Shown here: positions 1 through 64,000 of the stretch, in pieces
How the letters are laid out: each line of letters opens with the position of its first letter
Numbering within the stretch: the stretch's first letter is position 1
IMG/VR virus record: IMGVR_UViG_3300045988_115271
From: a virus
DNA: 64,000 nt
Strand: one strand, 5' to 3'
Notes under the pieces: generated by a model
What the model saw: only the letters and a program-made list of their open reading frames with translations
Told to the model about the DNA's origin: nothing
The model's database searches: none
Program-made: the position numbers and the translations under genes

Positions 1-11
1 TACAAAAAGTT

Positions 12-821
12 ATGATATTAAAAACGACAACCAACGAGTTTTGTTTCATTAACGTAAGTTTCTACGAAACAATAGCAGATCCTCGTCATTTCTTTGAACA
101 GGATTATGAAGAGATGCCGGAATATGAGGAGGAATTAGATTTTGATTTTGATTCTTATTGCAATAAGTTTATTCCTTTTGTACAGGAATGGGCGAATGAG
201 GTAAGTGAACGCCTTTACGGATATGGCGTGAATAGTATAAAGGTAACATCGGTCGGATATCCGAAAGAATATAATTATGGTACTGATTGGATGAACGTAG
301 AGGTAGAGTTTTGTGATGAATGGAGGCAAAAGATGTTATCTAACATTAGTAAGATTGTCAATGATGATAAATGCAAGAAGTATGCGGAGACTAATTACCG
401 GTCGGTATCAGGATACATCTTTTTAGGACCTGAAGATTTAAAGGAATTTGAAAAGGAAATAATAGAAAGAAAGTCGGATTCCGGATATGATGTAACAATA
501 TTATTAAATATGTATCTAACTTTGGCTTTTGTAAAAGAATTTGGATTTAAAGCCGGAGAAGCATGGAGTGAAATAACAGAATATGCTTACGGATGTTTAT
601 CGTATTCCGATTTTGCAACAACAGAGATGCTTATACCGGAAGGTTCGGAGCATTTATTCAAAGACATTTACACGGCAAAGGCCGACGAATTATATCATCA
701 TGTCCTGGATAAATTCGGATGGGCGTGGCGTGATCCGAAATATAAGTCAGAAACAGAATTATGCGCGATGCTAAAGTGGGCAAAAGAAAAAGGCTTGACC
801 ATTGAAGAGTTAAGTATTTAA
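12..821 (+). CDS. hypothetical protein (269 aa)
   Basis: Long ORF in the co-oriented gene block; no recognisable motif. Confidence 0.5.
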   Translation: MILKTTTNEFCFINVSFYETIADPRHFFEQDYEEMPEYEEELDFDFDSYCNKFIPFVQEWANEVSERLYGYGVNSIKVTSVGYPKEYNYGTDWMNVEVEFCDEWRQKMLSNISKIVNDDKCKKYAETNYRSVSGYIFLGPEDLKEFEKEIIERKSDSGYDVTILLNMYLTLAFVKEFGFKAGEAWSEITEYAYGCLSYSDFATTEMLIPEGSEHLFKDIYTAKADELYHHVLDKFGWAWRDPKYKSETELCAMLKWAKEKGLTIEELSI

Positions 822-848
822 TTGTTAAACATAAGGCAGTAGTGGTGC

Positions 849-1133
849 GTGAGTATAGGTGCTGCCGTTAAAATATTTTATAAGATGAAAAAAGAAGAGA
901 TTCAAACTATTTTATACACAATCAAAGAAGGAGACAGTATTAAAATCAAAGTACAAGACAAAAGTGAAGAGATAAGACTGCGGGATCATGTAAGAAGAGT
1001 ACAGAAATACGGATACAGGTTTTGTTTGTCTCATTTACATGATGGAATTTTCTATCTGGAGAAGTTGAAAGAAGGGGATAAGGATAAATACTATAGAGTA
1101 ATAAACAGAGGAAATGGAAAGACCGGAGTATAA
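849..1133 (+). CDS. hypothetical protein (94 aa)
   Basis: ORF in the co-oriented block; start uncertain. Confidence 0.35.
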   Translation: MSIGAAVKIFYKMKKEEIQTILYTIKEGDSIKIKVQDKSEEIRLRDHVRRVQKYGYRFCLSHLHDGIFYLEKLKEGDKDKYYRVINRGNGKTGV

Positions 1134-1407
1134 TAAGCTACGCAAAATAGCTAAGACTACTCCAGGTCTGATAGTGGACGAGGTGCAAAACATGATGCGT
1201 GTATCGCTATACGATAATGGGGAACTTAAGAAGGTGGTAGTAGTAATGAAATGCGATTCTTTTTTACAGTCAAAAAGTAACATAGAAAAGATAATGTTAT
1301 TATCATCTTCTATAGAAGATAGAAAAAACAAAGAAAAAAATAAAACAAAATCAGAAAATGAACAGAATAACAAAAATAAGAGAAGAAATAGGAGAAAAAC
1401 AGGTTGA
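1114..1407 (+). CDS. hypothetical basic protein (97 aa; K/R/N-rich C-terminus)
   Basis: ORF overlaps its neighbours by 20-50 nt; lysine-rich tail. Confidence 0.3.
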   Translation: MERPEYNKLRKIAKTTPGLIVDEVQNMMRVSLYDNGELKKVVVVMKCDSFLQSKSNIEKIMLLSSSIEDRKNKEKNKTKSENEQNNKNKRRNRRKTG

Positions 1408-1741
1408 TTTAACCTTTTACGGGCGCTTTTGCAGCCTTATCGAAGGTGATAGAAAGATAATACTAAGAGCGATAAAAAACGGTCGTAAAAAAGGCGTAAT
1501 CGGAGCCATTCAGCCTGGGAGACATGATAGAATTTGGACCACATGGTCTATTGCTTTTGATGATCTGAAGGTAGGGGATACGGTAGAGTTCAGTACATCT
1601 GGAAAATACAATCCCGGATTTCATTCTACAGAAAAGTATGTAGGGTGTGTAGAATGGATAAAAGGATCAGAATGTGCGATAAAAACAGGTAAGGGGATGG
1701 CAGTAGTATTAATTAAACACATAGAAAGGGTAGTAAAATAA
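1358..1741 (+). CDS. hypothetical protein (127 aa)
   Basis: ORF whose stop overlaps the next ATG (ATGG at 1741). Confidence 0.45.
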   Translation: MNRITKIREEIGEKQVDLTFYGRFCSLIEGDRKIILRAIKNGRKKGVIGAIQPGRHDRIWTTWSIAFDDLKVGDTVEFSTSGKYNPGFHSTEKYVGCVEWIKGSECAIKTGKGMAVVLIKHIERVVK

Positions 1742-2022
1742 TGGATTTAAGGATGTTTATAGACCTATTTCAGGAGATTGAGGTAGAAAACTTGTTTAAA
1801 GCGTTAGATTTATGTATGGAATATGTAAGATTAGATTTACATGTGTTTAATGTAGGAGCTCATGTAACGTGTTCATACAGCAATGATCTTGAATCTCTTT
1901 CACAGGCAGAAGGTTGTAATGTGAATATGATAATAGAGGTACCCTACTTATTCGAAGCATTCATGGAATATGCTTCACCGGAAATGAAGTTGTATTATGA
2001 AAAACTAACAGAGATAGTATAA
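1741..2022 (+). CDS. hypothetical protein (93 aa)
   Basis: Tightly packed ORF. Confidence 0.45.
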   Translation: MDLRMFIDLFQEIEVENLFKALDLCMEYVRLDLHVFNVGAHVTCSYSNDLESLSQAEGCNVNMIIEVPYLFEAFMEYASPEMKLYYEKLTEIV

Positions 2023-2023
2023 T

Positions 2024-2497
2024 ATGAAAGAAGAAGTAGAACGGATAAAGAAGTTGGTAGGCATAGATCATAACAGATGGGAGCAACCTTGTACATGTGA
2101 TAAATGTAAAAACATGTGTAAAGTTCCTTGTATTGGTACGCCAAAAGACATAGAGGCTATCATAGATGCCGGATACGCTGACAGGCTAAAAGAGACAACA
2201 TGGATGGTAGGATTTAGGTTTGCGAGAGAAAAACCAATAGAAATGATCCAGCCAATAGTAAAGGACGAGTGGTGCGCATTCCGCCGGCCAGACGGTCTCT
2301 GCGAGCTGCATGACCGCGGACTAAAGCCGACAGAAGGAGTTCTGGCTTCTTGTAAGGTGGTTGAAGAAGACGATATTCCGACATACGAAACATCCGTATT
2401 TAGAGCAGTAGCTCACGAGTGGGTTAAGGTGGAGAACTTCGGGGATATAATGAAGGTCGTTTTTAAATTTTTATATGAAAATGAACGTAGAAAATAA
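2024..2497 (+). CDS. hypothetical Cys-rich protein (157 aa)
   Basis: CTCDKCKNMCKVPC cluster suggests metal binding. Confidence 0.45.
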   Translation: MKEEVERIKKLVGIDHNRWEQPCTCDKCKNMCKVPCIGTPKDIEAIIDAGYADRLKETTWMVGFRFAREKPIEMIQPIVKDEWCAFRRPDGLCELHDRGLKPTEGVLASCKVVEEDDIPTYETSVFRAVAHEWVKVENFGDIMKVVFKFLYENERRK

Positions 2498-2885
2498 ATT
2501 AGACAAAGTGGTTAAGATCCTAAAAGAAAAAGGATTCGTAGTATATAGAAAGGGCGGGAAGGAGCCAGGTGTGTTTTATGCCAAAGAAGGTGACAGCCGG
2601 ATAGGATTCGTTTATCCAAACAACGGATATATATACGACAGGATAAAAATATGGTCTTTTTCAAGGGTGTATAAACCACATAAGAAAACCGGATCTTCGT
2701 GCTTAATGTGTGTCAGCGACGAATTTACTATAGAAAATGCGATTAAGAGCGTAGAAGATAGACTGTGGGTAAATTATATAAAAGACGGTAACAAAAAACG
2801 ACCAGAAGAATATAAAAATATAAGAGAATTTGTTGGTAGCTTCACTAAATTCTACAGCTCTGTAGAATTAGTTGAGGTTAAGTAG
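2475..2885 (+). CDS. hypothetical protein (136 aa)
   Basis: ORF in block. Confidence 0.4.
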   Translation: MKMNVENKLDKVVKILKEKGFVVYRKGGKEPGVFYAKEGDSRIGFVYPNNGYIYDRIKIWSFSRVYKPHKKTGSSCLMCVSDEFTIENAIKSVEDRLWVNYIKDGNKKRPEEYKNIREFVGSFTKFYSSVELVEVK

Positions 2886-2891
2886 TTTTCC

Positions 2892-3215
2892 ATGCGAGTT
2901 AGTTACCAGCACTGGTCTGCGAAGATAGGTGCCGTTTTTTTTATTCAAGAAAGGAGGACAAAGATGGAGAAAAGAGACAAGAAGATGCCTTACGAGGTAG
3001 TCATACAGGAAAGAAAAAGAGTAGATTTATACGGTAACGTAGTGTATTATATCTATTGGTTTGATAAATATGGGTACAATATCACAAACGAATGGAAATT
3101 CTGGAGCAAGGGTCCGAAAAAGAAATACGATAGAGTTAATCGTTATCTAACGGATAGTTGGTTGAAGGAATACTGTAAGAATAACAATTTAAAGATAAGT
3201 AGAATAAAGGAATGA
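2892..3215 (+). CDS. hypothetical protein (107 aa; true start may be an internal Met)
   Basis: ORF in block. Confidence 0.35.
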   Translation: MRVSYQHWSAKIGAVFFIQERRTKMEKRDKKMPYEVVIQERKRVDLYGNVVYYIYWFDKYGYNITNEWKFWSKGPKKKYDRVNRYLTDSWLKEYCKNNNLKISRIKE

Positions 3216-3727
3216 AAAATATAAAAGTAGATAAAGTGATATTATATTACATGGATCGGGTAGACCCTGACGGGAACCTATACCGGTTCTATGTGTATAA
3301 AGGAATGGCATCTGAAATAGAATACTTTTGCACTGAAGAGGCAGGTAATATGACCATACCAATCGGAGAAGGAAAGTATATTGAGATCGTACCAAAAGAA
3401 ATAGAGAAAATACCGGTAAGGGGATATAGGAAGCTTGCTGGAATATGGAATCGTGAAACATGTAACGGAAAGGGATGGTATAGGCTTTTTAATTATTTCA
3501 AATACAAGCCGACCCTATGTTATTTTAAAAAAGCGGGACATGATGAAAATGGGAACACAAGATACGAAATATCATTATTTAACAACATTATAAATGTGAC
3601 AAGGTATTTTAATCTGTGGAGAATGAAGCCAGGAAAGTATGCTATGGTAACAAACGAGTGTGGAGCCTTGGATGTTATAAAAGAAAAATTTGACAACATA
3701 AATATAGTGGAATATGGATCTGAATGA
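3212..3727 (+). CDS. hypothetical protein (171 aa)
   Basis: ATGA overlap with the upstream ORF. Confidence 0.45.
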   Translation: MKNIKVDKVILYYMDRVDPDGNLYRFYVYKGMASEIEYFCTEEAGNMTIPIGEGKYIEIVPKEIEKIPVRGYRKLAGIWNRETCNGKGWYRLFNYFKYKPTLCYFKKAGHDENGNTRYEISLFNNIINVTRYFNLWRMKPGKYAMVTNECGALDVIKEKFDNINIVEYGSE

Positions 3728-4073
3728 ATTGTACAAAGAAATAGAAAAAGCAGAGATTGATCTGAATGCAAAAAGATTAAAGTACATCAAAGAGGCATTA
3801 GTGGAGAACGGTGGAAGTATAAAGCTAAAATTTAAAAAATGGGGAGAAGATAATAATGCGTTTGACTTCGATGATCAGTTTCCGGTGATAATAGAAATTG
3901 CTGGGATTCCTATGTATTTAACGGAAGTGTATGTCAAAAAAAACGATTTTCGTATAGTTCTGCTGGATTATGATGATATGACTTTAGGTGATTATGATAA
4001 TACAGGGGAAAATGAACAGGTTGCTTATTTTATTAACTATTGTTTAAATCAAGACAAAGATGGGAAAGAGTAG
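3714..4073 (+). CDS. hypothetical acidic protein (119 aa)
   Basis: ORF in block. Confidence 0.4.
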   Translation: MDLNELYKEIEKAEIDLNAKRLKYIKEALVENGGSIKLKFKKWGEDNNAFDFDDQFPVIIEIAGIPMYLTEVYVKKNDFRIVLLDYDDMTLGDYDNTGENEQVAYFINYCLNQDKDGKE

Positions 4074-4248
4074 AAAAGATTATGAGAAGTTTCTTAACTC
4101 AATATCTCCAGATAGAGACGATGAGGCATGGATCATTGGAGGAAAGAACAGGTATTGCGGTAGAGAGAATTATGGCACTATGATCAAAAGGTACGATCCT
4201 ATTGGTTTTAATGTAGGGTACAGAGAGTGGGTGAAACAGCCAGAGTAA
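4060..4248 (+). CDS. hypothetical protein (62 aa)
   Basis: Small ORF, followed by a GC-rich hairpin. Confidence 0.3.
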   Translation: MGKSRKDYEKFLNSISPDRDDEAWIIGGKNRYCGRENYGTMIKRYDPIGFNVGYREWVKQPE

Positions 4249-4341
4249 GACGGCGCCTGCCCTGCCATGAGGTCGGCCTGGCTGTCTGTGGCCAGGACCG
4301 TACATTAGTCAGATAGTGAACGACGAAAACAATACAAATGT

Positions 4342-4821
4342 TTGTTAATTATGAGAGTAGAAGATTTAACGAAGTTTGAAGGAGAATGTCCTAACATAGT
4401 CGTATTTGGTACATATATGGATATTAGGGTTCCATTAACGAAGAAATGGAAGAAAATTATTAACGAGAGAGGAGATAAGCCAAACACGTATCATAACTGT
4501 TTGATTAGTTATATCTCAGAGCAGATCGCGTTGTCCGGATTCAACATGAAAAGCATCGGGAACCTGTTAATAAAGGGAATCGTTTTCAATCAAAACGATT
4601 ACTATAAGTATAACGACGTAGGAGGATTCCCGGCAACTATCAACGATTTGGGATATTGGGATAAAAACAGGGTAGAGCCAAATGAAGATTTTCACACTGT
4701 TAGGCTGTTTAATACAGTAAGTGTATATGGATTGATGTTTGGACCCATAAAACAAAATAATTTCATTACGCTGGAAAATGATATAATGCAGATTAATGTT
4801 GGCAGCATAACTTACATCTAA
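4342..4821 (+). CDS. hypothetical protein (159 aa)
   Basis: ORF in block. Confidence 0.45.
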   Translation: MLIMRVEDLTKFEGECPNIVVFGTYMDIRVPLTKKWKKIINERGDKPNTYHNCLISYISEQIALSGFNMKSIGNLLIKGIVFNQNDYYKYNDVGGFPATINDLGYWDKNRVEPNEDFHTVRLFNTVSVYGLMFGPIKQNNFITLENDIMQINVGSITYI

Positions 4822-4832
4822 AGAGATAAATC

Positions 4833-5594
4833 ATGAAGCTATTATACTTAGTGGAGTCGGGAGAATCGAAGTTTCTTGTCTTCGACGAAATGCCTGATAA
4901 AATTAGCACAAAGTACGGAGATGATACCATTATTGGAAGGATAGGAGGTATATTCTATGATTTCCTTGCAAAGAGAAATGAGAGAAGAGAAGCTTTCGGG
5001 GGTAGAAAGTTCGATATCGTACTTGACAACGGAGAGATAGAGAAGTGTGAAGGGCAATGGTGGGATGCGGTGACAGACAGAGCAAGAGAAGAATTGGAAA
5101 AAGAGGGAAATCCATTTTCCAAAATGATGTTGATCGGTGTTTCTTCAGTAGATAGATTATCGGATTGTTATGTGTATTATGGGTTATGGGCATCCGAAAG
5201 TAAGATTGAAGAAATGATAGCTGACTACAAAGGTCATATATATGAGTATTACGAATTTAAGGAAGAGGTCATTAATAAGATAAATGAGACCCTTAGAAAA
5301 TCATATATTCAATCTTGGAAAGAACAGATAATACGGTCTGGGATGAGGCAGAAAGGGAAAGACGTGTTTGAATCACCGGATGGATTGTATGTTGAGATGG
5401 CATATGAGAACAAAGCGTTTGTGCCATATAGACCTATAAAAGAAACCCAGGATTTACCTATAGATGCAAAGCACATACCACTTCTTACAAGGATATTTGG
5501 AAAGAACATACTTGCGGAGATAGGAGGAGGTAAGATATTTATAACTACTGGGAAATATGCTGTGAATTTTTGGTGTTGGACAAAAACAAAATAA
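4833..5594 (+). CDS. hypothetical protein (253 aa)
   Basis: ORF in block. Confidence 0.5.
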   Translation: MKLLYLVESGESKFLVFDEMPDKISTKYGDDTIIGRIGGIFYDFLAKRNERREAFGGRKFDIVLDNGEIEKCEGQWWDAVTDRAREELEKEGNPFSKMMLIGVSSVDRLSDCYVYYGLWASESKIEEMIADYKGHIYEYYEFKEEVINKINETLRKSYIQSWKEQIIRSGMRQKGKDVFESPDGLYVEMAYENKAFVPYRPIKETQDLPIDAKHIPLLTRIFGKNILAEIGGGKIFITTGKYAVNFWCWTKTK

Positions 5595-5595
5595 C

Positions 5596-6201
5596 ATGAA
5601 AACAAAGATAGAAAACCTAAGTTTTATAGTCTTGATATCTTTCCAGTTTGGTATAGGAACAGATAAGACATATTCATCTGAAGCTATATCAGATTTGAAA
5701 AAGGGCAAATACTTCATAGATAAATGTTCAAGTAGAGACGTAATACCTTTAGAAGAAAGTGATAATGGGTGCGTAGAACATAATTATGTAGGGCGTATCA
5801 ATTTAGAAGGACTAAATAAACTGTTATGGAATTGGATTTATCCAGACAGCATAACTAATACAAGTGGAAGTCTGACTCTTCAGTATGGATTATGCGAAGC
5901 CATCATGTTTGAAGGAACAATAAAACAAAAACATGGCGTAGATACGAGGCCTACCATACATAAGATGAACAAAGCTATAACAGGGAAGAGTGATACGTAT
6001 CCGTTGCCATACAGATGTCAGATAGCAGAAGGAATGGCGGGGTATTGCACATATAGCGTATGTGTGACTCCTGTAGAGAAAAAGAATGAAGAATATGAAT
6101 TATGTGAAGAGGTTTTTGATTTCTTTGAATCAATACAAAAACATCCATGTTGTGATTGGGAACAAGATTTTGAAGAGTTCTTTTACAACGATAATGATTA
6201 G
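5596..6201 (+). CDS. putative secreted Cys-rich protein (201 aa)
   Basis: Hydrophobic N-terminus (FIVLISFQFGIG) followed by many Cys residues. Confidence 0.45.
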   Translation: MKTKIENLSFIVLISFQFGIGTDKTYSSEAISDLKKGKYFIDKCSSRDVIPLEESDNGCVEHNYVGRINLEGLNKLLWNWIYPDSITNTSGSLTLQYGLCEAIMFEGTIKQKHGVDTRPTIHKMNKAITGKSDTYPLPYRCQIAEGMAGYCTYSVCVTPVEKKNEEYELCEEVFDFFESIQKHPCCDWEQDFEEFFYNDND

Positions 6202-6204
6202 GAT

Positions 6205-6519
6205 ATGACATTCAAAGAATTTATGAAAGAAATAGGCTATGACCTGATAACTACCTTTTGGGAAGATTTCAGCATAGCCGACAAGTATGGTATAGCAGGT
6301 GTCAAAGATACCTACAAAAGAGCGTTTAATGAATGGAAAGACGATTATAAGTTCTTTACAGAATTGACGATGGTATTGAATCATAAAATCTGGCAGCATT
6401 ATGAAAGCAATCGTGAACTGGCTGCATTGTATGACCGGTTGTGGCGGGAAGCTGACGAGTATGCCATGAACAACTTTAAGGGAGAGGAACTTGATTATTA
6501 TTATAAAATAACAGATTAA
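6205..6519 (+). CDS. hypothetical protein (104 aa)
   Basis: ORF in block. Confidence 0.4.
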   Translation: MTFKEFMKEIGYDLITTFWEDFSIADKYGIAGVKDTYKRAFNEWKDDYKFFTELTMVLNHKIWQHYESNRELAALYDRLWREADEYAMNNFKGEELDYYYKITD

Positions 6520-6523
6520 TATT

Positions 6524-6799
6524 ATGACAGCAGCAGAAAAATTGCGTATGGAAATAGCGCAAGAAGCACCATTTAGTAAGGACGAATTTATTAGTAAAAT
6601 CTCTCGTCTAATTAAGGCGTATGGATATGCAAGTTTTATTTGCGACAAGCATATTCGAGAAACCGATGTATCGCCTAACGGTAACACGATTCGTATGGCA
6701 CATGAACAGGTGGCAATTGATTTTGCTCGTTCTGAGGGTTTCTCGGTATCATACAAACATAACAGTTATGGTGTCAGATACATAGTATTTACTTTGTAA
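6524..6799 (+). CDS. hypothetical protein (91 aa)
   Basis: ORF in block. Confidence 0.4.
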   Translation: MTAAEKLRMEIAQEAPFSKDEFISKISRLIKAYGYASFICDKHIRETDVSPNGNTIRMAHEQVAIDFARSEGFSVSYKHNSYGVRYIVFTL

Positions 6800-6949
6800 T
6801 TTAAATGTGTATGAAAACAGAAAGTGTATATGTAACCGTCAAAATCGACATAGAATGCCCTTCTGATATGACATATTCAGAAGTAGAAGAACTGGTAAAC
6901 GACATGGGTTATAATTTTTCCATTCCGGTTTATCATGAGAGTAAGGTGA

Positions 6950-7441
6950 TTGATATGGAAATATGTGGAGTCAATGAGTAAAATGGTTATGAAAAACACG
7001 ATTGTAACAGACAACTTGATAATATTCAGTGACGGATTTGTTTGGAAAAGATTGTCCAACGAAAAAGCCTACAAGATATGGGTGTCGGCAGAAAATGAAG
7101 ATTTTGAGTTATACAAGGTGAGAGTAGATGATGAGTCTGAGTCATTGATAGAGAGTCTTGAAGACTTGCAGGATGCCTTTAAACAAGGTCATCATGTATG
7201 TATAGAAGTAGGTAAGCTACCATATAGCATAGGTTTGAATTACTTACGAAATCTACAAGAGATGTCGGTGGTAGCCGTGGATGAAATAACAGGGCCAAAA
7301 GAATATAGCAGGGAACAGGCATTTAACATCATTCGAGAGTGGGCTAAAGAGTTTACAGAGAAATATGGAAATTGTGATTTTGATGGCTCATACTATGATG
7401 CAATAGATGAATTTATTGATAAAAAGTTAGGAACTATTTAA
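6950..7441 (+). CDS. hypothetical acidic protein (163 aa)
   Basis: ORF in block; start uncertain. Confidence 0.4.
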   Translation: MIWKYVESMSKMVMKNTIVTDNLIIFSDGFVWKRLSNEKAYKIWVSAENEDFELYKVRVDDESESLIESLEDLQDAFKQGHHVCIEVGKLPYSIGLNYLRNLQEMSVVAVDEITGPKEYSREQAFNIIREWAKEFTEKYGNCDFDGSYYDAIDEFIDKKLGTI

Positions 7442-7452
7442 AACATAAAGAC

Positions 7453-8263
7453 ATGGAAGACAGAATTATTACAACAAAAGAAGTAGGCAATTATCGCATT
7501 AAGATCTATTATGACGATTATAGCGGTGAAAGTCCTATAATTAATTGGGATATGTGCGGATTGTATTTTTTTTGAATATTCCGATACCAGTAGATTACAT
7601 GATGAATGCAATTGGAAAACTTTCTTCTACAATAATAATCATAGATTAAGAGATGTGCTTGAAGCTATTGTGGTGGAGCATGTAAAGCAGGAAGATATTA
7701 TAAAATACCTAAAAGAAGGAAAAGCAAATAATGTTTCATTTATATACAATGGAAGTACTCATTTGTGGGAATTGAGGCATGAGAGCTTTTCATACGTGCA
7801 AGAAGAATTTCTTCCAGAAGATTTGGAGGATTTGGATTATAAGACGGAATTAATAGAATGCTTAGATGACGAAGATCTGTTAAAAATCATAAACGAATAC
7901 GAAAAAGACGTATTAGTAAAAGAGTGGTCAACAAGGGGTCATAGTCAAGGAGATTATGTGGAGGGGATAGCGTATGTCACAAAAGATAGATATGAAAAAA
8001 TATATAATGAAAAAGAGAACTGGAAAGAAGATTGTGCCAAGATTATAGATGATGAAGTGAAATCCATAGGTATGTGGATGTGGGGAGATGTAAAGTGGTA
8101 TGTGCTTGAAAAGAAAGTGAAATTTGTCAAGAAATACAAAGATGAATCCAGGGAGGATGAAGAGGGAGAAGAATGGGAAGAGGTTGATTCCTGTGGGGGT
8201 TATTATATGGAAACAGACGAATTGATAGAAGAAATAATGAAAGAACATAACCTGAAAGAATAA
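7453..8263 (+). pseudogene. hypothetical protein interrupted at a T8 homopolymer (40-aa ORF at 7453..7574, then a GTG-started 202-aa ORF at 7655..8263 whose frame is open back to 7541)
   Basis: A T8 run at 7566..7573 separates two frames; shifting by one nucleotide fuses them. This is either a sequencing error or a programmed frameshift. Confidence 0.35.
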
Positions 8264-8476
8264 GGAGATGGGGAGATCACGAGGGTGTATTATCAGAAAG
8301 AACACCAAAGAATTACAAATAATACTGATTCAGGTCAATGGCTGATAGTGACGGACGCCATAGGAGACAGGTGGGGTAAAGTGCGAAGAGCTCCGGTTCA
8401 GGGGAGACGCGGGCTGTATCACATGGCGTAAGGCTACGGTAGATGAAATTATTGAACATTTTAAAAACAGATAATT

Positions 8477-8890
8477 ATGGGATATATATGTACAAGATGT
8501 GGCGGAACAAATGTTGCCTGTGAAGCCATAGTAAATCCGAATACCGGAAAAATAATAGATTATTTTGATGGATCTTTCATGCATGCTATTTGCTCGAATT
8601 GTGAAAACGAGGTGATAATATCCAACATTGAAGAAGTCAAACATGAAATTGATTTAAGATTTCATGAATTTGTAGAAAGAACAGGGAAGGAGCCTGAATA
8701 CGTAGAATGTCAGATTGTACGGAAAGAGACAGGAGATGAACAAAGAAAGACAATAAAACTATCATTGAGCATCAACGATGATGACAATGATGATGTTTTT
8801 TGTTATTGCAATGGGATAGAATCGTTTAAGCAACTTGCTGAATACGGAGTGGGAGGATTTATCGTAACATTTTGTTGGAGTTTCTTTTAA
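8477..8890 (+). CDS. zinc-ribbon protein (137 aa)
   Basis: CTRCGG...CSNCEN pairs of CxxC. Confidence 0.45.
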   Translation: MGYICTRCGGTNVACEAIVNPNTGKIIDYFDGSFMHAICSNCENEVIISNIEEVKHEIDLRFHEFVERTGKEPEYVECQIVRKETGDEQRKTIKLSLSINDDDNDDVFCYCNGIESFKQLAEYGVGGFIVTFCWSFF

Positions 8891-8903
8891 AACCTATACA
8901 GAT

Positions 8904-9269
8904 ATGAAAATAATAAAAATTCCTATTACAGAGCAAAACAGAGAAGTCTATTGGTCTAGAAACAAAGATAAGAAGGCTTGGGAGAAGTTAATGAGTGAGT
9001 GCCCATCCATGACATCAAAAGAGTTTTGGAATAATGAATGGGAAGAATTTGATAAAGAAGAGATTTCGACGCATTGGTATTTCATTGTTGGCAAACCGGA
9101 ATCGATAATAGATGAGTTGATTAATTTGGAGATAGGGGACACAAACGTATTCTATCCACATATAAAGGAGAATAGACCTTGGGATATTGAAGAAATGGAC
9201 TGGTATGATCTTAGAGAACATGCCAATACCATGAGTGATTTTATTCAGAAGTTATATAACTACATTTAA
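8904..9269 (+). CDS. hypothetical protein (121 aa)
   Basis: ORF in block. Confidence 0.4.
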   Translation: MKIIKIPITEQNREVYWSRNKDKKAWEKLMSECPSMTSKEFWNNEWEEFDKEEISTHWYFIVGKPESIIDELINLEIGDTNVFYPHIKENRPWDIEEMDWYDLREHANTMSDFIQKLYNYI

Positions 9270-9753
9270 AAAATGCTTTATGAATGGAATAATATTTGAA
9301 TTAGAAGAAAAGTCGAAATATACAGGGAGATACATGGATGGGGAAATCTCCTATAATAACACATCTATAGATTACACGAAAGAAATACGAGAATGTGACA
9401 GAAAGAGTGAGATCAAGGATTTATTAAATGACCCTTGTCTTGGTAAAATATTTGAAAAGGGGGAAGTTGATGATGAAATTATATATAATGGTAATATAGA
9501 AGATGTAAAAGAGGAATGGATGCGTGCTATACAAAATGGGGTAGATAAAATGAATGTTAACAAAGATATGAATGGGCATAATCTTATTTATGTAATAAAA
9601 TATGGGATTTGCAGATACGCGTATCGTATTTGCATTGATTCATATCCGGGATATGTTGTAAAAGATCCAATAACACTAATAGAATGGGTTCAAGGTTTAA
9701 AGCCTGGAACCGTCATTAAAATAAGAGGAATATTCATTTATCATTTTTTATAA
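9235..9753 (+). CDS. hypothetical protein (172 aa; start probably an internal Met)
   Basis: ORF in block. Confidence 0.4.
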   Translation: MILFRSYITTFKKCFMNGIIFELEEKSKYTGRYMDGEISYNNTSIDYTKEIRECDRKSEIKDLLNDPCLGKIFEKGEVDDEIIYNGNIEDVKEEWMRAIQNGVDKMNVNKDMNGHNLIYVIKYGICRYAYRICIDSYPGYVVKDPITLIEWVQGLKPGTVIKIRGIFIYHFL

Positions 9754-9761
9754 CATATTTT

Positions 9762-10154
9762 ATGAAAACACAAGAAGAATACGCACTTGAAATTGACGAA
9801 ATTGTTCGCCGGGATGTGGAGAGTTGCCAGAATGACTGGTTTAGGATTGACAGGGAGATATTTATGCAACCGGAAAACAGGAATAAGATATTTATTCTTG
9901 GAACCCGGAAGACCGGATGTGATTTAATAATACTGGGTGGCACTAATTGTAATGAAGGCAGTATGGATTGGCTTTTTGGGAGTCTTGGCAATGAAAATTT
10001 CTATGTATGTCAGCCGTTATCTTTCCAAAAATCATCGCAGGAAATCGAGAAAGTGAATCCCTTGTACGCTTTTAAGTTAGCTACTGCTTATTTCAGGGGA
10101 CAGGGTATGGTTCCGGTATTTGAAGATTGTCATTGCAGACTGGTGAAACTATGA
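9762..10154 (+). CDS. hypothetical protein (130 aa)
   Basis: ORF in block. Confidence 0.4.
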   Translation: MKTQEEYALEIDEIVRRDVESCQNDWFRIDREIFMQPENRNKIFILGTRKTGCDLIILGGTNCNEGSMDWLFGSLGNENFYVCQPLSFQKSSQEIEKVNPLYAFKLATAYFRGQGMVPVFEDCHCRLVKL

Positions 10155-10387
10155 GTGTAGAAGTGATAAGATATAGGCTTCCGGTTTATTGGGCTTGCGC
10201 TCTGATAAATGATGATTATACCGGACTGGAAGATAAAGAATGCGAGAAAATAAAACGCTTCTTAGAAATAGCAGAAGGTTATCCGGTAGATGTAGATTGG
10301 GAAACACAAGGGTTTTACCATTGTAATGACGCAGGAACACTTCCCGGAGAGTGTGCAGATTTTATTTTTCATAAGTGTAATGATTAA
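10127..10387 (+). CDS. hypothetical protein (86 aa)
   Basis: ORF in block. Confidence 0.35.
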   Translation: MSLQTGETMSVEVIRYRLPVYWACALINDDYTGLEDKECEKIKRFLEIAEGYPVDVDWETQGFYHCNDAGTLPGECADFIFHKCND

Positions 10388-10398
10388 ACTAAAATAAT

Positions 10399-11295
10399 AT
10401 GGAAACTACAAACAAACTGTTTTATTCAGGTACAAAATTCTTTACAGAAAATGAAGAAGATTATAGAATAACAGTTAGAATCTCTTTGGATGATGACTGC
10501 AAAAATAACATATGCGACTGGAGCATAACAGCCGACGTTGACTGGAAAAACAAGCATGGAAAATATGAGGATTACTTAGGAGGCTGCTGCCATGATGAAG
10601 TTGCAAAACATTTTCCGGAATTGGCAAAATTCATATCGTTGCATCTTTGTAACCATTATGGTGCTCCTATGTATCCGGTGGAAAATGGCATATATCACGT
10701 TAGAAGAAGCGGTATGTCTGTGGCAATGGAGTATTTGCGTATATCAGAACAAGAATGCGTAGAATTATATAAAGCCTCTGAGGATAAGTTGTATTTCAGG
10801 TATATGCTTTTCAATCTGGGGATCGTGGATAGATGGAAAAGAGAATCAGAAGAACTTATTGCGGAACTTGAAAAATTGTGTGGTAAGAAGTGGGTTAATC
10901 CATATAAGCCGGAAGAAGAAAGATTTGTTTTAACACTAACGGACGAGGAACGATCTCTTATTGAAGAGCGTATTAAAGCCGGGCATTATTCCTCAGAAAA
11001 TATAGAGAAACGCAGAGTGGAAGCCCATAAAGCAAAGATGGCGGCAAAACGTGCTGAAATTTGTGAGCGATACGATAAGAAAATCAGACAAGCAGAAGCA
11101 GAAAAGAAGATAATGCTCTGTGTATTTGATTATGGATTGTCTACCGATAATGTTATATATTATTCTCACACGAACACTTTGTCTTTCAACTGGAACGGTT
11201 ATGGAGGAAAAATCACACAGGAAGAGTTTGATGATTTTGTAAATAACGTAGACCGCTCTCAGTTGCCGGAAGATATTAGGTTTGAGCTTAAATAA
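10399..11295 (+). CDS. hypothetical protein (298 aa)
   Basis: Long ORF with a Cys/His-rich N-terminal half. Confidence 0.5.
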   Translation: METTNKLFYSGTKFFTENEEDYRITVRISLDDDCKNNICDWSITADVDWKNKHGKYEDYLGGCCHDEVAKHFPELAKFISLHLCNHYGAPMYPVENGIYHVRRSGMSVAMEYLRISEQECVELYKASEDKLYFRYMLFNLGIVDRWKRESEELIAELEKLCGKKWVNPYKPEEERFVLTLTDEERSLIEERIKAGHYSSENIEKRRVEAHKAKMAAKRAEICERYDKKIRQAEAEKKIMLCVFDYGLSTDNVIYYSHTNTLSFNWNGYGGKITQEEFDDFVNNVDRSQLPEDIRFELK

Positions 11296-11581
11296 AATAT
11301 TGGATATGGAAAGATTGAATTTTGAAACATTGCTTCGTGTTGTAAGATGGGATTACAACCGTTGTTTTAAGGATGAATCACTGGACAAGGATTTGTTCAT
11401 GGAAAAATACGGGAAAGTTATGGGGGAACATTATTACAATAAGTTTGTCCATGAGTTTAACGGGAATATCCTGAAGATGGTCGGTTACTTCAGAGGTTCC
11501 GAAAAAGAGGGGCAAGCCTTCTGCGATATGATAACCGAACGCATTGAAAAATATGAACAAAGAGAACCATACAACCCTTAG
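11282..11581 (+). CDS. hypothetical protein (99 aa)
   Basis: ORF in block. Confidence 0.4.
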   Translation: MSLNKILDMERLNFETLLRVVRWDYNRCFKDESLDKDLFMEKYGKVMGEHYYNKFVHEFNGNILKMVGYFRGSEKEGQAFCDMITERIEKYEQREPYNP

Positions 11582-11744
11582 CAACAAGCGGTAATAAAAT
11601 CTTACAAATTAATTGGTTTGGCTGATAGAAAATTGTTTCTGTCGGCTTTCTTTTTATCAGGAGGTGACATGAATTATGGATAAATATTCACCCCCTAAGT
11701 CTTCATTAATACTATTCGATTAAATAACTAAAAAACTTACTTAT

Positions 11745-12809
11745 ATGAACAACTCTATGGTCGCTCACTTATGGGCAAACGAAATGAAAGAATTTGCAAA
11801 TGGTAGTAACTTCTATTTTGAAGATGAAAGTATTTACTCCTATGGAAGTCATTTTGAGGTTGGAAGAATCGTGCGGAACAAGCGTGGAGAAAAGGCATAT
11901 TTAATTAATGACATATATCGTTCCTCTTCTACAAGCAAACATCAATGTTGTGTTCGTGACGCAATACCAACTGGTTCAAAGGTATTCAGTGTTGGATATA
12001 ATATGTCAAATACTGGTAATATGGCATTTGTCACCAGTGGGTTGGAATCCATTAAAGATGCTATTGAAAAATACAAGAAAGCCAGAACTGAATTACCTTA
12101 TCAGAATGTTTGGGGAGCTTTTAAAAATCTGATGGGTTATATTGAGTTCTTCGATATGGGGACTCCCCAGCGTCTTCTTAAAAAGAGCACAAACGAATGG
12201 CTTGGAGCTAACCATGAATTATCATGGAAATCAGATAAGATTAAACGTGAACATGTCCGTGAATTGAAACGTATTTTCCAGATATTGTTGAATCATCAAG
12301 CATTGGAAGTATTTGGAACCGTTAATGTGGTTGTGGATGAAGTTTGTGGTGAAGGAACATGGGCTAAATATACGATCAGATGTCAAAGATGGACAGAAGG
12401 TTGTGAAAAGAGAGAGGCTATAGCTCTTGAAAAGGCAAGGAAAGAGGAAGAGTCTCGTAACAAAACATTGGAAGAACGGATACAAATGTGGAAGTCTGAC
12501 GAGATTTCCCAGTTGAATTATTGGAGTATGAATTATGAATATAACCAACCGAACGTATGGTTGCGTATTAAGAATGGAAAAATCGAAACCAGTAAGGGCA
12601 TCAAAGTAGAACAAACTGAAGCTGAAAGACTTTGGAGATTGATTAAGGTCTTCCATAATGGCGGTCAGTTCCAGCACGATTTGGCATTGGATGTAACCGG
12701 TCACAGATGGGCGTTCAATCGTTATGAAAACGATATGCTGACTGCCGGATGTCACCGGATTGCATATAATGAGATGGAAAGTATTGCGAAACAACTGGGA
12801 TGGGCGTAA
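11745..12809 (+). CDS. hypothetical protein (354 aa)
   Basis: Long ORF preceded by a 163-bp gap. Confidence 0.5.
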   Translation: MNNSMVAHLWANEMKEFANGSNFYFEDESIYSYGSHFEVGRIVRNKRGEKAYLINDIYRSSSTSKHQCCVRDAIPTGSKVFSVGYNMSNTGNMAFVTSGLESIKDAIEKYKKARTELPYQNVWGAFKNLMGYIEFFDMGTPQRLLKKSTNEWLGANHELSWKSDKIKREHVRELKRIFQILLNHQALEVFGTVNVVVDEVCGEGTWAKYTIRCQRWTEGCEKREAIALEKARKEEESRNKTLEERIQMWKSDEISQLNYWSMNYEYNQPNVWLRIKNGKIETSKGIKVEQTEAERLWRLIKVFHNGGQFQHDLALDVTGHRWAFNRYENDMLTAGCHRIAYNEMESIAKQLGWA

Positions 12810-13600
12810 GTGCTCATCCTTATAAAAAGAAGAATAAAAACCAAATAAATACAAATAAGATTATGAAACAGAATATGACAACAATACCTTTTAACTTGAA
12901 ATTAGCAAAGGAAATTAATGATGGTAAATATGATGGTGCGATCATAACAATCAGTGAAAAATTCAAAGTGGAATTAGTGTATTACAAAGAAGAGGGAACA
13001 TACCCAATTCTGGGAGTGGTTCATACTGATCACGGTATAATATCGGATTGGTTCTCTTCTAATGGATGCGGCTCTAAAAATTACAGACTTGAACTTGAAG
13101 TTCCAGAATATACGACATTTAAGGATGGAGATGTGTTAAGTAATAAAGATGGTGATTATATCTTTATTTTAAATGCAAATGGGGAATATTTAACGTCTTT
13201 ATATGCTTCTTTAAATCAAAATGGTATTCTTAACATAGGAGATGGTTTATCTGCTTGTAGAAATACTATAGAAAACTATAGATTTGCTACTGAAGTAGAA
13301 AGACAAAAACTTATTGATGTTCTTAAAGCGAGCAGAGAACCTAAAGCTAAAGAGTATCTGAAACGCTTCTTCGGGATTGAAGAAAAGCCGAAATATGAGT
13401 TTAAGCCGTTTGACAAAGTGCTGGTAAGAAACGATGAAAATGAAGAATGGAATATCAGTTTATTTGCGAGGGAAACCACGGATTATTCTGATGGATTGAC
13501 TTATGAGTATGAATGTTGTAATGGAATACTATGGAATTATTGTATCCCTTTTGAGGGTAACGAACATCTTTTAGGAACTGCTGAAAATCCAGAAAAATGA
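12800..13600 (+). CDS. hypothetical protein (266 aa; start likely the internal Met at about 12863)
   Basis: ORF in block. Confidence 0.45.
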   Translation: MGVSAHPYKKKNKNQINTNKIMKQNMTTIPFNLKLAKEINDGKYDGAIITISEKFKVELVYYKEEGTYPILGVVHTDHGIISDWFSSNGCGSKNYRLELEVPEYTTFKDGDVLSNKDGDYIFILNANGEYLTSLYASLNQNGILNIGDGLSACRNTIENYRFATEVERQKLIDVLKASREPKAKEYLKRFFGIEEKPKYEFKPFDKVLVRNDENEEWNISLFARETTDYSDGLTYEYECCNGILWNYCIPFEGNEHLLGTAENPEK

Positions 13601-13836
13601 AAACGGTAAAGTTATCTGATTTTTCTCCTTATGACAGAAACAAAGGAGGAATACAAGAATTGCATCATAAAATTGAGTCCAAAATACTTCAGTATTGGGG
13701 TGGAGGTAGTGGTATTCTGATTGGCATCACTCCGATATATAAGAGACGTTTGTGGAGCGAAGAAGTGAAAGTTGTAAATGATAAAATGACAAATATGAAA
13801 ACAAGAACATACGAAGGGGTGCAGCACGGAGACTAG
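13597..13836 (+). CDS. hypothetical protein (79 aa)
   Basis: ATGA overlap with the upstream ORF. Confidence 0.35.
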   Translation: MKTVKLSDFSPYDRNKGGIQELHHKIESKILQYWGGGSGILIGITPIYKRRLWSEEVKVVNDKMTNMKTRTYEGVQHGD

Positions 13837-13863
13837 GTAAGATGTGTCTTATGTGGAGCACAA

Positions 13864-14064
13864 ATGCTTCTTCCATGTGGAGCTGACAAATGCCCGGAAT
13901 GTGGAGAAAATGGCACTTTAAGGTGGGTCGACGAAGAGAGGCAGGAAATAGATGCTAAGGGTCTGGATTGCTTAGATTATGTAAGAGAGTTGAGGGTAGA
14001 TGATTATTTATCTCCGACAACATTAGAAGAGATCGCGGAAGAAATAAAGAAAAAAAGTAAATAG
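13864..14064 (+). CDS. zinc-ribbon protein (66 aa)
   Basis: CGADKCPECG motif. Confidence 0.35.
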   Translation: MLLPCGADKCPECGENGTLRWVDEERQEIDAKGLDCLDYVRELRVDDYLSPTTLEEIAEEIKKKSK

Positions 14065-14196
14065 AGGATAACTCTAATGAGAAAATTATTAAAAGTAAAA
14101 TTTATTCGAAAATGCGCATACGGGGCGATCACTATCAGATCTGATAATGACCGCTGAATTAAGTAACATAGCTAAGAATTGTAAAATATAGAAAAT

Positions 14197-14451
14197 ATGT
14201 ATGAGAATATTTTAAGCAACATGTTAGGATGTCAGACATATTGTATATCAGACAGTCCTTCGAATAGATACTGTCTTATTGGACCCATTGAGTGCAATGA
14301 GAAGTTAATAGAAGTGTTTAAGAAGGGGATAACAGTAAAACTCAAATACGTGGAAAAACGGGTCCTGGATACATTTACGGACAACAGAATCGACCTGAGC
14401 AATTACACTCACTGTATTATTGTGAAGCGGAATTTTTATCTCGCTTGGTAA
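14197..14451 (+). CDS. hypothetical protein (84 aa)
   Basis: ORF in block. Confidence 0.35.
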   Translation: MYENILSNMLGCQTYCISDSPSNRYCLIGPIECNEKLIEVFKKGITVKLKYVEKRVLDTFTDNRIDLSNYTHCIIVKRNFYLAW

Positions 14452-14469
14452 CAGCAAAACATAAACAAT

Positions 14470-15147
14470 ATGAATAATTTTGTAATAGATACTCCAGATA
14501 ATTTCTGGCAAATAAGATGGCTTGACAAGTATATGGAGGGCCACAAAGGGTTCATAGCTGGTGGATGTTTTAAGAATATCCTTTCCGGAGAAAAAGTAAA
14601 AGATATTGATATTTTCTTTGAAAGCGAAGACGATTTTCAGGAAGCTGTTGATTTGTTCAATGATGAAAAACATCAGAAAGAAGGATGGAAATTTAAGTAC
14701 AGGAATGAGAAGGTATGCGCATTCCAGAAAGAGGGAGAAAAGGTATGGGTAGAGTTCATAGAGTCAGAGTTCGGAAAGCCAGAAGAGATTCTCAGGAGCT
14801 TCGACTTTACTGTGGCAAAAATGGCTTACTACAAGGAGCCTAAATACGAAGAAGAGGAATACGAAGAAGAGGAAGATGATTATTTTCCATTCTCATCTGC
14901 AAGTATAGTAGCATACGAGTACAAACTACTCTACCATGAGAAATTCTTCGAACATCTTCATATGAAGAGACTGGTCATTGATGAAAATATTCCTTTTCCA
15001 GTAAGCACATGGGAACGCTCATATCGGTATAAAGGATATGGTTACAATATGTGCCGGGAGACAAAGAAAAAACTTCTACAGGCTCTTAAAGGTGTAAATG
15101 TAGAGGAGGAAGATGTATCTTTGTATGCTACTGGAGGATGGGATTAA
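14470..15147 (+). CDS. minimal nucleotidyltransferase (Pol-beta superfamily fold)
   Basis: GG-x12-DIDIF matches the hG[GS]...DhD NTase signature, and SFDFTV supplies a third acidic residue. The C-terminal half is acidic. Confidence 0.5.
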   Translation: MNNFVIDTPDNFWQIRWLDKYMEGHKGFIAGGCFKNILSGEKVKDIDIFFESEDDFQEAVDLFNDEKHQKEGWKFKYRNEKVCAFQKEGEKVWVEFIESEFGKPEEILRSFDFTVAKMAYYKEPKYEEEEYEEEEDDYFPFSSASIVAYEYKLLYHEKFFEHLHMKRLVIDENIPFPVSTWERSYRYKGYGYNMCRETKKKLLQALKGVNVEEEDVSLYATGGWD

Positions 15148-15605
15148 CCTATAAAACAAAATTGCTTATGAAAACATTAGAACAACTTAAAGGATTAGCA
15201 TCAAAATGTTTAGACGGTAGAGATTTTAACAGACTGGCTAAATTTATCCCATATAACATGATAAAGGATTTCGGTATGGAGCCGAATGAAGAATATGACA
15301 ACGAGGAAAAGTGGAACAGTACTGTAGTTGAATTTACCAGAGAAAATGTCCTGAAACAGCTTGAAGAAGACGTAAGATTCGGTTTTGAAAAGGCATTAAA
15401 TCAGAGAGGAATATCAGCCAGTTTGATGTTTGAATGTGTGATGATGTGGAACTACATTCTGGAAGAAGGTCTTGAAGGCTGGAGTGAGGATGATTATGCA
15501 TTTTATGGACTCCCTCTATTTAAAGCTACGGCTGTAAAATATGGATGGGACAATCCGATAGGGGAAGACAGCGGGAGAGAAAGAAAATATGATTCACAAT
15601 GTTAA
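15138..15605 (+). CDS. hypothetical protein (155 aa)
   Basis: ORF in block. Confidence 0.4.
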   Translation: MGLTYKTKLLMKTLEQLKGLASKCLDGRDFNRLAKFIPYNMIKDFGMEPNEEYDNEEKWNSTVVEFTRENVLKQLEEDVRFGFEKALNQRGISASLMFECVMMWNYILEEGLEGWSEDDYAFYGLPLFKATAVKYGWDNPIGEDSGRERKYDSQC

Positions 15606-16471
15606 ATCGGTATATTATGAGCACAAGTAAAGAATACAAGGCAGTAAGGAACTATATATTAAATGAACTTCACCTTACCAAAGAAGATATAATCAAAAAC
15701 ATAGAGCCATTATTGGAAAAACTCGTAAAACGGTGTATGCTTAATACATACGGAGGAAACAATCAGATAGAACATTGGATCAGATGTATGGTAACAGATG
15801 AGCTTAAACAAAGAGATCATAATTTTGTAAGAAGAGCGTGCGAGAGCGTCATCAGGGATCATGTATTAAATGAGTTGAATATAATCGTAAGATCCAAAAG
15901 TGAGAAATGTACATGTGAAAACAGAGTACCATCCGAAGAGGATAAGAAAAAGTCAACTGATGGACTGTATATAATCTACAAAGATGGACATGTAGAGCCG
16001 TTTACCGGCGATAACTCCAAAGATTGTGTACGATACATTGGGTTGAAGCACAGATACATGTCATTTGCAATCTCACTGACGGAACATGATATCGTACAAT
16101 TGCTTGACGATGATAGCCGTGAAGAATCCGGAAGTGGGACATATTACGAACGTGAATGTGATGCGCTGTTTGACATTGACGGACGCGGCAATACGGAACG
16201 CCTTGTAGCCAGAAATCCAAAATTGAGAAATCTGCTGGAAGATGGCGAGTATATACCATCTCTTGGTCAATTAAATTTAATGGCCCATTATATGGACGAA
16301 CTAAACAAAGCATTCACTTATGTTTCGGCATCTCCCCTCTCCTCGACGTGGTATTGGTCCAGTACTGAGAGCAGCCAGGCCGTCGCGTGGTACGTGGTCT
16401 TCTCCAGTGGTCTCACGGGCACCGGCAACAAGCACATCGGAGACATGGTTCGGACGGTAATTGATTTTTAA
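15599..16471 (+). CDS. hypothetical protein (290 aa; GC-rich low-complexity C-terminus)
   Basis: Long ORF; its 3' 120 nt are unusually GC-rich. Confidence 0.45.
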   Translation: MLNRYIMSTSKEYKAVRNYILNELHLTKEDIIKNIEPLLEKLVKRCMLNTYGGNNQIEHWIRCMVTDELKQRDHNFVRRACESVIRDHVLNELNIIVRSKSEKCTCENRVPSEEDKKKSTDGLYIIYKDGHVEPFTGDNSKDCVRYIGLKHRYMSFAISLTEHDIVQLLDDDSREESGSGTYYERECDALFDIDGRGNTERLVARNPKLRNLLEDGEYIPSLGQLNLMAHYMDELNKAFTYVSASPLSSTWYWSSTESSQAVAWYVVFSSGLTGTGNKHIGDMVRTVIDF

Positions 16472-16482
16472 AAAGAATTACA

Positions 16483-17280
16483 ATGATAACATCGGTAAAA
16501 ATAAAAGACAATACAAAAACTCCATTTGAATATGTTTCGGATATAGAAGCATTTGAAAATGGCAAGAAATTTATTTTCAAGCCAGGAGTGAATGTAATTA
16601 TAGGTAAAAACGGTAGCGGAAAATCAACCTTGTTTAACATCATATCAATGTATGCGTTATGCGAGAAATCCATGTGCTCTGAAATGCCGACCGAGGCACT
16701 GGATTTTCCACCTATATTTGATGACGATGATAAGGTTTTTGATGGGATTGACATATCATCCGATTATGCAGGGAAAGTATTCCGTTTATTGCCATCGGCG
16801 GAGATGAATCGAGATAGTATATTGAAAAACATCAGCAATTTAGATTTGTATGTGAATAATATTCGAAAATCTTATGGAGAGAAAGTGGTGTTATCATTGG
16901 AATCGCTTTTCAATTTAATGTTCAGTCAGAAGGATTATACGTTTCCAATACAAGATCTTGTAGAATACAAGAAAAAATCAAATGCGTTTTGGATTAAAAG
17001 AATTGATAACCTGTTGAAGTATTATAAAAGAAACCGCATAGCATTAACAAAAAGCAGTTTTGAATACACGGTTCTCATGGATGAGCCAGACAGGAATCTT
17101 GATATTGATAACATAATGCAAATTTATAATGTATTGTCATTCCATAAACCACAAACACAAATTATAGCCATAGTACACAATCCGGCATTGATTTACAAGT
17201 TAAGCAAATTAGATTGTGTGAATTTCATAGAGATGACAGAAGGATATCTTAGTAAAACTTGTATATTTATGTCTAATTAA
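16483..17280 (+). CDS. minimal ABC-type (RecF/SMC-like) ATPase
   Basis: Walker A GKNGSGKST, Walker B plus D-loop VLMDEPDRNLD, and an H-loop IAIVHN. Confidence 0.55.
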   Translation: MITSVKIKDNTKTPFEYVSDIEAFENGKKFIFKPGVNVIIGKNGSGKSTLFNIISMYALCEKSMCSEMPTEALDFPPIFDDDDKVFDGIDISSDYAGKVFRLLPSAEMNRDSILKNISNLDLYVNNIRKSYGEKVVLSLESLFNLMFSQKDYTFPIQDLVEYKKKSNAFWIKRIDNLLKYYKRNRIALTKSSFEYTVLMDEPDRNLDIDNIMQIYNVLSFHKPQTQIIAIVHNPALIYKLSKLDCVNFIEMTEGYLSKTCIFMSN

Positions 17281-17292
17281 ATATTTTCAACA

Positions 17293-17676
17293 ATGAGCTA
17301 TTTTGTATTAATGGGGAGAAGAATCCCAAAGCAAGCCATAACAGGCTTCAGATTCCAAAATGAAACAGACAACATTCGTCCTTTCCTATCAATCAGGATA
17401 AGAGGGAAGGAGGAAATTATACCCTTTAAAGATAAAAGGGAAATACTGTCCGTGAAAGCGCATTTGTGTTCTGTCTTCTCCAAATTTGTGAAAATAGGTG
17501 ACTGGTATCTCAAGATGTCGGAAGTTAAGGAGTATAAGCCGGTGACTGCCGAAGATATGAATCCTTACATCTTATTTAAAACATCTAAGTTCGGAAACAT
17601 AAAGGTTCGTTTCCAAAAAGATGAAGATATGAATGCAGAATTATTGGTATTGGATCAACTTTTTGATGTGGAATAA
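17293..17676 (+). CDS. hypothetical protein (127 aa)
   Basis: ORF in block. Confidence 0.4.
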   Translation: MSYFVLMGRRIPKQAITGFRFQNETDNIRPFLSIRIRGKEEIIPFKDKREILSVKAHLCSVFSKFVKIGDWYLKMSEVKEYKPVTAEDMNPYILFKTSKFGNIKVRFQKDEDMNAELLVLDQLFDVE

Positions 17677-17705
17677 ATTAGTAATCACCTTTTATAAATC
17701 AAGCT

Positions 17706-17957
17706 ATGACTTGGAAAGAATTGAAAGACAAAATATCTCTTATGACAGAAGAAGAGCAACAGCAGGAAGTTGCAGTTTGGGGAGAATATCTGAATTTGAT
17801 GAAAGATTGCTCCTTGGAGAAAACAAATGAGAATATGTACTACAACTCTGAATGGGATTATACTCTTGAAGAGAGTGAATTGGAACCGGAAGACAAGAAT
17901 GACCCTGATATACATAAGGTATATGAAGCAGGAATGCATTATATTTATTCAAATTGA
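17706..17957 (+). CDS. hypothetical acidic protein (83 aa)
   Basis: ORF in block. Confidence 0.35.
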   Translation: MTWKELKDKISLMTEEEQQQEVAVWGEYLNLMKDCSLEKTNENMYYNSEWDYTLEESELEPEDKNDPDIHKVYEAGMHYIYSN

Positions 17958-17969
17958 TTTTAAAAAGAT

Positions 17970-18722
17970 TTGATTATGGCAGCATTAACAACACTAAATA
18001 TAACGGAAAAGAATACCAATAACAGTTTATCTGTAACTGTTAAAGTGAATGTCACCAAAGAAGGAGTGTTTACCACTACTTTATCAAAAGAAGATGTGGA
18101 CAAGATTCATTCTTATAAGATCAAATTACCTGTCAACAGATTAGGCAACGAAGGATATTTCAATAGCACATCACTTTCTGATCTGGAAAATCAAATCAGG
18201 AAAGTCCTGGAGAGGTGTTTAAGCTATAAAATAGTAGAAGAAGTACCTGTTATTAAGTATCAGTTAGAAACTCTCTGTTTATTTGCCTATGACAAAAACG
18301 GAGACATTGTTCCTAACCCCTCTGTGGAATGGACAGGGAACTATGAGAATGGAGAATGGAGAGATGGAACTTCTCGTTTAGATGCTTTAAATGCCGAACC
18401 TTTCGGTTTTAGTATTTATGCAAAACCATTTCTAAAAAGAGTAATTGAATATGGTAATGGAGAGAAAAAAGTAGAATACGATAGATTGAATGCAGAAAAA
18501 GGAACTTATACACACTGGCTGAATTGTGTAGCAGGTATGTCATACAATCGATATAAGCCGGTAATGGAAGTGGAATGCAACGAATGCACCTCAAAATTAT
18601 TCGTTGATATGATCAAATCTATTTGTAAGATAAGTGAACAAATTAAGAGTTTTATCAATCCAGAACAAATAAAAGCAATTGCGGAGTCAAATGAACCGAT
18701 TTTGCTTTTATCTAACAACTAA
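17970..18722 (+). CDS. hypothetical protein (250 aa)
   Basis: ORF in block. Confidence 0.5.
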   Translation: MIMAALTTLNITEKNTNNSLSVTVKVNVTKEGVFTTTLSKEDVDKIHSYKIKLPVNRLGNEGYFNSTSLSDLENQIRKVLERCLSYKIVEEVPVIKYQLETLCLFAYDKNGDIVPNPSVEWTGNYENGEWRDGTSRLDALNAEPFGFSIYAKPFLKRVIEYGNGEKKVEYDRLNAEKGTYTHWLNCVAGMSYNRYKPVMEVECNECTSKLFVDMIKSICKISEQIKSFINPEQIKAIAESNEPILLLSNN

Positions 18723-18728
18723 AAAATC

Positions 18729-18869
18729 ATGAGGTATATATGTGTTTTTATCTGCTTTCTGTTATGGCTTATTTTTACGTTGTTATTATCACTCACTGTC
18801 ATAGGATTGGTTATAAGCGTGAGTGATGAATGGCAGGAAATGGGTGACAAAATAATAGATAAACTTTAA
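18729..18869 (+). CDS. small hydrophobic membrane protein (46 aa; not in the ORF track)
   Basis: Manual translation gives MRYICVFICFLLWLIFTLLLSLTVIGLVISV..., one transmembrane helix. It fills a gap that is otherwise non-coding. Confidence 0.35.
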   Translation: MRYICVFICFLLWLIFTLLLSLTVIGLVISVSDEWQEMGDKIIDKL

Positions 18870-18875
18870 AAAGAT

Positions 18876-19139
18876 ATGAGCAAATACAGAACAGAAGCCG
18901 GAATAGAATGCACGGAAGAAGAATGCAAGCTAATTGATTCATTTAAGAGGCTTGCCAAAAAATGGAAGAAAGATGGGAAACGATTATGGATATATTCAGC
19001 AAGCGGAACATTACATGTAATGATGCATGGAGATACAAACTATAATCCCACACCGGAATTTACGCAATATGGAGGCAGTAACATTGAAAATAGTATAACC
19101 ATCATTGATGGAATACCGAATGATGGCGGAGATTGGTAA
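18876..19139 (+). CDS. hypothetical protein (87 aa)
   Basis: ORF in block. Confidence 0.4.
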   Translation: MSKYRTEAGIECTEEECKLIDSFKRLAKKWKKDGKRLWIYSASGTLHVMMHGDTNYNPTPEFTQYGGSNIENSITIIDGIPNDGGDW

Positions 19140-19153
19140 TAATATAAAAAGAA

Positions 19154-19414
19154 ATGAACGATATACTATTCAGGAAAATAAAAAGAGCTAACAGTAAATA
19201 TACTGAATACTTATCAGCTTGCGATAAAGTAGCTAAAGCAGCCCAAAAGCATATAAACTGGAATAATAACGTAGGTTGTGCCTATATACTGGGTGACGGT
19301 CTTTGTGTGGAGATTGAAGCACATGTTTGTCCGGTTACAAGATTTTTTGAGCTACCTGAGATTATCGGTAATGATATGATTGATGAATACACATATCGAA
19401 CAAATTGTATTTAA
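19154..19414 (+). CDS. hypothetical protein (86 aa)
   Basis: ORF in block. Confidence 0.4.
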   Translation: MNDILFRKIKRANSKYTEYLSACDKVAKAAQKHINWNNNVGCAYILGDGLCVEIEAHVCPVTRFFELPEIIGNDMIDEYTYRTNCI

Positions 19415-19431
19415 CGAATAACTAAAAAGAA

Positions 19432-19767
19432 ATGAAACGAGAAGATATTGAAAAAGCAGCAAAAGATTATACCATAGGTAAAACACATTTTCGGCGAAAC
19501 GTTCTCAAAGAAGTGGATGCAGACGATTATGTTTTACGCAAGGATAATTGCTATGAAGACTTCATGGCAGGTGCAGAATGGAGCATCAGCAGCGCGTGGC
19601 ATGATGCAAGCGAAACACCACAACACAGTGGAATGTTGATTGCTATTAAACAAGATGGAACTCCTATTGTCTGTGGGCCAAATAACTCTAATTGGAAAAT
19701 AGCTGTTAGAATTTTCCATATCGTAAGATGGGCCTACATCGAAAATTTACTGCCTATTACATGTTAA
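19432..19767 (+). CDS. hypothetical protein (111 aa)
   Basis: ORF in block. Confidence 0.4.
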   Translation: MKREDIEKAAKDYTIGKTHFRRNVLKEVDADDYVLRKDNCYEDFMAGAEWSISSAWHDASETPQHSGMLIAIKQDGTPIVCGPNNSNWKIAVRIFHIVRWAYIENLLPITC

Positions 19768-19788
19768 ATAATATATTTTCACGAGATC

Positions 19789-19992
19789 ATGACCGACAGA
19801 GAACTTCTTGAAGAAAACAATAAGATGTTAAAGGAAATTCTAAGTTTTGTGAGAAAAGTTGATTCTGTTGAATACAGGGATCATCAAGACTTTATGGAAT
19901 TTCTTAGAAATGTGGCAGCCGATATATGGGTGGAATATACGGAGCCTGAACAAAGAGGTAGATTGTTTAATTTAATAAATAAAAAGAAATGA
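19789..19992 (+). CDS. hypothetical protein (67 aa)
   Basis: ORF in block. Confidence 0.3.
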   Translation: MTDRELLEENNKMLKEILSFVRKVDSVEYRDHQDFMEFLRNVAADIWVEYTEPEQRGRLFNLINKKK

Positions 19993-20657
19993 AAACAGTT
20001 TTTGATTTAAGCAGAGATGAGATTGTGTCATTGACATGCAAAGAGATATATCTGTATATAGACAAAGAGCTTGCTGGTAAAGGTATTCCAATTGAAGCTA
20101 AAAACTGGAATATAAAGAACAAAAAAGAAGTCGTGTATCCAAGAACTGGAGTTCCAGTATTTATGTTAAAAGATATCGGCATCGGTTTTAGAACCATAGA
20201 AGGTGCAACTGAGGTGGCTAATTTGCTTATTAAATATAATGCATTTAAAATGGAATCAAAGTTTCTGATAGGATCGTATGAGCGGTTTTGGATCATAAAT
20301 GGAAGTGTTTGCCCAGCCATTACAGGAGAAGCGGGATATAGCAAGGAAGAGTTTGATAAGGTAAACAAGGAAAACAAAGATCCAGAATTGGAAAGTATAA
20401 ATTCTTTCAATGATACTGTGAAAAAAGCCAATGAAATTAAAGACAGGGTATTGAAATACGTGTACAATATAAAACAAGAACGTTCATACAACAATGACCT
20501 GGTTGGTATCTTTGAAAGGTATAAAGATATAGCAGACGGTGACATGGAAGTAGCTATGAATTTTATTAAGGAGGCCTATCCATTCAATGAAGAAACAGAA
20601 TCGTTTATCAGGAAAAAGTTTGACATGCCTATGCCGAACGAATCAAAAGAGCAGTAA
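19989..20657 (+). CDS. hypothetical protein (222 aa)
   Basis: ATGA overlap with the upstream ORF. Confidence 0.45.
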   Translation: MKTVFDLSRDEIVSLTCKEIYLYIDKELAGKGIPIEAKNWNIKNKKEVVYPRTGVPVFMLKDIGIGFRTIEGATEVANLLIKYNAFKMESKFLIGSYERFWIINGSVCPAITGEAGYSKEEFDKVNKENKDPELESINSFNDTVKKANEIKDRVLKYVYNIKQERSYNNDLVGIFERYKDIADGDMEVAMNFIKEAYPFNEETESFIRKKFDMPMPNESKEQ

Positions 20658-20676
20658 TTAAGCTAAATTAAATCAT

Positions 20677-20712
20677 TTTGAATCTTTTTTATTATCAAAA
20701 GACATATCTTTG
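20677..20712 (+). promoter_or_regulatory. Bacteroides-type promoter candidate (-33 TTTG at 20677..20680; -7 TAtcTTTG at 20705..20712)
   Basis: An exact TAnnTTTG match sits about 20 nt upstream of the ATG at 20733. The spacing to the upstream TTTG is 24 nt, slightly longer than the consensus. Confidence 0.4.
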
Positions 20713-20732
20713 TCCAAAAAAAAACAAACAGA

Positions 20733-20993
20733 ATGGAAGAAAAAGAGATAAAAGAAGCTATGATTGAAGCCCTGACGCACTTAGAGGGGTGTAAGTATTT
20801 CGTGGCTACGATAGTAAACGAAGAGGAAAGAAGATTTGATATGAGCCTAAGAATGTCACAACATCAATTGGCATTAGTTATAAAAGGTATCTTATCTAAT
20901 AATGAGATGATGATGATGGACGTTTTGCAATGGTGTTCTGAAAGATTTAAAAACAGTATAGAGAAAGGGAAAAATCAACTAATTAAATATTAA
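20733..20993 (+). CDS. hypothetical protein (86 aa)
   Basis: First gene after the promoter-like gap. Confidence 0.4.
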   Translation: MEEKEIKEAMIEALTHLEGCKYFVATIVNEEERRFDMSLRMSQHQLALVIKGILSNNEMMMMDVLQWCSERFKNSIEKGKNQLIKY

Positions 20994-20997
20994 TACA

Positions 20998-21468
20998 ATG
21001 AATCGCTGGTTTGAAATTACGGTAAAAGCCGAGATTGATAATATCGAGAACGGCAAAAAAAAGAAAGTAACTGAAAAGTATTTGGTAGATGCCTTATCTT
21101 ATACAGAGGCAGAATCAAGATCTTTAGAGATTTTCAAGGATTTATTTCAAGTGTTCGACATTGTTAAAATAAATCCTATTAAAGTGTCGGAAATCTTCTT
21201 CAACGGAGAAGCTGAGTACTGGTATAAGTGTAAGGTAAATTACATTACACTGGATGAAAAGAAAGGTAAAGAAAAGAAAACTCCATGCTATATGTATGTC
21301 CAGGCCGGCAATCCTAAGGATGCCGAAGCTGTGTTGACTAAAGGTATGCAGGGCACGTTAGGCGACTGGAATTGCGAAGCTATTGCTGAAACGAAGATCA
21401 TTGACGTATTCAAATACGATCTTCAAAAGGGAGCTGAGAAATTAGGTGAGAAAAAAGCTGAAGAGTGA
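20998..21468 (+). CDS. hypothetical protein (156 aa)
   Basis: ORF in block. Confidence 0.4.
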   Translation: MNRWFEITVKAEIDNIENGKKKKVTEKYLVDALSYTEAESRSLEIFKDLFQVFDIVKINPIKVSEIFFNGEAEYWYKCKVNYITLDEKKGKEKKTPCYMYVQAGNPKDAEAVLTKGMQGTLGDWNCEAIAETKIIDVFKYDLQKGAEKLGEKKAEE

Positions 21469-21698
21469 AGACTGATGTAGTTTCCAACATAGCGCTTGTT
21501 GTGGCGATAATATCATTGCTTTCAGCAGGCGCTTTCCTTCTGATAGTGATTAAGACAGACGAGGTATCTAAGTTATTAATGAACGTACCTTATCTGCTGG
21601 CTTCAGCGGGATTGTTCTTTTCAATAATGTCATTATTATTCGAATGGAAAGCAAGGAAAAGAAACTATACGTCTGCGAAAGATGCGGACGAAAAGTGA
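21465..21698 (+). CDS. small two-helix membrane protein (77 aa)
   Basis: Two hydrophobic helices (IALVVAIISLLSAGAFLLIVI and LLASAGLFFSIMSLLF) with a charged C-terminus. Confidence 0.4.
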   Translation: MKTDVVSNIALVVAIISLLSAGAFLLIVIKTDEVSKLLMNVPYLLASAGLFFSIMSLLFEWKARKRNYTSAKDADEK

Positions 21699-22171
21699 TG
21701 ATAAGAAGTCATGGCTTATGCCAGGCTTGCAGGAGCAAAGAGTTGACTCCGAAGAAAAAAAACAGAATTACATCCATTAAAAACAGTAGCAAGAAGAAAA
21801 AGTTAGAGAACCCGGATTTATCCGGGTTTTTTCGTCTTATGCTGGAAGAGTTAAATAGTATTCGGATGTCTATGACTGGTAGGGCTATTCATTTTCCTAC
21901 AGTATGTAACGTATGTCACATACTTCCAAAAAGGATATATAAGTCGGTTGCTACTTGCAGGGATAATATAGTTTTCCTTCATGAATCGGAGCATACGGTA
22001 TTCGACATGTATCTTGACCGGATGGAATTTGATAAACTTGAAACAGAATTTCCTTTTGTATGGAAGTATGCGGTAAAGAAGGTACTGGATATGGAAAGCA
22101 GGGGAATGATCAAAGAAAGAGGTAGGTTGATTATTGAAATAATTGACAGGTATGATAGAAGAAAAGATTAA
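21644..22171 (+). CDS. zinc-ribbon protein with a possible HNH-like core
   Basis: N-terminal CERCG...CQAC, then CNVCH...N...LHESEH. Confidence 0.35.
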   Translation: MESKEKKLYVCERCGRKVMIRSHGLCQACRSKELTPKKKNRITSIKNSSKKKKLENPDLSGFFRLMLEELNSIRMSMTGRAIHFPTVCNVCHILPKRIYKSVATCRDNIVFLHESEHTVFDMYLDRMEFDKLETEFPFVWKYAVKKVLDMESRGMIKERGRLIIEIIDRYDRRKD

Positions 22172-23471
22172 AATATTAACAGATTTAGGGTTTGTCCCTA
22201 TGGTGGAAGGAGTAGAAAATACGTTGTTTAGAATGAACGATGTTGTGATGTCGGTGTCAGATCCTAACCAAACACCAGAGCAGTTGAAGAAGGAGGTTAT
22301 GTCTTTAATAAAGAACAGAGACATAGCGGAAAGAGGTGGACAGGTTCCAGTAGTTGAAGAGCCGGCGCCTGAGCCAGAGCAGGCCCAGAAGGAGGAACCG
22401 GAAGCTCCGGCGGAGGAAGCCGCTCCTAACCCTGGAGAAGAGGATTCAAATCCGTTTACAGAAAATCAGGAAACGTTAGAACCGTTTTATATCTGTGATG
22501 AGTTAAAGAAGATTGAGACCCCCAAATTCGTAAGATTGACATTAGACGATAATCGTTTTTATGTAAGAAAGATGGATGATGGGACGGCTAAGATATATGC
22601 TTCGGTAACAACTTTAATCAAAGATGGGTATGTAGATGATAAGACAGCACTTCAGGAATGGAAGCAAGAGATAAAGATGCTTGGTCGCAATCCAGAAGAG
22701 GTAGCGCAGTATGAAGCCGATAAGGGAACGATCATGCACTACTTATACGGATTGTACCTAACAGGTAGAGATATGGTCTTAAATCGAAGCTTTGTGGTTA
22801 AGACAGTGCAAGAAGGCAAGCTGAAGATATCTAAGAAAAATCTTGATCGGTTCTTTAATAGCATAGATGATCTTGACGATATGATTGTCAGGGTCATGAA
22901 GTTTGCCAAATTCTGTTCTGATTACAAGGTGAAACCGATGATGATAGAAAGAATCCTTTCTTTAGAGGATTACCTTGTAGCAACACCTATTGATGCGATG
23001 GTTAAAATGACATTCAAATACAAAGAAGAAGGTTATTTTGGAGCCGTGTATCAAAGGGCTACCGGACAGTTCAAAAAAGGTGATCCGAAGAAGGAGGTAA
23101 GAGAAGTGGAGAAGGAAGAAGTGGTTATTCTCGACTTTAAATCAGGGGGGATATGGGAATCATACGCATTTCAATTAGAAGCTGAAAGAAGAATGGTTAA
23201 AGCATGGTATGGGATTGATGCACGTATTATGAACTTTTCTCCAAAAAGCACGAGCAGCAAAGGATATACGTTGAAAGAATGGACAGAAGATAGTATAGCA
23301 CTTGAAAAGGCGGACTGCGTGTTCCAACAAGGTATGTTGAATCACCTTAGAAAAGATAAGAAGTTTAAAGTGAGAAAAGGAGTGCTGAATATCAATAAGC
23401 CGTACAATGAAGAGGATCATACGGTTGTATATGATATTGCAGAGGAAATGTCTAAAAAATTCATAATATGA
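22143..23471 (+). CDS. PD-(D/E)XK (RecB-family) nuclease-domain protein with an N-terminal domain and a Pro/Glu-rich linker
   Basis: ATPIDAMV and VVILDFKSGG match motifs II and III of the RecB/Cas4 nuclease fold (hhhDhK[ST]G). Confidence 0.45.
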   Translation: MTGMIEEKIKILTDLGFVPMVEGVENTLFRMNDVVMSVSDPNQTPEQLKKEVMSLIKNRDIAERGGQVPVVEEPAPEPEQAQKEEPEAPAEEAAPNPGEEDSNPFTENQETLEPFYICDELKKIETPKFVRLTLDDNRFYVRKMDDGTAKIYASVTTLIKDGYVDDKTALQEWKQEIKMLGRNPEEVAQYEADKGTIMHYLYGLYLTGRDMVLNRSFVVKTVQEGKLKISKKNLDRFFNSIDDLDDMIVRVMKFAKFCSDYKVKPMMIERILSLEDYLVATPIDAMVKMTFKYKEEGYFGAVYQRATGQFKKGDPKKEVREVEKEEVVILDFKSGGIWESYAFQLEAERRMVKAWYGIDARIMNFSPKSTSSKGYTLKEWTEDSIALEKADCVFQQGMLNHLRKDKKFKVRKGVLNINKPYNEEDHTVVYDIAEEMSKKFII

Positions 23472-23701
23472 GCGATGTTATTATTCCTGAAGGAGATTTT
23501 GTGGAAATTGTAAAACCGATACATATCAACCCTTTTGGTGATTGTTTTATTAACATCGAAAGGGGTTCGAAATTAAGATTATCGAAAGATTTGAGAATAG
23601 GAGATAAATATGCAATATGCGTACTTTCATCTCATAAGAAATATGGCAAGACCGTTGAAACAATAATGCCTATACTGGTCAGAAATACAAGAAGAGTATG
23701 A
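23468..23701 (+). CDS. hypothetical protein (77 aa)
   Basis: ATGA overlap with the upstream ORF. Confidence 0.35.
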   Translation: MSDVIIPEGDFVEIVKPIHINPFGDCFINIERGSKLRLSKDLRIGDKYAICVLSSHKKYGKTVETIMPILVRNTRRV

Positions 23702-24048
23702 AAAGAAAAATTAGAAGAACAGGAGAGATAATAGACGTAATCACCTTCAGTAGCTCAACTACAAGAAGCGACCATGACAGAATACAGTTCTATGGTGATA
23801 ATGGGAATGTGATAAGTGAGAGTTTAAATTTTTATCTCGATACCCTTCCTGTAAATGACGAAAACAAAGATGTAGACTGGGAACAACGTAGATTCGATCT
23901 TGTTAAGGCTTATTCTATTGAGTTTGTTAAAGCACAAAATAGAAAAGGTGAAATAGATTGCGGAGTATATGTACCAGATGTGGTGTCATGGTCTATAACT
24001 ATAGCAGATAGAATCATAGAGGCAATGAGAGGAGTTCAAAATGCTTGA
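23698..24048 (+). CDS. hypothetical protein (116 aa)
   Basis: ATGA overlap with the upstream ORF. Confidence 0.4.
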   Translation: MKRKIRRTGEIIDVITFSSSTTRSDHDRIQFYGDNGNVISESLNFYLDTLPVNDENKDVDWEQRRFDLVKAYSIEFVKAQNRKGEIDCGVYVPDVVSWSITIADRIIEAMRGVQNA

Positions 24049-25054
24049 TTTTAGAAAATACGAAAACGTACCCCGGTTTCAACTTGACCGCAGACCCGGC
24101 AGGAGCCGACTGAAGCTAACCTGCCCGGCTTGCGGGAAAGGCCGGTGCCTTACTCCTTATATTGATGTGGCAACAGGTCAGGTTGTTGGAAACGAGTTCG
24201 GAAGATGCGATCATGAACGGACTTGCGGTTACGATAAACGACCTACCGGTAAGGATGTAGGTGACAAAGATCTTTGGATTTCGGGAAACAAGTGTATAAG
24301 AGCTTATCGCCCTCCTGTAAATCCTGATGTTGTAAATTACATACCCTTTAGCGAGTTTGAGAGGACTGTAGTTCCAGATGATAGAAATACTGTGTTTAAA
24401 TTTTTATCGTCTCTATGGGGAAAAGAAAGGGTATCTGACGTGTTTAGAAGATATCATGTCGGAACAATGGACTTATGGGGATGGAAAGGGTGTTGTATAT
24501 TCTGGCAGATAGATAAGGACTTTGTATGTAGAACCGGCAAGATCATGGACTTTTATATAAAGACCGACAGCCAGGGGAATGAGATTGATGTAAAAAGAGT
24601 GAAGGAAAAAGAAGGTGACAATGAACGACCTCATGTCATGTTTTATCACTCATTGCATGCAAGAGACTTCTTGTTTAGACAATGCCTGTTCGGAGAGCAT
24701 CTTCTAAGCCAGTATCCGGATAAGGTGGTTAATTTGGTGGAATCAGAAAAGACGGCTATTATATGCGCTGTGAATAAACCAGATGAATTATTTGTAGCTA
24801 CTGGTGGGTTGCAGAATCTAAGGCCGGAAGTGATAGATGTTTTAAAAGATAGAAAGACTGTAGCTTTTCCGGACAAAGGACAAGCATTTGAGACATGGAG
24901 TAAAAAGATAGATGGGATGATGATGAAGTCAAGGATAAAAGTATCGGACTATCTTCAGAGTGTTGAGAATGTAGGGGACGGAGATGATGTGGCAGATTTG
25001 ATAATTAATAACAAAGTAAAAGAGAAATATTATGAGCCTGGACGTTTATATTAA
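24041..25054 (+). CDS. putative DNA primase (zinc-finger plus TOPRIM-like)
   Basis: N-terminal CPACG...C..HERTCG zinc-binding motif; VVNLVESEKTAI and VAFPDKGQ resemble TOPRIM acidic motifs. It lies upstream of the DnaB-like helicase. Confidence 0.4.
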   Translation: MLDFRKYENVPRFQLDRRPGRSRLKLTCPACGKGRCLTPYIDVATGQVVGNEFGRCDHERTCGYDKRPTGKDVGDKDLWISGNKCIRAYRPPVNPDVVNYIPFSEFERTVVPDDRNTVFKFLSSLWGKERVSDVFRRYHVGTMDLWGWKGCCIFWQIDKDFVCRTGKIMDFYIKTDSQGNEIDVKRVKEKEGDNERPHVMFYHSLHARDFLFRQCLFGEHLLSQYPDKVVNLVESEKTAIICAVNKPDELFVATGGLQNLRPEVIDVLKDRKTVAFPDKGQAFETWSKKIDGMMMKSRIKVSDYLQSVENVGDGDDVADLIINNKVKEKYYEPGRLY

Positions 25055-25385
25055 GAGCAAGAAGAAAGAAGAGGATCGTAAATGGGTTGCAAACATCACC
25101 CACAACATGAACAAGATGGCACAAAGGATATTCGTATCAGAAAATAAAGAAACGCTGTACGATTATGTTTGGAGACCAGAAGAATTGTATAGAGAAATAT
25201 ATACCAATGAGATGAAGAATGTACTTACAAAAGGTATATGCATTATGATCTCCAAGAGAAAAAATCTTTTGAAATACGAGCCAGAAAATGGATGGGGGTC
25301 TTATGATTCATTTCTTAAGTTTCTTATCGAATATAAAGAGGCGTGCGAAGATCATCCGGGTTATATAATTGAAGCAAGTAGATAA
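25032..25385 (+). CDS. hypothetical protein (117 aa)
   Basis: ORF in block. Confidence 0.4.
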   Translation: MSLDVYIKSKKKEEDRKWVANITHNMNKMAQRIFVSENKETLYDYVWRPEELYREIYTNEMKNVLTKGICIMISKRKNLLKYEPENGWGSYDSFLKFLIEYKEACEDHPGYIIEASR

Positions 25386-25644
25386 TATGGAAAATTATAA
25401 AAACACTTTAAATGAGGTAGTTGTGATCGAATCGTCACCAGAAACGTATTTTGTTTACGCTATTCGTAACGCTATTCGTATCTCTAAATGTGCGTATCCG
25501 ACAGCCAAGAAAGTAATTTTCAAAAGAGAGGACGTAGAGGTAGAGATCTCAGAAATGGAAACTGAAAGCAGTTTGTATGAAAAGTTTAAAGAAAAACAAA
25601 AGAATAGGGTATGGAACTTAATGAGCGCCAACAACGGGTTTTAA
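25369..25644 (+). CDS. hypothetical protein (91 aa)
   Basis: ORF in block. Confidence 0.35.
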   Translation: MKQVDNMENYKNTLNEVVVIESSPETYFVYAIRNAIRISKCAYPTAKKVIFKREDVEVEISEMETESSLYEKFKEKQKNRVWNLMSANNGF

Positions 25645-26177
25645 GAGGCGAAATTTGTCCTTATTGCGGAAGGGAAACCGAGCTGGTCAATGCCGATAAA
25701 ATATATAGCAGAAAAGGCTTAGGTATGGTTATGATGTGCAAACCATGCAATGCTTATGTCGGTGTTCATGAATCAGGGCCGAATAAGGGAAAAGCTAAAG
25801 GCCGGCTTGCGGGGCCATCACTGAGGTCTCTTAAGATAAGAGTCCATGCCGAACTTGATAGACTATGGTCTACGCCGGAGGAACGGGAAAGGATGTATAA
25901 AGATTTATCCGAATTTCTATCTATACCGGAAGAATACACACATATAGGTATGTTCGGCGAGAAGACGATGGGAAAAGTCTTTCAGTTCTGTCATGTAAAC
26001 AAAGAACGATCAGGTTCGAGAATAGAATGGCATAAGCCTGGAGATAAGTGCCCTAATAAGAACAATCAAATAGTGTCAGGAAGTAGCGCATGTAGAGGAT
26101 GTCCTGAGTATCTTCATGATGAGAAAGACGGGTATGTCTGGTGTGATCCTGATATGAGCTACGGCAGGTTGAAATAG
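25611..26177 (+). CDS. multi-zinc-finger protein (188 aa)
   Basis: CPYCG, CKPCN and CRGCPEY motifs. Confidence 0.45.
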   Translation: MELNERQQRVLRGEICPYCGRETELVNADKIYSRKGLGMVMMCKPCNAYVGVHESGPNKGKAKGRLAGPSLRSLKIRVHAELDRLWSTPEERERMYKDLSEFLSIPEEYTHIGMFGEKTMGKVFQFCHVNKERSGSRIEWHKPGDKCPNKNNQIVSGSSACRGCPEYLHDEKDGYVWCDPDMSYGRLK

Positions 26178-26190
26178 GGCGCGAATTGCC

Positions 26191-26198
26191 TATCTTTG
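26191..26198 (+). promoter_or_regulatory. Bacteroides-type -7 promoter motif TAtcTTTG
   Basis: Exact TAnnTTTG match 33 nt upstream of the ATG at 26231, which heads the basic-protein and helicase genes. Confidence 0.4.
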
Positions 26199-26230
26199 TG
26201 CTATTATTAATCAAAAAAAAATATAAGCAC

Positions 26231-26509
26231 ATGGGTAGATCGACAGAGTACTACAGGACTCATCCCGAAGCCAGGAAGAAAAAGGCTAAAAAGGACAAGG
26301 AGATAAATGCCAGACCGGAACAGAAAGCCAAACGCCGAGAGCTTGGTCGTAAAAACTACGAAACGGACAAGAAGAAGGGTAAGGGCTGGAGAAAAGGCAA
26401 GGATTGTTCTCATACCAAGAACGGTCTTAGGTATAAATCAGTAAAAGCTAATAGGGGATCCAAATCGGATACAAAAGGTGACAAAAATGCACGAGGAGAT
26501 AGCAAATAG
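26231..26509 (+). CDS. highly basic Lys/Arg-rich protein (about 92 aa; start taken at the ATG at 26231, not the TTG at 26186 used in the ORF track)
   Basis: MGRSTEYYRTHPEARKKKAKKDK...; possibly nucleic-acid binding. Its 3' end overlaps the helicase gene. Confidence 0.4.
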   Translation: MGRSTEYYRTHPEARKKKAKKDKEINARPEQKAKRRELGRKNYETDKKKGKGWRKGKDCSHTKNGLRYKSVKANRGSKSDTKGDKNARGDSK

Positions 26510-27587
26510 GATAGATATAAGAAGGATATTCAAAACCTCTAAACAGGTTATGGAAGAGGCGTATGAGAATATCTTGAAATACAGGCGGGGAGAGCTTATC
26601 CCCGCTAAAACCGGATACGATTATATTGACGAGGCTTTGCTTGGAGGTATTTTTCCTCAGCACGCTATTGCCATAGGAGCCCGGCCATCTGTAGGTAAAT
26701 CGTATGTGGCCCAAAAGATATTGGAAAATGTGATGAATCCGATGATCAACCCGCAAGCAGAAGATTATTTTCTTGTTAATTGCGAGTTCGAAATGAATCC
26801 TCAAGATCTTCTTCTTCGCAGAATGAGCCAGGATATGAAAAAGCGAGCTCCTGAAATATTAAGAAGGCAAGATTCTAATACAGTAGAAGAGATGAGGATG
26901 TTTGAAATCCTTCAAGGTGAAATCAGAAATAATATAATATACATCGATGCTCCGTGTACGGTAAAAGAGTTTGAGGCGGCTGTGTATCATATAGCTACCA
27001 AACATAAAGACAAACGTCTTATAATATTTAAAGTCGATCATATTGCTTTGATAAAAAGAATGGGGTTAGATCCTAAGTCGGCTATAGATGATTTGGTGGC
27101 GGTTATGAACGAGGCTAAATTAGTATATAAAAACATATTTTTCCTCATCATATCCCAATTCAACAGAGAGATAGAAGGAAGGATAAAAAGCCCACAAGAG
27201 CAGCCTCCCCGTCTTTCTGACTTTTATCAGTCTGATACGCTGGGGCAACTATGTACGTTAATGATAGGTTTGCATAATCCTCGCAGATACGGGCTGGACA
27301 AGTATATGATATTTGGGAAAGACTGGTATCAGACTCTTGACCGGTTTAAAACTGAAAACAAAACATCATTCAGGACAGCCGGACTGGTGTTTCATCATAT
27401 ACTGAAGGTAAGGCAAGTTAGTATGGAAGAGCTTACTAATACAATCCACCCAGAGATCCTGCCGGGGCATGGATGGATGTACGGGGAGGGAGGGACGAAG
27501 TTCGTGAACCCCAACCAGCCGCCGACGCCTCCCAAGCTCTATACTGTGGAAGACGTTACGGATAATCAAGAACAGTCAGTATATTAA
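26478..27587 (+). CDS. DnaB-like replicative helicase (C-terminal RecA-like domain protein)
   Basis: IAIGARPSVGKSY matches the DnaB Walker A signature (GARPSMGKT); the ORF is the length of a DnaB C-terminal ATPase domain. Confidence 0.65.
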   Translation: MTKMHEEIANRIDIRRIFKTSKQVMEEAYENILKYRRGELIPAKTGYDYIDEALLGGIFPQHAIAIGARPSVGKSYVAQKILENVMNPMINPQAEDYFLVNCEFEMNPQDLLLRRMSQDMKKRAPEILRRQDSNTVEEMRMFEILQGEIRNNIIYIDAPCTVKEFEAAVYHIATKHKDKRLIIFKVDHIALIKRMGLDPKSAIDDLVAVMNEAKLVYKNIFFLIISQFNREIEGRIKSPQEQPPRLSDFYQSDTLGQLCTLMIGLHNPRRYGLDKYMIFGKDWYQTLDRFKTENKTSFRTAGLVFHHILKVRQVSMEELTNTIHPEILPGHGWMYGEGGTKFVNPNQPPTPPKLYTVEDVTDNQEQSVY

Positions 27588-27625
27588 AAAGGTAATAAAA
27601 TTGAAATTTCAAATAGTAAAATTGA

Positions 27626-28819
27626 TTGATGAGATTGGTTGAAAAACATATTATTAAAGATAACAGATTTGAAGATATTTGCCTCAAATCAGGATTGCTA
27701 TATAATTATGTCTTGTATAATGCGCGTAAAGGTATCTTCAATAAAGAATATCTGAATGAATATGAATTTTCAACCAAACTTTGTAGAGAAAATCAATTTG
27801 ATTTCAGGAATTTGCCCACTTCTGTTTCTCAACAAGTAGTTGGCCAAGTTTTTAAAAATATAAAATCATGGATTAGACTCAAGAAGGATTTTGAAAACAA
27901 TCCTTCCAAATACGATAATTGTTGTCCTCATCTACCTTCGTACAAGAAAGGCAAGAAACAGAACATGGTTGTGTTCACAACTTCTGCTTGTAGGCTAAAG
28001 AAGGATGGTTGTATTCATTTTGTTAAAAATATAATTCAACCAATTAAAACTGAAATAGGAGATAGTAAATTATGTCAGGTTAGAATCATTCCACAATCTA
28101 CATGCTATGTGGTTGAAGTAATTTATGAAAAGAAAGAACATAATCTAAGTCTTGATAAGGATAATGTTCTTTCGATTGATTTAGGATTGAATAATTTATG
28201 TTCATGTATCAGCAATGCCGGATTGGTTCCTTTCATTGTAAACGGGCGGATTATGAAATCTTTTAATCAGTGGTACAATAAGAGGAAAGCTAAGTTAATG
28301 TCTTATGTTGGAGGTAAGGGTACTTCTGAAAGACTTAGACAGCTAAATAATTATAGGAATTTTTGGATAGAAGACTACATCCACAAGGTTAGTCGATATA
28401 TTGTCAATTATTGTATTACTAACAACATTGGTAGTATCGTAATAGGTTTAAATAAAGGATGGAAACAAAAGATTAATCTTGGAAAGAAGATTAATCAAAA
28501 GTTTGTTGAAATACCTTTTTCAAGACTTATAGACAAAATATCCTATAAATGTAAGTTGGTAGGTATCAGCTTTCAAATTAATGAAGAATCCTATACATCA
28601 AAGGTTGATCATTTAGCTTTTGAGAAATTAGGGAAGCATGATGTTTACTTAGGCAAAAGAAAGAAACGTGGATTATTCCAAAGCTCAGTTGGAAAGTTGT
28701 TAAATGCGGATATCAATGGAGCTATTGGGATAGGTAGAAAAGTATTCGGTGATTCATTTGTAAACATGATAATCGATAGTGGGTTTGCGTTTAACCCGAT
28801 TAGAGTAAACATTTTGTAA
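27626..28819 (+). CDS. tnpB: TnpB/Cas12-like RuvC nuclease (IS200/IS605 OrfB family), lacking the zinc finger
   Basis: The N-terminal region is OrfB-like. RuvC-I is SIDLG (D185). RuvC-II is NEESYTSK (E320/321). RuvC-III is LLNADINGAIGIG (D362). The 33 residues between RuvC-II and RuvC-III contain no Cys at all. No TnpA lies adjacent. Confidence 0.75.
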   Translation: MMRLVEKHIIKDNRFEDICLKSGLLYNYVLYNARKGIFNKEYLNEYEFSTKLCRENQFDFRNLPTSVSQQVVGQVFKNIKSWIRLKKDFENNPSKYDNCCPHLPSYKKGKKQNMVVFTTSACRLKKDGCIHFVKNIIQPIKTEIGDSKLCQVRIIPQSTCYVVEVIYEKKEHNLSLDKDNVLSIDLGLNNLCSCISNAGLVPFIVNGRIMKSFNQWYNKRKAKLMSYVGGKGTSERLRQLNNYRNFWIEDYIHKVSRYIVNYCITNNIGSIVIGLNKGWKQKINLGKKINQKFVEIPFSRLIDKISYKCKLVGISFQINEESYTSKVDHLAFEKLGKHDVYLGKRKKRGLFQSSVGKLLNADINGAIGIGRKVFGDSFVNMIIDSGFAFNPIRVNIL

Positions 28820-28862
28820 TATAGATGTGAATTTAATGAATAAAATTTAAAATTTTAATAAC

Positions 28863-29465
28863 GTGAGACTTACAGTAGAAGAAAACGAATACCTGATAAG
28901 TAAGTTCCTTTTGGTTCTTACTGAGTTTGCAGGAGATGAAAGAGAGATGTTTTTAATCAACTCCATACATGATAAGGCGGTGGCGGATATGAATTATCGT
29001 CTTCCGTCTTTAATAAGCAGAGAACGTAAAAGACGAGTCATTGAGCTCCTTAAAGAAGGAACCAGAATAATCAAGGACTTTTCCGGCTATGCAGGTGATA
29101 TGGGTATGATTAACGAATACGATCGTCTAAAGAAAGAAATAGGTACCGTCCAAGACCAGCTTGGTGACGTAGAAGGTCAACTTCGGGCAGCAGGAGAAGT
29201 TATTAAAAAAGAACTTGATATGATTGCTGACCGGATCAAAGAAGACCTTCTCGACCGAGAGCTGGCTAAAAGTAATGCCGAGGCTGAAAGAAAAGCCAAA
29301 GTGGATCCGAGATACGAAGTAGCTTTAGGTGATTACAAGGAGATGCTGGAAGTGATTTTTACAACCAGAAACAAGTATTCTACGGTAGATTCTGTACATG
29401 ACGATCTTCGACAGTCGGTATCTACCGGTAGAAATTCGATTATTAAAGAAGGGTACAACAGTTAA
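28863..29465 (+). CDS. hypothetical coiled-coil protein (200 aa; GTG start)
   Basis: ORF in block with heptad-like charged repeats. Confidence 0.4.
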   Translation: MRLTVEENEYLISKFLLVLTEFAGDEREMFLINSIHDKAVADMNYRLPSLISRERKRRVIELLKEGTRIIKDFSGYAGDMGMINEYDRLKKEIGTVQDQLGDVEGQLRAAGEVIKKELDMIADRIKEDLLDRELAKSNAEAERKAKVDPRYEVALGDYKEMLEVIFTTRNKYSTVDSVHDDLRQSVSTGRNSIIKEGYNS

Positions 29466-29479
29466 AACAAGGAGGGAAT

Positions 29480-29686
29480 ATGGAAAAGAAGGAATTTAAA
29501 GTAGGAGAAGTGTTTGATGCCGGACTTGTGAGATTAAAATGTGTGGAACCTACGGCGCCAGATGCAGGATGTGAAGGATGTATATTTAATTACTTTACAT
29601 GCGGGGCAGTGGGTGTGGTTGCAGGTCCGTGTAATCACGCGGAGAGGGAGGATAACAAGGATGTTATTTTTATTAAAGCTGATTAG
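29480..29686 (+). CDS. small Cys-rich protein (68 aa)
   Basis: C..C..C...C pattern. Confidence 0.35.
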   Translation: MEKKEFKVGEVFDAGLVRLKCVEPTAPDAGCEGCIFNYFTCGAVGVVAGPCNHAEREDNKDVIFIKAD

Positions 29687-29688
29687 GC

Positions 29689-38610: not shown

Positions 38611-39789
38611 ATGAGAGTGTTAAGTTTATTTGACGGAATGTCATGTGGTCAAATAGCGTTAAAAGAAATAGGGATCACGCCTGAAGTATATTATGCGTCA
38701 GAAATAGATAAGTTCGCTATTAAACAAACGCAATTAAATTTTCCTAATACGATACAAGTAGGAGATGTGAGGGATTTAAATGTAGAAGATCTTGGACGCA
38801 TAGATCTTATTTTAGCCGGCAGCCCATGTACGGATATGTCTTTTTCTGGAAAAAGAAAAGGGTTGTCTACCGTAGAAGGAATAGAAGTCAAATCACTTAA
38901 TGAGTATCTTGAATTAAAAAAACAAGGATTTGAGTTTGCCGGTCAGTCTTACTTGTTCTGGGAGTTTATTCGTATTTTGAATGATGTAAGAAAAACTAAT
39001 CCTGATGTGTTGTTTCTTCTTGAGAACATTAAGATAGGAAAGAAATGGGAGCCGGTATTCGATAATGCTATAGGGTGTAAGGGCAATCATATTAATTCAG
39101 CACTTGTTTCAGCTCAAGTCAGGAAACGTATTTATTGGACTAATATTCAAGACGGCATTATTCCTCAACCTGAAGACGAAGGTTTGACCATAAGTGATAT
39201 AGCTGAATATGAAGTAGATGAAAAATATTACTTATCTGAAAAAGTTTTAAACAATTTAGCTTTTCACTTAAAAAGAAATCACGACAAGGGAAATTGTTAT
39301 GGAGCTAATATTAAAACAAAAGATGAAAAATCCAATACTGTTACCGTAAAGGGTAAATACATGTACGATCTTATTTGTGTAGCAATGAGAGGCAGGAATC
39401 CAGAAAAACCTACATGTAGAGAATCTGGTCTTAAAACAGTTCAGATGATTGAATTTAAAAACGATGGAAAATCCAATTGTCTCACAACAGTTCAGAAAGA
39501 TAATCTTATTTTTCAAATACCAAGAGGATTTAACAAAGGTGGATTTCATGAAGATAAGGCTCCAACATTATCTTGTAATTCATATGATAGAAACAATTTT
39601 ATCATACAGAGAGCATTACATGGCGATTTCAGAATAAGAAGATTAACCCCTACAGAGTGCTCCAGGTTACAGACTGTACCAAATTGGTATAAATGGGAAT
39701 GCAGCGAAACCCAACAGTACAAGATGTTGGGAAACGGGTGGACTATTAAAGTTATTGAACATATACTTAAAAGAATAAAAGAATCATGA
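38611..39789 (+). CDS. DNA (cytosine-5)-methyltransferase
   Basis: Motif I LSLFDGMSCG, motif IV GSPCTDMS, motif VI ENIKIG, then RRLTPTECSRLQTVP and GNGW (motifs IX and X). The start is set at the ATG at 38611, 4 nt after the upstream stop. Confidence 0.8.
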   Translation: MRVLSLFDGMSCGQIALKEIGITPEVYYASEIDKFAIKQTQLNFPNTIQVGDVRDLNVEDLGRIDLILAGSPCTDMSFSGKRKGLSTVEGIEVKSLNEYLELKKQGFEFAGQSYLFWEFIRILNDVRKTNPDVLFLLENIKIGKKWEPVFDNAIGCKGNHINSALVSAQVRKRIYWTNIQDGIIPQPEDEGLTISDIAEYEVDEKYYLSEKVLNNLAFHLKRNHDKGNCYGANIKTKDEKSNTVTVKGKYMYDLICVAMRGRNPEKPTCRESGLKTVQMIEFKNDGKSNCLTTVQKDNLIFQIPRGFNKGGFHEDKAPTLSCNSYDRNNFIIQRALHGDFRIRRLTPTECSRLQTVPNWYKWECSETQQYKMLGNGWTIKVIEHILKRIKES

Positions 39790-40316
39790 TTAGAGCAAGA
39801 TTTTACATTAAAAAATCCGACTGCGGTAACGACTACCGTCCAGTCAAATGGCCTATAAAATATCCATATTGGTGTAGTGCAGAATCCAGTAATTCATTTG
39901 TATTGGTGGCGTATGCTGAAGATGAAGACAGCATAAAAGAACTGTGGCCGGAGACGTATGATATTAATGTCTTAGAGAAAGATACCGAAATTAGATTCAC
40001 ATTAAGATTTCCTAAACCAGAATGGTATGAATTGTACGAAAGGGAATTAGAAGAGTGTGATAGGTTTATATGGATTACAGATGCGTGCATGAGAGGCGGT
40101 GTAATAAGAAAAGTAAAAGCTAAAATAGAAGAGTATGGTGGTCTTTTGTTAGCCAACATTCCTGATAGGTTTACTCCTTATGAAATAGGAAGGGATGCTT
40201 TTGAGAGCAAAGAAGAAGCTTTAAAACATGCAGAGAAACGGAGAACGTACCTGATCGAGTCTACTAAGAAACAATTGAATGAACTTGAAAATCTAAAATT
40301 TAAATGCGATGATTAA
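39786..40316 (+). CDS. hypothetical protein (176 aa)
   Basis: ATGA overlap with the methyltransferase gene. Confidence 0.45.
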   Translation: MIRARFYIKKSDCGNDYRPVKWPIKYPYWCSAESSNSFVLVAYAEDEDSIKELWPETYDINVLEKDTEIRFTLRFPKPEWYELYERELEECDRFIWITDACMRGGVIRKVKAKIEEYGGLLLANIPDRFTPYEIGRDAFESKEEALKHAEKRRTYLIESTKKQLNELENLKFKCDD

Positions 40317-41022
40317 TTACGCAGCAAAAGCCAGGAAGGCTTATTTGATAAACGATTTCGATAAGATTCTTAACAGTCTTAACACACTTCATTCAACGGT
40401 TGAGACCATGACATTATTTGTAAACGACCAGGCTTATAATTACATTCTTAAGCTAAAGGAAGTAATTAAAACCAGTCCTATGTATAAGCACAATATCAAG
40501 CGTCTTTTAAATGACATGGACAAAGAGATAAAGAGGTACAATGCTTCTATCTACTACATAAATAAAGAGCGTAGTGGGGTTATAGCTGATATAACACAAG
40601 CGATGGAAGATTGCCTCATGCCATACATAGACGACCTGGCCGGCGCTATAAGGGCAGCCGTGTGGTCGAAGGGCGTGTCCGAGGAGCGGACGGAAGCGGC
40701 GGTACTGTCCCTAATCGTATCCTCCTTGGCCACGACATCAGGCAGACTTATCTCAGGTGGATATCAGATCATGAAAGAAATGGGTGGAGGCTTGGGTGGT
40801 AATCCATTTACGTTTATGAGCATTGATAAGATAAGACACTTATCTACATCATTATCTGATGCTATTACCGGTGGAGAAATAGCTCTTGAAGAAAAAGAAG
40901 CCAATGACATAACTAAGGCGATGGATGTTTTTATTGAGAAAATGTCTGATTCGAATATTGTCGATAAGGTAATTAGCATACTCGAAGAGGCAGAATCTAA
41001 AAATAAGGAGGAACGATCATGA
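40309..41022 (+). CDS. hypothetical protein (237 aa; contains a GC-rich internal segment)
   Basis: ORF in block. Confidence 0.45.
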   Translation: MINYAAKARKAYLINDFDKILNSLNTLHSTVETMTLFVNDQAYNYILKLKEVIKTSPMYKHNIKRLLNDMDKEIKRYNASIYYINKERSGVIADITQAMEDCLMPYIDDLAGAIRAAVWSKGVSEERTEAAVLSLIVSSLATTSGRLISGGYQIMKEMGGGLGGNPFTFMSIDKIRHLSTSLSDAITGGEIALEEKEANDITKAMDVFIEKMSDSNIVDKVISILEEAESKNKEERS

Positions 41023-41210
41023 ATTACTTAGATGGGTACGTAGAAGAGGTTCTTTCCGAACCATATTATGATGATTACGGATCGGGAATTTTCAGGTGGT
41101 GGGTGAAAGTATCTTACATTTGTTATGGCATGGGAGCCGTTACTACCTTAATGTTTGATACAAAAGAAGAAGCGGAAGCGGTAAAACCAGGTTATAAATT
41201 TTTGTGTTAA
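41019..41210 (+). CDS. hypothetical protein (63 aa)
   Basis: ATGA overlap with the upstream ORF. Confidence 0.3.
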   Translation: MNYLDGYVEEVLSEPYYDDYGSGIFRWWVKVSYICYGMGAVTTLMFDTKEEAEAVKPGYKFLC

Positions 41211-41222
41211 TGATATTGGGAT

Positions 41223-41459
41223 GTGATTATGAAGTACTTTATTTTATTGATAATATTGTTATTGTCATCATGTGATATTGACAATGTTAATACTGGATGG
41301 GTTATATATAATTTAGAACCTTTGAATGATGGGCGTGTGTTATACAAAGGAGAAGATAATGGCATTACATGTGTTCGTGGTACCAAATACATCAAATTCA
41401 TTGGACGCCAAGGGGAATACAATATCGGAGATTCTATTAAGATCGTAAAAGTGAAATAA
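41223..41459 (+). CDS. putative lipoprotein (78 aa)
   Basis: Signal peptide with lipobox: MIMKYFILLIILLLSSC. Confidence 0.45.
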   Translation: MIMKYFILLIILLLSSCDIDNVNTGWVIYNLEPLNDGRVLYKGEDNGITCVRGTKYIKFIGRQGEYNIGDSIKIVKVK

Positions 41460-41460
41460 T

Positions 41461-41949
41461 ATGGAAAATAATTTAAAACTCGTATGCCCAAAATGTGGCA
41501 CCCCTCACCAGCCTCATTCTCCGCACACGATGGATGCAGATGGATTTGAAAGGTGTGAGATAAGAACTATCATGGAAGACAAGGGATGGTGCTACGAATG
41601 CTCTTTTTGGCAAAATATGTACGACAAGCACAAAGACGATCCTGGATGGGTTAGGATAGACGGTGAAAGCTGGGTTCTTAAACCTATGGTGGAAAACGTG
41701 CCAAGAGGATGGAATAGCCTTGGATGTGGTGGAAGAAAAATGTATATCAATATCGAAGGGAAGGGTATTGTTGCATCAAACAATTGCTGGTGTCAGGGTG
41801 ATGTTTCGGATGCATTTAAGGATCTGATGCCTGATAATGCTACTTGGGCTACGAAGGAGGAATTTGACAAAGCCCCTGTAGTAGGATATATTATAGAAGG
41901 TATTGGTTTAGTTTTCACAGATAGGGAAGGTCATGAAGTTGATGCTTAG
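41461..41949 (+). CDS. Cys-rich zinc-binding protein (162 aa)
   Basis: CPKCG, CYEC and CWCQGD motifs. Confidence 0.4.
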   Translation: MENNLKLVCPKCGTPHQPHSPHTMDADGFERCEIRTIMEDKGWCYECSFWQNMYDKHKDDPGWVRIDGESWVLKPMVENVPRGWNSLGCGGRKMYINIEGKGIVASNNCWCQGDVSDAFKDLMPDNATWATKEEFDKAPVVGYIIEGIGLVFTDREGHEVDA

Positions 41950-42190
41950 GAACTTATTTCATATTCTTCTTAGAATAGTTGAAAGGAAATCAACTAATGG
42001 GGAGGTAGAATATTGGTGCCAATATCAAAACATTTTTGGGAAATGGAAAAACGGAATAAAATACGATATGTTTGGCATGGCGCGTTATGCTGTTTTTTAT
42101 TCATTCGAAGATGCGTATGAATTTAATTATGGTAAGAACAAAGAAGAAAAGGTAAAGGTAGTGGACTCTTGTTACAAGAGAAGATGGTAA
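41933..42190 (+). CDS. hypothetical protein (85 aa)
   Basis: Last gene of the plus-strand block. Confidence 0.35.
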   Translation: MKLMLRNLFHILLRIVERKSTNGEVEYWCQYQNIFGKWKNGIKYDMFGMARYAVFYSFEDAYEFNYGKNKEEKVKVVDSCYKRRW

Positions 42191-42191
42191 C

Positions 42192-42240
42192 TACAATAAT
42201 CCCCGGCCATACAATAGGTGTACGGTTGGGGATTATTGTA
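42192..42240. terminator. inverted-repeat hairpin at the convergence point of the two gene blocks (candidate bidirectional terminator)
   Basis: TACAATAATCCCC (42192..42204) pairs perfectly with GGGGATTATTGTA (42228..42240) around a 23-nt loop. The convergent genes end on either side. Confidence 0.5.
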
Positions 42241-42303
42241 ATATATGATTAATAACCGTCTTATCTTATACTAATACATTTTAGTACTATTTTATATCTT
42301 TTA

Positions 42304-42753
42304 TTATAATTCTACATAGGTGTCAATAGGAACAAAGCTGCCAATTGTACTTATCTTATATATTGAATGAATAAGGTGAGTACTTGGACTTAATTTCAGT
42401 TGAGGTACTTGATTGGATCCTTCTGTAATAAAGAAATAATAAAAAACGTCTCCAATCGTAAACTGTAACATAATATCACCTGTTACCGATCCTTCATTAA
42501 AGTAAGCCTGGATATATTGTCCAGAATTTGATATCGTACAATTTATAGGATTACCGCCCATCGTACATACCTTGCTATTATTAATTTCATCTAAAACATA
42601 GGAAGCCGCCATAGTTGCTCCATTAGATCGGTATCTACAACCAAGAATAGGTACAGGATTTCGCCATGTGGTTGTAGGGGCCGAAATCGAACAAGCAAAA
42701 ACAGGGATCTTGCCGCCAGCAACTGTATTAATATTTTCAAATCTTCTTCTCAT
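42304..42753 (-). CDS. MRRRF-family protein A (149 aa; possible fibre or receptor-binding protein)
   Basis: Begins MRRRFENINTVAGG; beta-rich and Cys-containing; shares its N-terminal motif with two other minus-strand genes. Confidence 0.45.
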   Translation of the reverse strand: MRRRFENINTVAGGKIPVFACSISAPTTTWRNPVPILGCRYRSNGATMAASYVLDEINNSKVCTMGGNPINCTISNSGQYIQAYFNEGSVTGDIMLQFTIGDVFYYFFITEGSNQVPQLKLSPSTHLIHSIYKISTIGSFVPIDTYVEL

Positions 42754-42757
42754 AATT

Positions 42758-43375
42758 TTATAAAATTAATTCAGTAAAAGGACGGACATAATGTGAACTA
42801 CCCCTTGAACCTGTATCCAAATGATCTCCTTGGATGTTTATATCATAATACCACGAATAGGAAAATTTTTCATTTCGAGTGGATGTCCACATTCTATTAC
42901 TCATTATCGTACCTCCTACCATTAAAAGGCATTCGTTTATTTCATTAGCATACAATGATATCAAAAAAAACTCTCCGGCGCCACCTACATATCCATTTTG
43001 ACCATTTTTAAATAAATAGCTATTAGCTTTATTAAAAGCGTAATCTGTATTACTGGTATCATATTCAAGATACGCATTCTGATTTTCACGCCCCCAATAA
43101 TCCTTTTTAATAGTTCCCATATGAGAACTATCTTGTGCAAATATATTGTCTATTTCTCCATCCTTACCCCAACGAAATGTGCCAATATATTCGGTGGCTA
43201 TAACAAAACACACTTTATCTACAAGAGCTATTCCATTGCATAGATCATTGGAATATCCTTTATTAGACCAATTTTCTTTTGTATATAATCCTCCATCTAC
43301 ATGTTGGATGTATATGCCTTTATTGATTATAAGCGAGGGATTTACCCCCATCCCTATTTGAAATCTTCGTCTCAT
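42758..43375 (-). CDS. MRRRF-family protein B (about 206 aa from the Met at 43375; the ORF is open back to 43462)
   Basis: The internal start reads MRRRFQIGMG. It is rich in Gly, Tyr, Trp and Asn, which is consistent with carbohydrate binding. Confidence 0.4.
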   Translation of the reverse strand: MRRRFQIGMGVNPSLIINKGIYIQHVDGGLYTKENWSNKGYSNDLCNGIALVDKVCFVIATEYIGTFRWGKDGEIDNIFAQDSSHMGTIKKDYWGRENQNAYLEYDTSNTDYAFNKANSYLFKNGQNGYVGGAGEFFLISLYANEINECLLMVGGTIMSNRMWTSTRNEKFSYSWYYDINIQGDHLDTGSRGSSHYVRPFTELIL

Positions 43376-43588
43376 GATTTTTGTTTGCAAGATAGCAATA
43401 ATTGACAACATAAAAGAAACCGGTTCCCTATCATCTCTGACTGAGAACCGGTAAGAAAACAATTTCAGAAAAAATTAAACCTACATAATCTTTCAAGTAA
43501 GAACAAAAAACGTACAATCTACTCTTTGACGATGCTAATATAACATATTGGAATCATACAAAAACAATGCAAGTCCGATATTCTTCGT

Positions 43589-46500
43589 CTACTTGTAGCT
43601 AACATCATCGTCCCCTTCCGAATCAGGAGTAGCGCCGATGAAGAACATCATTGACTTGTTGTTCGTCTGCTGCCACCAATTATAGGCGCGCGCTACGTCT
43701 TCCGGCGTCTTGATATTATACCATTGTTTGATAAACGTCTGTTTGGCGAGTTGCCTAAATAACTTAGACTCTCCCTTGTATGTACCGGATGTTACTTTAT
43801 CAAGTGAATAATTCCTAAGATCGGTAAGATCCTTCAGTTTTCGCCCCATAACAAACGGATCGTTAATGATATCTACCACGTTAAGCTCCATAATAAACGG
43901 CATCTGTGAAGCTATTTCGTTTATGGTTCTGAATCCGACATAGGATCCAAATTGAGTAAGCCAACTTTCTTCGTTTTCATCATCATCACGCCATCCGGCA
44001 AGAAGCATAGATACGGCCTGCATGATAAGGAACGTGCCGGCATAGACACTGAGACGTTTGAGATTGGTTTTTTCTACCTCATTCATATTGTCTTTATTTT
44101 CATTCCAGGCATCTATGATGTTTTTCATACCAGACTCGGAAGTCAGGCTAAATGTTTTGGCTATCATATTCTTTAACGTAATTGACAACCCTTCCTCTTC
44201 TTGCATTGTCTGGAAATTGAAGCCACGTCTTTTCCACAGACGTTGAGCCGACAGCACCAACCATCCTCGGTGGGCGGTCATGAACCTGGCTATCCAGTTG
44301 CGCGATGCGGCAGTTCGGTTTTCTTCATTCAAAGATCCGTTGCATATCTGCGACAAGCTACGAACTTGATTTCTGGTTATAGCCATCTGGGTTTCTACTT
44401 CCTCAACAGTAACACCCGATCCTGGCTTTACAACCACCTTCCCATCCACGACGTCTACCATACTCCATAAAGTACGATCTTTTAATGCGTTCCATTCTCT
44501 TTTTATGGTACTCTGTTCTTTATTGCGTTCTTTTTCCATCTTGAAATCTTGGAACGTGTAGAACCGGCCTTTGTAATAACGAACATTGTCCATAGTAGCA
44601 ATCATAACCTGCGGATCAAGAGGGTAGTTCAGGATTTCCATAAAAGCATACATAGGTGAACGCATTAAGGTCCTGGCCACTCTATTATATCCGGCACCAT
44701 ACATACGATTTCGGATATTGAATATCCCCATTCTCTCACCTATGACATATAATTTGCTTTTCCTATCTATGTCTCCGGTTTCTGCTATACAAGATGGAGC
44801 AAGGCGTGAAAATTCAGCCGATGCGTATTTAAGGGAGTCTTTGCTTATATACTGTCCTACGGCAGATTCCATGATGAGGTTGATATGACCTGTAAGGGCG
44901 CCGGTAGCTGCCACAAACGGGGACAGCGCCAGGTTCATAACCGACATAAATCTTTCAACGGCCATCATTATCCTGGTAAGGTCTACTGTGTACCCACCGA
45001 TGTTCACCGTAAGTTTTTTGGTGTTCATCCTAATGCCATAATAATGGTCATTGAAGAAGTCCCTGAACATCTGATATGCTTGGGTTGCTTCAGCTTTCTT
45101 ACCGCCTTCAAATTGCTTATTCAGTAACATCTGCTCCAGTCCTTGGGCAAGCTCTATAGATTTCTGCTTTTCGTTGTATAATGATGATTGCATCATAAGC
45201 ATCGAATAAGAGTAACCAAAATCATGAGATACGTCATCTTGGTTCTCTAATTCATATATGTAGTATTTAGGTATGGACCGAACCCTATCTTCCGGATCAT
45301 ATACTTCCCCTTGTCTGGTTTTACCGTATAGAGAATCGTCTACTCTGTCCAGGCAGAGATCTGATACAAAATTACGAACCGTATTTTTGAAGTTAATACC
45401 CAATCCTTCTACACGTTCTATGTCTTGTTTTGATATCTGTGGAATAGCATACAGGTTCGGGCTCTGCTCTTTGTATAGATCAAGGGATTGTCTTTTTATT
45501 TCCTTGAGTTTTTGAATCATATTCCACTGCTCTACGTTTTTAGTAGCGACCTCATTACCGTCAGCATCATACTTGATACCAAAGTCATTAAAATACGATT
45601 CATCACGATACAGGCTTTTCTTGGGCATGCGATGACCATACCCATGATCTTTTACATAATCAGGATTACGGCCGCTATTTTCGGCTTCAGATTCAGCCAC
45701 CCATGCCCTTGCAGGGTCAAAAGACAGGTATGATATGTCCATACCGTAATCTTGGGTGGATGTTCCGTTCTGTACGTCTTTAACCATCTGCGCCACATCT
45801 ATCTCACCTCGACCAATTTTGTCGATCATAGCCGCATATCCGGTAGGTGCCATGCGTTTATAGTATGAAAAGACCTGGCTCCTGGCAAATTCATTAACGA
45901 CCGCATTAGCTTCTTCTATACCTGATTCTCTTGTGTTATTTAAAAACAAGCTGGCCATCTTAGCATTGACGGCATTCCTAAAATCTCTACCGTCTAATTC
46001 TTTGCTTATTCCAAGCTTTTCTGACAAGTAGTTGGTTTCAGATACGGTAAACAGATGCCGGTTATCAGCAGCTTTGAATAACTTATCCCTTAAAGCCTGA
46101 ATCCTTTTTGCTTTCTTTGCCGTAGTATGACGTTGCACAAACTTCCATTCCACTTCCTTGGAGTCAGCAAGAGCATTTAAATAAGACTGATTTACTTCGT
46201 TTTCAGCCTTACTGCTTTTAGTAAGGTACTTATCAATATCTTCAAGACCCACCATCTTAGCATAATCTATCAAAATAGCGTAATCGGCTTCAATAGCTTC
46301 AGATGCGGCCCTAAAAGCATCTCTTTCAGATGAGGTAAATGTCGCTTCATTAATTTCTCCGATATCAGCCACATCTCGGTTGTTTCCGATTATTTCCTTG
46401 ATAATGGCCTTATTTTTTTCTATATCTTTTACAATCGAATCCACGTCAGTTGCATCTCTATCACTTGTCGTAGAACTAATGATGTCTTGTGCCATTTTAA

Positions 46501-49500
46501 GATACGAAGCCTTGTTATTTGATTCGGTACGCGCCGATTGTTCTGATTCTACGTCATTCCAAAACCGATCGTTGAATGACAGGTGACCCCCCAACATAAG
46601 TGTCTTCAGCGCAGCTTCTCCTCCAGATTCACGCTGAATAGTTCTCAATTTTTGCAGAAATGATTCTGATACGGCATTAGTGACATTATTTGATTCTTTT
46701 CTCCAAACTTCATTTATGGCTTGTATTTCTTTAGCCATCTTGAGTTGATCACCGGTTTTATCTACTCTCCTGGTTCCTACGTATATGTATTCTGAAGCTG
46801 CTTCCTTACGTTGTTTACGAAGCAGTCCTTCTTCTTCGTAGTTACTACTCTTATAGTAAGCAACCTCATCAAAATTACCACCGCTATCAATAAAAGGCTG
46901 CCTCAATATCCGCTTCTGCCGAGAAAGAGCATTAAGGTATTCTTTGGTTGTTTGAGAAACCGGATGCCCTAATTCTTCTTCGGCCTTTTTGTATATGGAT
47001 TCCATTCTTGTGGCATAACTTTCACTAAATTCCAGTTCTGAATTTTCAGCATCCCACTTCTCCATCTGTTCTGTATAAATCTTTTCCTGCTCGATGGTAA
47101 AAATATCGGTATTAACCCTATCGGACGACGGTTTAAATTTAGCGTTCTCAGTAACCGTATTTCCGTCCTTGTCAACTACTTCTCTTTTAAATACGTAATT
47201 ACGGTTATTGTCAACCACATCATTGATTTCTTCTTCTGATATCTCTATGTTCATGGCGGTCGCAAACGCTCGCATCTGCGCCAGCTTCTTATTACGATCG
47301 TATTTAGCCATATCAAGAGCACTACGAAGATAATTAGAAGTTTTTCCGTCTACTTTCTGAAGCAGTTTTTCAAATTCAGATTTGTTAAAACCATGCTTTT
47401 TCGCATATGCCAGGAAGTCGGATATGGCGGGCTGGGCATTCACCATCGCATTGTAATTGTCTTTGGCAATCATAGCTCCAAGAGCGTTATTGAACGGGCT
47501 GGAGGAATGTTCTAATATACCAAACCACCTACTTATCCAGGACACATCATGTTGAACCTTATCAAAGAACTCTTTTACTCTCTTTACCTTATCTGCCGGC
47601 ACATGAAGTTCGTTCATTAACTTATCAAGCAACGTACTTTCATCAAGATCTTGTACTGATTTAATATCAGACTGAATACCGTTGATGTCGGCAATGACGG
47701 TATTGATCCTATTTGTATAATCCTGCTTTTCACGCTCATCAAATTCGGTACTTCTGTTACGGATATATCCTCGAAGATCGTTCATGATCGGAAGAACCTG
47801 GTTGTTGATAATATCTACGTTCTTTCGATCATTGGTATTGAAATGAAGCTTACCGTCTTTGGTATCACCATGAAGGATAGTATTTACTACGTTGCTTAAG
47901 TATCTAACCTGAGCTTCGGCTGTGGAGATCATGCTGTTCATGGCGGCCGCCATCTCATTCTTGTCTATTTCGGTCTCTACCTTATTTATCTTATCTTCTA
48001 TGGTCTTAAGCTGGGCAAGGGTCATAGACGTAGTTACAGCCCTATCAGAGCTTATCTGACGTAAGTCTCTTAACGTTTTTCTCAATGCCCGGATCTTAGA
48101 CTCAAGAAACTTGTTCTTCTTCATAGAAGAAAGGGAATATAATGTAAAATCATTATCCTTCAAAAGAGAAGTATCAAATCCTTTATCTATGTCGGTAATA
48201 GCAAGATCACGAATATTTTTAATAACGTTATTCAAATCCTGTCTTTGGGTTGATAAAGCTGATTTAAGCCAGTTTACAATTCCAGAGAGAAGCTGCCGGA
48301 CGCGCCCCAGGAAGGAGGTGGGCTCTACCGGCGCCTGTGCTGTGCCGGTCTGCATCTCCCTGGCGAGGATCTTTCCAAGAATTTCTCTCCTAACAGCATT
48401 ATCAAGTTCAGAGCCTTCATATACCTTACCGTATGTATTATAATACTGACCTGCATACTGATTCCATTCTTCAGTGCCTTCTACATCTTGCAAAACAGAT
48501 TCAACAGCATTCTGATCTCTGTACGCCTCTACGAGAAAGTGTGCTGTTTCTTCTACTAAGTCAGACAAAGTAGCATCTTCACCGACTGCTATTACGTTAT
48601 TGGCAATATCCGCCAATGCCTTAGCAGAAGGTTCGTGTCCGTATTTAGTTTGGTACTTCTCTATATAATCGGTCATGCCAACGACACTAACGCCCAGCGT
48701 TTTCAGTATCTCAACAATAGAATTTCGTTGATTACGTTCCTCTTGGCTATAATCCGATACTATCTTAGCTTTAGTATCAGCATAAAGATCATTGTCTTCT
48801 AATATAAATGAAACTACAAGCGCATCAAAGTGATCGTATTTAGCATCCAATTCATTGTATCTTCCAGACTTAAGATCGCTCTTTATCTGCTCCTTGCTAA
48901 CTCTTTCTGTTCCTCCGGTGGCGAGTCTCATAGTTACCTTACTATTATCCAATGAATTTATGGTTATCATACCCTGGTCGTTCATGGAAACATCGGAACC
49001 AAAATGATTACGGAGCTCAGTGTAGGATAAGGCTGAATTGAAAAGTCTAATTTGTCCTGTATGTCCTTCTCCTGTAATATAATAGCTTCTTGTTTCCGGA
49101 TCGAATATCTTGGATCCGGACAAAAGACCTTTCTTTATAAGGTAGTTAATTATACCGCCTTTTGTTGATAAAGAAGTAGAAGCAGAAGCGGTCATGACCG
49201 GTATAAAAGACTTGGGATTATTAAGAACATACTTTCCAGCCTTGTAAGTAATGTCTGCCACTCCATCCACGGTAGATTCTTGAACGATGCCTGATAAGAA
49301 TCCTATTCTGATATCATTCCCGCCAGAGCGAAGAGCTTCTCCGTAATCTTCAAATAATTGATTACGATCATTCATAAAAAACAAACGAGGTTCTCCAGTC
49401 TGATACGTTACACCCACAGGATTAGAATCTGTTTCTGGTAGCTCTTCTGGACTAAATATCTTAAGACCGTATTTTATAACCATATAATTAACATCATTAT

Positions 49501-50011
49501 CCTGTACCATAGATACGGGAGTGAAGTCCGAAGATATAGCATCTTGTAGATACTGCCCTGAGTCTATTCCTGGTTCTTCCGGCACGGAGATACTTGACGG
49601 AACCATAGCATCCACCAACATAATATTATCACCCAGATCTTGGCTATAAAATCCAAAGCCTGATTCTTGAATCCCATAAGGTGCATCTGATTTCGACACA
49701 AGAATAGGGTTGCTCATCTTAGAAGCCTTATCCAGCACCCTTTCTCTATAGGTCTCTGGAATAAGGCCGATGTTAGATTTTACCTTATTGTAAGCCTGTT
49801 TGTTGATAGGCACATTCCTTCTCCAGTCACCAAAAGCCTTTAAGAACTTATTAGAAAATACGGTTTTAAAAACAGTAGTAGCCCGTTCCCTATTCTCCAT
49901 AAGAGGAATAGATGCTATTTTATCAAACAACATAGACCTGTCCCCTGATCTGGTAGAGACAGAAACAACTTTATTTTTATTATCTCTTTTAATAATACAC
50001 GTTGATGTCAT
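43589..50011 (-). CDS. giant protein of unknown function (2140 aa; possibly an ejection or virion component)
   Basis: Uninterrupted 6.4-kb ORF. The sequence is largely alpha-helical and charged, with a hydrophobic segment near the C-terminus (VYAGTFLIMQAVSMLLAGW). I see no catalytic motif. The ATG at 50011 is preceded by a TAccTTTG -7 motif. Confidence 0.6.
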   Translation of the reverse strand: MTSTCIIKRDNKNKVVSVSTRSGDRSMLFDKIASIPLMENRERATTVFKTVFSNKFLKAFGDWRRNVPINKQAYNKVKSNIGLIPETYRERVLDKASKMSNPILVSKSDAPYGIQESGFGFYSQDLGDNIMLVDAMVPSSISVPEEPGIDSGQYLQDAISSDFTPVSMVQDNDVNYMVIKYGLKIFSPEELPETDSNPVGVTYQTGEPRLFFMNDRNQLFEDYGEALRSGGNDIRIGFLSGIVQESTVDGVADITYKAGKYVLNNPKSFIPVMTASASTSLSTKGGIINYLIKKGLLSGSKIFDPETRSYYITGEGHTGQIRLFNSALSYTELRNHFGSDVSMNDQGMITINSLDNSKVTMRLATGGTERVSKEQIKSDLKSGRYNELDAKYDHFDALVVSFILEDNDLYADTKAKIVSDYSQEERNQRNSIVEILKTLGVSVVGMTDYIEKYQTKYGHEPSAKALADIANNVIAVGEDATLSDLVEETAHFLVEAYRDQNAVESVLQDVEGTEEWNQYAGQYYNTYGKVYEGSELDNAVRREILGKILAREMQTGTAQAPVEPTSFLGRVRQLLSGIVNWLKSALSTQRQDLNNVIKNIRDLAITDIDKGFDTSLLKDNDFTLYSLSSMKKNKFLESKIRALRKTLRDLRQISSDRAVTTSMTLAQLKTIEDKINKVETEIDKNEMAAAMNSMISTAEAQVRYLSNVVNTILHGDTKDGKLHFNTNDRKNVDIINNQVLPIMNDLRGYIRNRSTEFDEREKQDYTNRINTVIADINGIQSDIKSVQDLDESTLLDKLMNELHVPADKVKRVKEFFDKVQHDVSWISRWFGILEHSSSPFNNALGAMIAKDNYNAMVNAQPAISDFLAYAKKHGFNKSEFEKLLQKVDGKTSNYLRSALDMAKYDRNKKLAQMRAFATAMNIEISEEEINDVVDNNRNYVFKREVVDKDGNTVTENAKFKPSSDRVNTDIFTIEQEKIYTEQMEKWDAENSELEFSESYATRMESIYKKAEEELGHPVSQTTKEYLNALSRQKRILRQPFIDSGGNFDEVAYYKSSNYEEEGLLRKQRKEAASEYIYVGTRRVDKTGDQLKMAKEIQAINEVWRKESNNVTNAVSESFLQKLRTIQRESGGEAALKTLMLGGHLSFNDRFWNDVESEQSARTESNNKASYLKMAQDIISSTTSDRDATDVDSIVKDIEKNKAIIKEIIGNNRDVADIGEINEATFTSSERDAFRAASEAIEADYAILIDYAKMVGLEDIDKYLTKSSKAENEVNQSYLNALADSKEVEWKFVQRHTTAKKAKRIQALRDKLFKAADNRHLFTVSETNYLSEKLGISKELDGRDFRNAVNAKMASLFLNNTRESGIEEANAVVNEFARSQVFSYYKRMAPTGYAAMIDKIGRGEIDVAQMVKDVQNGTSTQDYGMDISYLSFDPARAWVAESEAENSGRNPDYVKDHGYGHRMPKKSLYRDESYFNDFGIKYDADGNEVATKNVEQWNMIQKLKEIKRQSLDLYKEQSPNLYAIPQISKQDIERVEGLGINFKNTVRNFVSDLCLDRVDDSLYGKTRQGEVYDPEDRVRSIPKYYIYELENQDDVSHDFGYSYSMLMMQSSLYNEKQKSIELAQGLEQMLLNKQFEGGKKAEATQAYQMFRDFFNDHYYGIRMNTKKLTVNIGGYTVDLTRIMMAVERFMSVMNLALSPFVAATGALTGHINLIMESAVGQYISKDSLKYASAEFSRLAPSCIAETGDIDRKSKLYVIGERMGIFNIRNRMYGAGYNRVARTLMRSPMYAFMEILNYPLDPQVMIATMDNVRYYKGRFYTFQDFKMEKERNKEQSTIKREWNALKDRTLWSMVDVVDGKVVVKPGSGVTVEEVETQMAITRNQVRSLSQICNGSLNEENRTAASRNWIARFMTAHRGWLVLSAQRLWKRRGFNFQTMQEEEGLSITLKNMIAKTFSLTSESGMKNIIDAWNENKDNMNEVEKTNLKRLSVYAGTFLIMQAVSMLLAGWRDDDENEESWLTQFGSYVGFRTINEIASQMPFIMELNVVDIINDPFVMGRKLKDLTDLRNYSLDKVTSGTYKGESKLFRQLAKQTFIKQWYNIKTPEDVARAYNWWQQTNNKSMMFFIGATPDSEGDDDVSYK

Positions 50012-50034
50012 AGTAAAACATTTTTGTTATGAGA

Positions 50035-50042
50035 CAAAGGTA
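50035..50042 (-). promoter_or_regulatory. Bacteroides-type -7 motif TAccTTTG upstream of the giant gene
   Basis: The plus-strand CAAAGGTA at 50035..50042 reads TACCTTTG on the minus strand, 24 nt upstream of the ATG. Confidence 0.4.
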
Positions 50043-50059
50043 GTTAAAAATCAAGCATA

Positions 50060-50101
50060 TCATAAAAAATAAAGCCACCTAACTTCTCAGTCTGATGGCT
50101 T
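50060..50101 (-). terminator. hairpin plus T-run terminator candidate on the minus strand
   Basis: AAGCCA (50072..50077) pairs with TGGCTT (50096..50101). On the minus strand the stem is followed by TTATTTTTTAT. It lies between the 107-aa gene and the giant gene. Confidence 0.4.
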
Positions 50102-50153
50102 AAAAATAATATGAAAAAAAATTATAATCTGACGAAAAATCGTCAAGTTACGC

Positions 50154-50477
50154 TTATGCATTGTATTTGTACCCATTTCTATGAATAAACCTTCCTGATT
50201 CGAACCTTTCCACATCATCCGGTCCAATAGGTCCGCAGTCTTCCCTCCTTGCCTCATACCACAGCCCAGGCTTACGAAGTCGGCAGGTTATGACGTATTT
50301 AAAACAGTTGTGAGTAAAATGGAATACGGAGCCTACTGGGAAATACCTGGTAGTTTGAAACACTATTCTTTTTCGTTTAGTATCAAACACTATATCTCCT
50401 ACTACCTTAGTTACGTAATAGCTTCTGCCATTTAACGTTTCATCTGTTTGTGGTATCCAATAATAACCTCTTGCCAT
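50154..50477 (-). CDS. hypothetical protein (107 aa)
   Basis: ORF in the minus-strand block. Confidence 0.4.
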   Translation of the reverse strand: MARGYYWIPQTDETLNGRSYYVTKVVGDIVFDTKRKRIVFQTTRYFPVGSVFHFTHNCFKYVITCRLRKPGLWYEARREDCGPIGPDDVERFESGRFIHRNGYKYNA

Positions 50478-50506
50478 GCCACAAATATATAAAAAAGTCG
50501 GATAAC

Positions 50507-50827
50507 TTACGTACCCGACTCTATTATTTGTTTAAACAGACCAATTCCGTCTATTATAATATGACCGCTTCGCATACGACCATTATTAGGATTATAAAGA
50601 AAATTAAAACCACTTTCTTTTTCTTGTCTTTCAAAAGAACTGATATCCTTTCCTCTACGAGCTCTTCCAAAAGCCTTCTTGAACAACTTTCCTCTGAAGG
50701 TCTTGACAAGGTTCTTGGTAGCGTTATTACCGGCTCTTATCGTTACTTTCCTTGCCTGGTCTTCTGAGACAAAACTGCTTCGGAAAATATACGATGCTGC
50801 TGCTTGTATATCTTGTTTAGTAATCAT
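50507..50827 (-). CDS. hypothetical basic protein (106 aa)
   Basis: ORF in the minus-strand block. Confidence 0.4.
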   Translation of the reverse strand: MITKQDIQAAASYIFRSSFVSEDQARKVTIRAGNNATKNLVKTFRGKLFKKAFGRARRGKDISSFERQEKESGFNFLYNPNNGRMRSGHIIIDGIGLFKQIIESGT

Positions 50828-51180
50828 ATGCCAAACATTTCTTTCAGAATACCGATCTCTATTCCATATATCAGTTTCGTTTCATCTTTATCATATACGT
50901 CAAAAAAGGATTCACTTGAGTCCTTTGGATTTACGTTCAATTGAGCTATGCAATTACCAGCATAAACCTTAAGCTTATAATTATCAGAATATATATCCTG
51001 CAACATGATTTCAAATGTTTCAATTAATTGTTTAACAAGGATTGCGTTAAATGAAAAAGACTCTTTGCCATCACCCTTAAATGTAATATAATCAAAATCC
51101 TTGGTATTATCAAATTCGTACTCTACCCGACTGTCGTCCATCATATCATAAGTGATTGACTTTTTGATTTTAAACCCCAT
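50824..51180 (-). CDS. hypothetical protein (118 aa)
   Basis: ATGA overlap with the upstream ORF. Confidence 0.4.
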   Translation of the reverse strand: MGFKIKKSITYDMMDDSRVEYEFDNTKDFDYITFKGDGKESFSFNAILVKQLIETFEIMLQDIYSDNYKLKVYAGNCIAQLNVNPKDSSESFFDVYDKDETKLIYGIEIGILKEMFGI

Positions 51181-51197
51181 GTTATTTTGTTTTTTAG

Positions 51198-51503
51198 TTA
51201 ATATAGATCTTCTGAATACAATTGTTCTCTAATGGCACTCCTATCTACTACCATTTCCTGATTATTGTTTCTAACAAGTTCAGATGCCTCCTCTCTTGTT
51301 AAAAACCGATTCTTGCTTGTCAAAAATCCTTGAACACTGCGGTTTTTATGGGCTATACCGTATGCCGCAAGTTGAGATAGTATAGAGGGGTGTCTCAATC
51401 CACAGAACACGGTACCGGATGGTATATTGGTGGGCTGATAGGGACGTTTCTTGTCGTCCTGTACCCAGATGGCCGCGCATATCACGATTTCTTTATTGCA
51501 CAT
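51198..51503 (-). CDS. hypothetical protein (101 aa)
   Basis: ORF in the minus-strand block. Confidence 0.4.
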   Translation of the reverse strand: MCNKEIVICAAIWVQDDKKRPYQPTNIPSGTVFCGLRHPSILSQLAAYGIAHKNRSVQGFLTSKNRFLTREEASELVRNNNQEMVVDRSAIREQLYSEDLY

Positions 51504-51505
51504 GA

Positions 51506-51781
51506 CTATAAATTTAATATTCCGTTTTTACCAATATGTTTCTTTTCTTCTTCAGTAGGCCATTCTTTCTTGAACTTACCATGCCACGTTCCAGGAACTA
51601 CCACCACTTCGCCTCCCTTACTATATTCAATAGCGGCACATTCAGAACAAAGAGGCTTGCCTTCATATCCCTTTAGCGACTTATCGTAAATACGATTCTT
51701 ACAAGGTCTTGTAAGAGCCCAGTAACACGATGTGGCTGTATTATCTATACAGCCACATCGTGAACAAACAAACAAACTCAT
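51506..51781 (-). CDS. zinc-ribbon protein (91 aa)
   Basis: CSRCGC and CSEC motifs. Confidence 0.4.
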   Translation of the reverse strand: MSLFVCSRCGCIDNTATSCYWALTRPCKNRIYDKSLKGYEGKPLCSECAAIEYSKGGEVVVVPGTWHGKFKKEWPTEEEKKHIGKNGILNL

Positions 51782-52674
51782 TTCACAACCTCCCAGTCAT
51801 TCGACGATATATCTTCTATACTTGGATTCCACGATGTCAGCCTCCGTGTTTCTTCATTTATAATTATGATCAATGACTTTTCCACATGAATTGAGCTAAC
51901 ACCACTTTTTCTAAAAGCATCAAGATGTTCATTTTTCCACCCATGCCTTTTGATATTATTACCATTTTTCAAAAATTTAAAAGCTTCTTCAAATGTTAAA
52001 CCCGATTTCTTTCGAAAAAGATACTGTTCAAGTCTGTCTGCGGCTTCATTTGGTGTATGGCCATCGTATTCGAAAGCGGTTTCTCTCTCAGGAACATCAA
52101 ACAAATCCCAGTACTTGCTTTCATAGTGATTAGACACCTGACCAGTGGGTAACATTGCCATCACAATAAACCAATCATCAGAACCGAAGCATTTTTCTCC
52201 GTCGCTGTGTCTCCTTGATTTGCAAACTTCAACCTGTCCGTTTCTGGCTAATAAATTAAAGAAGGCAGCGTTATACAACATGCGATACCGATACAATTCA
52301 TTGAAAGTGTGGTATCCGTCAGAGACTTCTCCCACGTCTACAGGCTTCTTGTTTTGAATACTACCCAAAATATTCTCTATATAGAGCTGTATTTTATACA
52401 TACCCATTTCGGTGTGGCCGTATTTGTTCAAGATATTATTGACATCGTATTGTATATTAAAATCTTTTTCAAATTCTACTTCAGGATGATTAGAATAGTA
52501 GTAATCTACTGATGCTTCTAACACGGACTTGATGTGTTCTACTATCCTCGTAGCATCATCATGTTTAAAAAAATGCTTTAATCTTTCAACGAATTTAATA
52601 TCTTCATTGATTGTTGATTCGAACTCTTCTTTTGTCATCACTCTAATTACATCTTTAAAATCTTTTAATTCCAT
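51778..52674 (-). CDS. hypothetical protein with a C-terminal DUF2829-like domain (298 aa)
   Basis: C-terminal FEEAFKFLKNGNNIKRHGWKN... resembles the phage-associated DUF2829 signature (A.e.Lk.Gk.v.R.GW). Confidence 0.4.
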   Translation of the reverse strand: MELKDFKDVIRVMTKEEFESTINEDIKFVERLKHFFKHDDATRIVEHIKSVLEASVDYYYSNHPEVEFEKDFNIQYDVNNILNKYGHTEMGMYKIQLYIENILGSIQNKKPVDVGEVSDGYHTFNELYRYRMLYNAAFFNLLARNGQVEVCKSRRHSDGEKCFGSDDWFIVMAMLPTGQVSNHYESKYWDLFDVPERETAFEYDGHTPNEAADRLEQYLFRKKSGLTFEEAFKFLKNGNNIKRHGWKNEHLDAFRKSGVSSIHVEKSLIIIINEETRRLTSWNPSIEDISSNDWEVVK

Positions 52675-52904
52675 TATTTGTAATATTTTAATTGTTCATA
52701 AATCCTATATTTACTTATATCATCGCACAGGTTACACCCTCCTGTACATCCACAAACCGAACAATACGAGTCTCTTTCTTCCTTCGGTCTGGATTGAAAA
52801 TCTCTTACAGCCTTAATCCATATAGGAGAAATAATCTTACCGGAAAATACAGGTACATTTAAAAGTAGTGTTTTCATGATTTTGGCAAAACATTCATATA
52901 ACAC
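52674..52904 (-). CDS. small Cys-rich protein (76 aa)
   Basis: CSVCGCTGGCNLC. Confidence 0.35.
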   Translation of the reverse strand: MLYECFAKIMKTLLLNVPVFSGKIISPIWIKAVRDFQSRPKEERDSYCSVCGCTGGCNLCDDISKYRIYEQLKYYK

Positions 52905-53092
52905 GGCACATCTACCACATCTCTTCTATGAAGTCCCTTTTCAAAATAGGAAACCATGTAAGTGTTTTTACCTTCGTGATCAGGTCTGGGATCAAAGCAT
53001 TCAAAAACGAATCTTGTTCTACCTTCAAGATGACCAAACATGAAAACAAATTCGCCACCGTATCTTTTATTAGCTAATTCTTCTACGGTCAT
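52874..53092 (-). CDS. hypothetical protein (72 aa)
   Basis: ORF in the minus-strand block. Confidence 0.35.
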   Translation of the reverse strand: MTVEELANKRYGGEFVFMFGHLEGRTRFVFECFDPRPDHEGKNTYMVSYFEKGLHRRDVVDVPCYMNVLPKS

Positions 53093-53316
53093 AATCTGTC
53101 TCCTCCCAATCCTGAATTGATGCTAACGTACTTGACACGAACTTCATTTCCACGTCCAAGCTGACCCCAGCCGGGCGATGGCGTTCCCTTGGCCGGAGCA
53201 GGGACAGCCCTAAGCCGAGACCAGTCCTGCTTTTGCCTCATGGCTTCGGCCTCTTTGTAATACCGGTTACACAGTTCTTGATCTTCGTAACCAACGTAAT
53301 CTTCCTTATTTTCCAT
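53089..53316 (-). CDS. hypothetical protein (75 aa)
   Basis: ATGA overlap with the upstream ORF. Confidence 0.35.
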   Translation of the reverse strand: MENKEDYVGYEDQELCNRYYKEAEAMRQKQDWSRLRAVPAPAKGTPSPGWGQLGRGNEVRVKYVSINSGLGGDRL

Positions 53317-53380
53317 AAAAAATACTTTTTCAACAAAAGTACGACATTTATAAATTAATTAGATTTAAAATAAAACAATA

Positions 53381-53421
53381 TGAATTAAAATAAAAACCCG
53401 ATACGTTAAAATCGCATCGGG
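53381..53421 (-). terminator. Rho-independent terminator candidate (minus strand)
   Basis: CCCGATACG (53397..53405) pairs with CGCATCGGG (53413..53421), 8 of 9 base pairs. On the minus strand the stem is followed by TTTTTATTTTA. It lies downstream of the 60-aa gene. Confidence 0.5.
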
Positions 53422-53443
53422 CCTGGTATTGAGAAAAATAGGT

Positions 53444-53620
53444 TCAGATCTTGGGTAAAGATTCGAGCCAATTTTTAACATCTTTATATTTAGGGTCTTT
53501 GTCTATTCTATCTTTCAGTTCATGCAATGCTGAGTCCATAACCGTATTCGGTACGCCAATCAACTCTCCTATTAAATACAATGGGGTTTTATTCGATTTA
53601 GATTCGTGTGCTATATTCAT
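53444..53620 (-). CDS. hypothetical protein (about 58 aa from the ATG at 53620)
   Basis: Small ORF; the ORF track used a TTG two codons upstream. Confidence 0.3.
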   Translation of the reverse strand: MNIAHESKSNKTPLYLIGELIGVPNTVMDSALHELKDRIDKDPKYKDVKNWLESLPKI

Positions 53621-53647
53621 ATCCAAAAAAAAGTTATGTGAAACAAA

Positions 53648-53815
53648 CCGGCCACGGGTATTCTATTGCCCGCCGACCGGTATAATATTTTTATTCCTTT
53701 TTTTCCAAACGGGAAAAACGGGAATGCGGGAATCATATTTTTTACTATGGCTCCCGCACCACCGGAAGGACCTGGATCTGGATCTCAGGTCAGATCCTTC
53801 CAGTTTATTTTTTCG
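53648..53815. promoter_or_regulatory. structured intergenic region with four elements: a GC-rich hairpin (53648..53680); three direct (A/G)CGGGAA repeats (53708..53734); a second hairpin GCGGGA/TCCCGC (53726..53757); and a GGATCT-caggtc-AGATCC hairpin plus T-run (53780..53813) reading as a plus-strand terminator
   Basis: All elements are visible directly in the sequence. The region is 158 bp and non-coding. On the minus strand the repeats read TTCCCG three times, about 80-110 nt upstream of the 60-aa gene. Confidence 0.4.
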
Positions 53816-54078
53816 CCGAGGTAATCTTGCACGGCAAGCCATCTTATAAAGGCTACTCCTTCGGGAGCATCCGGATCATCCAAATACATTAACGTAGCTT
53901 TCACCAACTCGTTCTCACATTTGAAGACCTTCGGAAAACCATCCGAATAGTACATTGCAAAGACATATTGGACATCGCCCCATGTCGCTTTATCCGGCTT
54001 CTTCGCTCCGCACTTTTCAAAAATATCTTTTATTTCCGGCTGCTTCCAGATCCTCTTGGATCCATCGACGTTGACCAT
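53785..54078 (-). CDS. hypothetical protein (97 aa)
   Basis: ORF in the minus-strand block. Confidence 0.4.
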   Translation of the reverse strand: MVNVDGSKRIWKQPEIKDIFEKCGAKKPDKATWGDVQYVFAMYYSDGFPKVFKCENELVKATLMYLDDPDAPEGVAFIRWLAVQDYLGEKINWKDLT

Positions 54079-54171
54079 CTTCTTTACCGCCTCATCAGCG
54101 AGAGCATTAGAAAAATGGTAGCCGTAAGTATCTACATATTTCTGATAAGCTGGATCCTCTGCGTCTGCTCC

Positions 54172-54549
54172 TCAATAAGAACGACCTCTGCCACGTCCGC
54201 GACCTCTACGCATCTGAGGTCCGTCACCGTAGTATCTGTCGTCTCCATAGTAATCGGTCGGGTAGGATTCGTAACCCATCCTCCGGTATTCCCGGTCCTC
54301 CATTTCATGACGACGTTCGCGCTCTTCGAGCCTTCTTTCCCTTTCTTCCAGCTCGTTTTCGCGTTCTTCCATTTCCTTCATCTTCTCATGCATACCGTAA
54401 TGATCATAAGGAGGAAGGAACCCATGTCCGTACTCCATGTACGTCCCATCAGAACGACGGCTTCTGCCTCTGCCTCCACCTCGCCTGTCTTCTATCTCAT
54501 CATATCCAGGATATTCTCTGTGTCCTGAATTTAAATCATATACTATCAT
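54172..54549 (-). CDS. Arg/Glu-rich protein with RGG/RG-repeat termini (125 aa)
   Basis: DRRGGGRGRSRR at the N-terminus, a central ERERRLEERERRHEMEDRE stretch, and a C-terminal RRGRGRGRGRSY. It is probably disordered and nucleic-acid binding. Confidence 0.5.
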   Translation of the reverse strand: MIVYDLNSGHREYPGYDEIEDRRGGGRGRSRRSDGTYMEYGHGFLPPYDHYGMHEKMKEMEERENELEERERRLEERERRHEMEDREYRRMGYESYPTDYYGDDRYYGDGPQMRRGRGRGRGRSY

Positions 54550-54556
54550 ATTATAC

Positions 54557-55051
54557 TTATTTCAAACGTTCTACAATTAACTTCTTTAAATCTTCGAATG
54601 AATCAGTAAGGTCATTCACCTTATTTTCTATACCAGCTATTTTACGATCCTGCTCTCTCGTTTGTTTGAATGCCGGATTGATGTCTTCTAATATAGATTC
54701 ACAAGCCTCTATCTTGGCACGATGGGTATCTACGCTGTCTATTATGTCTTGACTGGTGCTTTTTATAGCATTCAGTTCGTTCATAATCGGATCTATGCTG
54801 GTAGATAATGTTATACCCATAGCCTTAGCCACATTTTGGGATTCCGGGACCGTATAGGTCTTGGTTTCGCCAGTGAGCTCTACCGTCAGATCCACCACGC
54901 GGGTCTGCATCGCCTGATACTGACCCGGCTGAGGAGGAAGATACCTGGGTTCGGATACGGCTACTACCTTTCCCAATTCGTATTTAGGTACTGTATTAGT
55001 ATCAAGGGTATGTACCTGAAACCCCTTCTTCAAATCTGAAAACATGATCAA
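54557..55051 (-). CDS. hypothetical protein (164 aa)
   Basis: ORF in the minus-strand block. Confidence 0.45.
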   Translation of the reverse strand: MIMFSDLKKGFQVHTLDTNTVPKYELGKVVAVSEPRYLPPQPGQYQAMQTRVVDLTVELTGETKTYTVPESQNVAKAMGITLSTSIDPIMNELNAIKSTSQDIIDSVDTHRAKIEACESILEDINPAFKQTREQDRKIAGIENKVNDLTDSFEDLKKLIVERLK

Positions 55052-55101
55052 AATATTATTTAGGTGAAAATAGGGTGATGATCTCCATCACCCTACTGAA
55101 A

Positions 55102-55515
55102 TCATTTACCTGCTTTAACTTCAGACGCCTGGGCTGCCGCTACTGGAACACAGCAATCCATTAATCTTAACACGCCACGAACTTTATTGAAGTACAGAAG
55201 GCGTTCTGTGCCATTTACCATAGCAGCACCCGTTACAGCTACGTTAATAGGGTTCACGACATTCACTCCCGTAACCGAGCAACAGGTGTCGGCTCCTACT
55301 GTTGAAACTGTGCTGTTTGCCGGGACCGCAATCTGTACCGGTAGAGCACTTCCGGCTGTGGGGACTACTTGCCTTATCTTAAGAAGGATAAGACCCTCAC
55401 ACGGAAGGGCGATCCAAGCCCGTGGGTTAATACCGAAGACTGTATTTGTCGTACTGACAATAACATTCTTCGTAACCATCTCATACAACGATCCTATTTT
55501 AGAAACACAAGCCAT
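55102..55515 (-). CDS. Val/Thr/Ala-rich beta-type hypothetical protein (137 aa)
   Basis: ORF in the minus-strand block; low complexity. Confidence 0.4.
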   Translation of the reverse strand: MACVSKIGSLYEMVTKNVIVSTTNTVFGINPRAWIALPCEGLILLKIRQVVPTAGSALPVQIAVPANSTVSTVGADTCCSVTGVNVVNPINVAVTGAAMVNGTERLLYFNKVRGVLRLMDCCVPVAAAQASEVKAGK

Positions 55516-55538
55516 ATTAGCCTCCTTTCTTAATAAAA

Positions 55539-56546
55539 TCAGACAGCAGCGTTGTTATTGCAACATCCGTTGTTACATCCGCATCCGTTATTACAGCAAC
55601 CTCCTCCGAATACCTGTCCCCAAGTATAAGCCTGGTAAGGAGAACAAGAGGGGTAGGCCGGGACGGCCGTCGGGCGTAATTGACCAACGATATTCTGGGT
55701 TTGTTGCTGAGATAATGCCGAAGCTGTCAAAGCCGCTTTTTCTTCACGAAGTTGAGCAATAGTGTTCTGCATCTCCCTCATTTCCAACTGACAGAATTTG
55801 TCGTTGATCATAACGGTTTGGGCGTCAAGTTTCGCAGACAAGATATTGAATTGGCTTGTAGCTTGCTCACGATTGTTAGCCAGACCTTGGTTGAGACCAT
55901 TCTGCAAGATATTGGTTTGTTCCAACGTGCGAAGCTGGTTATCAAAACCTTGCTGAGTAATCATTCCCTGAGTCTGGCAAGTGCTTTGATTGATCAACGA
56001 ACTCAGATTGCAGCAGCAAGAGCTGATTTGATTTCCTATTTCACAACCTTGTTGTTGAACTGCGTTGATAACAGCCTGAGAAGTCATACCTACCTGACCA
56101 GCTACTTTATCAATAGCACCCTGTACGTTGCAGATAGCGTTCTGAAGTTGAGTAGTAGAACAGTTCAAAGCAGAAGCAATCTGATCTATGGCGCTACGAT
56201 TACCTTGAATTGCCTGCATCAAAAGTTCACGACCGTAATCGTTATTCAACTGAGCCGGCAAACCATTGGCGCAACAATCACCGCCATTTCCAAAACCGTT
56301 ACCGAAGCCGCGTCCACCCCACAGCCAGAACAAAACAATTATCCAGAGCCACCAACCGTTAGCCCCACCGAAACCGTCCTGGTTGTTACGACCGTTCATC
56401 AAAGCCGCCACCAGATTCGGATCCATTTTATTACCACCTATCAAATTAGCAAACATGCCGGGAATCATTGAAAGAAGACCGTTAGTGGCTGCACCACCAC
56501 CGTTAGCCCCGGCTCCATCTAAAAGGACGATTTTATCACCACCCAT
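55539..56546 (-). CDS. Gly/Gln/Asn/Cys-rich membrane protein (about 335 aa from the Met at 56546; the ORF is open back to 56621)
   Basis: A Gly-rich N-terminus (GAGANGGGAATNG), a transmembrane segment WWLWIIVLFWLW, a long Q/N-rich helical region, and a C-terminal GGGCCNNGCGCNNGCCNNN tail. Confidence 0.45.
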   Translation of the reverse strand: MGGDKIVLLDGAGANGGGAATNGLLSMIPGMFANLIGGNKMDPNLVAALMNGRNNQDGFGGANGWWLWIIVLFWLWGGRGFGNGFGNGGDCCANGLPAQLNNDYGRELLMQAIQGNRSAIDQIASALNCSTTQLQNAICNVQGAIDKVAGQVGMTSQAVINAVQQQGCEIGNQISSCCCNLSSLINQSTCQTQGMITQQGFDNQLRTLEQTNILQNGLNQGLANNREQATSQFNILSAKLDAQTVMINDKFCQLEMREMQNTIAQLREEKAALTASALSQQQTQNIVGQLRPTAVPAYPSCSPYQAYTWGQVFGGGCCNNGCGCNNGCCNNNAAV

Positions 56547-56574
56547 AATTTTATAGTATTTAATTGTTAAACAT

Positions 56575-56591
56575 ACGTGCATGAAGCACGT
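56575..56591. promoter_or_regulatory. perfect palindrome ACGTGC-atgaa-GCACGT just upstream of the Gly-rich gene
   Basis: 6-bp stem with a 5-nt loop, seen directly. Confidence 0.35.
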
Positions 56592-56881
56592 AACAAAGAT
56601 CATGATTGCAGGGTGGAACAAGGCTGAGTTTGTTTCCGATAAAATGGAAGGATTTTCAGTAAAAACGGAAATATAATATACAACGAGTAGTTTTCCCCAT
56701 TTATGGGGAAAAATTGATAATCAGCAACTTTCGCTTTTCCTTTTTTGGGTAAAGCGCTGTAAATCAAAACAGGATCCGCATCACTGCGAATCCTGCCTCA
56801 ACTAATCTAAACTAAAATACCATGAAAAACTTTTCCCTACTAAAACTAAAGAACGAACAAATGTATGAAAATACATGCTTT

Positions 56882-57079
56882 TCACAAAGAATCCGTATCC
56901 TGTTCTTTGGTATGGTTAAGTACATGGGATATAGTTCTGATACTTAATCCGGTTTGATTTTGTATCAGATTATAAATATAGGATTTTGAAACTACAGTTC
57001 TTAATTGACCTAAATCATTCATAATGTTTTTATACATAAGATGAATGCTGTTGTTACGTTTGATGGTACTGATTCTCAT
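56882..57079 (-). CDS. small helix-turn-helix DNA-binding protein (65 aa)
   Basis: NQTGLSIRTISHVLNH resembles a classic HTH recognition helix (xxGhSxxThSRhLN). It is the only ORF in a 680-bp intergenic region. Confidence 0.4.
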   Translation of the reverse strand: MRISTIKRNNSIHLMYKNIMNDLGQLRTVVSKSYIYNLIQNQTGLSIRTISHVLNHTKEQDTDSL

Positions 57080-57224
57080 TTCCTACTGTTATTAGTTACG
57101 TTCGGTTCTTACTTTTTCCTTATTTCCATAATCCCTTCCTGAAACTAATATTGCAAACTTAACAAAAATAATTCATAAACAATGAAAATCTAACTTTTCT
57201 TGTATGTTATTGATATACGTGCAT

Positions 57225-57259
57225 ATATAAGAAAAGTGAGACTTTCACAAGCCTCACTT
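57225..57259 (-). terminator. hairpin terminator candidate downstream of the 752-aa gene (minus strand)
   Basis: AAGTGAG (57234..57240) pairs with CTCACTT (57253..57259) across a 12-nt loop. On the minus strand the stem is followed by TTCTTATATAT. Confidence 0.4.
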
Positions 57260-57301
57260 CCCAAATTATAACTATGAAAAAACTATATATATATACAAAA
57301 A

Positions 57302-59560
57302 TTACCTGCATTCCAATTTGTTAAGATCATCCAATTCAGACTTACTTACGGTCATGTCTTGCGTCAAGCCAGATCTGTTTTGGTATGGAGCGTAATCAGT
57401 TTCTACCGTCTTAGCCTTCTGAGTAGAATCGTATTTCACCTCCGATTCGGTTCCTGTCAGATTTTGGTAGATAGAGCCGGAACTACTCTCGCTTACTTTA
57501 GACCATATCTTATTACCTACTCTTATAAAATTATCATAAATACCTTCTGCTGTTATAACACCATCTTGCTCTACGATATTAGAACCCGATTTTTCTTTTA
57601 ACAAATACGGGTGCCTGGTGTAAAAATAGTGTTCAAAATCATTCCCAGCATACGAAGGGTCATACCTCTCCAAATAAAACAATTCTGATAAAGAAGGGTC
57701 GGTACTGGTCATGCTATAATCAAACAACATCAACCTGTCTTTTCCAGATAAAGATAATTCTATTGATTTCAAAATATCAGGATCATCAGAAATAAGACCC
57801 AAAGATGGACCAGGTTTGAAGTCAAGATACTTATAGGCATTATCATATAATTTTGTTTTATGGAGTTTGTTGTCAAGGTAAGATTGGTATAAATCGAATA
57901 AGGATAATGGGTTTTCGCTATCTTGTTTTTTGTTCATGTATCGACTATACTCCCGATCCACATCCACGTAAGGAACGTCAAGTACCGCCGGGTGTCCAAA
58001 CGCCATCCTGGTCATTATCATGTCCTCTGTGTTCTGAGAATCCATGAACGATCTGACGTATTTTTTAATGGAATCCATGAGCGTATTATTATCTACGTTC
58101 CGTACTTTCTCTTTATCCAAAACGCCGTTCTTAAAACAAGATTCAGGATATATTTTAGTAGAAAAATGAGTTAGGTTGTGCTTGGCTAATACTGTTGATA
58201 TTTGATACATCTCGTTAAGATCATCTTTGCTGATCCTTTGATATAGATTATCTCCTACCTTAAGCAATGAATGCTTCTCAAATGCTTCTACTGGGTCTAT
58301 ATTTGATTCAGAATAAACGATATTCAAATTATCCATATACTCCGGCAATAATCCAAAATAATAGTCTGTACTATCACCAAGAACATCATCTATAGAAGAT
58401 GCCAGCGTTGGAGCATAATTTACATCATTATGCCTGGCCACATAAATATCAAGATCCAGCATCAAATTATCTATCTTATTCAAAGATTCTTCTGTGCCAT
58501 CATAAGTTTTCGATGTCCCTATTATATCTATGCCAAACCACGTACAAGCCTCTTCTATATCCCATATCATGCTTCTTAAATCGGATTCGGTGTCGGCATT
58601 AGCCCTATGTAAATAAGCCGATATACGAGCTCTTAGGAACTCTATTTTGCCAGGATTGTAATAAGACAGATCTTGTAACTTAGACAAGGATCTTCTCTTG
58701 CCTTCTACCACATCATCCCCTTCTATGTTTATTACCGGAATCTTATTCGTAGATGAGAACTCATCAAACATAGATTCGGCAAATTCTTTATCAGAAACGA
58801 ATTTCTCAACCAGTTCAGGATATGAATTTCTCAACGATTCAAAAGCAGATGAAAATTCAGAAAAGTTTTTTATGCCGGCTACTGTTTTACGCATAGCATA
58901 ATAAAGCTCAGAAGGATTATATGGTACCTTTTTACCAAATTGGTTAAACACTCCCTCCTTGTAAACAATAGGACCATACTGATAGTCAATAGACATAAAA
59001 TAATTATCTTTTTCCCTATCATGTTCGTTAATAGAAGAATCTATTAACTTTCTCATGGAAGTCGAAACCTCGTTTAAAACAGAAGGATCGGATAAAATAC
59101 GACTTATTTCTGTTTCATCATACAAACCGGATCTCCTTAATTTCTGCTCATTCAGTATCAAACTGCCATCTACATAAAAATCGAAGAGAATAGCATTAGA
59201 CAATGAAGACGCATTGAAAAAATAATGAGTAGACAAAAGGAAATCCCTTACATCCTTAACATCCTGAGCCGTTAAAGGATCAGCAAAATAAGTCTGACGC
59301 TTCATATACGACAGCACGTCTTCTAAAAGAGGTTCACCATTGGGATCGGTATTAAACATCTCTCCTGGAGCCGGGTTATTCCAATGACCGTAATACGACA
59401 AAAAACCAGGAGTGTAAGCCTTAGCCCATACCTGAAGAGCCCGCTCGCTGTTTCCTAATACTTTTAAAGCACTTTCGTAAAGAACGGAAGGCTCCCCGTT
59501 AGGAGCCTTAACCCGTTTTATTTCATTTTCCTTTTTTTCTATCTGACATTTGACACCCAT
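57302..59560 (-). CDS. large protein of unknown function (752 aa)
   Basis: Uninterrupted ORF with no recognisable catalytic motif. A TAacTTTG motif sits immediately upstream, at 59568..59575 on the minus strand. Confidence 0.6.
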   Translation of the reverse strand: MGVKCQIEKKENEIKRVKAPNGEPSVLYESALKVLGNSERALQVWAKAYTPGFLSYYGHWNNPAPGEMFNTDPNGEPLLEDVLSYMKRQTYFADPLTAQDVKDVRDFLLSTHYFFNASSLSNAILFDFYVDGSLILNEQKLRRSGLYDETEISRILSDPSVLNEVSTSMRKLIDSSINEHDREKDNYFMSIDYQYGPIVYKEGVFNQFGKKVPYNPSELYYAMRKTVAGIKNFSEFSSAFESLRNSYPELVEKFVSDKEFAESMFDEFSSTNKIPVINIEGDDVVEGKRRSLSKLQDLSYYNPGKIEFLRARISAYLHRANADTESDLRSMIWDIEEACTWFGIDIIGTSKTYDGTEESLNKIDNLMLDLDIYVARHNDVNYAPTLASSIDDVLGDSTDYYFGLLPEYMDNLNIVYSESNIDPVEAFEKHSLLKVGDNLYQRISKDDLNEMYQISTVLAKHNLTHFSTKIYPESCFKNGVLDKEKVRNVDNNTLMDSIKKYVRSFMDSQNTEDMIMTRMAFGHPAVLDVPYVDVDREYSRYMNKKQDSENPLSLFDLYQSYLDNKLHKTKLYDNAYKYLDFKPGPSLGLISDDPDILKSIELSLSGKDRLMLFDYSMTSTDPSLSELFYLERYDPSYAGNDFEHYFYTRHPYLLKEKSGSNIVEQDGVITAEGIYDNFIRVGNKIWSKVSESSSGSIYQNLTGTESEVKYDSTQKAKTVETDYAPYQNRSGLTQDMTVSKSELDDLNKLECR

Positions 59561-59586
59561 TGTAATTAACTTTTTTGCAAAGTTAA

Positions 59587-60117
59587 TTATAAAACCGACT
59601 TATACAATGACGGATCCCAAATTCCTTCTATATAAATCTCCGGAAAACTCAAACTGCCATCACGAAGAGTGGTGACTTCCAAGCTGGGAATGTTGAAAAC
59701 AGTACTGGTATCACCAAACTCACCATTCAACTTAATAGCATTTCCACTATTATCAGCTTCATAATAATAATAACAATAATTTTCATTAAGACTCGGATCA
59801 TATTCGTACCAATATGTTAGATCTTGTATATGATCTTCTATGTTACCAATTTTGTTTTCACCTAATATAAAAATACCATTATTGCTATGATTATAAACCA
59901 TAGATTCATAACCACCATAATTCCAATTACTATTAAACATTATGTAACTAACATCAGAATCATGATCTTTTAATACAGGTCCTATATGTATATGAATTTT
60001 ATTAAACTGACATACATAAGGTCTTTTTCCTCCAAGCCTTTTTATATCTTCATTGGATAACTTATTATAACATCCTCCCACAAAATTATCCGCAGCATTA
60101 AAAAATCTCCTTCTCAT
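59587..60117 (-). CDS. MRRRF-family protein C (about 176 aa from the ATG at 60117)
   Basis: Begins MRRRFFNAADNFVGG, 2 nt after the stop of the 1281-aa gene. It is Tyr/Asn/Gly-rich and beta-type. Confidence 0.45.
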   Translation of the reverse strand: MRRRFFNAADNFVGGCYNKLSNEDIKRLGGKRPYVCQFNKIHIHIGPVLKDHDSDVSYIMFNSNWNYGGYESMVYNHSNNGIFILGENKIGNIEDHIQDLTYWYEYDPSLNENYCYYYYEADNSGNAIKLNGEFGDTSTVFNIPSLEVTTLRDGSLSFPEIYIEGIWDPSLYKSVL

Positions 60118-60119
60118 AC

Positions 60120-63100
60120 TCAACACTCTTTATTTAACTCATTTATCGAATCCGAATTATCAGAACCTTCTACGAGATTCTTATTTCTATCTATCTCTTC
60201 CTGGCTCATATTACTCATCATATTTTGTATTTTTCTACCAGATTGAGATAAAGAGCGGATGAATGCACTGGAACTTATCTTAACTCCAAGATCCGGTTTT
60301 ACCCTAAACGCTTCACCGGTACTGATATTATACAAATCATACACACCTGAGTTCATATAGAATTTATATATCCAGTTTCCACCAGCTTTTTTGTACCCTA
60401 ATTTGGTTAACTCGACTACACTCATACCAAATTTAATGCCATTACGACCCATTATCTTCTCCGGTATAGGTTCTACCTTAGCCGGAACAGATGTATATGC
60501 TTCATCACCGCCGTACAGGAAATAAGGGGTTGTTACCCTTGATATGTGAGTAAGCGGTTCTTCGGATATACGAGGCTCGTCTTTCGCAGCCTTAGATTCT
60601 TTCCTTGGATTGGATATCCTAATAAAAGGATCGTATGTCAAAAAGGTTAAGCCGTATTCTACTTTATAACCTGATACGCCGTTAAGATCCCTTATAGCCT
60701 TAGTCGTATGCGAGTGATTGATGGTGTCTATACCGTACCTGGACTCCATATCGGTCATAATACTATTAACCTCATCTCCCTCTACATAAACCTCTTCTCC
60801 TTCTGGGATAGAGGTTATGCCGGCAGCCCTTCTAAGTAACCATAAAGTAACTTCAGCAATGTCAGAGAACTTATCTCCGTTCTTCCTATAGTTATCTACT
60901 CTTCCTTCTTCATATCCAGGTAATTCGATATTTCCTTTAACTTCGACATTTGTTCTGGATTGTCCTTTGCCTTCTCCATCTCCCTTTTTATCGCCATCTT
61001 CCTCAGTGCGTACTGCACCGCCTTCTGCACTTCCTTCTTTTCCATCATTTAAAATATTATCTGATTCTGACTCTATAGACTCCACGACAGCATCATACTC
61101 TGGTATGCCGCTAAGGAAATCTGCTACGTTATTCAAAAACTCTATTTTTTCCTCGTTTGTCATATCAAGGCTTTCCACGGGCTCCCATATGGCAGGCAAG
61201 TTGTTTGATTTTATTGCAGTAGAAACATCTTCTATAGTTTGGTTGTCCACCGTAGGAAAAACTTTAGAAACCAAACTATTGATATCAGATTCCATTTTTT
61301 CTACTTCCTCTTTTTTGCCATATTCTTTTAGGGTATCCATGCCATTGACTCTAAGAGAATAATTCAAAGCCTTGCTTGGAACAAAATCAATATATTTCAA
61401 AAAGTTTTTCAACTCTGATATAATTTGTTCATCATATCTTGGCCCAACATAATCAACCACCACCTGATCTGTTTGAGAACGAAGCCAAGAAACGTATTCA
61501 TCTAAGGTCTTACCACCTTTCTTAGAAGGAGTGGATATTTTATCACCTACTGTTCCTTTAGGTTCTAATCCCATTTCCTCCTTAAGACTTTTAGGATTAC
61601 CTCTCTCACGAAGAAACCTCAAGTCACCTCCTACAATCTTCCTTGCTATAAAATCAAAAATATTAGCATAAAGCGGCAATCCCTCTTTTTCTGTATGAGA
61701 TTCTATTTCACTCAACATAATAGAGAAATTTTTCCTGGAGGTACGCTTCTTGCCAGGTAAAGACTGCGTAGCTTGTGCCGCAGGAGCCGGCTGAGCTAAT
61801 GGCGCCGGCTGAGTCTCCCGGACAGTCCCCTCCTCTGGCATTTCCTCTTCATAAACATCCACGTCTTCCTTAGAAGTAACGGTCTTACCCTCATCAGAGA
61901 AAGGAAGATCATCCTCTATAAGTGATTTAGGTCTGGAAGATGATTTACCAAACTGGATCCTGATCTTAGGAGCAACAAACATCTCACCTTCGAAATCTAT
62001 TCCAGATTCTACTTCAGACGTCACAATGTCTTTAACACTCCTGCTTCCATCTTCTACCCACTTAACAACATCAGGAACCGTAGATAATTTTTCTATAGCC
62101 TCACGAGCTTTTCTAAGCCCTGAAATAGGATTCAAGTACGATACTTGATACGAAGCTGGATCAAGACCCAATTTGGTTAGATACGCATTAAGATCTTGTA
62201 TATCGTCTTGACCCATCTGCAACAATTCAGAGTCACCGGATTCAAGCAGCATATCTATAAAAGAAATCCATTTCTGTCCTTCCTCTGATTCTACAGAACG
62301 TAGACTAACTGGAAAAAGGTAATTAAGACCGTTTTTACCCTTGATAACAACTACCGGAACTCTTACATTTTTGTAATTATTTCCCTTGTCATTTAATATA
62401 GAATAAGCAAATGGGAAGCCTGTGTATTTAGAGCCGTTCTTAAGCACGACTTTGCCATTTAATACATATCCGATATCAGATACTTTTTCAGCACCTTTTT
62501 CGGTAATAGGGAGATTTTCTACCTGGCCATATCCTTGACCGTTTACCTTCATGTTAAACACCGGTCTTCCGGGAAGAGTCTGGGCAACAACATGCGTGCC
62601 GACGCTGATGGTAGCCGACCGGCCGGCGTCCTTCTTCCACTTGTTAAATGCCGTTCTTCTTATTTTACTTATACCGTCTATGCCCCCTGTGTCAGCTTTT
62701 ACAACAGAAACGAATCTGTTCCCACTCATGACCTTGATAACCATATTGGACACCAGTTTATTCTCAGCAGATTCTATTCTTTTTTTATCGCCGGACTGAA
62801 CAGCATCATTGTATTCGGCAAAAAGAGACTGATTATAGGTATCATTTACATCTATTTCGAGATTAACCTTATCTCCTTTTTTCAAAGAAGATAATGCTTC
62901 CTGATCTATTTTATCTACCTCATTCTCTCCGAATCCAACACCTGTTCTGTACGGAACCAACTCATCTGAATCAAGACGCTTATAAACCAAAGAATAGGAA
63001 TTACCCACATCCTGAATAGACACATCTGTGTAAAGATTAAGAACACGAGCCGATTCTTTGTCTATAGACCATCTCGCATGATAAGGTAATTCCATTATAG

Positions 63101-63965
63101 TAGCTGTTTCTCCACCTATGTTAAGGAAATACCTTTTAGTACCATTGGCGTTCGTTTCAGAGCTTATTTGAATAGGAACCAATGATTTTATGGAAGATAT
63201 AAATTTATCGGCTCTAAGACCCGCAATTTCATACCTTTCATTGCCATCATTGGATATTCTTCTTACCATCAACGTCTCTGGATTCTGGGCGCTATCTATG
63301 TTAGCTCCAGGCGTATTATCAGATTCGTCTAATTCATTTACAAGAGAATCTATATTAGCATCATCCTCCCCAAAATTACTTAACGTAGATTCGGAAATAC
63401 GACCTTTATCAATAATCCTGTTTTGTTCGATATAAGGAAGGAGATCCGTGATGTTTCCAACCTGGCCAAGATCTTCTATGGTAAATACCGAATCGGCAAG
63501 CTTATCTTCGTCAACTTTCTCCCCTTTGTCCCGTCTGTTCATTATATCAACATACGAAGAAATAGCATCATCAAGTTCCTTCCTTTGATCTGGTTCCAAA
63601 TTGGATTTAGCCATATCAATAATAGCTTTATTATCCTCATACACAAATCTCGGACTTGTAAGCCTATCAGCCTTTTCAGATAATGATTTTATGAGATTAA
63701 CGGGACTGTCACCCAAAGACGATACATAATCATCAAAATCTTGTTTGTATTTATCATACACATCTTTTTCTCTCTCAGTAAGAAGATCGGCATTACCTGT
63801 ATATAGTTTATCAATTATAGACTGCCTTACGGCCGGAACCATAATAGGATTATCCATAGCAGCCTCATAATCTTCATCCGATACAGACTCCGTAAGCGGT
63901 GACTCTTTTATATCATCTTCTGCTTCCTTCATCCTATCTTCCCTTACTTTATCAAGAGCATGCAT
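60120..63965 (-). CDS. large protein of unknown function (at least 1281 aa; possibly N-terminally truncated by the window edge)
   Basis: The ORF stays open upstream of the Met at 63965 to the end of the window (...SEDEAWTIKAFMHALD...). It is acidic, carries a proline-rich linker (PAPLAQPAPAAQ) and has no clear catalytic motif. Confidence 0.6.
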   Translation of the reverse strand: MHALDKVREDRMKEAEDDIKESPLTESVSDEDYEAAMDNPIMVPAVRQSIIDKLYTGNADLLTEREKDVYDKYKQDFDDYVSSLGDSPVNLIKSLSEKADRLTSPRFVYEDNKAIIDMAKSNLEPDQRKELDDAISSYVDIMNRRDKGEKVDEDKLADSVFTIEDLGQVGNITDLLPYIEQNRIIDKGRISESTLSNFGEDDANIDSLVNELDESDNTPGANIDSAQNPETLMVRRISNDGNERYEIAGLRADKFISSIKSLVPIQISSETNANGTKRYFLNIGGETATIMELPYHARWSIDKESARVLNLYTDVSIQDVGNSYSLVYKRLDSDELVPYRTGVGFGENEVDKIDQEALSSLKKGDKVNLEIDVNDTYNQSLFAEYNDAVQSGDKKRIESAENKLVSNMVIKVMSGNRFVSVVKADTGGIDGISKIRRTAFNKWKKDAGRSATISVGTHVVAQTLPGRPVFNMKVNGQGYGQVENLPITEKGAEKVSDIGYVLNGKVVLKNGSKYTGFPFAYSILNDKGNNYKNVRVPVVVIKGKNGLNYLFPVSLRSVESEEGQKWISFIDMLLESGDSELLQMGQDDIQDLNAYLTKLGLDPASYQVSYLNPISGLRKAREAIEKLSTVPDVVKWVEDGSRSVKDIVTSEVESGIDFEGEMFVAPKIRIQFGKSSSRPKSLIEDDLPFSDEGKTVTSKEDVDVYEEEMPEEGTVRETQPAPLAQPAPAAQATQSLPGKKRTSRKNFSIMLSEIESHTEKEGLPLYANIFDFIARKIVGGDLRFLRERGNPKSLKEEMGLEPKGTVGDKISTPSKKGGKTLDEYVSWLRSQTDQVVVDYVGPRYDEQIISELKNFLKYIDFVPSKALNYSLRVNGMDTLKEYGKKEEVEKMESDINSLVSKVFPTVDNQTIEDVSTAIKSNNLPAIWEPVESLDMTNEEKIEFLNNVADFLSGIPEYDAVVESIESESDNILNDGKEGSAEGGAVRTEEDGDKKGDGEGKGQSRTNVEVKGNIELPGYEEGRVDNYRKNGDKFSDIAEVTLWLLRRAAGITSIPEGEEVYVEGDEVNSIMTDMESRYGIDTINHSHTTKAIRDLNGVSGYKVEYGLTFLTYDPFIRISNPRKESKAAKDEPRISEEPLTHISRVTTPYFLYGGDEAYTSVPAKVEPIPEKIMGRNGIKFGMSVVELTKLGYKKAGGNWIYKFYMNSGVYDLYNISTGEAFRVKPDLGVKISSSAFIRSLSQSGRKIQNMMSNMSQEEIDRNKNLVEGSDNSDSINELNKEC

Positions 63966-64000
63966 AAAAGCCTTGATAGTCCAAGCTTCGTCTTCCGAAA

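Follow-up and report, generated by a model that had tools for sequence, protein, structure and literature searches.

The window analysed here, a 64 kb stretch of viral DNA (IMG/VR record IMGVR_UViG_3300045988_115271), carries a gene for a TnpB-like RuvC nuclease immediately downstream of a DnaB-like helicase gene. The locus raises the question of whether this gene is a working part of the phage, the relic of an old transposition or the core of an element that still spreads among related phages.

Insertion at the start codon of a phage gene

The features of the locus, given as positions in the window, are as follows.

26478..27587, + strand: DnaB-like helicase gene, the upstream neighbour
27591..28865, + strand: mobile element of ~1.27 kb, carrying only tnpB and an overlapping candidate guide-RNA scaffold
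27591..27628, + strand: left end or 5' leader, 38 nt, GGTAATAAAATTGAAATTTCAAATAGTAAAATTGATTG, the first sequence absent from empty alleles
27629..28819, + strand: tnpB open reading frame, intact, 396 aa from the ATG
28820..28865, + strand: right end, made up of a 43-nt spacer and the GTG, with AAAATTTTAATAAC-GTG as its terminus and conserved through the GTG in all copies
28863..28865, + strand: start codon (GTG) that the element provides for the 200-aa gene downstream, in place of ATG
28863..29465, + strand: downstream phage gene, 200 aa, hypothetical, with its start codon replaced

A TTG directly upstream of the ATG extends the tnpB reading frame to 397 aa (27626..28819, + strand), and database proteins identical to the window TnpB are 396 aa long, matching the ATG start at 27629. 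An earlier note, made from the letters of the DNA alone, had given the flanks as 38 nt on the helicase side, between its stop (27587) and this TTG, and 43 nt on the other, between the tnpB stop (28819) and the next start; both distances are right.

The note had proposed a comparison with phages that lack the segment. In one scan of viral contigs, 111 epsilon crAss-like phage contigs were empty at the helicase site and eight were occupied; the empty alleles, which read ...TATTA(7-10)TAAGAACCATG, confirm an insertion between the DnaB gene and the next gene. The segment is also missing at the helicase position of crAssE-Sib (OR575929), a 95%-identical phage. Comparison of these alleles shows that the segment is a real insertion, present in some epsilon crAss-like gut phages and absent from others. 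The 3' end of the helicase gene in the window differs from the empty alleles over a 24-nt stretch. The left end is shorter than the ~60-nt left end of full-length sister copies, and copies at another site (L026) have the same proximal 29 nt. The idea that tnpB took over the ATG of the target gene as its own was rejected, as it fails at the helicase site, where an element-specific leader is present that is also found at another site.

The right end is defined to the nucleotide. All 111 empty alleles of the helicase site read CCATG/AGACT or CTATG/AGACT (the slash marks the junction) and all eight occupied alleles read AACGTG/AGACT. The same change from ATG to GTG was found at each of the six sites for which empty alleles were checked, namely the helicase site and five others. 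The terminus ...AATTTTARTRAC-GTG recurs at 14–15 different phage genes where the GTG serves the downstream gene as in-frame start codon, and similarity among the copies at these sites ends immediately past it; use of the GTG as start holds in all 22 flank classes, corresponding to the 14–15 genes, with downstream reading frames of 64 to >985 aa. These alignments show that the displaced gene keeps a start codon, the right end placing GTG exactly where the target ATG had been. The scope of this arrangement is limited. In the L406 and L419 lineages the RNA motif described below ends in ATG, not GTG, at the start of the downstream gene, so that a rule of ATG as TAM and GTG as immunity cannot be general; multi-copy relatives in Methanosarcina, Promethearchaeota and others have differing right-end termini, which confines the GTG terminus to the crAss-phage subfamily. 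The literature searched on TnpB with phage homing, crAss or start codons contained no account of TnpB targeting start codons, and we regard the start-codon-supplying right end as a new feature of the element.

A second target site lies empty in the same window.

50009..50022, − strand: AATGTTTTACTATG (14 nt), with the ATG of the 'muzzle' gene at its end

In other phages the site at the 'muzzle' gene (2140 aa) holds a sister element that is 85% identical. Further sites are polymorphic: 76 empty and 39 occupied alleles at S_L067, 23 empty and 14 occupied at S_L029, and both states also at S_L034 and S_L054. At S_L067 the two states are interspersed across downstream-flank haplotypes, with an occupied allele as the nearest neighbour for 16 of 34 occupied ones. 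The left junction is clean (ATG/left end) at S_L029 and L069, where TG is present at both junctions, and is TA at S_L067 and L063. Three of the six sites, the helicase site among them, lack 11–14 bp of target 5' of the ATG and hence cannot be read as simple conservative insertions. Within a site the elements are almost identical, whereas between sites they diverge by 13–22%, which implies that jumps to new sites are rare. In one viral scan, 163 of the sampled loci encoded a relative. Several copies are decayed (L024, L037, L276 and L371), which would count for a selfish rather than an essential element.

The TnpB protein and its active site

Membership of the TnpB family was judged by a whole-protein match above curated cutoffs. 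The NCBIfam model guided_TnpB (NF040570; cutoff 100 bits) matches residues 25–371 of the window TnpB with 141.8 bits, and the Pfam model OrfB_IS605 (PF01385) scores 61.1 bits, in agreement with the OrfB_IS605 architecture that had been read from the sequence; Cas12f1-like_TNB (PF07282; 32.0 bits) and PHROG 506 match as well. An AF2 model built on a 99-sequence alignment has a pLDDT of 94.9, and a fold search with it returned Cas12f, TnpB and Fanzor2; a single-sequence model (pLDDT 36) was discarded. Against PDB sequences, phmmer found weak Cas12f matches in which the canonical RuvC-II glutamate aligns to a glycine of the window protein. The GC content of the tnpB reading frame is 27–33% along its length compared with ~40% in the flanks, and its composition thus looks foreign.

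The codons of the active site are located as follows.

28178-28180, + strand: RuvC-I Asp184, in the SIDLG motif
28445-28447, + strand: Gly273, at the canonical RuvC-II position, from column conservation
28586-28588, + strand: alternative Glu320, in the EESYTSK motif
28709-28711, + strand: RuvC-III Asp361, in the NADING motif

Residue conservation was counted over an alignment of 124 diverse TnpB relatives. Asp184 and Asp361 are present in all 124 and Glu320 in 123, and Gly273 is invariant (124/124), so that the canonical RuvC-II glutamate is replaced by glycine across the clade. Glu320 follows a β-strand (residues 314–318) in the AF2 model, and a cysteine six residues after it (Cys326) is present in 82 of the 124 relatives. 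The earlier note had cited the SIDLG, EESYTSK and NADING motifs, which are all present, as an intact D...E...D triad; the three catalytic positions are indeed conserved, but the glutamate of EESYTSK occupies the alternative position. No clade member has a C4 zinc finger: the window TnpB contains no cysteine in residues 310–372, as the note had stated for the 33 residues between RuvC-II and RuvC-III, and its 123 aligned relatives have 0–3 cysteines over this region.

With all of its catalytic positions conserved, the window TnpB is shown by these columns to be of the RuvC-II-rearranged ('RIIr' or E-alt), zinc-finger-less type. Like other RIIr TnpBs, it has glycine for the canonical glutamate, an alternative glutamate six residues before the first zinc-finger cysteine position (Glu320...Cys326 in 82 of the 124 relatives) and a RuvC-III motif with NADxN. 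These TnpBs form a large clade that has already been published, some large branches of which have lost the zinc finger and certain branches of which are enriched in viruses (PMC10691335; PMC10711439). The absence of the finger is accordingly not disqualifying for a TnpB, zinc-finger-less branches being documented (PMC10691335), and the search pattern of Yoon et al. demanded CxxC...CxxC and left zinc-finger-less E-alt proteins outside their set (PMC10711439). The missing finger had been presented as an oddity of this gene; its absence stands, but judged from the alignment the zinc-finger loss and the unusual glutamate are traits of the whole clade. Pro-Fanzors have D-P-G in RuvC-I, whereas the window TnpB has D-L-G; the residue at position 185 is Leu, Ile or Phe across the clade, and the D-P-G motif of pro-Fanzors and Fanzors is absent from RuvC-I of the window TnpB and its clade. 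Neither trait of TldR proteins, the loss of RuvC catalytic residues or a C-terminal truncation, is seen in the window TnpB, whose triad is intact and whose C-terminus is complete.

The RNA at the 3' end and the ancestry of the element

A guide RNA overlapping the 3' end of the reading frame had been predicted in the earlier note, and a covariance model supports a conserved structured RNA there that extends through 28865.

28746..28865, + strand: candidate omega/reRNA scaffold of five helices, from covariation
28746-50/28772-76; 28754-59/28764-69; 28787-91/28860-64; 28799-804/28832-37; 28841-46/28852-57, + strand: helices of the scaffold

Of 75 distant loci, 45 have the motif at the 3' end of tnpB according to the model; over these 45 all 28 pairs have compensatory changes, with 93.2% of cells paired compared with 56.5% after shuffling. 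Among close copies, five pairs are changed on both sides, a number reached in none of 500 shuffles, and stem 1, together with part of stem 2, was also recovered by a realignment on sequence alone. The last 18 tnpB codons have a synonymous-site entropy of 0.12, compared with ~0.43 elsewhere. The 120-nt RNA is no more stable than shuffled sequence (z = −0.51), and with thermodynamic stability not significant, covariation is what carries the argument for the RNA. A minimum free-energy hairpin, GGGTT...AACCC, was rejected because it has several uncompensated mismatches in the alignment, RNAalifold preferring a long-range GCGUU/AACGU helix. An Rfam scan of 27400–29100 at E ≤ 10 gave chance matches only, with neither RAGATH-18 nor any other omega-RNA family among them; the motif could enter Rfam as the guide-RNA family of this TnpB clade. 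A scan for σ70 promoters and terminators gave no enrichment, Bacteroidota-type promoters lying outside the models of the tool.

A tblastn search found no serine-recombinase TnpA in the 64 kb window, and no TnpA adjoins any of the ~90 close copies; the paper on crAssE-Sib likewise assigns both 'transposase' genes of that phage to the TnpB family. A search for related loci was seeded with 12 sequences. In relatives at 40–51% identity a serine-recombinase gene lies directly upstream of tnpB, and such a gene adjoins tnpB in 19 of 80 genome loci, serine recombinases being the only TnpA genes seen beside relatives. A Hallella (Bacteroidota) locus has TTTTAATAACGT just 3' of tnpB, a position relative to tnpB rather than a mapped end, and a serine recombinase immediately 5'. 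Because relatives at this distance adjoin serine-recombinase TnpA genes, the lineage is best read as IS607-type, with the window element as a TnpA-less derivative and not an autonomous member. The original description as a TnpA-less IS1341-type insertion therefore holds in its first part, from the tblastn search and the empty alleles, and changes in its second, the nearest autonomous relatives being IS607-type.

Proposed mechanism, alternatives and relation to known systems

We consider it reasonably probable that the segment is a TnpA-less, IS607-derived homing element with tnpB and an overlapping guide-RNA scaffold; nuclease activity, the TAM and homing are properties that we infer from its sequence. 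The TnpB/IS607 rule takes as guide the DNA directly 3' of the right end (PMC10711439; 10.1101/2023.11.20.567912), which gives the following assignment.

28866..28885, + strand: putative guide-encoding segment, 20 nt, AGACTTACAGTAGAAGAAAA, with AGACTAAC / AGACTGAC as its variants for the mismatch at position +6

The element would be transcribed along with the replication operon, and TnpB would act on the 3' portion of its own mRNA to release an omega RNA, the guide of which would be the opening ~16–20 nt of the downstream gene. The resulting RNP would cut related phage genomes that have the empty allele, recognizing a TAM that includes the A of ATG followed by the same 5' coding sequence, while its own locus would be spared because the element has turned ATG into GTG. 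In a co-infection the break would be repaired from the occupied genome and the element copied in, as in homing or gene drive. TnpB-driven homing has been shown for IS605 and IS607 elements, and the target motif or TAM of IS607 contains the core dinucleotide (10.1101/2023.11.20.567912; PMC10711439; PMC13565253). New start codons were probably reached via a serine-recombinase TnpA acting in trans, which would recombine at the TG core dinucleotide. Guide position +6 is T in every occupied helicase-site allele but A or G in each of the 111 empty ones; with this seed mismatch the element may no longer home at the helicase site, or the T may mark one lineage.

More tentatively, and with somewhat less than even confidence, we propose that an IS607-derived, zinc-finger-less TnpB lineage uses the ATG start codon as its target motif, inserting at gene starts of crAss-like phages, handing over a GTG that would destroy the TAM and taking the first ~20 nt of the gene as guide, and that it thereby acts as an RNA-guided gene drive that spreads among gut phages in co-infection and costs the phage essentially nothing. 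If this is true, an RNA-guided nuclease element has solved the cost of insertion by landing on a start codon and supplying a new one, a different solution from that of IStrons, which meet this cost by splicing. The crAss-like phages are among the most abundant human gut viruses, and their population genetics would be visibly shaped by a TnpB drive segregating at many loci; public metagenomes contain occupied and empty alleles side by side, so that the drive can be tested. A compact zinc-free TnpB of 396 aa, with a scaffold of ~120 nt and a TAM that would be very short (possibly no more than ATG), may also be of interest for genome editing.

Three other explanations were weighed. It is unlikely that the element is a passive relic of an old transposition, its TnpB and RNA no longer usefully cutting and the whole kept by vertical descent and ordinary phage recombination. 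The +6 mismatch in every empty helicase-site allele, the lineage-specificity of the elements at each site, the decay of several copies and the missing TnpA would all suit such a relic. Set against this, the reading frame is intact and 99–100% identical in at least seven independent contigs with its catalytic residues kept, the 3'-end synonymous sites and the RNA pairs are constrained, and sites elsewhere, S_L067 among them, have empty alleles with a perfect match to the guide, and occupied and empty alleles interspersed.

A weapon of competition, in which the RNP cuts rival crAss-like phages without the element and excludes them with no need for copying, shares its guide and TAM logic with homing, and phage homing endonucleases are known both to home and to exclude competitors (PMC13565253). 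Exclusion and homing cannot be separated by sequence, but the interspersion of presence and absence at S_L067 fits gain by conversion, and we rate the weapon as a quite improbable account. Least credible, with a very small probability, is a domesticated function, either as a replication or recombination protein or as an RNA-guided, TldR-like regulator of the downstream gene. The phage nuclease of this kind that the earlier note had offered as an option is disfavoured because only eight of 119 helicase-site alleles are occupied (111 phages lack the gene there), sister copies adjoin unrelated genes at many sites, such as that of the muzzle protein, and copies decay; the foreign-looking composition and a catalytic triad that is intact, unlike that of TldR, also speak against domestication. 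Its position within the replication module, between the DnaB gene and downstream genes, and a guide expected to match the neighbouring gene at its 5' end are the points in its favour.

The preferred reading, that of an IS607-derived homing element, can be set beside known systems. With the IS607 family (Helicobacter IS607, CboIStron and ISXfa1) the element shares a short right end, a candidate guide RNA that overlaps the tnpB 3' end, an apparent lack of inverted repeats and of a target duplication, one dinucleotide (here TG) at both junctions of those insertions that are clean and a putative target motif overlapping the crossover site. It differs in that the family encodes TnpA beside tnpB, whereas the window element and its close copies do not; in a putative core or target of (N)ATG at a start codon rather than GG, TGGG or AGGAG; in an RNA that, with no Rfam match, is not RAGATH-18; and in a right end that also serves the displaced gene as its translation start. 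The IS1341 group likewise consists of tnpB only. With that group and the IS200/IS605 TnpB of ISDra2 the element has in common a candidate omega RNA drawn from the 3' end of the reading frame plus the right end, and, as proposed, a homing logic of cutting the empty site. The IS200/IS605 family, in which the IS1341 group is counted, is marked by a Y1 (HUH) TnpA lineage and by subterminal hairpin ends. ISDra2 belongs to a Y1 TnpA lineage with a T-rich TAM 5' of the left end, and its TnpB has the canonical glutamate and a C4 zinc finger, unlike the window TnpB, to which its fold match is moderate (TM ~0.62, 12% identity). The Seg and Mob homing endonuclease genes of T-even phages resemble the element as small nuclease genes between conserved phage genes, patchy among relatives and expected to spread in co-infections. 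Their recognition is by protein and that of the window element would be RNA-guided; its insertion point, unlike theirs, is exact (a start codon), and one of its ends is defined and conserved.

A polymorphic insertion at the helicase site

The nuclease gene proposed in the earlier note is real. In a profile search its product scores above the curated cutoffs: 141.8 bits against NCBIfam NF040570 ('guided_TnpB'; cutoff 100), 61.1 bits against Pfam OrfB_IS605 and 32 bits against Cas12f1-like_TNB, with a further match to PHROG 506. The ORF is separated by 38 nt from the upstream gene and by 43 nt from the downstream one, as had been stated, and its GC content is 27–33% compared with ∼40% in the flanks. 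An identical 396-aa TnpB is present in public assemblies. No serine-recombinase TnpA was detected in the 64-kb window by tblastn with two serine-recombinase TnpA queries. The features are as follows.

27591..28865, plus strand: element-specific sequence, from base-level comparison with crAssE-Sib
27626..28819, plus strand: tnpB ORF, 397 aa from TTG; the following codon, ATG (27629), gives 396 aa

The window is ∼95% identical to crAssE-Sib (OR575929), a 151-kb epsilon crAss-like phage from the human gut (PMC11054128). The element segment is missing from this genome, with the alignment stopping at 27574 and resuming from 28845. The 32 nt that open the downstream 200-aa gene, used as the query in a viral-contig scan, gave 119 alleles of the helicase site, which lies between that gene and the DnaB-like helicase gene. 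The comparison with related phages suggested in the earlier note found 111 alleles empty and eight occupied; the element is therefore a polymorphic insertion rather than a fixed phage gene. Empty alleles read ...TATT-A7-10-TAAGAAC[C/T] ATG followed by AGACT[A/G]AC (n = 111) and occupied alleles read ...AATAAC GTG followed by AGACTTAC (n = 8). Position +6 of the downstream gene (window 28871) is T in all eight occupied alleles and A or G in all 111 empty ones (loci L096–L214). The change is synonymous, in a Leu codon, and A/G mismatches the putative guide (the first ∼20 nt of the gene) in the seed region. Shared descent could make the T a lineage marker; alternatively, the alleles still empty could be 'resistant' to the drive through their guide mismatch.

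Beside the insertion, a 24-nt Glu/Gln/Lys-rich stretch (GAACAAGAACAAGAGACAAAGGAA) is missing from the DnaB C-terminus (window 27560–27590 compared with crAssE-Sib, L001 5560–5600). crAssE-Sib has the stretch, and other empty alleles have similar but variable versions of it; either a co-conversion tract or divergence between lineages could account for this. The replication genes are closely followed by an acyl-carrier-protein-like gene (30390–30641; weak PP-binding match) and a gene for a 566-aa flotillin/SPFH (Band_7) protein (31158–32858), unusual phage cargo without relation to the TnpB element.

Element ends and lineage

Close copies were collected from 80 viral and ten metagenomic loci, at 14–15 different genes. 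In all of them the shared sequence ends at ...AATTTTA[A/G]T[A/G]AC-GTG, with none beyond, and the terminal GTG opens the downstream ORF (64 to >985 aa) in frame. At each of the six sites with empty alleles, the GTG of the element stands exactly in place of the ATG of the gene.

Helicase site: ATG to GTG, empty-versus-occupied comparison
50009–50022, minus strand ('muzzle' site): ATG to GTG; the window itself is the empty allele, upstream of the 2140-aa gene 43589..50011
S_L067, S_L029, S_L034 and S_L054 (insertion sites of sister copies): ATG to GTG, empty-versus-occupied comparison

At the muzzle site, other epsilon crAss-like phages carry an 85%-identical sister TnpB element in place of these 14 nt. 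The left end of full-length copies (∼60 nt) starts right after the target ATG (GACATG followed by ATTGAATAAATT..., AATATG followed by GTTGAATAAATT...), has an in-frame stop two codons past it and contains, by inspection, sequences resembling a Bacteroidota promoter. Three of the six sites, including the helicase site, have a shortened left end and lack the 11–14 bp of target that would directly precede the original ATG; the remaining sites appear to have a clean junction between ATG and left end. The size of the upstream deletion is similar at independent sites. The shortened junctions are as follows.

Window 27588–27591
L005, ∼2950
L034, ∼2498

The A/G at position −3 is the only position that differs consistently between empty (C/T/G-ATG) and occupied (C-GTG) alleles across the six sites. 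We infer that the A of ATG is part of the TAM; the G of the element would then shield its own locus and also keep a start codon for the gene. IS607 elements recombine conservatively at a core dinucleotide that is found at both junctions, and their target motif doubles as the TAM (PMC10711439; 10.1101/2023.11.20.567912). The layout of the full-length copies fits what this chemistry would predict; the putative core here is TG and the putative target motif (N)ATG, compared with GG and TGGG in IS607. In the literature searched there is no prior description of a right end that replaces start codons, or of its polymorphism within populations of gut crAss-like phages, and these are what is new here. 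In L346, an empty S_L029 allele, the start codon is GTG rather than ATG (TTGAC GTG GCAAGG), which could be a TAM-escape mutation or the footprint of an excised element.

Judged from its relatives, the lineage is IS607-type, because the closest ones with a transposase have a serine recombinase immediately upstream of tnpB: Helicobacter phage IS607-type elements (40% identity), a metagenomic element (46%) and 19 of 80 genome loci from bacteria and archaea, Hallella (Prevotellaceae) among them. TnpA is present in none of ∼90 close copies (78–100% identity). The serine-recombinase relatives L421/L423 (Hallella, ∼2742–2790) and L413 (2561–2611), with TnpBs 41% and 51% identical, have TTTTAATAACGT or AATAACGT as a right-end motif 3' of tnpB, pointing to descent of the phage elements from an IS607 element of Bacteroidota.

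TnpB active site and 3'-end RNA motif

TnpB was aligned with 123 relatives, each standing for one 50%-identity cluster and sharing 36–50% identity with TnpB itself. The catalytic positions named in the earlier note, numbered one higher there, were right: Asp184 and Asp361 are invariant in the 124 sequences and Glu320 (in EESYTSK) is present in 123. The canonical RuvC-II glutamate position, at which Gly was first seen in a PDB alignment to Cas12f, is an invariant glycine (IVIG273xNxxWK). No aligned TnpB has a C4 zinc finger. The segment 310–372 contains 0–3 cysteines, of which only Cys326, six residues past Glu320, is common (82/124), and a conserved Y-x-G-K-R-x-K-R-G-L-F motif takes the place of the finger. 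TnpB shares these hallmarks with the 'RuvC-II-rearranged' TnpBs (Glu to Gly, an alternative Glu on the next strand and NADxN in RuvC-III; Altae-Tran et al., 2023; PMC10691335) and with the 'E-alt' enzymes (Yoon et al., 2023; PMC10711439). Altae-Tran et al. also report large branches that have lost the zinc finger, and virus enrichment in some rearranged branches. The zinc-finger loss noted earlier and the oddities of the active site are published, clade-level traits, not peculiar to this gene. The 'pro-Fanzor' subgroup was excluded by the motif D-L-G instead of D-P-G. AlphaFold2, given an alignment of 99 sequences, modelled the protein with very high confidence (pLDDT 94.9, pTM 0.90); the best PDB matches of the model are Cas12f, ISFba1 TnpB (8iaz), ISDra2 TnpB (8h1j) and mimivirus Fanzor2 (9b0l) (TM 0.56–0.64).

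Synonymous-site diversity among 46 distinct copies is 0.12 in the last 18 tnpB codons compared with ∼0.43 elsewhere. RNAalifold on 41 close copies gave five helices over 28746..28865, with five pairs changed on both sides compared with 1.9 ± 0.7 in shuffles (0/500 as high). A covariance model built from this alignment found the motif in 45 of 75 distant loci, on the plus strand, where it overlaps the 3' end of the tblastn TnpB match or follows it closely. In the resulting alignment, whose fit to the model inflates the figures, 28/28 pairs have compensatory changes, 93.2% of cells are paired (56.5% in shuffles, ≤50.6% with partners slid) and the covariation score is 0.73 compared with 0.19. When the first two helices were realigned with MAFFT on sequence alone, RNAalifold still recovered stem 1 together with three stem 2 pairs, and the stems covary by eye (UCGGU/AUCGA, UCCCU/AGGGA, CCAGU/AUUGG). 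The single-sequence MFE is unremarkable (z = −0.51) and no Rfam family matches.

We conclude from this covariation that a conserved structured motif, putatively expressed as RNA, overlaps the right end and the 3' end of tnpB, which agrees with the guess in the earlier note. A single-stranded DNA structure would be an alternative source of the pairing but would fit a serine-recombinase lineage less well, and the 3'-end constraint could come partly from recombinase-binding sites in the right end. In L406 (2696–2698; Bacteroides phage C3_41T2LP) and L419 (2751–2753) the motif ends in the ATG of a long downstream ORF (80 and 485 aa, respectively). Immunity through ATG/GTG therefore cannot be general. 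Elements that abut gene starts may also occur more widely, beyond the GTG subfamily.

Persistence of the element

Patchy presence (8/119 alleles at the helicase site, 39/115 at S_L067), unrelated genes flanking sister copies, decaying copies and allele interspersion point to a selfish element. In L371, 0.9 kb are deleted internally, but the first ∼88 codons and both ends of the element, the right end included, are kept. In L276 the 3' end is gone along with the right end, and premature stops interrupt L024 and L037. The downstream haplotypes at S_L067 show occupied and empty alleles interspersed, which fits repeated gain by conversion but would be equally expected from repeated loss or from recombination. 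A domesticated replication protein fits none of these observations; of the earlier interpretation, the TnpA-less TnpB insertion with an overlapping putative guide RNA is the part that stands, its zinc-finger loss being the clade trait. Because the elements are site-specific lineages 13–22% apart in protein sequence, new start codons are rarely colonised. Genomes of this phage group carry several tnpB genes, the additional ones (407 aa and 379 aa) being at L005 494–1717 (minus strand), L003 874–2013 and L002 3004–4227 (crAssE-Sib 64190–65413); the 407-aa product of crAssE-Sib is 43% identical to the present TnpB and its gene has a 3' untranslated region of ∼215 nt.

Follow-up and report, generated by a model that had tools for sequence, protein, structure and literature searches.

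In the window, which is the whole 64,000-nt stretch of phage DNA analyzed here, we found three minus-strand genes (P1, P2 and P3) whose products open with the same five residues, MRRRF, which we call the tag. Their positions and those of the adjoining features are collected in Table 1.

Table 1. Tagged genes and neighboring features in the window
Feature	Coordinates	Strand	Context
P1, 149-aa tagged protein, begins MRRRFENINTVAGG	42304..42753	-	slot 2 of the module 3' of the 2140-aa gene
P1 tag codons ATG AGA AGA AGA TTT	42739..42753	-	
P2, 205-aa tagged protein, begins MRRRFQIGMG	42758..43375	-	slot 1, same module as P1
G5 homopolymer, P2 codons 9-11	43345..43349	-	length differs among relatives
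P2 tag codons ATG AGA CGA AGA TTT	43361..43375	-	
Terminator-like hairpin, ACCGGTTC...GAACCGGT, then T run	43419..43452	-	between the 2140-aa gene and P2
2140-aa putative giant virion protein gene	43589..50011	-	last conserved gene of the late operon
752-aa gene	57302..59560	-	right flank of the P3 slot
P3, 176-aa protein (F cassette), begins MRRRFFNAADNFVGG	59587..60117	-	slot between the 2208-aa giant gene and the 752-aa gene
P3 tag codons ATG AGA AGG AGA TTT	60103..60117	-	
2208-aa putative giant structural protein, C-terminal part (WOZ57301 homologue)	60120..64000	-	extends past the window end

The preliminary description had reported that three otherwise dissimilar minus-strand proteins share an exact MRRRF start, and both halves of this claim held. 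The exact sequence ATGAGAMGRAGATTT occurs three times in the window, always on the minus strand and each time as the 5' start of an intact ORF (P1, P2 and P3), compared with 0.00 occurrences expected from shuffles. Beyond these three, no window ORF of 40 aa or longer begins M-R-R-R, and a relaxed pattern (^M.{0,3}[RK]R[RK][FYLIVMTC]), applied to the 543 Met-initiated ORF starts of the window, returned P1-P3 and a single loose match in the replication module. Once trimmed of their first six residues, P1, P2 and P3 gave no pairwise match at BLASTP E < 0.1; hence, the proteins are otherwise dissimilar. By inspection, residues 6-12 hold no motif common to P1, P2, P3, the Y cassette described below, WOZ57290 and WOZ57291. 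Each start had also been placed 2-4 nt past the preceding stop codon; this is correct for P1 (4 nt) and P3 (2 nt past the stop of the 2208-aa gene) but not for P2, which starts 213 nt past the stop codon of the 2140-aa gene (43589-43591), downstream of the hairpin.

The tag is retained in distant homologues. MRRRF, unlike residues 6-15, is conserved in homologues of P1 (40-63% identity); at 40% identity, the tag is identical at 5/5 positions and residues 6-15 at 0/10. Among 104 full-length homologues (45-96% identity) of a tagged protein of the Gly_rich_2 family, [RK]R[RK] lies within the first 8 residues in 90, RRR is present in 80, and the leader has 16-18 residues in 88. The Arg codons of the tag vary (AGA, AGG, CGA, CGT), and distant homologues encode the same residues with different codons (AGC AGG CGT AGG; AGA AGA AGG; AGG AGA AGA) and have one to three extra residues ahead of the Arg triplet. 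Since the tag persists in homologues of 40% identity that differ at all ten following residues, and since its Arg codons vary, these alignments indicate that the tag is under protein-level selection.

Upstream of P2 and P1, the 2140-aa protein appears from its sequence to be a homologue of the giant structural and RNA-polymerase-related proteins of crassviruses and Cellulophaga phages, with matches to phrog_37651 ('virion structural protein', E 9e-76) and, by tblastn, to virion structural proteins of phi17:2 and phi4:1 and to crAss-like phages. We found that the hairpin is the left edge of a P2-P1 insertion/deletion: both genes are missing in 14 of 80 close relatives, and there the hairpin runs directly into a convergent 162-aa gene. 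In relatives, P1 is either missing or replaced by a tagged cassette of ~245 aa, and the flank common to slot-2 alleles extends through the tag. The P2 homologues found are close ones only, many of them frameshifted or chimeric.

P3 is allelic with an unrelated 192-aa protein, the Y cassette, which begins MRRRYEDVSS. In relatives, the slot holds F alone, Y alone, F-Y or Y-F, or it is empty, as in two genomes (L078 and L079). F and Y alleles are identical through ATGAGAAGGAGAT, a common left flank that includes the tag, and diverge immediately after it. In the tandem F-Y and Y-F loci, the first ~27 nt of the 752-aa gene are duplicated, and the crossovers fall in the flanking genes, not in the tag.

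The tagged genes are optional and highly polymorphic. Near-identical genomes have tagged cassettes swapped, duplicated, deleted or frameshifted, tagged families shift between three loci, and pseudogenes, in-frame deletions and chimeras are frequent among the alleles. TnpB insertions are present near tagged loci. In crAssE-Sib, six ORFs begin M(S)RRR[FY], including a 32-aa remnant (WOZ57292), and when every ORF of 60 aa or more on either strand of its 151 kb is screened, a relaxed tag pattern matches only WOZ57290, 57291, 57302, 57324 and 57325. All tagged genes of crAssE-Sib are on the virion-gene strand, at three loci adjoining the muzzle gene and giant virion-protein genes, and two of them are closely preceded by the gene of a small HExxH peptidase. 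The tag is present on at least six unrelated small proteins of one phage lineage. The paper on crAssE-Sib leaves the roles of most putative structural proteins unassigned and reports no cultured relative or proteome (PMC11054128). Farther away, a Mu-like element (L088) and a 180-kb crAss-like phage (L090) have two or three adjacent genes with Arg-rich N-termini, and such clusters of distant phages include Y-cassette homologues. Those of the Mu-like element lie among head genes, flanked by MuF and the prohead protease; in other phages, tagged genes are found among collagen-like, fibre and DGR-associated genes.

A known fold was obtained for one tagged protein, WOZ57291 of crAssE-Sib, which lies outside the window. 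It matches PF21722 Gly_rich_2 (E 3.6e-16, 60.3 bits versus a cut-off of 24.3) and phrog_416 'minor tail protein' (E 1.6e-8), and its tblastn search returned four phage records, of which only crAssE-Sib covered most of the query. Its model has a pLDDT of 90.5 (below 50 at residues 1-4), and the folded domain opens with a beta-strand at residues 12-19. The model shares its fold with the Pam3 tail-fibre tip and the tail 'wing brush' of Bxb1, and the tag is predicted to be a disordered, flexible N-terminal tail at the position where the Bxb1 and Pam3 proteins have their docking segment. P1-P3 gave nothing significant against Pfam, PHROGs or PDB sequences; this includes P1 against Pfam and PHROG, and all three against PF21722 at the Pfam gathering threshold. 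For the beta-rich, lectin-like character proposed in the preliminary description, the sole domain hint was a match of P2 to PF07603 Lcl_C/DUF1566 (C-type-lectin-like) at 11.3 bits (E 0.43), far under the gathering threshold of 34.9 bits; the best of seven P2 homologues was likewise sub-threshold (E 0.21), and the AlphaFold (AF2) model of P2, with a pLDDT of 29, gave no usable fold. A DUF1566 or Big_2 identity was unsupported by hhalign, with a probability of 0.9% versus one DUF1566 domain.

The explanation that we prefer, with confidence and doubt in about equal parts, is that MRRR[F/Y] is an N-terminal docking tag for interchangeable accessory adhesins of the tail or virion. The tag, followed by a short segment with Gly or other small residues, would attach unrelated small (150-260 aa) accessory proteins non-covalently to one common virion acceptor, for which the tail-fibre apparatus of this epsilon crAss-like phage is the likeliest site. 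P1, P2 and P3 would be three such modules, and the phage lineage would hold several more. Since the tag alone would have to be retained, the bodies could be exchanged as cassettes, or duplicated, fused, deleted or switched off, and virions within a population would carry differing sets of adhesin-type appendages. We infer that P1-P3 are virion proteins and that they dock through the tag; a candidate acceptor would be the very acidic, fibre-associated 'IYIxKD...YVELD' protein family (WOZ57262 in crAssE-Sib). P1-P3 would be accessory appendages, not the primary fibre, since they are dispensable, as the joint loss of P2 and P1 indicates. The earlier proposal of alternative receptor-binding proteins on a common adaptor survives in part: the conserved tag, its unrelated carriers, the one fibre-tip fold and the same-slot cassettes that keep the tag fit receptor-binding modules of this kind, but P1-P3 themselves have no significant fibre or lectin domain match in Pfam, PHROGs or PDB sequences. 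The targeting or processing signal that the preliminary description had named as an alternative may also account for the tag.

In Klebsiella KP32-type and in SP6/K1-5-type phages, secondary receptor-binding proteins dock to an anchor receptor-binding protein through an N-terminal peptide that is short and conserved among them. The tagged proteins would resemble them in their short conserved N-terminus, unrelated C-terminal specificity domains and modular exchange; however, those proteins are large trimeric depolymerases or tailspikes, whereas here they have 150-260 aa, number six or more per genome at three loci, and are often missing or inactivated. The closest known proteins are the stand-alone glycine-rich tail-fibre-tip proteins, namely Pam3 gp24 (PDB 7YPX), the Bxb1 tail wing brush gp33 (PDB 9D93) and S16/T4 gp38-type adhesins. 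The N-terminal domain of Pam3 gp24 docks to the baseplate, and its TNF-like and Gly-rich part is proposed to recognize the receptor (PMC9608196). The sole reported contact of Bxb1 gp33 is the tail wing base, gp30, and Bxb1 genes 30-35 are missing in the related phage Hami1, from which the authors infer that the region is non-essential (PMC12646305). The docking part is a helical domain in Pam3 and an N-terminal segment of ~45 residues in Bxb1 gp33 (MSLKVGGLDVV...), whereas here it would be a 17-residue leader opening MRRRF, and the Gly_rich_2 fold of the Pam3/Bxb1 type is not indicated by sequence for P1-P3. In crAss001, which belongs to the same order (Crassvirales), a short N-terminal segment likewise anchors the tail fibre gp22, whose residues 1-26 are held in the THA2-THB hub (PMC10172136). 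However, gp22 starts MFFTQEDYRK and is an 832-aa primary fibre rather than a small optional module, and the tag is missing from all 22 crAss001 virion-module proteins that were inspected (gp20-gp47). Against docking, five residues are very short, known anchors being 26 residues or whole domains, and neither Bxb1 gp33 nor crAss001 gp22 has an Arg-rich N-terminus.

The tagged proteins could instead be non-structural 'moron' proteins (for example anti-defence, superinfection-exclusion or host-modifying), with an Arg3-aromatic N-terminus that interacts with a host or phage factor or determines stability and plays no part in virion assembly. We regard this as unlikely. The genes are dispensable and fast-evolving, as is seen in the 14 relatives that lack P2 and P1 and in the two empty P3 slots, and the frequent pseudogenes, in-frame deletions and chimeras, the TnpB insertions in the vicinity and the lack of structural-protein homology of P1-P3 in Pfam and PHROGs all agree with such a role. 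The position of P2-P1 past a terminator-like hairpin at the operon end, together with their absence in some relatives and their many pseudogene alleles, counts against docking and fits moron genes too. However, the identical tag belongs to a protein that clearly folds as a tail-fibre tip and matches minor-tail PHROGs, all tagged genes are on the late, virion-gene strand and adjoin structural genes, and the tagged genes of other phages are among collagen-like, fibre and DGR-associated genes.

The T4 internal proteins IPI, IPII and IPIII have a leader of ~10 residues that ends in a prohead-protease cleavage site. Similarly to this capsid targeting sequence, the tag could be a virion-cargo targeting signal by which diverse small proteins are packaged, alongside the giant ejected ones, inside the capsid or tail lumen, which we consider rather improbable. 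The likeness to the T4 locus lies in a short common N-terminal leader, diverse small proteins and a hyper-plastic, polymorphic locus. In addition, P3, P2 and P1 are encoded directly after two giant virion proteins homologous to crassvirus cargo or RNA-polymerase-related proteins (PMC10172136). The HExxH peptidase gene upstream of two crAssE-Sib tagged genes is consistent with cargo, and so is the location of the Mu-like element's tagged genes between MuF and the prohead protease, which also counts against docking. However, no conserved cleavage motif follows MRRRF, residues 6-10 being unrelated, in which the tag differs from the T4 leaders; the giant proteins themselves do not have the tag; and the sole tagged protein with a known fold resembles, in its model, external tail appendages or fibre tips.

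Less probable still is conservation at the nucleic-acid level, in which the 13-15 nt of ATGAGAAGRAGAT would serve as microhomology or a boundary for cassette exchange, or as a favorable translation start context, and the peptide would be functionless. The shared left flank of the F and Y alleles with its abrupt end, the common flank of slot-2 alleles and the movement of families among three loci would suit an exchange boundary, but distant homologues keep the residues with other codons and with residues added before the Arg triplet, and the tandem-locus crossovers lie outside the tag. As for a Shine-Dalgarno-like role of the tag codons, which the preliminary description had suggested, no support emerged: the Arg codons vary, and reading the unaligned sequences upstream of the three ATGs revealed nothing conserved. 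Bacteroidota translation largely dispenses with Shine-Dalgarno pairing.

A Tat or Sec (lipoprotein) signal peptide (RRxF) that has the tag as its n-region and exports the proteins from the infected cell is very improbable: R-R-R-F matches the twin-arginine consensus core, and P1 and P3 have a Cys after small residues at residues 16-21, but there is no hydrophobic h-region (top 12-residue Kyte-Doolittle means of 1.38, 1.10 and 0.62 within the first 40 residues, in segments that include E, N, D and K), and residues 12-19 of the Gly_rich_2 member form, in its model, the first beta-strand of the folded domain.

If MRRR[F/Y] is a docking tag, these five residues provide a concrete hypothesis for module attachment to the virion and a simple sequence rule to find candidate host-interaction modules in the genomes of epsilon crAss-like phages, which are abundant in the human gut and uncultured. 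At the strain level, nearly identical phages differ in the tagged cassettes that they carry or have inactivated, and these differences may bear on host range and on long-term coexistence of the phages with Bacteroidales. If the tag alone suffices for loading, it could be a handle for displaying foreign domains on crass-like virions. More speculatively, and in our estimate rather unlikely, the tag may belong to a general plug-in system of Bacteroidota phages (crAss-like and Mu-like), in which any tagged small binding domain would be loaded on one acidic virion acceptor, with the set reshuffled by cassette exchange among the three loci and its expression toggled by slippage at a poly-G tract immediately 3' of the tag; this would be a combinatorial, phase-variable display of adhesins alongside the phage's DGR. 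In IMG/VR relatives, the G tract of P2 is G5 (n = 43), G6 (n = 8), G4 (n = 3), G8 (n = 3) or G9 (n = 3), counts in which population variation and assembly error are not separable; this holds too for the alternative slot-2 cassette, in which the tract is G8 or G9 and some alleles are truncated. P2 alleles that end at 10-19 aa agree with the variation in G-tract length.

The preliminary description had noted an exact MRRRF start common to three otherwise dissimilar minus-strand proteins, and both parts of this claim held. We found that the degenerate 15-mer ATGAGAMGRAGATTT has exactly three matches in the 64-kb window, each opening an intact ORF (the tagged proteins P1, P2 and P3), and none in 100 dinucleotide-preserving shuffles of the window. 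With the first six residues removed, no pair of the three gave a BLASTP match with E < 0.1. Beyond P1-P3, no window ORF of at least 40 aa starts with M-R-R-R, and a relaxed tag pattern found one extra loose match among 543 Met-initiated ORF starts (MKRKIRRT), in an ORF that is probably unrelated to the tagged set. The same description had placed each start 2-4 nt past the preceding stop; this is so for P1 (4 nt) and P3 (2 nt) but not for P2, which starts 213 nt past the stop of the 2140-aa gene, beyond a terminator-like hairpin.

Positions of the tagged genes, their neighbours and related features (window positions unless a locus of a relative, Lxxx, or crAssE-Sib is named)
Feature	Position	Strand	Remarks
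ATGAGAMGRAGATTT sites	42739-42753, 43361-43375, 60103-60117	minus (all)	pattern search
P1	42304-42753	minus	intact ORF, 149 aa, starts MRRRFENINTVAGG
P2	42758-43375	minus	intact ORF, 205 aa, starts MRRRFQIGMG
P3	59587-60117	minus	intact ORF, 176 aa, starts MRRRFFNAADNFVGG
G5 homopolymer	43345-43349	minus	codons 9-11 of P2
Terminator-like hairpin	43419-43452	minus	strong, then T run; between 2140-aa gene and P2
2140-aa protein	farther along the strand	minus	then P2, P1 at convergent junction with replication genes
2208-aa structural protein	60120 to beyond window	minus	then P3, then 752-aa gene
MKRKIRRT ORF	23698-24048	plus	116 aa, replication module
WOZ57290	crAssE-Sib		MSRRRY, 153 aa
WOZ57291	crAssE-Sib		MRRRF, 240 aa
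WOZ57302	crAssE-Sib		MRRRY, 192 aa (Y cassette)
WOZ57324	crAssE-Sib		P2 homologue
WOZ57325	crAssE-Sib		P1 homologue
WOZ57289	L003 12289-12750		metallopeptidase
IS605-type TnpB (OrfB) genes	L003 14017-15413 (crAssE-Sib 64017-65413); L095 8108-9340; L065, L072, L083, about 5750-7150		adjoin tagged genes
Hybrid spacers	L046 5781-5915; L014 5733-5819		Y-F and F-Y tandem loci
Chimera of P1-like and P2 halves	L095 6001-6510		
Alternative slot-2 cassette	L096 6590-6800		G8 or G9 tract
Mu-like element	L088 3910-12100		
Acidic family loci	L002 38894-40006; L088 9327-9998; L090 8016-9065; L091 10765-11799; L093 8926-9996		

The region shares 95% identity with crAssE-Sib (151 kb; OR575929) from the human gut, which belongs to the epsilon crAss-like phages and to a proposed genus, Epsilonunovirus (PMC11054128). 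The late virion-gene block ends on the minus strand of the window. Its 2140-aa protein has a match in PHROGs, phrog_37651 'virion structural protein' (E 9e-76), and is related to Cellulophaga-phage giant virion proteins as well as to crassvirus proteins that carry an RNA-polymerase-subunit annotation. P1-P3 had no significant match in Pfam or PHROGs, and when profiles of P1 and P2 were searched against the PDB sequences, no match fell below E 0.6. Since only close relatives of P2 exist, its AlphaFold2 model reached a pLDDT of just 29 (7-sequence alignment). Two candidate assignments found no support in hhalign: P2 as DUF1566-like (Lcl_C/DUF1566 at E 0.2-0.4; probability 0.9%), and P1 as Big_2 repeats, an idea prompted by a phmmer match to P0245 (E 2.6e-5, 8 stretches; probability 0.4%).

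We infer, with about even confidence, that MRRR[F/Y] is a docking tag attaching small unrelated accessory modules to a common virion acceptor. The acceptor would most likely lie on the tail-fibre apparatus, and P1-P3 would be three such attachable modules. A docking tag would explain why five residues are strictly conserved while those beside them diverge freely, why the tag is disordered at the N-terminus of a fibre-tip fold, why the tagged genes lie among virion genes, and why they vary across the population like plug-in modules. Receptor-binding proteins built as modules on a common N-terminal anchor are already known in principle; the five-residue arginine-rich tag itself seems undescribed. 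A full-text literature search for 'MRRRF' gave nothing relevant, the motif is absent from the text of the crAssE-Sib paper (PMC11054128), and we found no earlier description of it in literature on MRRRF, PF21722 and the phage. Three loci together encode at least six unrelated small proteins with the tag, which is also present in distant crAss-like phages and, more loosely, in a Mu-like element.

The genes with the tag are cassettes that can be exchanged or lost. We surveyed 80 IMG/VR loci in which the C-terminus of the 2208-aa protein is at least 95% identical, and found that the P3 slot holds the F cassette (P3 type) alone, the Y cassette (unrelated to P3, E 0.7) alone, both in either order, or neither; frameshifted copies, or a copy followed by a TnpB-like ORF, also occur. 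The left flank through ATGAGAAGGAGAT is common to F and Y alleles, which diverge directly past it. Tandem loci have a hybrid junction, in which about 27 nt from the 5' end of the 752-aa gene are joined to 35-60 nt from the 3' end of the giant gene, a mark of unequal crossover between genomes whose alleles differ. Since the hybrid spacers of Y-F and F-Y loci hold two different junctions, independent crossovers are indicated.

For the P2-P1 locus, the survey covered 80 loci selected for at least 99% identity at the C-terminus of the 2140-aa protein. We found both genes absent in 14/80, where the hairpin runs directly into the convergent 162-aa gene. Hence, the pair behaves as an insertion/deletion past the operon terminator. 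Across these loci, slot 1 often has a truncated P2 or, in its place, a P1 paralogue (MRRRFLSYD); in slot 2, P1 alternates with a tagged cassette of ~245 aa, in which residues 1-57 are like the Y family (hhalign E 1e-5). There are also natural chimeras of P1-like and P2 halves (among them P0101 and P0103): in one, an N-terminal half from a P1 paralogue is joined to a C-terminal half from P2; in another, residues 1-33 of P2 precede a C-terminal part from P1. Both the dispensability of tagged genes and the placing of P2-P1 after a terminator would suit 'moron' proteins without a structural role, in which the tag would bind a different factor, a reading that we consider unlikely.

The G tract of P2 varies in close relatives (L097-L176), being G5 in 43, G6 in 8, and G4, G8 and G9 in 3 each, and its length differences leave many P2 alleles cut at 10-19 aa. 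Similarly, the G tract of the alternative slot-2 cassette lies near codon 22, and a dozen loci have this cassette ending early, at 24-26 aa. Either slipped-strand switching on and off or assembly noise may lie behind the variation; switching by poly-G tracts just downstream of the tag would, if true, raise the interest of these genes.

Scanning both strands of the complete crAssE-Sib genome with the relaxed pattern (all ORFs of 60 aa or more), we found only five matching genes (WOZ57290, WOZ57291, WOZ57302, WOZ57324 and WOZ57325). A sixth tagged gene, WOZ57292, is a 32-aa MRRRF remnant 75 nt upstream of a TnpB gene, as if cut short by its insertion; the counterpart in a relative is intact (99 aa). 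A 410-aa TnpB-like ORF also lies 3' of the F cassette in several relatives. Immediately upstream of WOZ57290 and WOZ57291 is WOZ57289, a 153-aa HExxH metallopeptidase (phrog_15610 protease), which could conceivably process tagged proteins.

WOZ57291, which lies outside the window, belongs to Pfam Gly_rich_2 (PF21722; E 3.6e-16) and matches 'minor tail protein' PHROGs. Its model (92 sequences) has a pLDDT of 90.5, with residues 1-4 below 50 and the first strand from residue 12. Foldseek against viral models returned glycine-rich, minor-tail, tail-fibre and collagen-like proteins; by sequence, the family had no match in the PDB, and only the fold search gave relatives. In Pam3 gp24, an N-terminal helical domain docks to the baseplate (PMC9608196), and in the crAss001 tail fibre gp22, residues 1-26 hold the fibre in the hub (PMC10172136). 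At the position of the docking segment in these two proteins and in Bxb1 gp33, WOZ57291 has a 17-residue MRRRF-led leader. Hami1, a phage related to Bxb1, lacks genes 30-35, and a mutant deleted for gp30 is viable (PMC12646305). Unlike WOZ57291, neither the crAss001 virion-module proteins (gp20-gp47) nor Bxb1 gp33 has an Arg-rich N-terminus; hence, the solved structures give no view of a bound tag.

One candidate acceptor for a docking tag is a conserved, very acidic protein family (WOZ57262 in crAssE-Sib), whose net charge is -18 to -42 over the whole protein and -6 to -13 over residues 1-60. Four distant loci have a member beside glycine-rich tagged genes, and the N-terminus of the family reads IYIxKD..YVELD..IGxTxxDYxxGKW.

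Three clustered tagged genes are found both in the Mu-like element (MNRRKV, MSRRRF, MNIRRF) and in a 180-kb crAss-like phage (MLRKRT, MLRRS, MLRRC), and two of these genes are homologues of the crAssE-Sib Y cassette. The Mu-like element is on a 256-kb metagenome scaffold and is possibly a prophage. Its three Arg-rich-N-terminus genes, an acidic 'IYINKD' protein and a 1245-aa protein lie between the MuF and ClpP-type prohead protease genes, an unusual site for fibre genes. This head-module position, like the placing of tagged genes after giant ejected-type proteins, would fit a cargo-targeting leader such as the capsid targeting sequence of T4 internal proteins. However, no cleavage motif follows the tag and the sole known fold among tagged proteins suggests an external location, and we regard cargo targeting as quite improbable.

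In an exhaustive HMMER search, P1 homologues at 40-63% identity, down to the 40% level, kept MRRRF, with 0/10 identical residues in the next ten. Searches with P2 and P3 recovered only close relatives and hence are uninformative on deep conservation of the tag. WOZ57291 has many homologues (45-96% identity); among 104 full-length ones, [RK]R[RK] lies within the first eight residues in 90 and RRR in 80, the basic triplet is usually followed by F, T, L, V or Y, and the leader before the domain is 16-18 residues in 88. In distant loci, one to three extra residues sometimes precede the arginines, and the Arg codons are AGA, AGG, CGA or CGT. Since these codons vary, selection acts on the protein sequence of the tag, not on a DNA word, and a DNA-level role as recombination boundary or start context is very improbable. 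A Shine-Dalgarno-like function of the purine-rich tag codons was likewise rejected, on codon variation and because no common upstream sequence was seen on reading. A Tat or lipoprotein signal, or any signal peptide, is excluded by the lack of a hydrophobic region.

The leaders of the Gly_rich_2 family (P0104-P0223) form two 17-residue classes, MRRRFxxKxRELEDFLI and MLRRRTIGSKKLVFFQK. Since both are borne by domains about 88% identical, leader swapping is suggested and, possibly, two types of acceptor. In P3 variants (alignment A1, P0014-P0031), various in-frame deletions remove 10-50 residues from the Asn/Tyr-rich middle of the protein, and frameshifted tails also occur in the population.

Follow-up and report, generated by a model that had tools for sequence, protein, structure and literature searches.

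What do the three giant open reading frames (ORFs) of this window, a stretch of 64,000 nucleotides of viral DNA, encode, and is a virion RNA polymerase among their products? The initial annotation had described minus-strand ORFs of 2140, 752 and at least 1281 aa, spanning 12.4 kb or about 60% of the minus-strand block, and had proposed that they encode virion-packaged or ejected proteins, possibly with a gp47-type virion RNA polymerase among them. The ORF list bears out their coordinates (Table 1; counted from its first ATG, the third ORF lies at 60120-63965 on the minus strand), and together they occupy 12,528 nt, or 58%, of the block at 42304-64000. The GC skew changes sign at ~42 kb, consistent with a strand switch there. 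Each of the three ORFs has many conserved homologues, so they are not chance ORFs; the three giant ORFs are real. Pfam found no domain in any of them, in agreement with the earlier remark that motifs of terminase, portal or polymerase are missing, and likewise none in gp47, gp67 and gp39. Searches of the PDB by sequence, with single sequences and with profiles, matched the three proteins only to designed helical bundles (E of at least 0.017).

Genomic context places the window in the epsilon group of crAss-like phages. It matches csAssE-Sib, a published epsilon crAss-like phage whose annotation includes crass ring, muzzle and portal proteins, at 93.5% nucleotide identity over 95% of 24 kb. The genes run in the order muzzle, lysozyme/tail protein, 946 aa, 993 aa, 2208 aa, 752 aa and 2140 aa, an order that parallels phi17:2 gp43-gp36 and phi14:2 g071-g065. 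From these comparisons and the homology described below, we read the three ORFs as the epsilon-group version of the crassvirus cargo trio, with a middle protein that lacks the polymerase core, and assign this reading a probability of roughly 0.8. The ~2210-aa protein would correspond to gp47 of crAss001 and gp67 of phi14:2, the 2140-aa protein to gp49 and gp65, and the 752-aa protein, in the position of gp50 and gp66, to the non-catalytic N-terminal part of the polymerase protein.

Table 1. Coordinates of the giant genes, their domains and the neighbouring small genes in the window.
Feature	Position	Strand	Basis
2140-aa protein, gp49 (crAss001)/gp65 (phi14:2) cargo family	43589..50011	-	ORF, PHROG, BLASTP, hhalign
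All-alpha C-terminal domain of the 2140-aa protein, aa 1458-2117	43661..45640	-	hhalign, tblastn, AF2
Zincin-derived domain of the 2140-aa protein	48371..48724	-	Profile match, invariant residues
~70-aa N-terminal domain of the 2140-aa protein (MTSTC...SMLF...FGDW)	49802..50011	-	Sequence comparison
~7 kb block of small accessory genes, splitting the putative cargo trio	50154..57300	-	ORFs, csAssE-Sib annotation
752-aa protein, at the polymerase gene's position between gp67-like and gp65-like genes	57302..59560	-	ORF, sequence match
179-aa ORF between two cargo genes, with a 7-nt overlap with the stop of the upstream gene	59587..60126	-	ORF
C-terminal 1292 aa of a ~2210-aa protein, gp47 (crAss001)/gp67 (phi14:2) cargo family	60120..64000, runs off the window	-	Open frame, hhalign

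The third ORF is still open at the window edge, as first noted: no stop occurs through base 63998, and the frame measures 1281 aa from its first ATG and at least 1292 aa within the window. It is 91% identical to residues 922-2208 of csAssE-Sib WOZ57301, and its full-length homologues comprise 2208 aa (WOZ57301) and 2213 aa (P0089). By hhalign, the full-length 2208-aa family matched the gp67/gp47 family (99.5%, E 8e-23), with residues 136-523 aligned to 64-404. This conserved N-terminal domain of ~350 aa falls outside the window, and the in-window part by itself showed no significant similarity to gp47 or gp67, so the assignment of the third ORF derives from the N-terminal part beyond the window edge. 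An hmmsearch with the 2208-aa family HMM missed both gp47 and gp67; hhalign against a gp67-family alignment recovered the match. The neighbouring 179-aa ORF has no Pfam or PHROG match and shows no similarity by BLAST to its positional counterpart in csAssE-Sib.

The 2140-aa gene closes the series of large late-block genes, ahead of the strand switch at ~42.2 kb. Its position at the end of the late block, after the polymerase-position gene, is the same in phi17:2, phi14:2 and cr56_1; here ~7 kb of small genes separates it from the 752-aa gene. The protein matches PHROG 37651, 'virion structural protein' (E 9e-76), and crAss001 gp49 by BLASTP (80 and 49 bits), and tblastn with it found matches in Suoliviridae and other crassviruses. 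Its family aligned with the gp65/gp49 family at a probability of 100% (hhalign, E 3.5e-62), residues 1458-2117 pairing with phi14:2 gp65 734-1419. As judged from the alignments, this all-alpha C-terminal domain is the core common to the whole gp65/gp49 family. It contains the hydrophobic C-proximal segment recognised in the initial annotation (aa 1987-2005), which AF2 modelled as a long helix (pLDDT 75 for the C-terminal domain); by hydropathy, the helix covers 43988-44080 (aa 1978-2008) and is followed by an acidic cluster. The model of the domain has no fold match in the PDB (best E 0.6), so a membrane or conduit role for it is a guess. At the opposite end, the protein carries a ~70-aa domain in common with the 752-aa protein and phi14:2 gp66. 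Its residue Cys5 (49997-49999) is near-invariant in the family alignment, an N-terminal cysteine being present in 50 of the 54 members.

Between these ends lies a domain related to the zincin described for phi14:2 gp65 (bioRxiv 10.1101/2020.03.07.982082). The canonical zincin motif HExxH was not found in the 2140-aa protein; at the place of HEIMH in gp65 it has EETAH (48539-48553), in which the first metal-binding histidine is replaced by glutamate. Residues E487, E488, H491 and F492 are invariant in the family, with EExxHF in 54 of 54 members, and the profile match extends to 'PEEFAHFAIEA' of crAss001 gp49. Among crassvirus gp65-like proteins, 16 have HExxH and 13 have EExxH (13 of 45 homologues). 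Since crAss001 gp49 and these 13 share the replacement, EETAH is a within-family variant. Three parts make up the 2140-aa protein: a zincin-derived domain with glutamate for its first metal-binding histidine, an extended helical central region, and the all-alpha C-terminal domain, which is conserved and includes hydrophobic helices. We speculate that the protein helps to build or pass a trans-envelope ejection conduit and that it may process its partners.

The trio could instead be mainly a set of host-takeover effectors, with the zincin-derived domain an active peptidase against host proteins or the cell wall and no part in a conduit or ejection machinery. The EExxH...E residues are invariant across the 2140-aa family, and the gp65 zincin has been suggested to activate the polymerase or to digest peptidoglycan (bioRxiv 10.1101/2020.03.07.982082). 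Moreover, both the 752-aa and the 2140-aa families include members with effector domains of polyvalent proteins: relatives of the 2140-aa protein bear LPD23, a DUF6782 peptidase or a NAS-like domain, and larger relatives of the 752-aa protein carry LPD23, ART-PolyVal, Kinase-PolyVal and GNAT domains, never a polymerase core (homologues with effector or LPD domains are P0026, P0037, P0046, P0252, P0264, P0293 and P0332). Polyvalent proteins (Iyer et al. 2017, PMC5512222) are similarly large, virion-associated and modular, and the relatives found here have their LPD23, ART-PolyVal, Kinase-PolyVal, GNAT and metallopeptidase domains. The three proteins of the window, however, have no recognisable catalytic domain, and Pfam detected in them none of the several effector or LPD domains of polyvalent proteins; in this respect they are bare carriers. 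In addition, the first zinc ligand of the 2140-aa protein is replaced, and its best-conserved part is helical, partly hydrophobic and without an enzyme-like fold match. We consider an effector set of this kind unlikely.

Further support for the cargo trio comes from relatives whose virions have been analysed. Proteins gp35, gp37 and gp38 of phi4:1 and phi17:2, Cellulophaga phages (Lightbulbvirus) that Yutin 2021 (PMC7886860) assigned to the epsilon group, are direct orthologues and keep the gene order (1914, 517 and 1957 aa); they too lack a polymerase core. They differ in that identity is only 21-24%, the host is marine and the trio is contiguous save one 119-aa gene, which in phi17:2 takes the place of the ~7 kb accessory block. 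GenBank notes on phi4:1 gp35, gp37 and gp38 record them as virion proteins by 'experimental MS/MS proteomics', and this, with the homology to cargo proteins, supports the initial proposal of virion-packaged or ejected proteins; orthology at 21-24% identity suggests packaging in the virion of the present phage as well. Virions of crAss001 contain gp47, gp49 (detected by mass spectrometry) and gp50, which were attributed to the cargo zone of the capsid (PMC10172136). The trio proteins would be made late in infection, stored in the capsid beside the DNA, and would leave through the tail, either before the DNA or together with it, as the next infection starts. By analogy, they may be likened to the N4-like ejection proteins and virion RNA polymerase (vRNAP) and to the T7 and P22 ejectosomes, whose proteins are stored in the capsid and leave it before the DNA; neither sequence nor fold similarity to these was detected. 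The N4 vRNAP also bears a metallopeptidase domain.

Presence in particles, which is what mass spectrometry proves, does not amount to ejection, and the giant proteins might be fixed parts of tail or capsid, such as a tail fibre, tape measure, decoration or inner-body scaffold. The label 'structural protein' in GenBank and PHROG would fit such a role, and the long helical regions resemble scaffolds or tape measures. Neither Pfam nor PHROG gave a tail-fibre, tape-measure or capsid match, however, so that the comparison with tail-fibre and tape-measure proteins proposed at the outset yielded no ordinary structural assignment, and no PDB entry matched by sequence. All tail and capsid densities of crAss001 have been given to other proteins, with gp47, gp49 and gp50 in the unstructured cargo zone (PMC10172136); phi14:2 gp66, the relative of the middle protein, reportedly enters the host along with the DNA (bioRxiv 10.1101/2020.03.07.982082); and the enzymatic effector domains of relatives make sense only inside the host. 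A purely structural role is therefore very unlikely.

Within the cargo trio, the 752-aa protein bears on the polymerase question, the protein at its gene's position being, in other crassviruses, the one that carries the polymerase. It has the N-terminal domain of gp66 and gp50 (MxxC...FGDW...NGEP in phi14:2 gp66) and the overall fold of their non-catalytic N-terminal region. Foldseek aligned it with gp66 (PDB 6VR4; Drobysheva et al., bioRxiv 10.1101/2020.03.07.982082) over 665 columns, the only significant fold match. In sequence, the match to gp66 is confined to the N-terminal end (~70 aa; residues 5-80): hhalign against 31 gp66-like sequences was significant over the N-terminal 70 aa only, with nothing beyond the first 80 aa, and a global alignment with gp66 and gp50 was not significant (probability 0.3). 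Weak collinear pieces shared with gp66-like sequences (203-269 with 255-335 and 675-704 with 2056-2085) are suggestive only.

The catalytic elements of gp66, namely its connector, DFDID motif, bridge helix and trigger loop, reside at residues 1095-1636 (bioRxiv 10.1101/2020.03.07.982082). With an alignment that begins at gp66 residue 3, this region lies out of reach, and the 752-aa protein, one third the length of gp66, is too short for the catalytic core. Neither tblastn nor profile searches matched it to the double-psi beta-barrels, connector, bridge helix or trigger loop, and it lacks DFDID. A motif search confirmed the earlier remark that no DxDGD signature was visible, as DxDxD is absent from all three ORFs; DFD[GIVLA]D was not found in any of the six frames of the window and the whole csAssE-Sib genome, and tblastn with gp66 or gp50 gave no match in either. 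Among the best 150 representatives of the 752-aa family, none has DFDxD and none matches gp66 or gp50. Outside the window, a DKDGD in csAssE-Sib WOZ57300 (993 aa) was considered as a DxDGD site and rejected: its phi17:2 orthologue gp40 lacks DxDxD, and the sequence resembles an EF-hand loop. The suggestion of a gp47-type virion RNA polymerase among the ORFs is thus not supported by the motif searches, by tblastn or by the length of the 752-aa protein.

That the 752-aa protein is a functional virion RNA polymerase in miniature, and the trio a transcription module as in other crassviruses, is extremely improbable given the missing motif, a family alignment with no invariant acidic triad, the position of the gp66 core, a predicted structure that is mostly helical with only short strand pairs, significant sequence similarity restricted to residues 5-80, and larger family members that bear ART, kinase or GNAT domains instead. 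Babkin et al. 2024 (crAssE-Sib paper) annotate the 752-aa protein as virion RNA polymerase; on the sequence comparisons made here it should not be called a polymerase, and such an annotation is a mis-annotation. The ~700-aa module, which has no match in Pfam, would instead be a carrier, fused in relatives to ADP-ribosyltransferase, kinase or acetyltransferase payloads and serving elsewhere as the backbone of larger polyvalent proteins. Because the 752-aa protein has neither a core match nor DFDxD, we infer that the phage injects no polymerase of the gp66/gp50 kind and that its early transcription relies on host RNA polymerase. Matches to the Bacteroides sigma-A promoter consensus TTTG-N17-21-TAnnTTTG numbered 2 in the window against 2.3 expected, so the motif is not enriched and provides no positive evidence on use of the host enzyme.

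Compared with crAss001 (Bayfield et al. 2023, PMC10172136), the epsilon-group trio likewise comes after the muzzle gene and closes the late operon; its 2140-aa protein is homologous to gp49 and has the same EExxHF variant of the zincin motif, and the 2208-aa family is homologous to gp47, with the same conserved cysteines at abutting ends. In contrast, crAss001 gp50 has 2412 aa with DFDVD at residue 1483, where the protein here has 752 aa and no catalytic core, and the trio is split here by ~7 kb of accessory genes in a genome of 151 kb rather than 103 kb.

The trio proteins are poor in cysteine, and across Crassvirales conserved cysteines occur exactly at their abutting ends. The gp47-like protein has a C-terminal cysteine, the middle protein starts with MxxC and ends in cysteine, and the gp49-like protein starts with MxxC. 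In the window, the only cysteine in the available part of the third ORF is its last residue (60123-60125), and the 752-aa protein, like phi14:2 gp66, has one at each end, Cys5 (59546-59548) and Cys751 (57308-57310). We tentatively raise the possibility, which we do not favour, that the terminal cysteines are disulfide tethers or form another covalent link, joining the trio head to tail into ~5,000-6,000 residues. Other crassviruses encode a single polyprotein, and a tether would imitate it; the cargo would then exit the capsid in a fixed order, and the reducing cytoplasm would free the separate proteins. The 752-aa module would then be a general carrier link of the chain, and the polymerase just one of the various payloads it can hold. 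A search for the N-terminal cysteine domain inside fused gp67 and gp66 polyproteins gave nothing significant, a weak negative that is compatible with the tether.

Taken together, the trio is a variant of the known crassvirus cargo system, in phages that make up ~13-18% of crAss-like reads in human gut viromes (PMC7886860). Yutin 2021 (PMC7886860) found the epsilon group to lack the DxDxD giant transcription block, whereas Babkin 2024 reported a virion RNA polymerase; a trio that is present, with a non-catalytic middle gene, reconciles the two. The polymerase label on the 752-aa protein is a mis-annotation and could propagate. The pattern of terminal cysteines bears on how proteins of such size are lined up to traverse a phage tail, the cargo being unresolved in the crAss001 structure. 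More broadly, the crassvirus polymerase may be recast as one payload of a carrier module that is widespread and, in other proteins, bears ADP-ribosyltransferases, kinases and acetyltransferases.

The ORF call returned the three giant minus-strand ORFs of the initial annotation, which together span 12,528 nt, or 58% of the minus-strand block 42304-64000. Near 42 kb the GC skew changes sign, as would be expected if the coding strand switched there. The third ORF had been described as still open at the window edge; its frame indeed contains no stop up to base 63998, with 1292 codons visible, and it therefore runs beyond the window. Its full-length form measures 2208 aa in phage csAssE-Sib and 2213 aa in the homologue P0089, which by itself represents 12,228 member sequences. 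The lack of recognisable motifs was borne out, with no Pfam domain found in any of the three ORFs, and the hydrophobic C-proximal segment reported for the 2140-aa protein was located at residues 1987-2005.

Coordinates of the features discussed in the text
Feature	Position	Strand	Basis
2140-aa ORF	43589-50011	-	ORF call
752-aa ORF	57302-59560	-	ORF call
Third ORF, 1281 aa from first ATG	60120-63965	-	ORF call
Small-gene block	50154-57300	-	
298-aa ORF	51778-52674	-	
360-aa ORF	55539-56621		
Promoter-consensus match	56858-56888	-	
179-aa ORF	59587-60126	-	
Cys5, 2140-aa protein	49997-49999		
Cys5, 752-aa protein	59546-59548		
Cys751, 752-aa protein	57308-57310		
Last residue (Cys), third ORF	60123-60125		

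Window positions 40000-64000 align with csAssE-Sib (OR575929.1) at 93.5% identity across 95% of their length. This 151-kb human-gut phage, described as epsilon crAss-like (Babkin et al. 2024, PMC11054128), is annotated with a crass-type virion module of terminase, portal, MCP, ring proteins and a 2257-aa muzzle protein, past which lie a tail lysozyme, "structural proteins" of 946, 993 and 2208 aa, a 192-aa ORF, the 752-aa ORF, small genes and the 2140-aa ORF. In its record the 2140-aa orthologue is entered as two overlapping CDS, WOZ57322 and WOZ57323 (csAssE-Sib 103085-109487; locus L001 11599-18001); the ORF is single and intact in the window and in P0001, a cluster of 13,405 member sequences, and the published split is probably a frameshift or assembly error.

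The three ORFs correspond to the cargo trio of crassviruses, which comprises gp47/gp50/gp49 in crAss001 and gp67/gp66/gp65 in the Cellulophaga phage phi14:2, with gp50 and gp66 being the virion RNA polymerase (vRNAP). The evidence, drawn from sequence comparison, places the 2140-aa protein in the gp65/gp49 family. Its PHROG hit is 37651, "virion structural protein" (E 9e-76), phi17:2 gp36 and phi4:1 gp35 match it across 87% of its length, and several Crassvirales genomes (cr56_1, cr52_1, cr118_1) match its C-terminal third with their last giant gene; crAss001 gp49 aligns by BLASTP in two collinear pieces (80 and 49 bits). A profile of 32 family members matched one of 48 gp65/gp49-like proteins with 100% probability (E 3.5e-62), pairing residues 1458-2117 with phi14:2 gp65 734-1419, and a second collinear piece pairs residues 479-904 with gp65 237-689 (E 0.02). 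Within the latter lies an invariant block, LADIAN-VIA...EE-AHF-VEA, which aligns with PEEFAHFAIEA of crAss001 gp49 and occupies a position equivalent to HEIMH in phi14:2 gp65, a protein that carries a zincin-like protease domain according to its authors (bioRxiv 10.1101/2020.03.07.982082). By regular expression, 16 of 45 crassvirus gp65-like proteins contain HExxH, 13 EExxH and 16 neither; EExxHF occurs in 54/54 members of the 2140-aa family. Based on this block alignment and motif census, the domain is zincin-derived, with its first metal ligand replaced by glutamate. Relatives of the 2140-aa protein carry either LPD23 with a DUF6782 metallopeptidase or a domain of NAS-like type. Modelling of the C-terminal domain (pLDDT 75) gave an all-alpha structure, in which an acidic cluster comes after a long hydrophobic helix.

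For the third ORF, the portion inside the window shares 91% identity with csAssE-Sib WOZ57301 (residues 922-2208) and matches phi17:2 gp39 over residues 346-714. At full length, its family matches the gp67/gp47 family (99.5% probability, E 8e-23) through residues 136-523, aligned with phi14:2 gp67 64-404, a region that falls outside the window; the assignment is limited accordingly, since neither gp47 nor gp67 is matched significantly by the window part alone. Most near-identical homologues (89-94% identity; P0091-P0208) cover just 81-83% of the window fragment (60120-63998), which implies an indel-rich or variable segment inside this highly abundant protein.

Published claims on the 752-aa gene conflict. 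Babkin et al. list it as "DNA-dependent RNA polymerase" on the strength of HHpred, in which phi14:2 gp66 was hit at 95% probability (46% coverage, E 3e-3; PMC11054128), and Yutin et al. describe the epsilon group as being without the DxDxD transcription block (PMC7886860). Of the Foldseek searches that the initial annotation had proposed, the one with the C-terminal domain of the 2140-aa protein gave no PDB fold match, and that with the AlphaFold model of the 752-aa protein (pLDDT 82, largely helical) gave a sole significant PDB match, the phi14:2 virion polymerase 6VR4 (E 1.7e-5, probability 1.0, 665 columns; next best, E 0.07). The N-terminal 70 aa also match a profile of 31 gp66-like proteins (residues 5-80 against 3-69; 92.6% probability, E 4.5e-7). 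The connector, DFDID motif, bridge helix and trigger loop of gp66 reside at residues 1095-1636 (bioRxiv 10.1101/2020.03.07.982082), and a protein aligned from residue 3 cannot hold these catalytic elements. DxDxD is absent from the 752-aa protein, no DFD[GIVLA]D occurs in six frames of the window or of three loci jointly spanning the whole csAssE-Sib genome, and tblastn with gp66 and gp50 found no match in the window or that genome. Together with the protein's shortness and its largely helical model, these results speak against a polymerase function, and the virion RNA polymerase suggested initially is not supported. We conclude that the 752-aa protein occupies the polymerase gene's position and keeps non-catalytic regions only; each published claim is partly right.

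Searching 1.84 billion representative proteins with a profile gave 804 members of the 752-aa family, in which a module of ~700 aa, with no Pfam match, forms the whole protein in many members and the N- or C-terminal part of 1000-3000-aa proteins in others. None of the top 150 shows DFDxD or BLAST similarity to gp66/gp50. Large members carry LPD23, ART-PolyVal, Kinase-PolyVal and GNAT domains, hallmarks of polyvalent proteins, which are predicted to be packaged and injected (Iyer et al. 2017, PMC5512222). The module is the backbone of hundreds of such large phage proteins (e.g. P0252, P0264, P0293, P0332), and represents a hitherto undescribed polyvalent-protein carrier domain. One homologue, P0320, naturally fuses a gp39/2208-like protein to the module, in agreement with the phi14:2 preprint, which states that some phages have the trio fused as a polyprotein (bioRxiv 10.1101/2020.03.07.982082).

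The proposal that these are packaged or ejected proteins gained support from orthology. Orthologues of the three ORFs in phi4:1, gp35, gp37 and gp38, each bear the GenBank note "annotation based on experimental MS/MS proteomics analysis"; virions of crAss001 were found to contain gp47, gp49 and gp50, which were placed in an unstructured capsid cargo zone (PMC10172136), and translocation of phi14:2 gp66 into the host along with DNA has been reported (bioRxiv 10.1101/2020.03.07.982082). From these, we infer that the trio is packaged in virions of the window phage and, by analogy, ejected at infection. The proteins would be synthesised late, kept inside the capsid and then expelled at infection. 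Because no polymerase core occurs anywhere in the genome, early transcription would most likely be performed by host RNAP; the Bacteroides sigma-A promoter consensus is not enriched in the window (2 found, 2.3 expected). One of the two matches lies in a 680-nt gap upstream of the 360-aa ORF. With its zincin-derived domain and hydrophobic, conserved C-terminal domain, the 2140-aa protein would be the prime candidate to form a conduit or act in processing.

The trio is divided by ~7 kb of small genes, where phi17:2 has one 119-aa gene. This block, which in the csAssE-Sib annotation contains a 'spike protein' along with a repressor and an antirepressor, has the look of an insertion hotspot within a late operon. 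A candidate anti-defence gene within it is the 298-aa ORF, in which a Tad2-like Thoeris anti-defence domain (E 1e-11) comes after a WDGH domain (E 1.7e-36). A 179-aa ORF with a GTG start lies between the genes of 2208 and 752 aa; it has a 7-nt overlap with the upstream stop and shows no BLAST similarity to the 192-aa csAssE-Sib gene in the same place, though flanking genes are 91-95% identical; it looks like a swapped cassette.

Cysteine is very scarce in all three proteins. Within the window, the third ORF contains a single one among 1292 residues, the last; the 752-aa protein has four, including Cys5 and Cys751, and the 2140-aa protein four, including Cys5, with the middle and gp49-like proteins both starting MxxC. 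In the 752-aa family, cysteine occurs within the first 8 residues in 171/180 members and the last 8 in 176/180; in the 2140-aa family, the N-terminal count is 50/54 and the C-terminal 0/54. Chance expectation is 1-2%, given an overall frequency of only 0.12-0.22%. Among non-redundant vRNAP-containing loci of 80 IMG/VR crassvirus loci, N- and C-terminal cysteines were found in 33/33 and 32/33 split polymerases, 0/13 and 11/13 upstream gp67-like proteins, 40/42 and 1/42 downstream gp65-like proteins, and 0/21 and 20/21 fused gp67+gp66 proteins, against a background of 9/68 (13%) and 2/68 (3%) in other ORFs of these loci. The cysteines thus sit exactly at the trio's gene junctions, and fused genes lack the pair, a pattern that holds across Crassvirales and was noted at loci L009-L088, L004, L005, L006 and L002. 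The P0320 fusion junction has no cysteine, and a search of fused polyproteins for the N-terminal Cys domain gave nothing significant, which counts as a weak negative. In the model of the 752-aa protein, confidence is low at the termini, which are probably flexible, and the crAss001 virion tail has many inter-subunit disulfides (PMC10172136). The word "cysteine" is absent from that paper and the phi14:2 preprint (bioRxiv 10.1101/2020.03.07.982082), and no report of the pattern came up in a literature search. Our preferred reading is that the junction cysteines suggest a head-to-tail disulfide tether of the trio, which would mimic a polyprotein.

The three genes are those of a published phage lineage and fall in known crassvirus protein families, and a cargo trio with a polymerase-less middle member is therefore a variant of a known system; specialists would be interested in the corrected annotation of the 752-aa gene, the view of the polymerase gene as a carrier module, and the cysteine pattern at the junctions.
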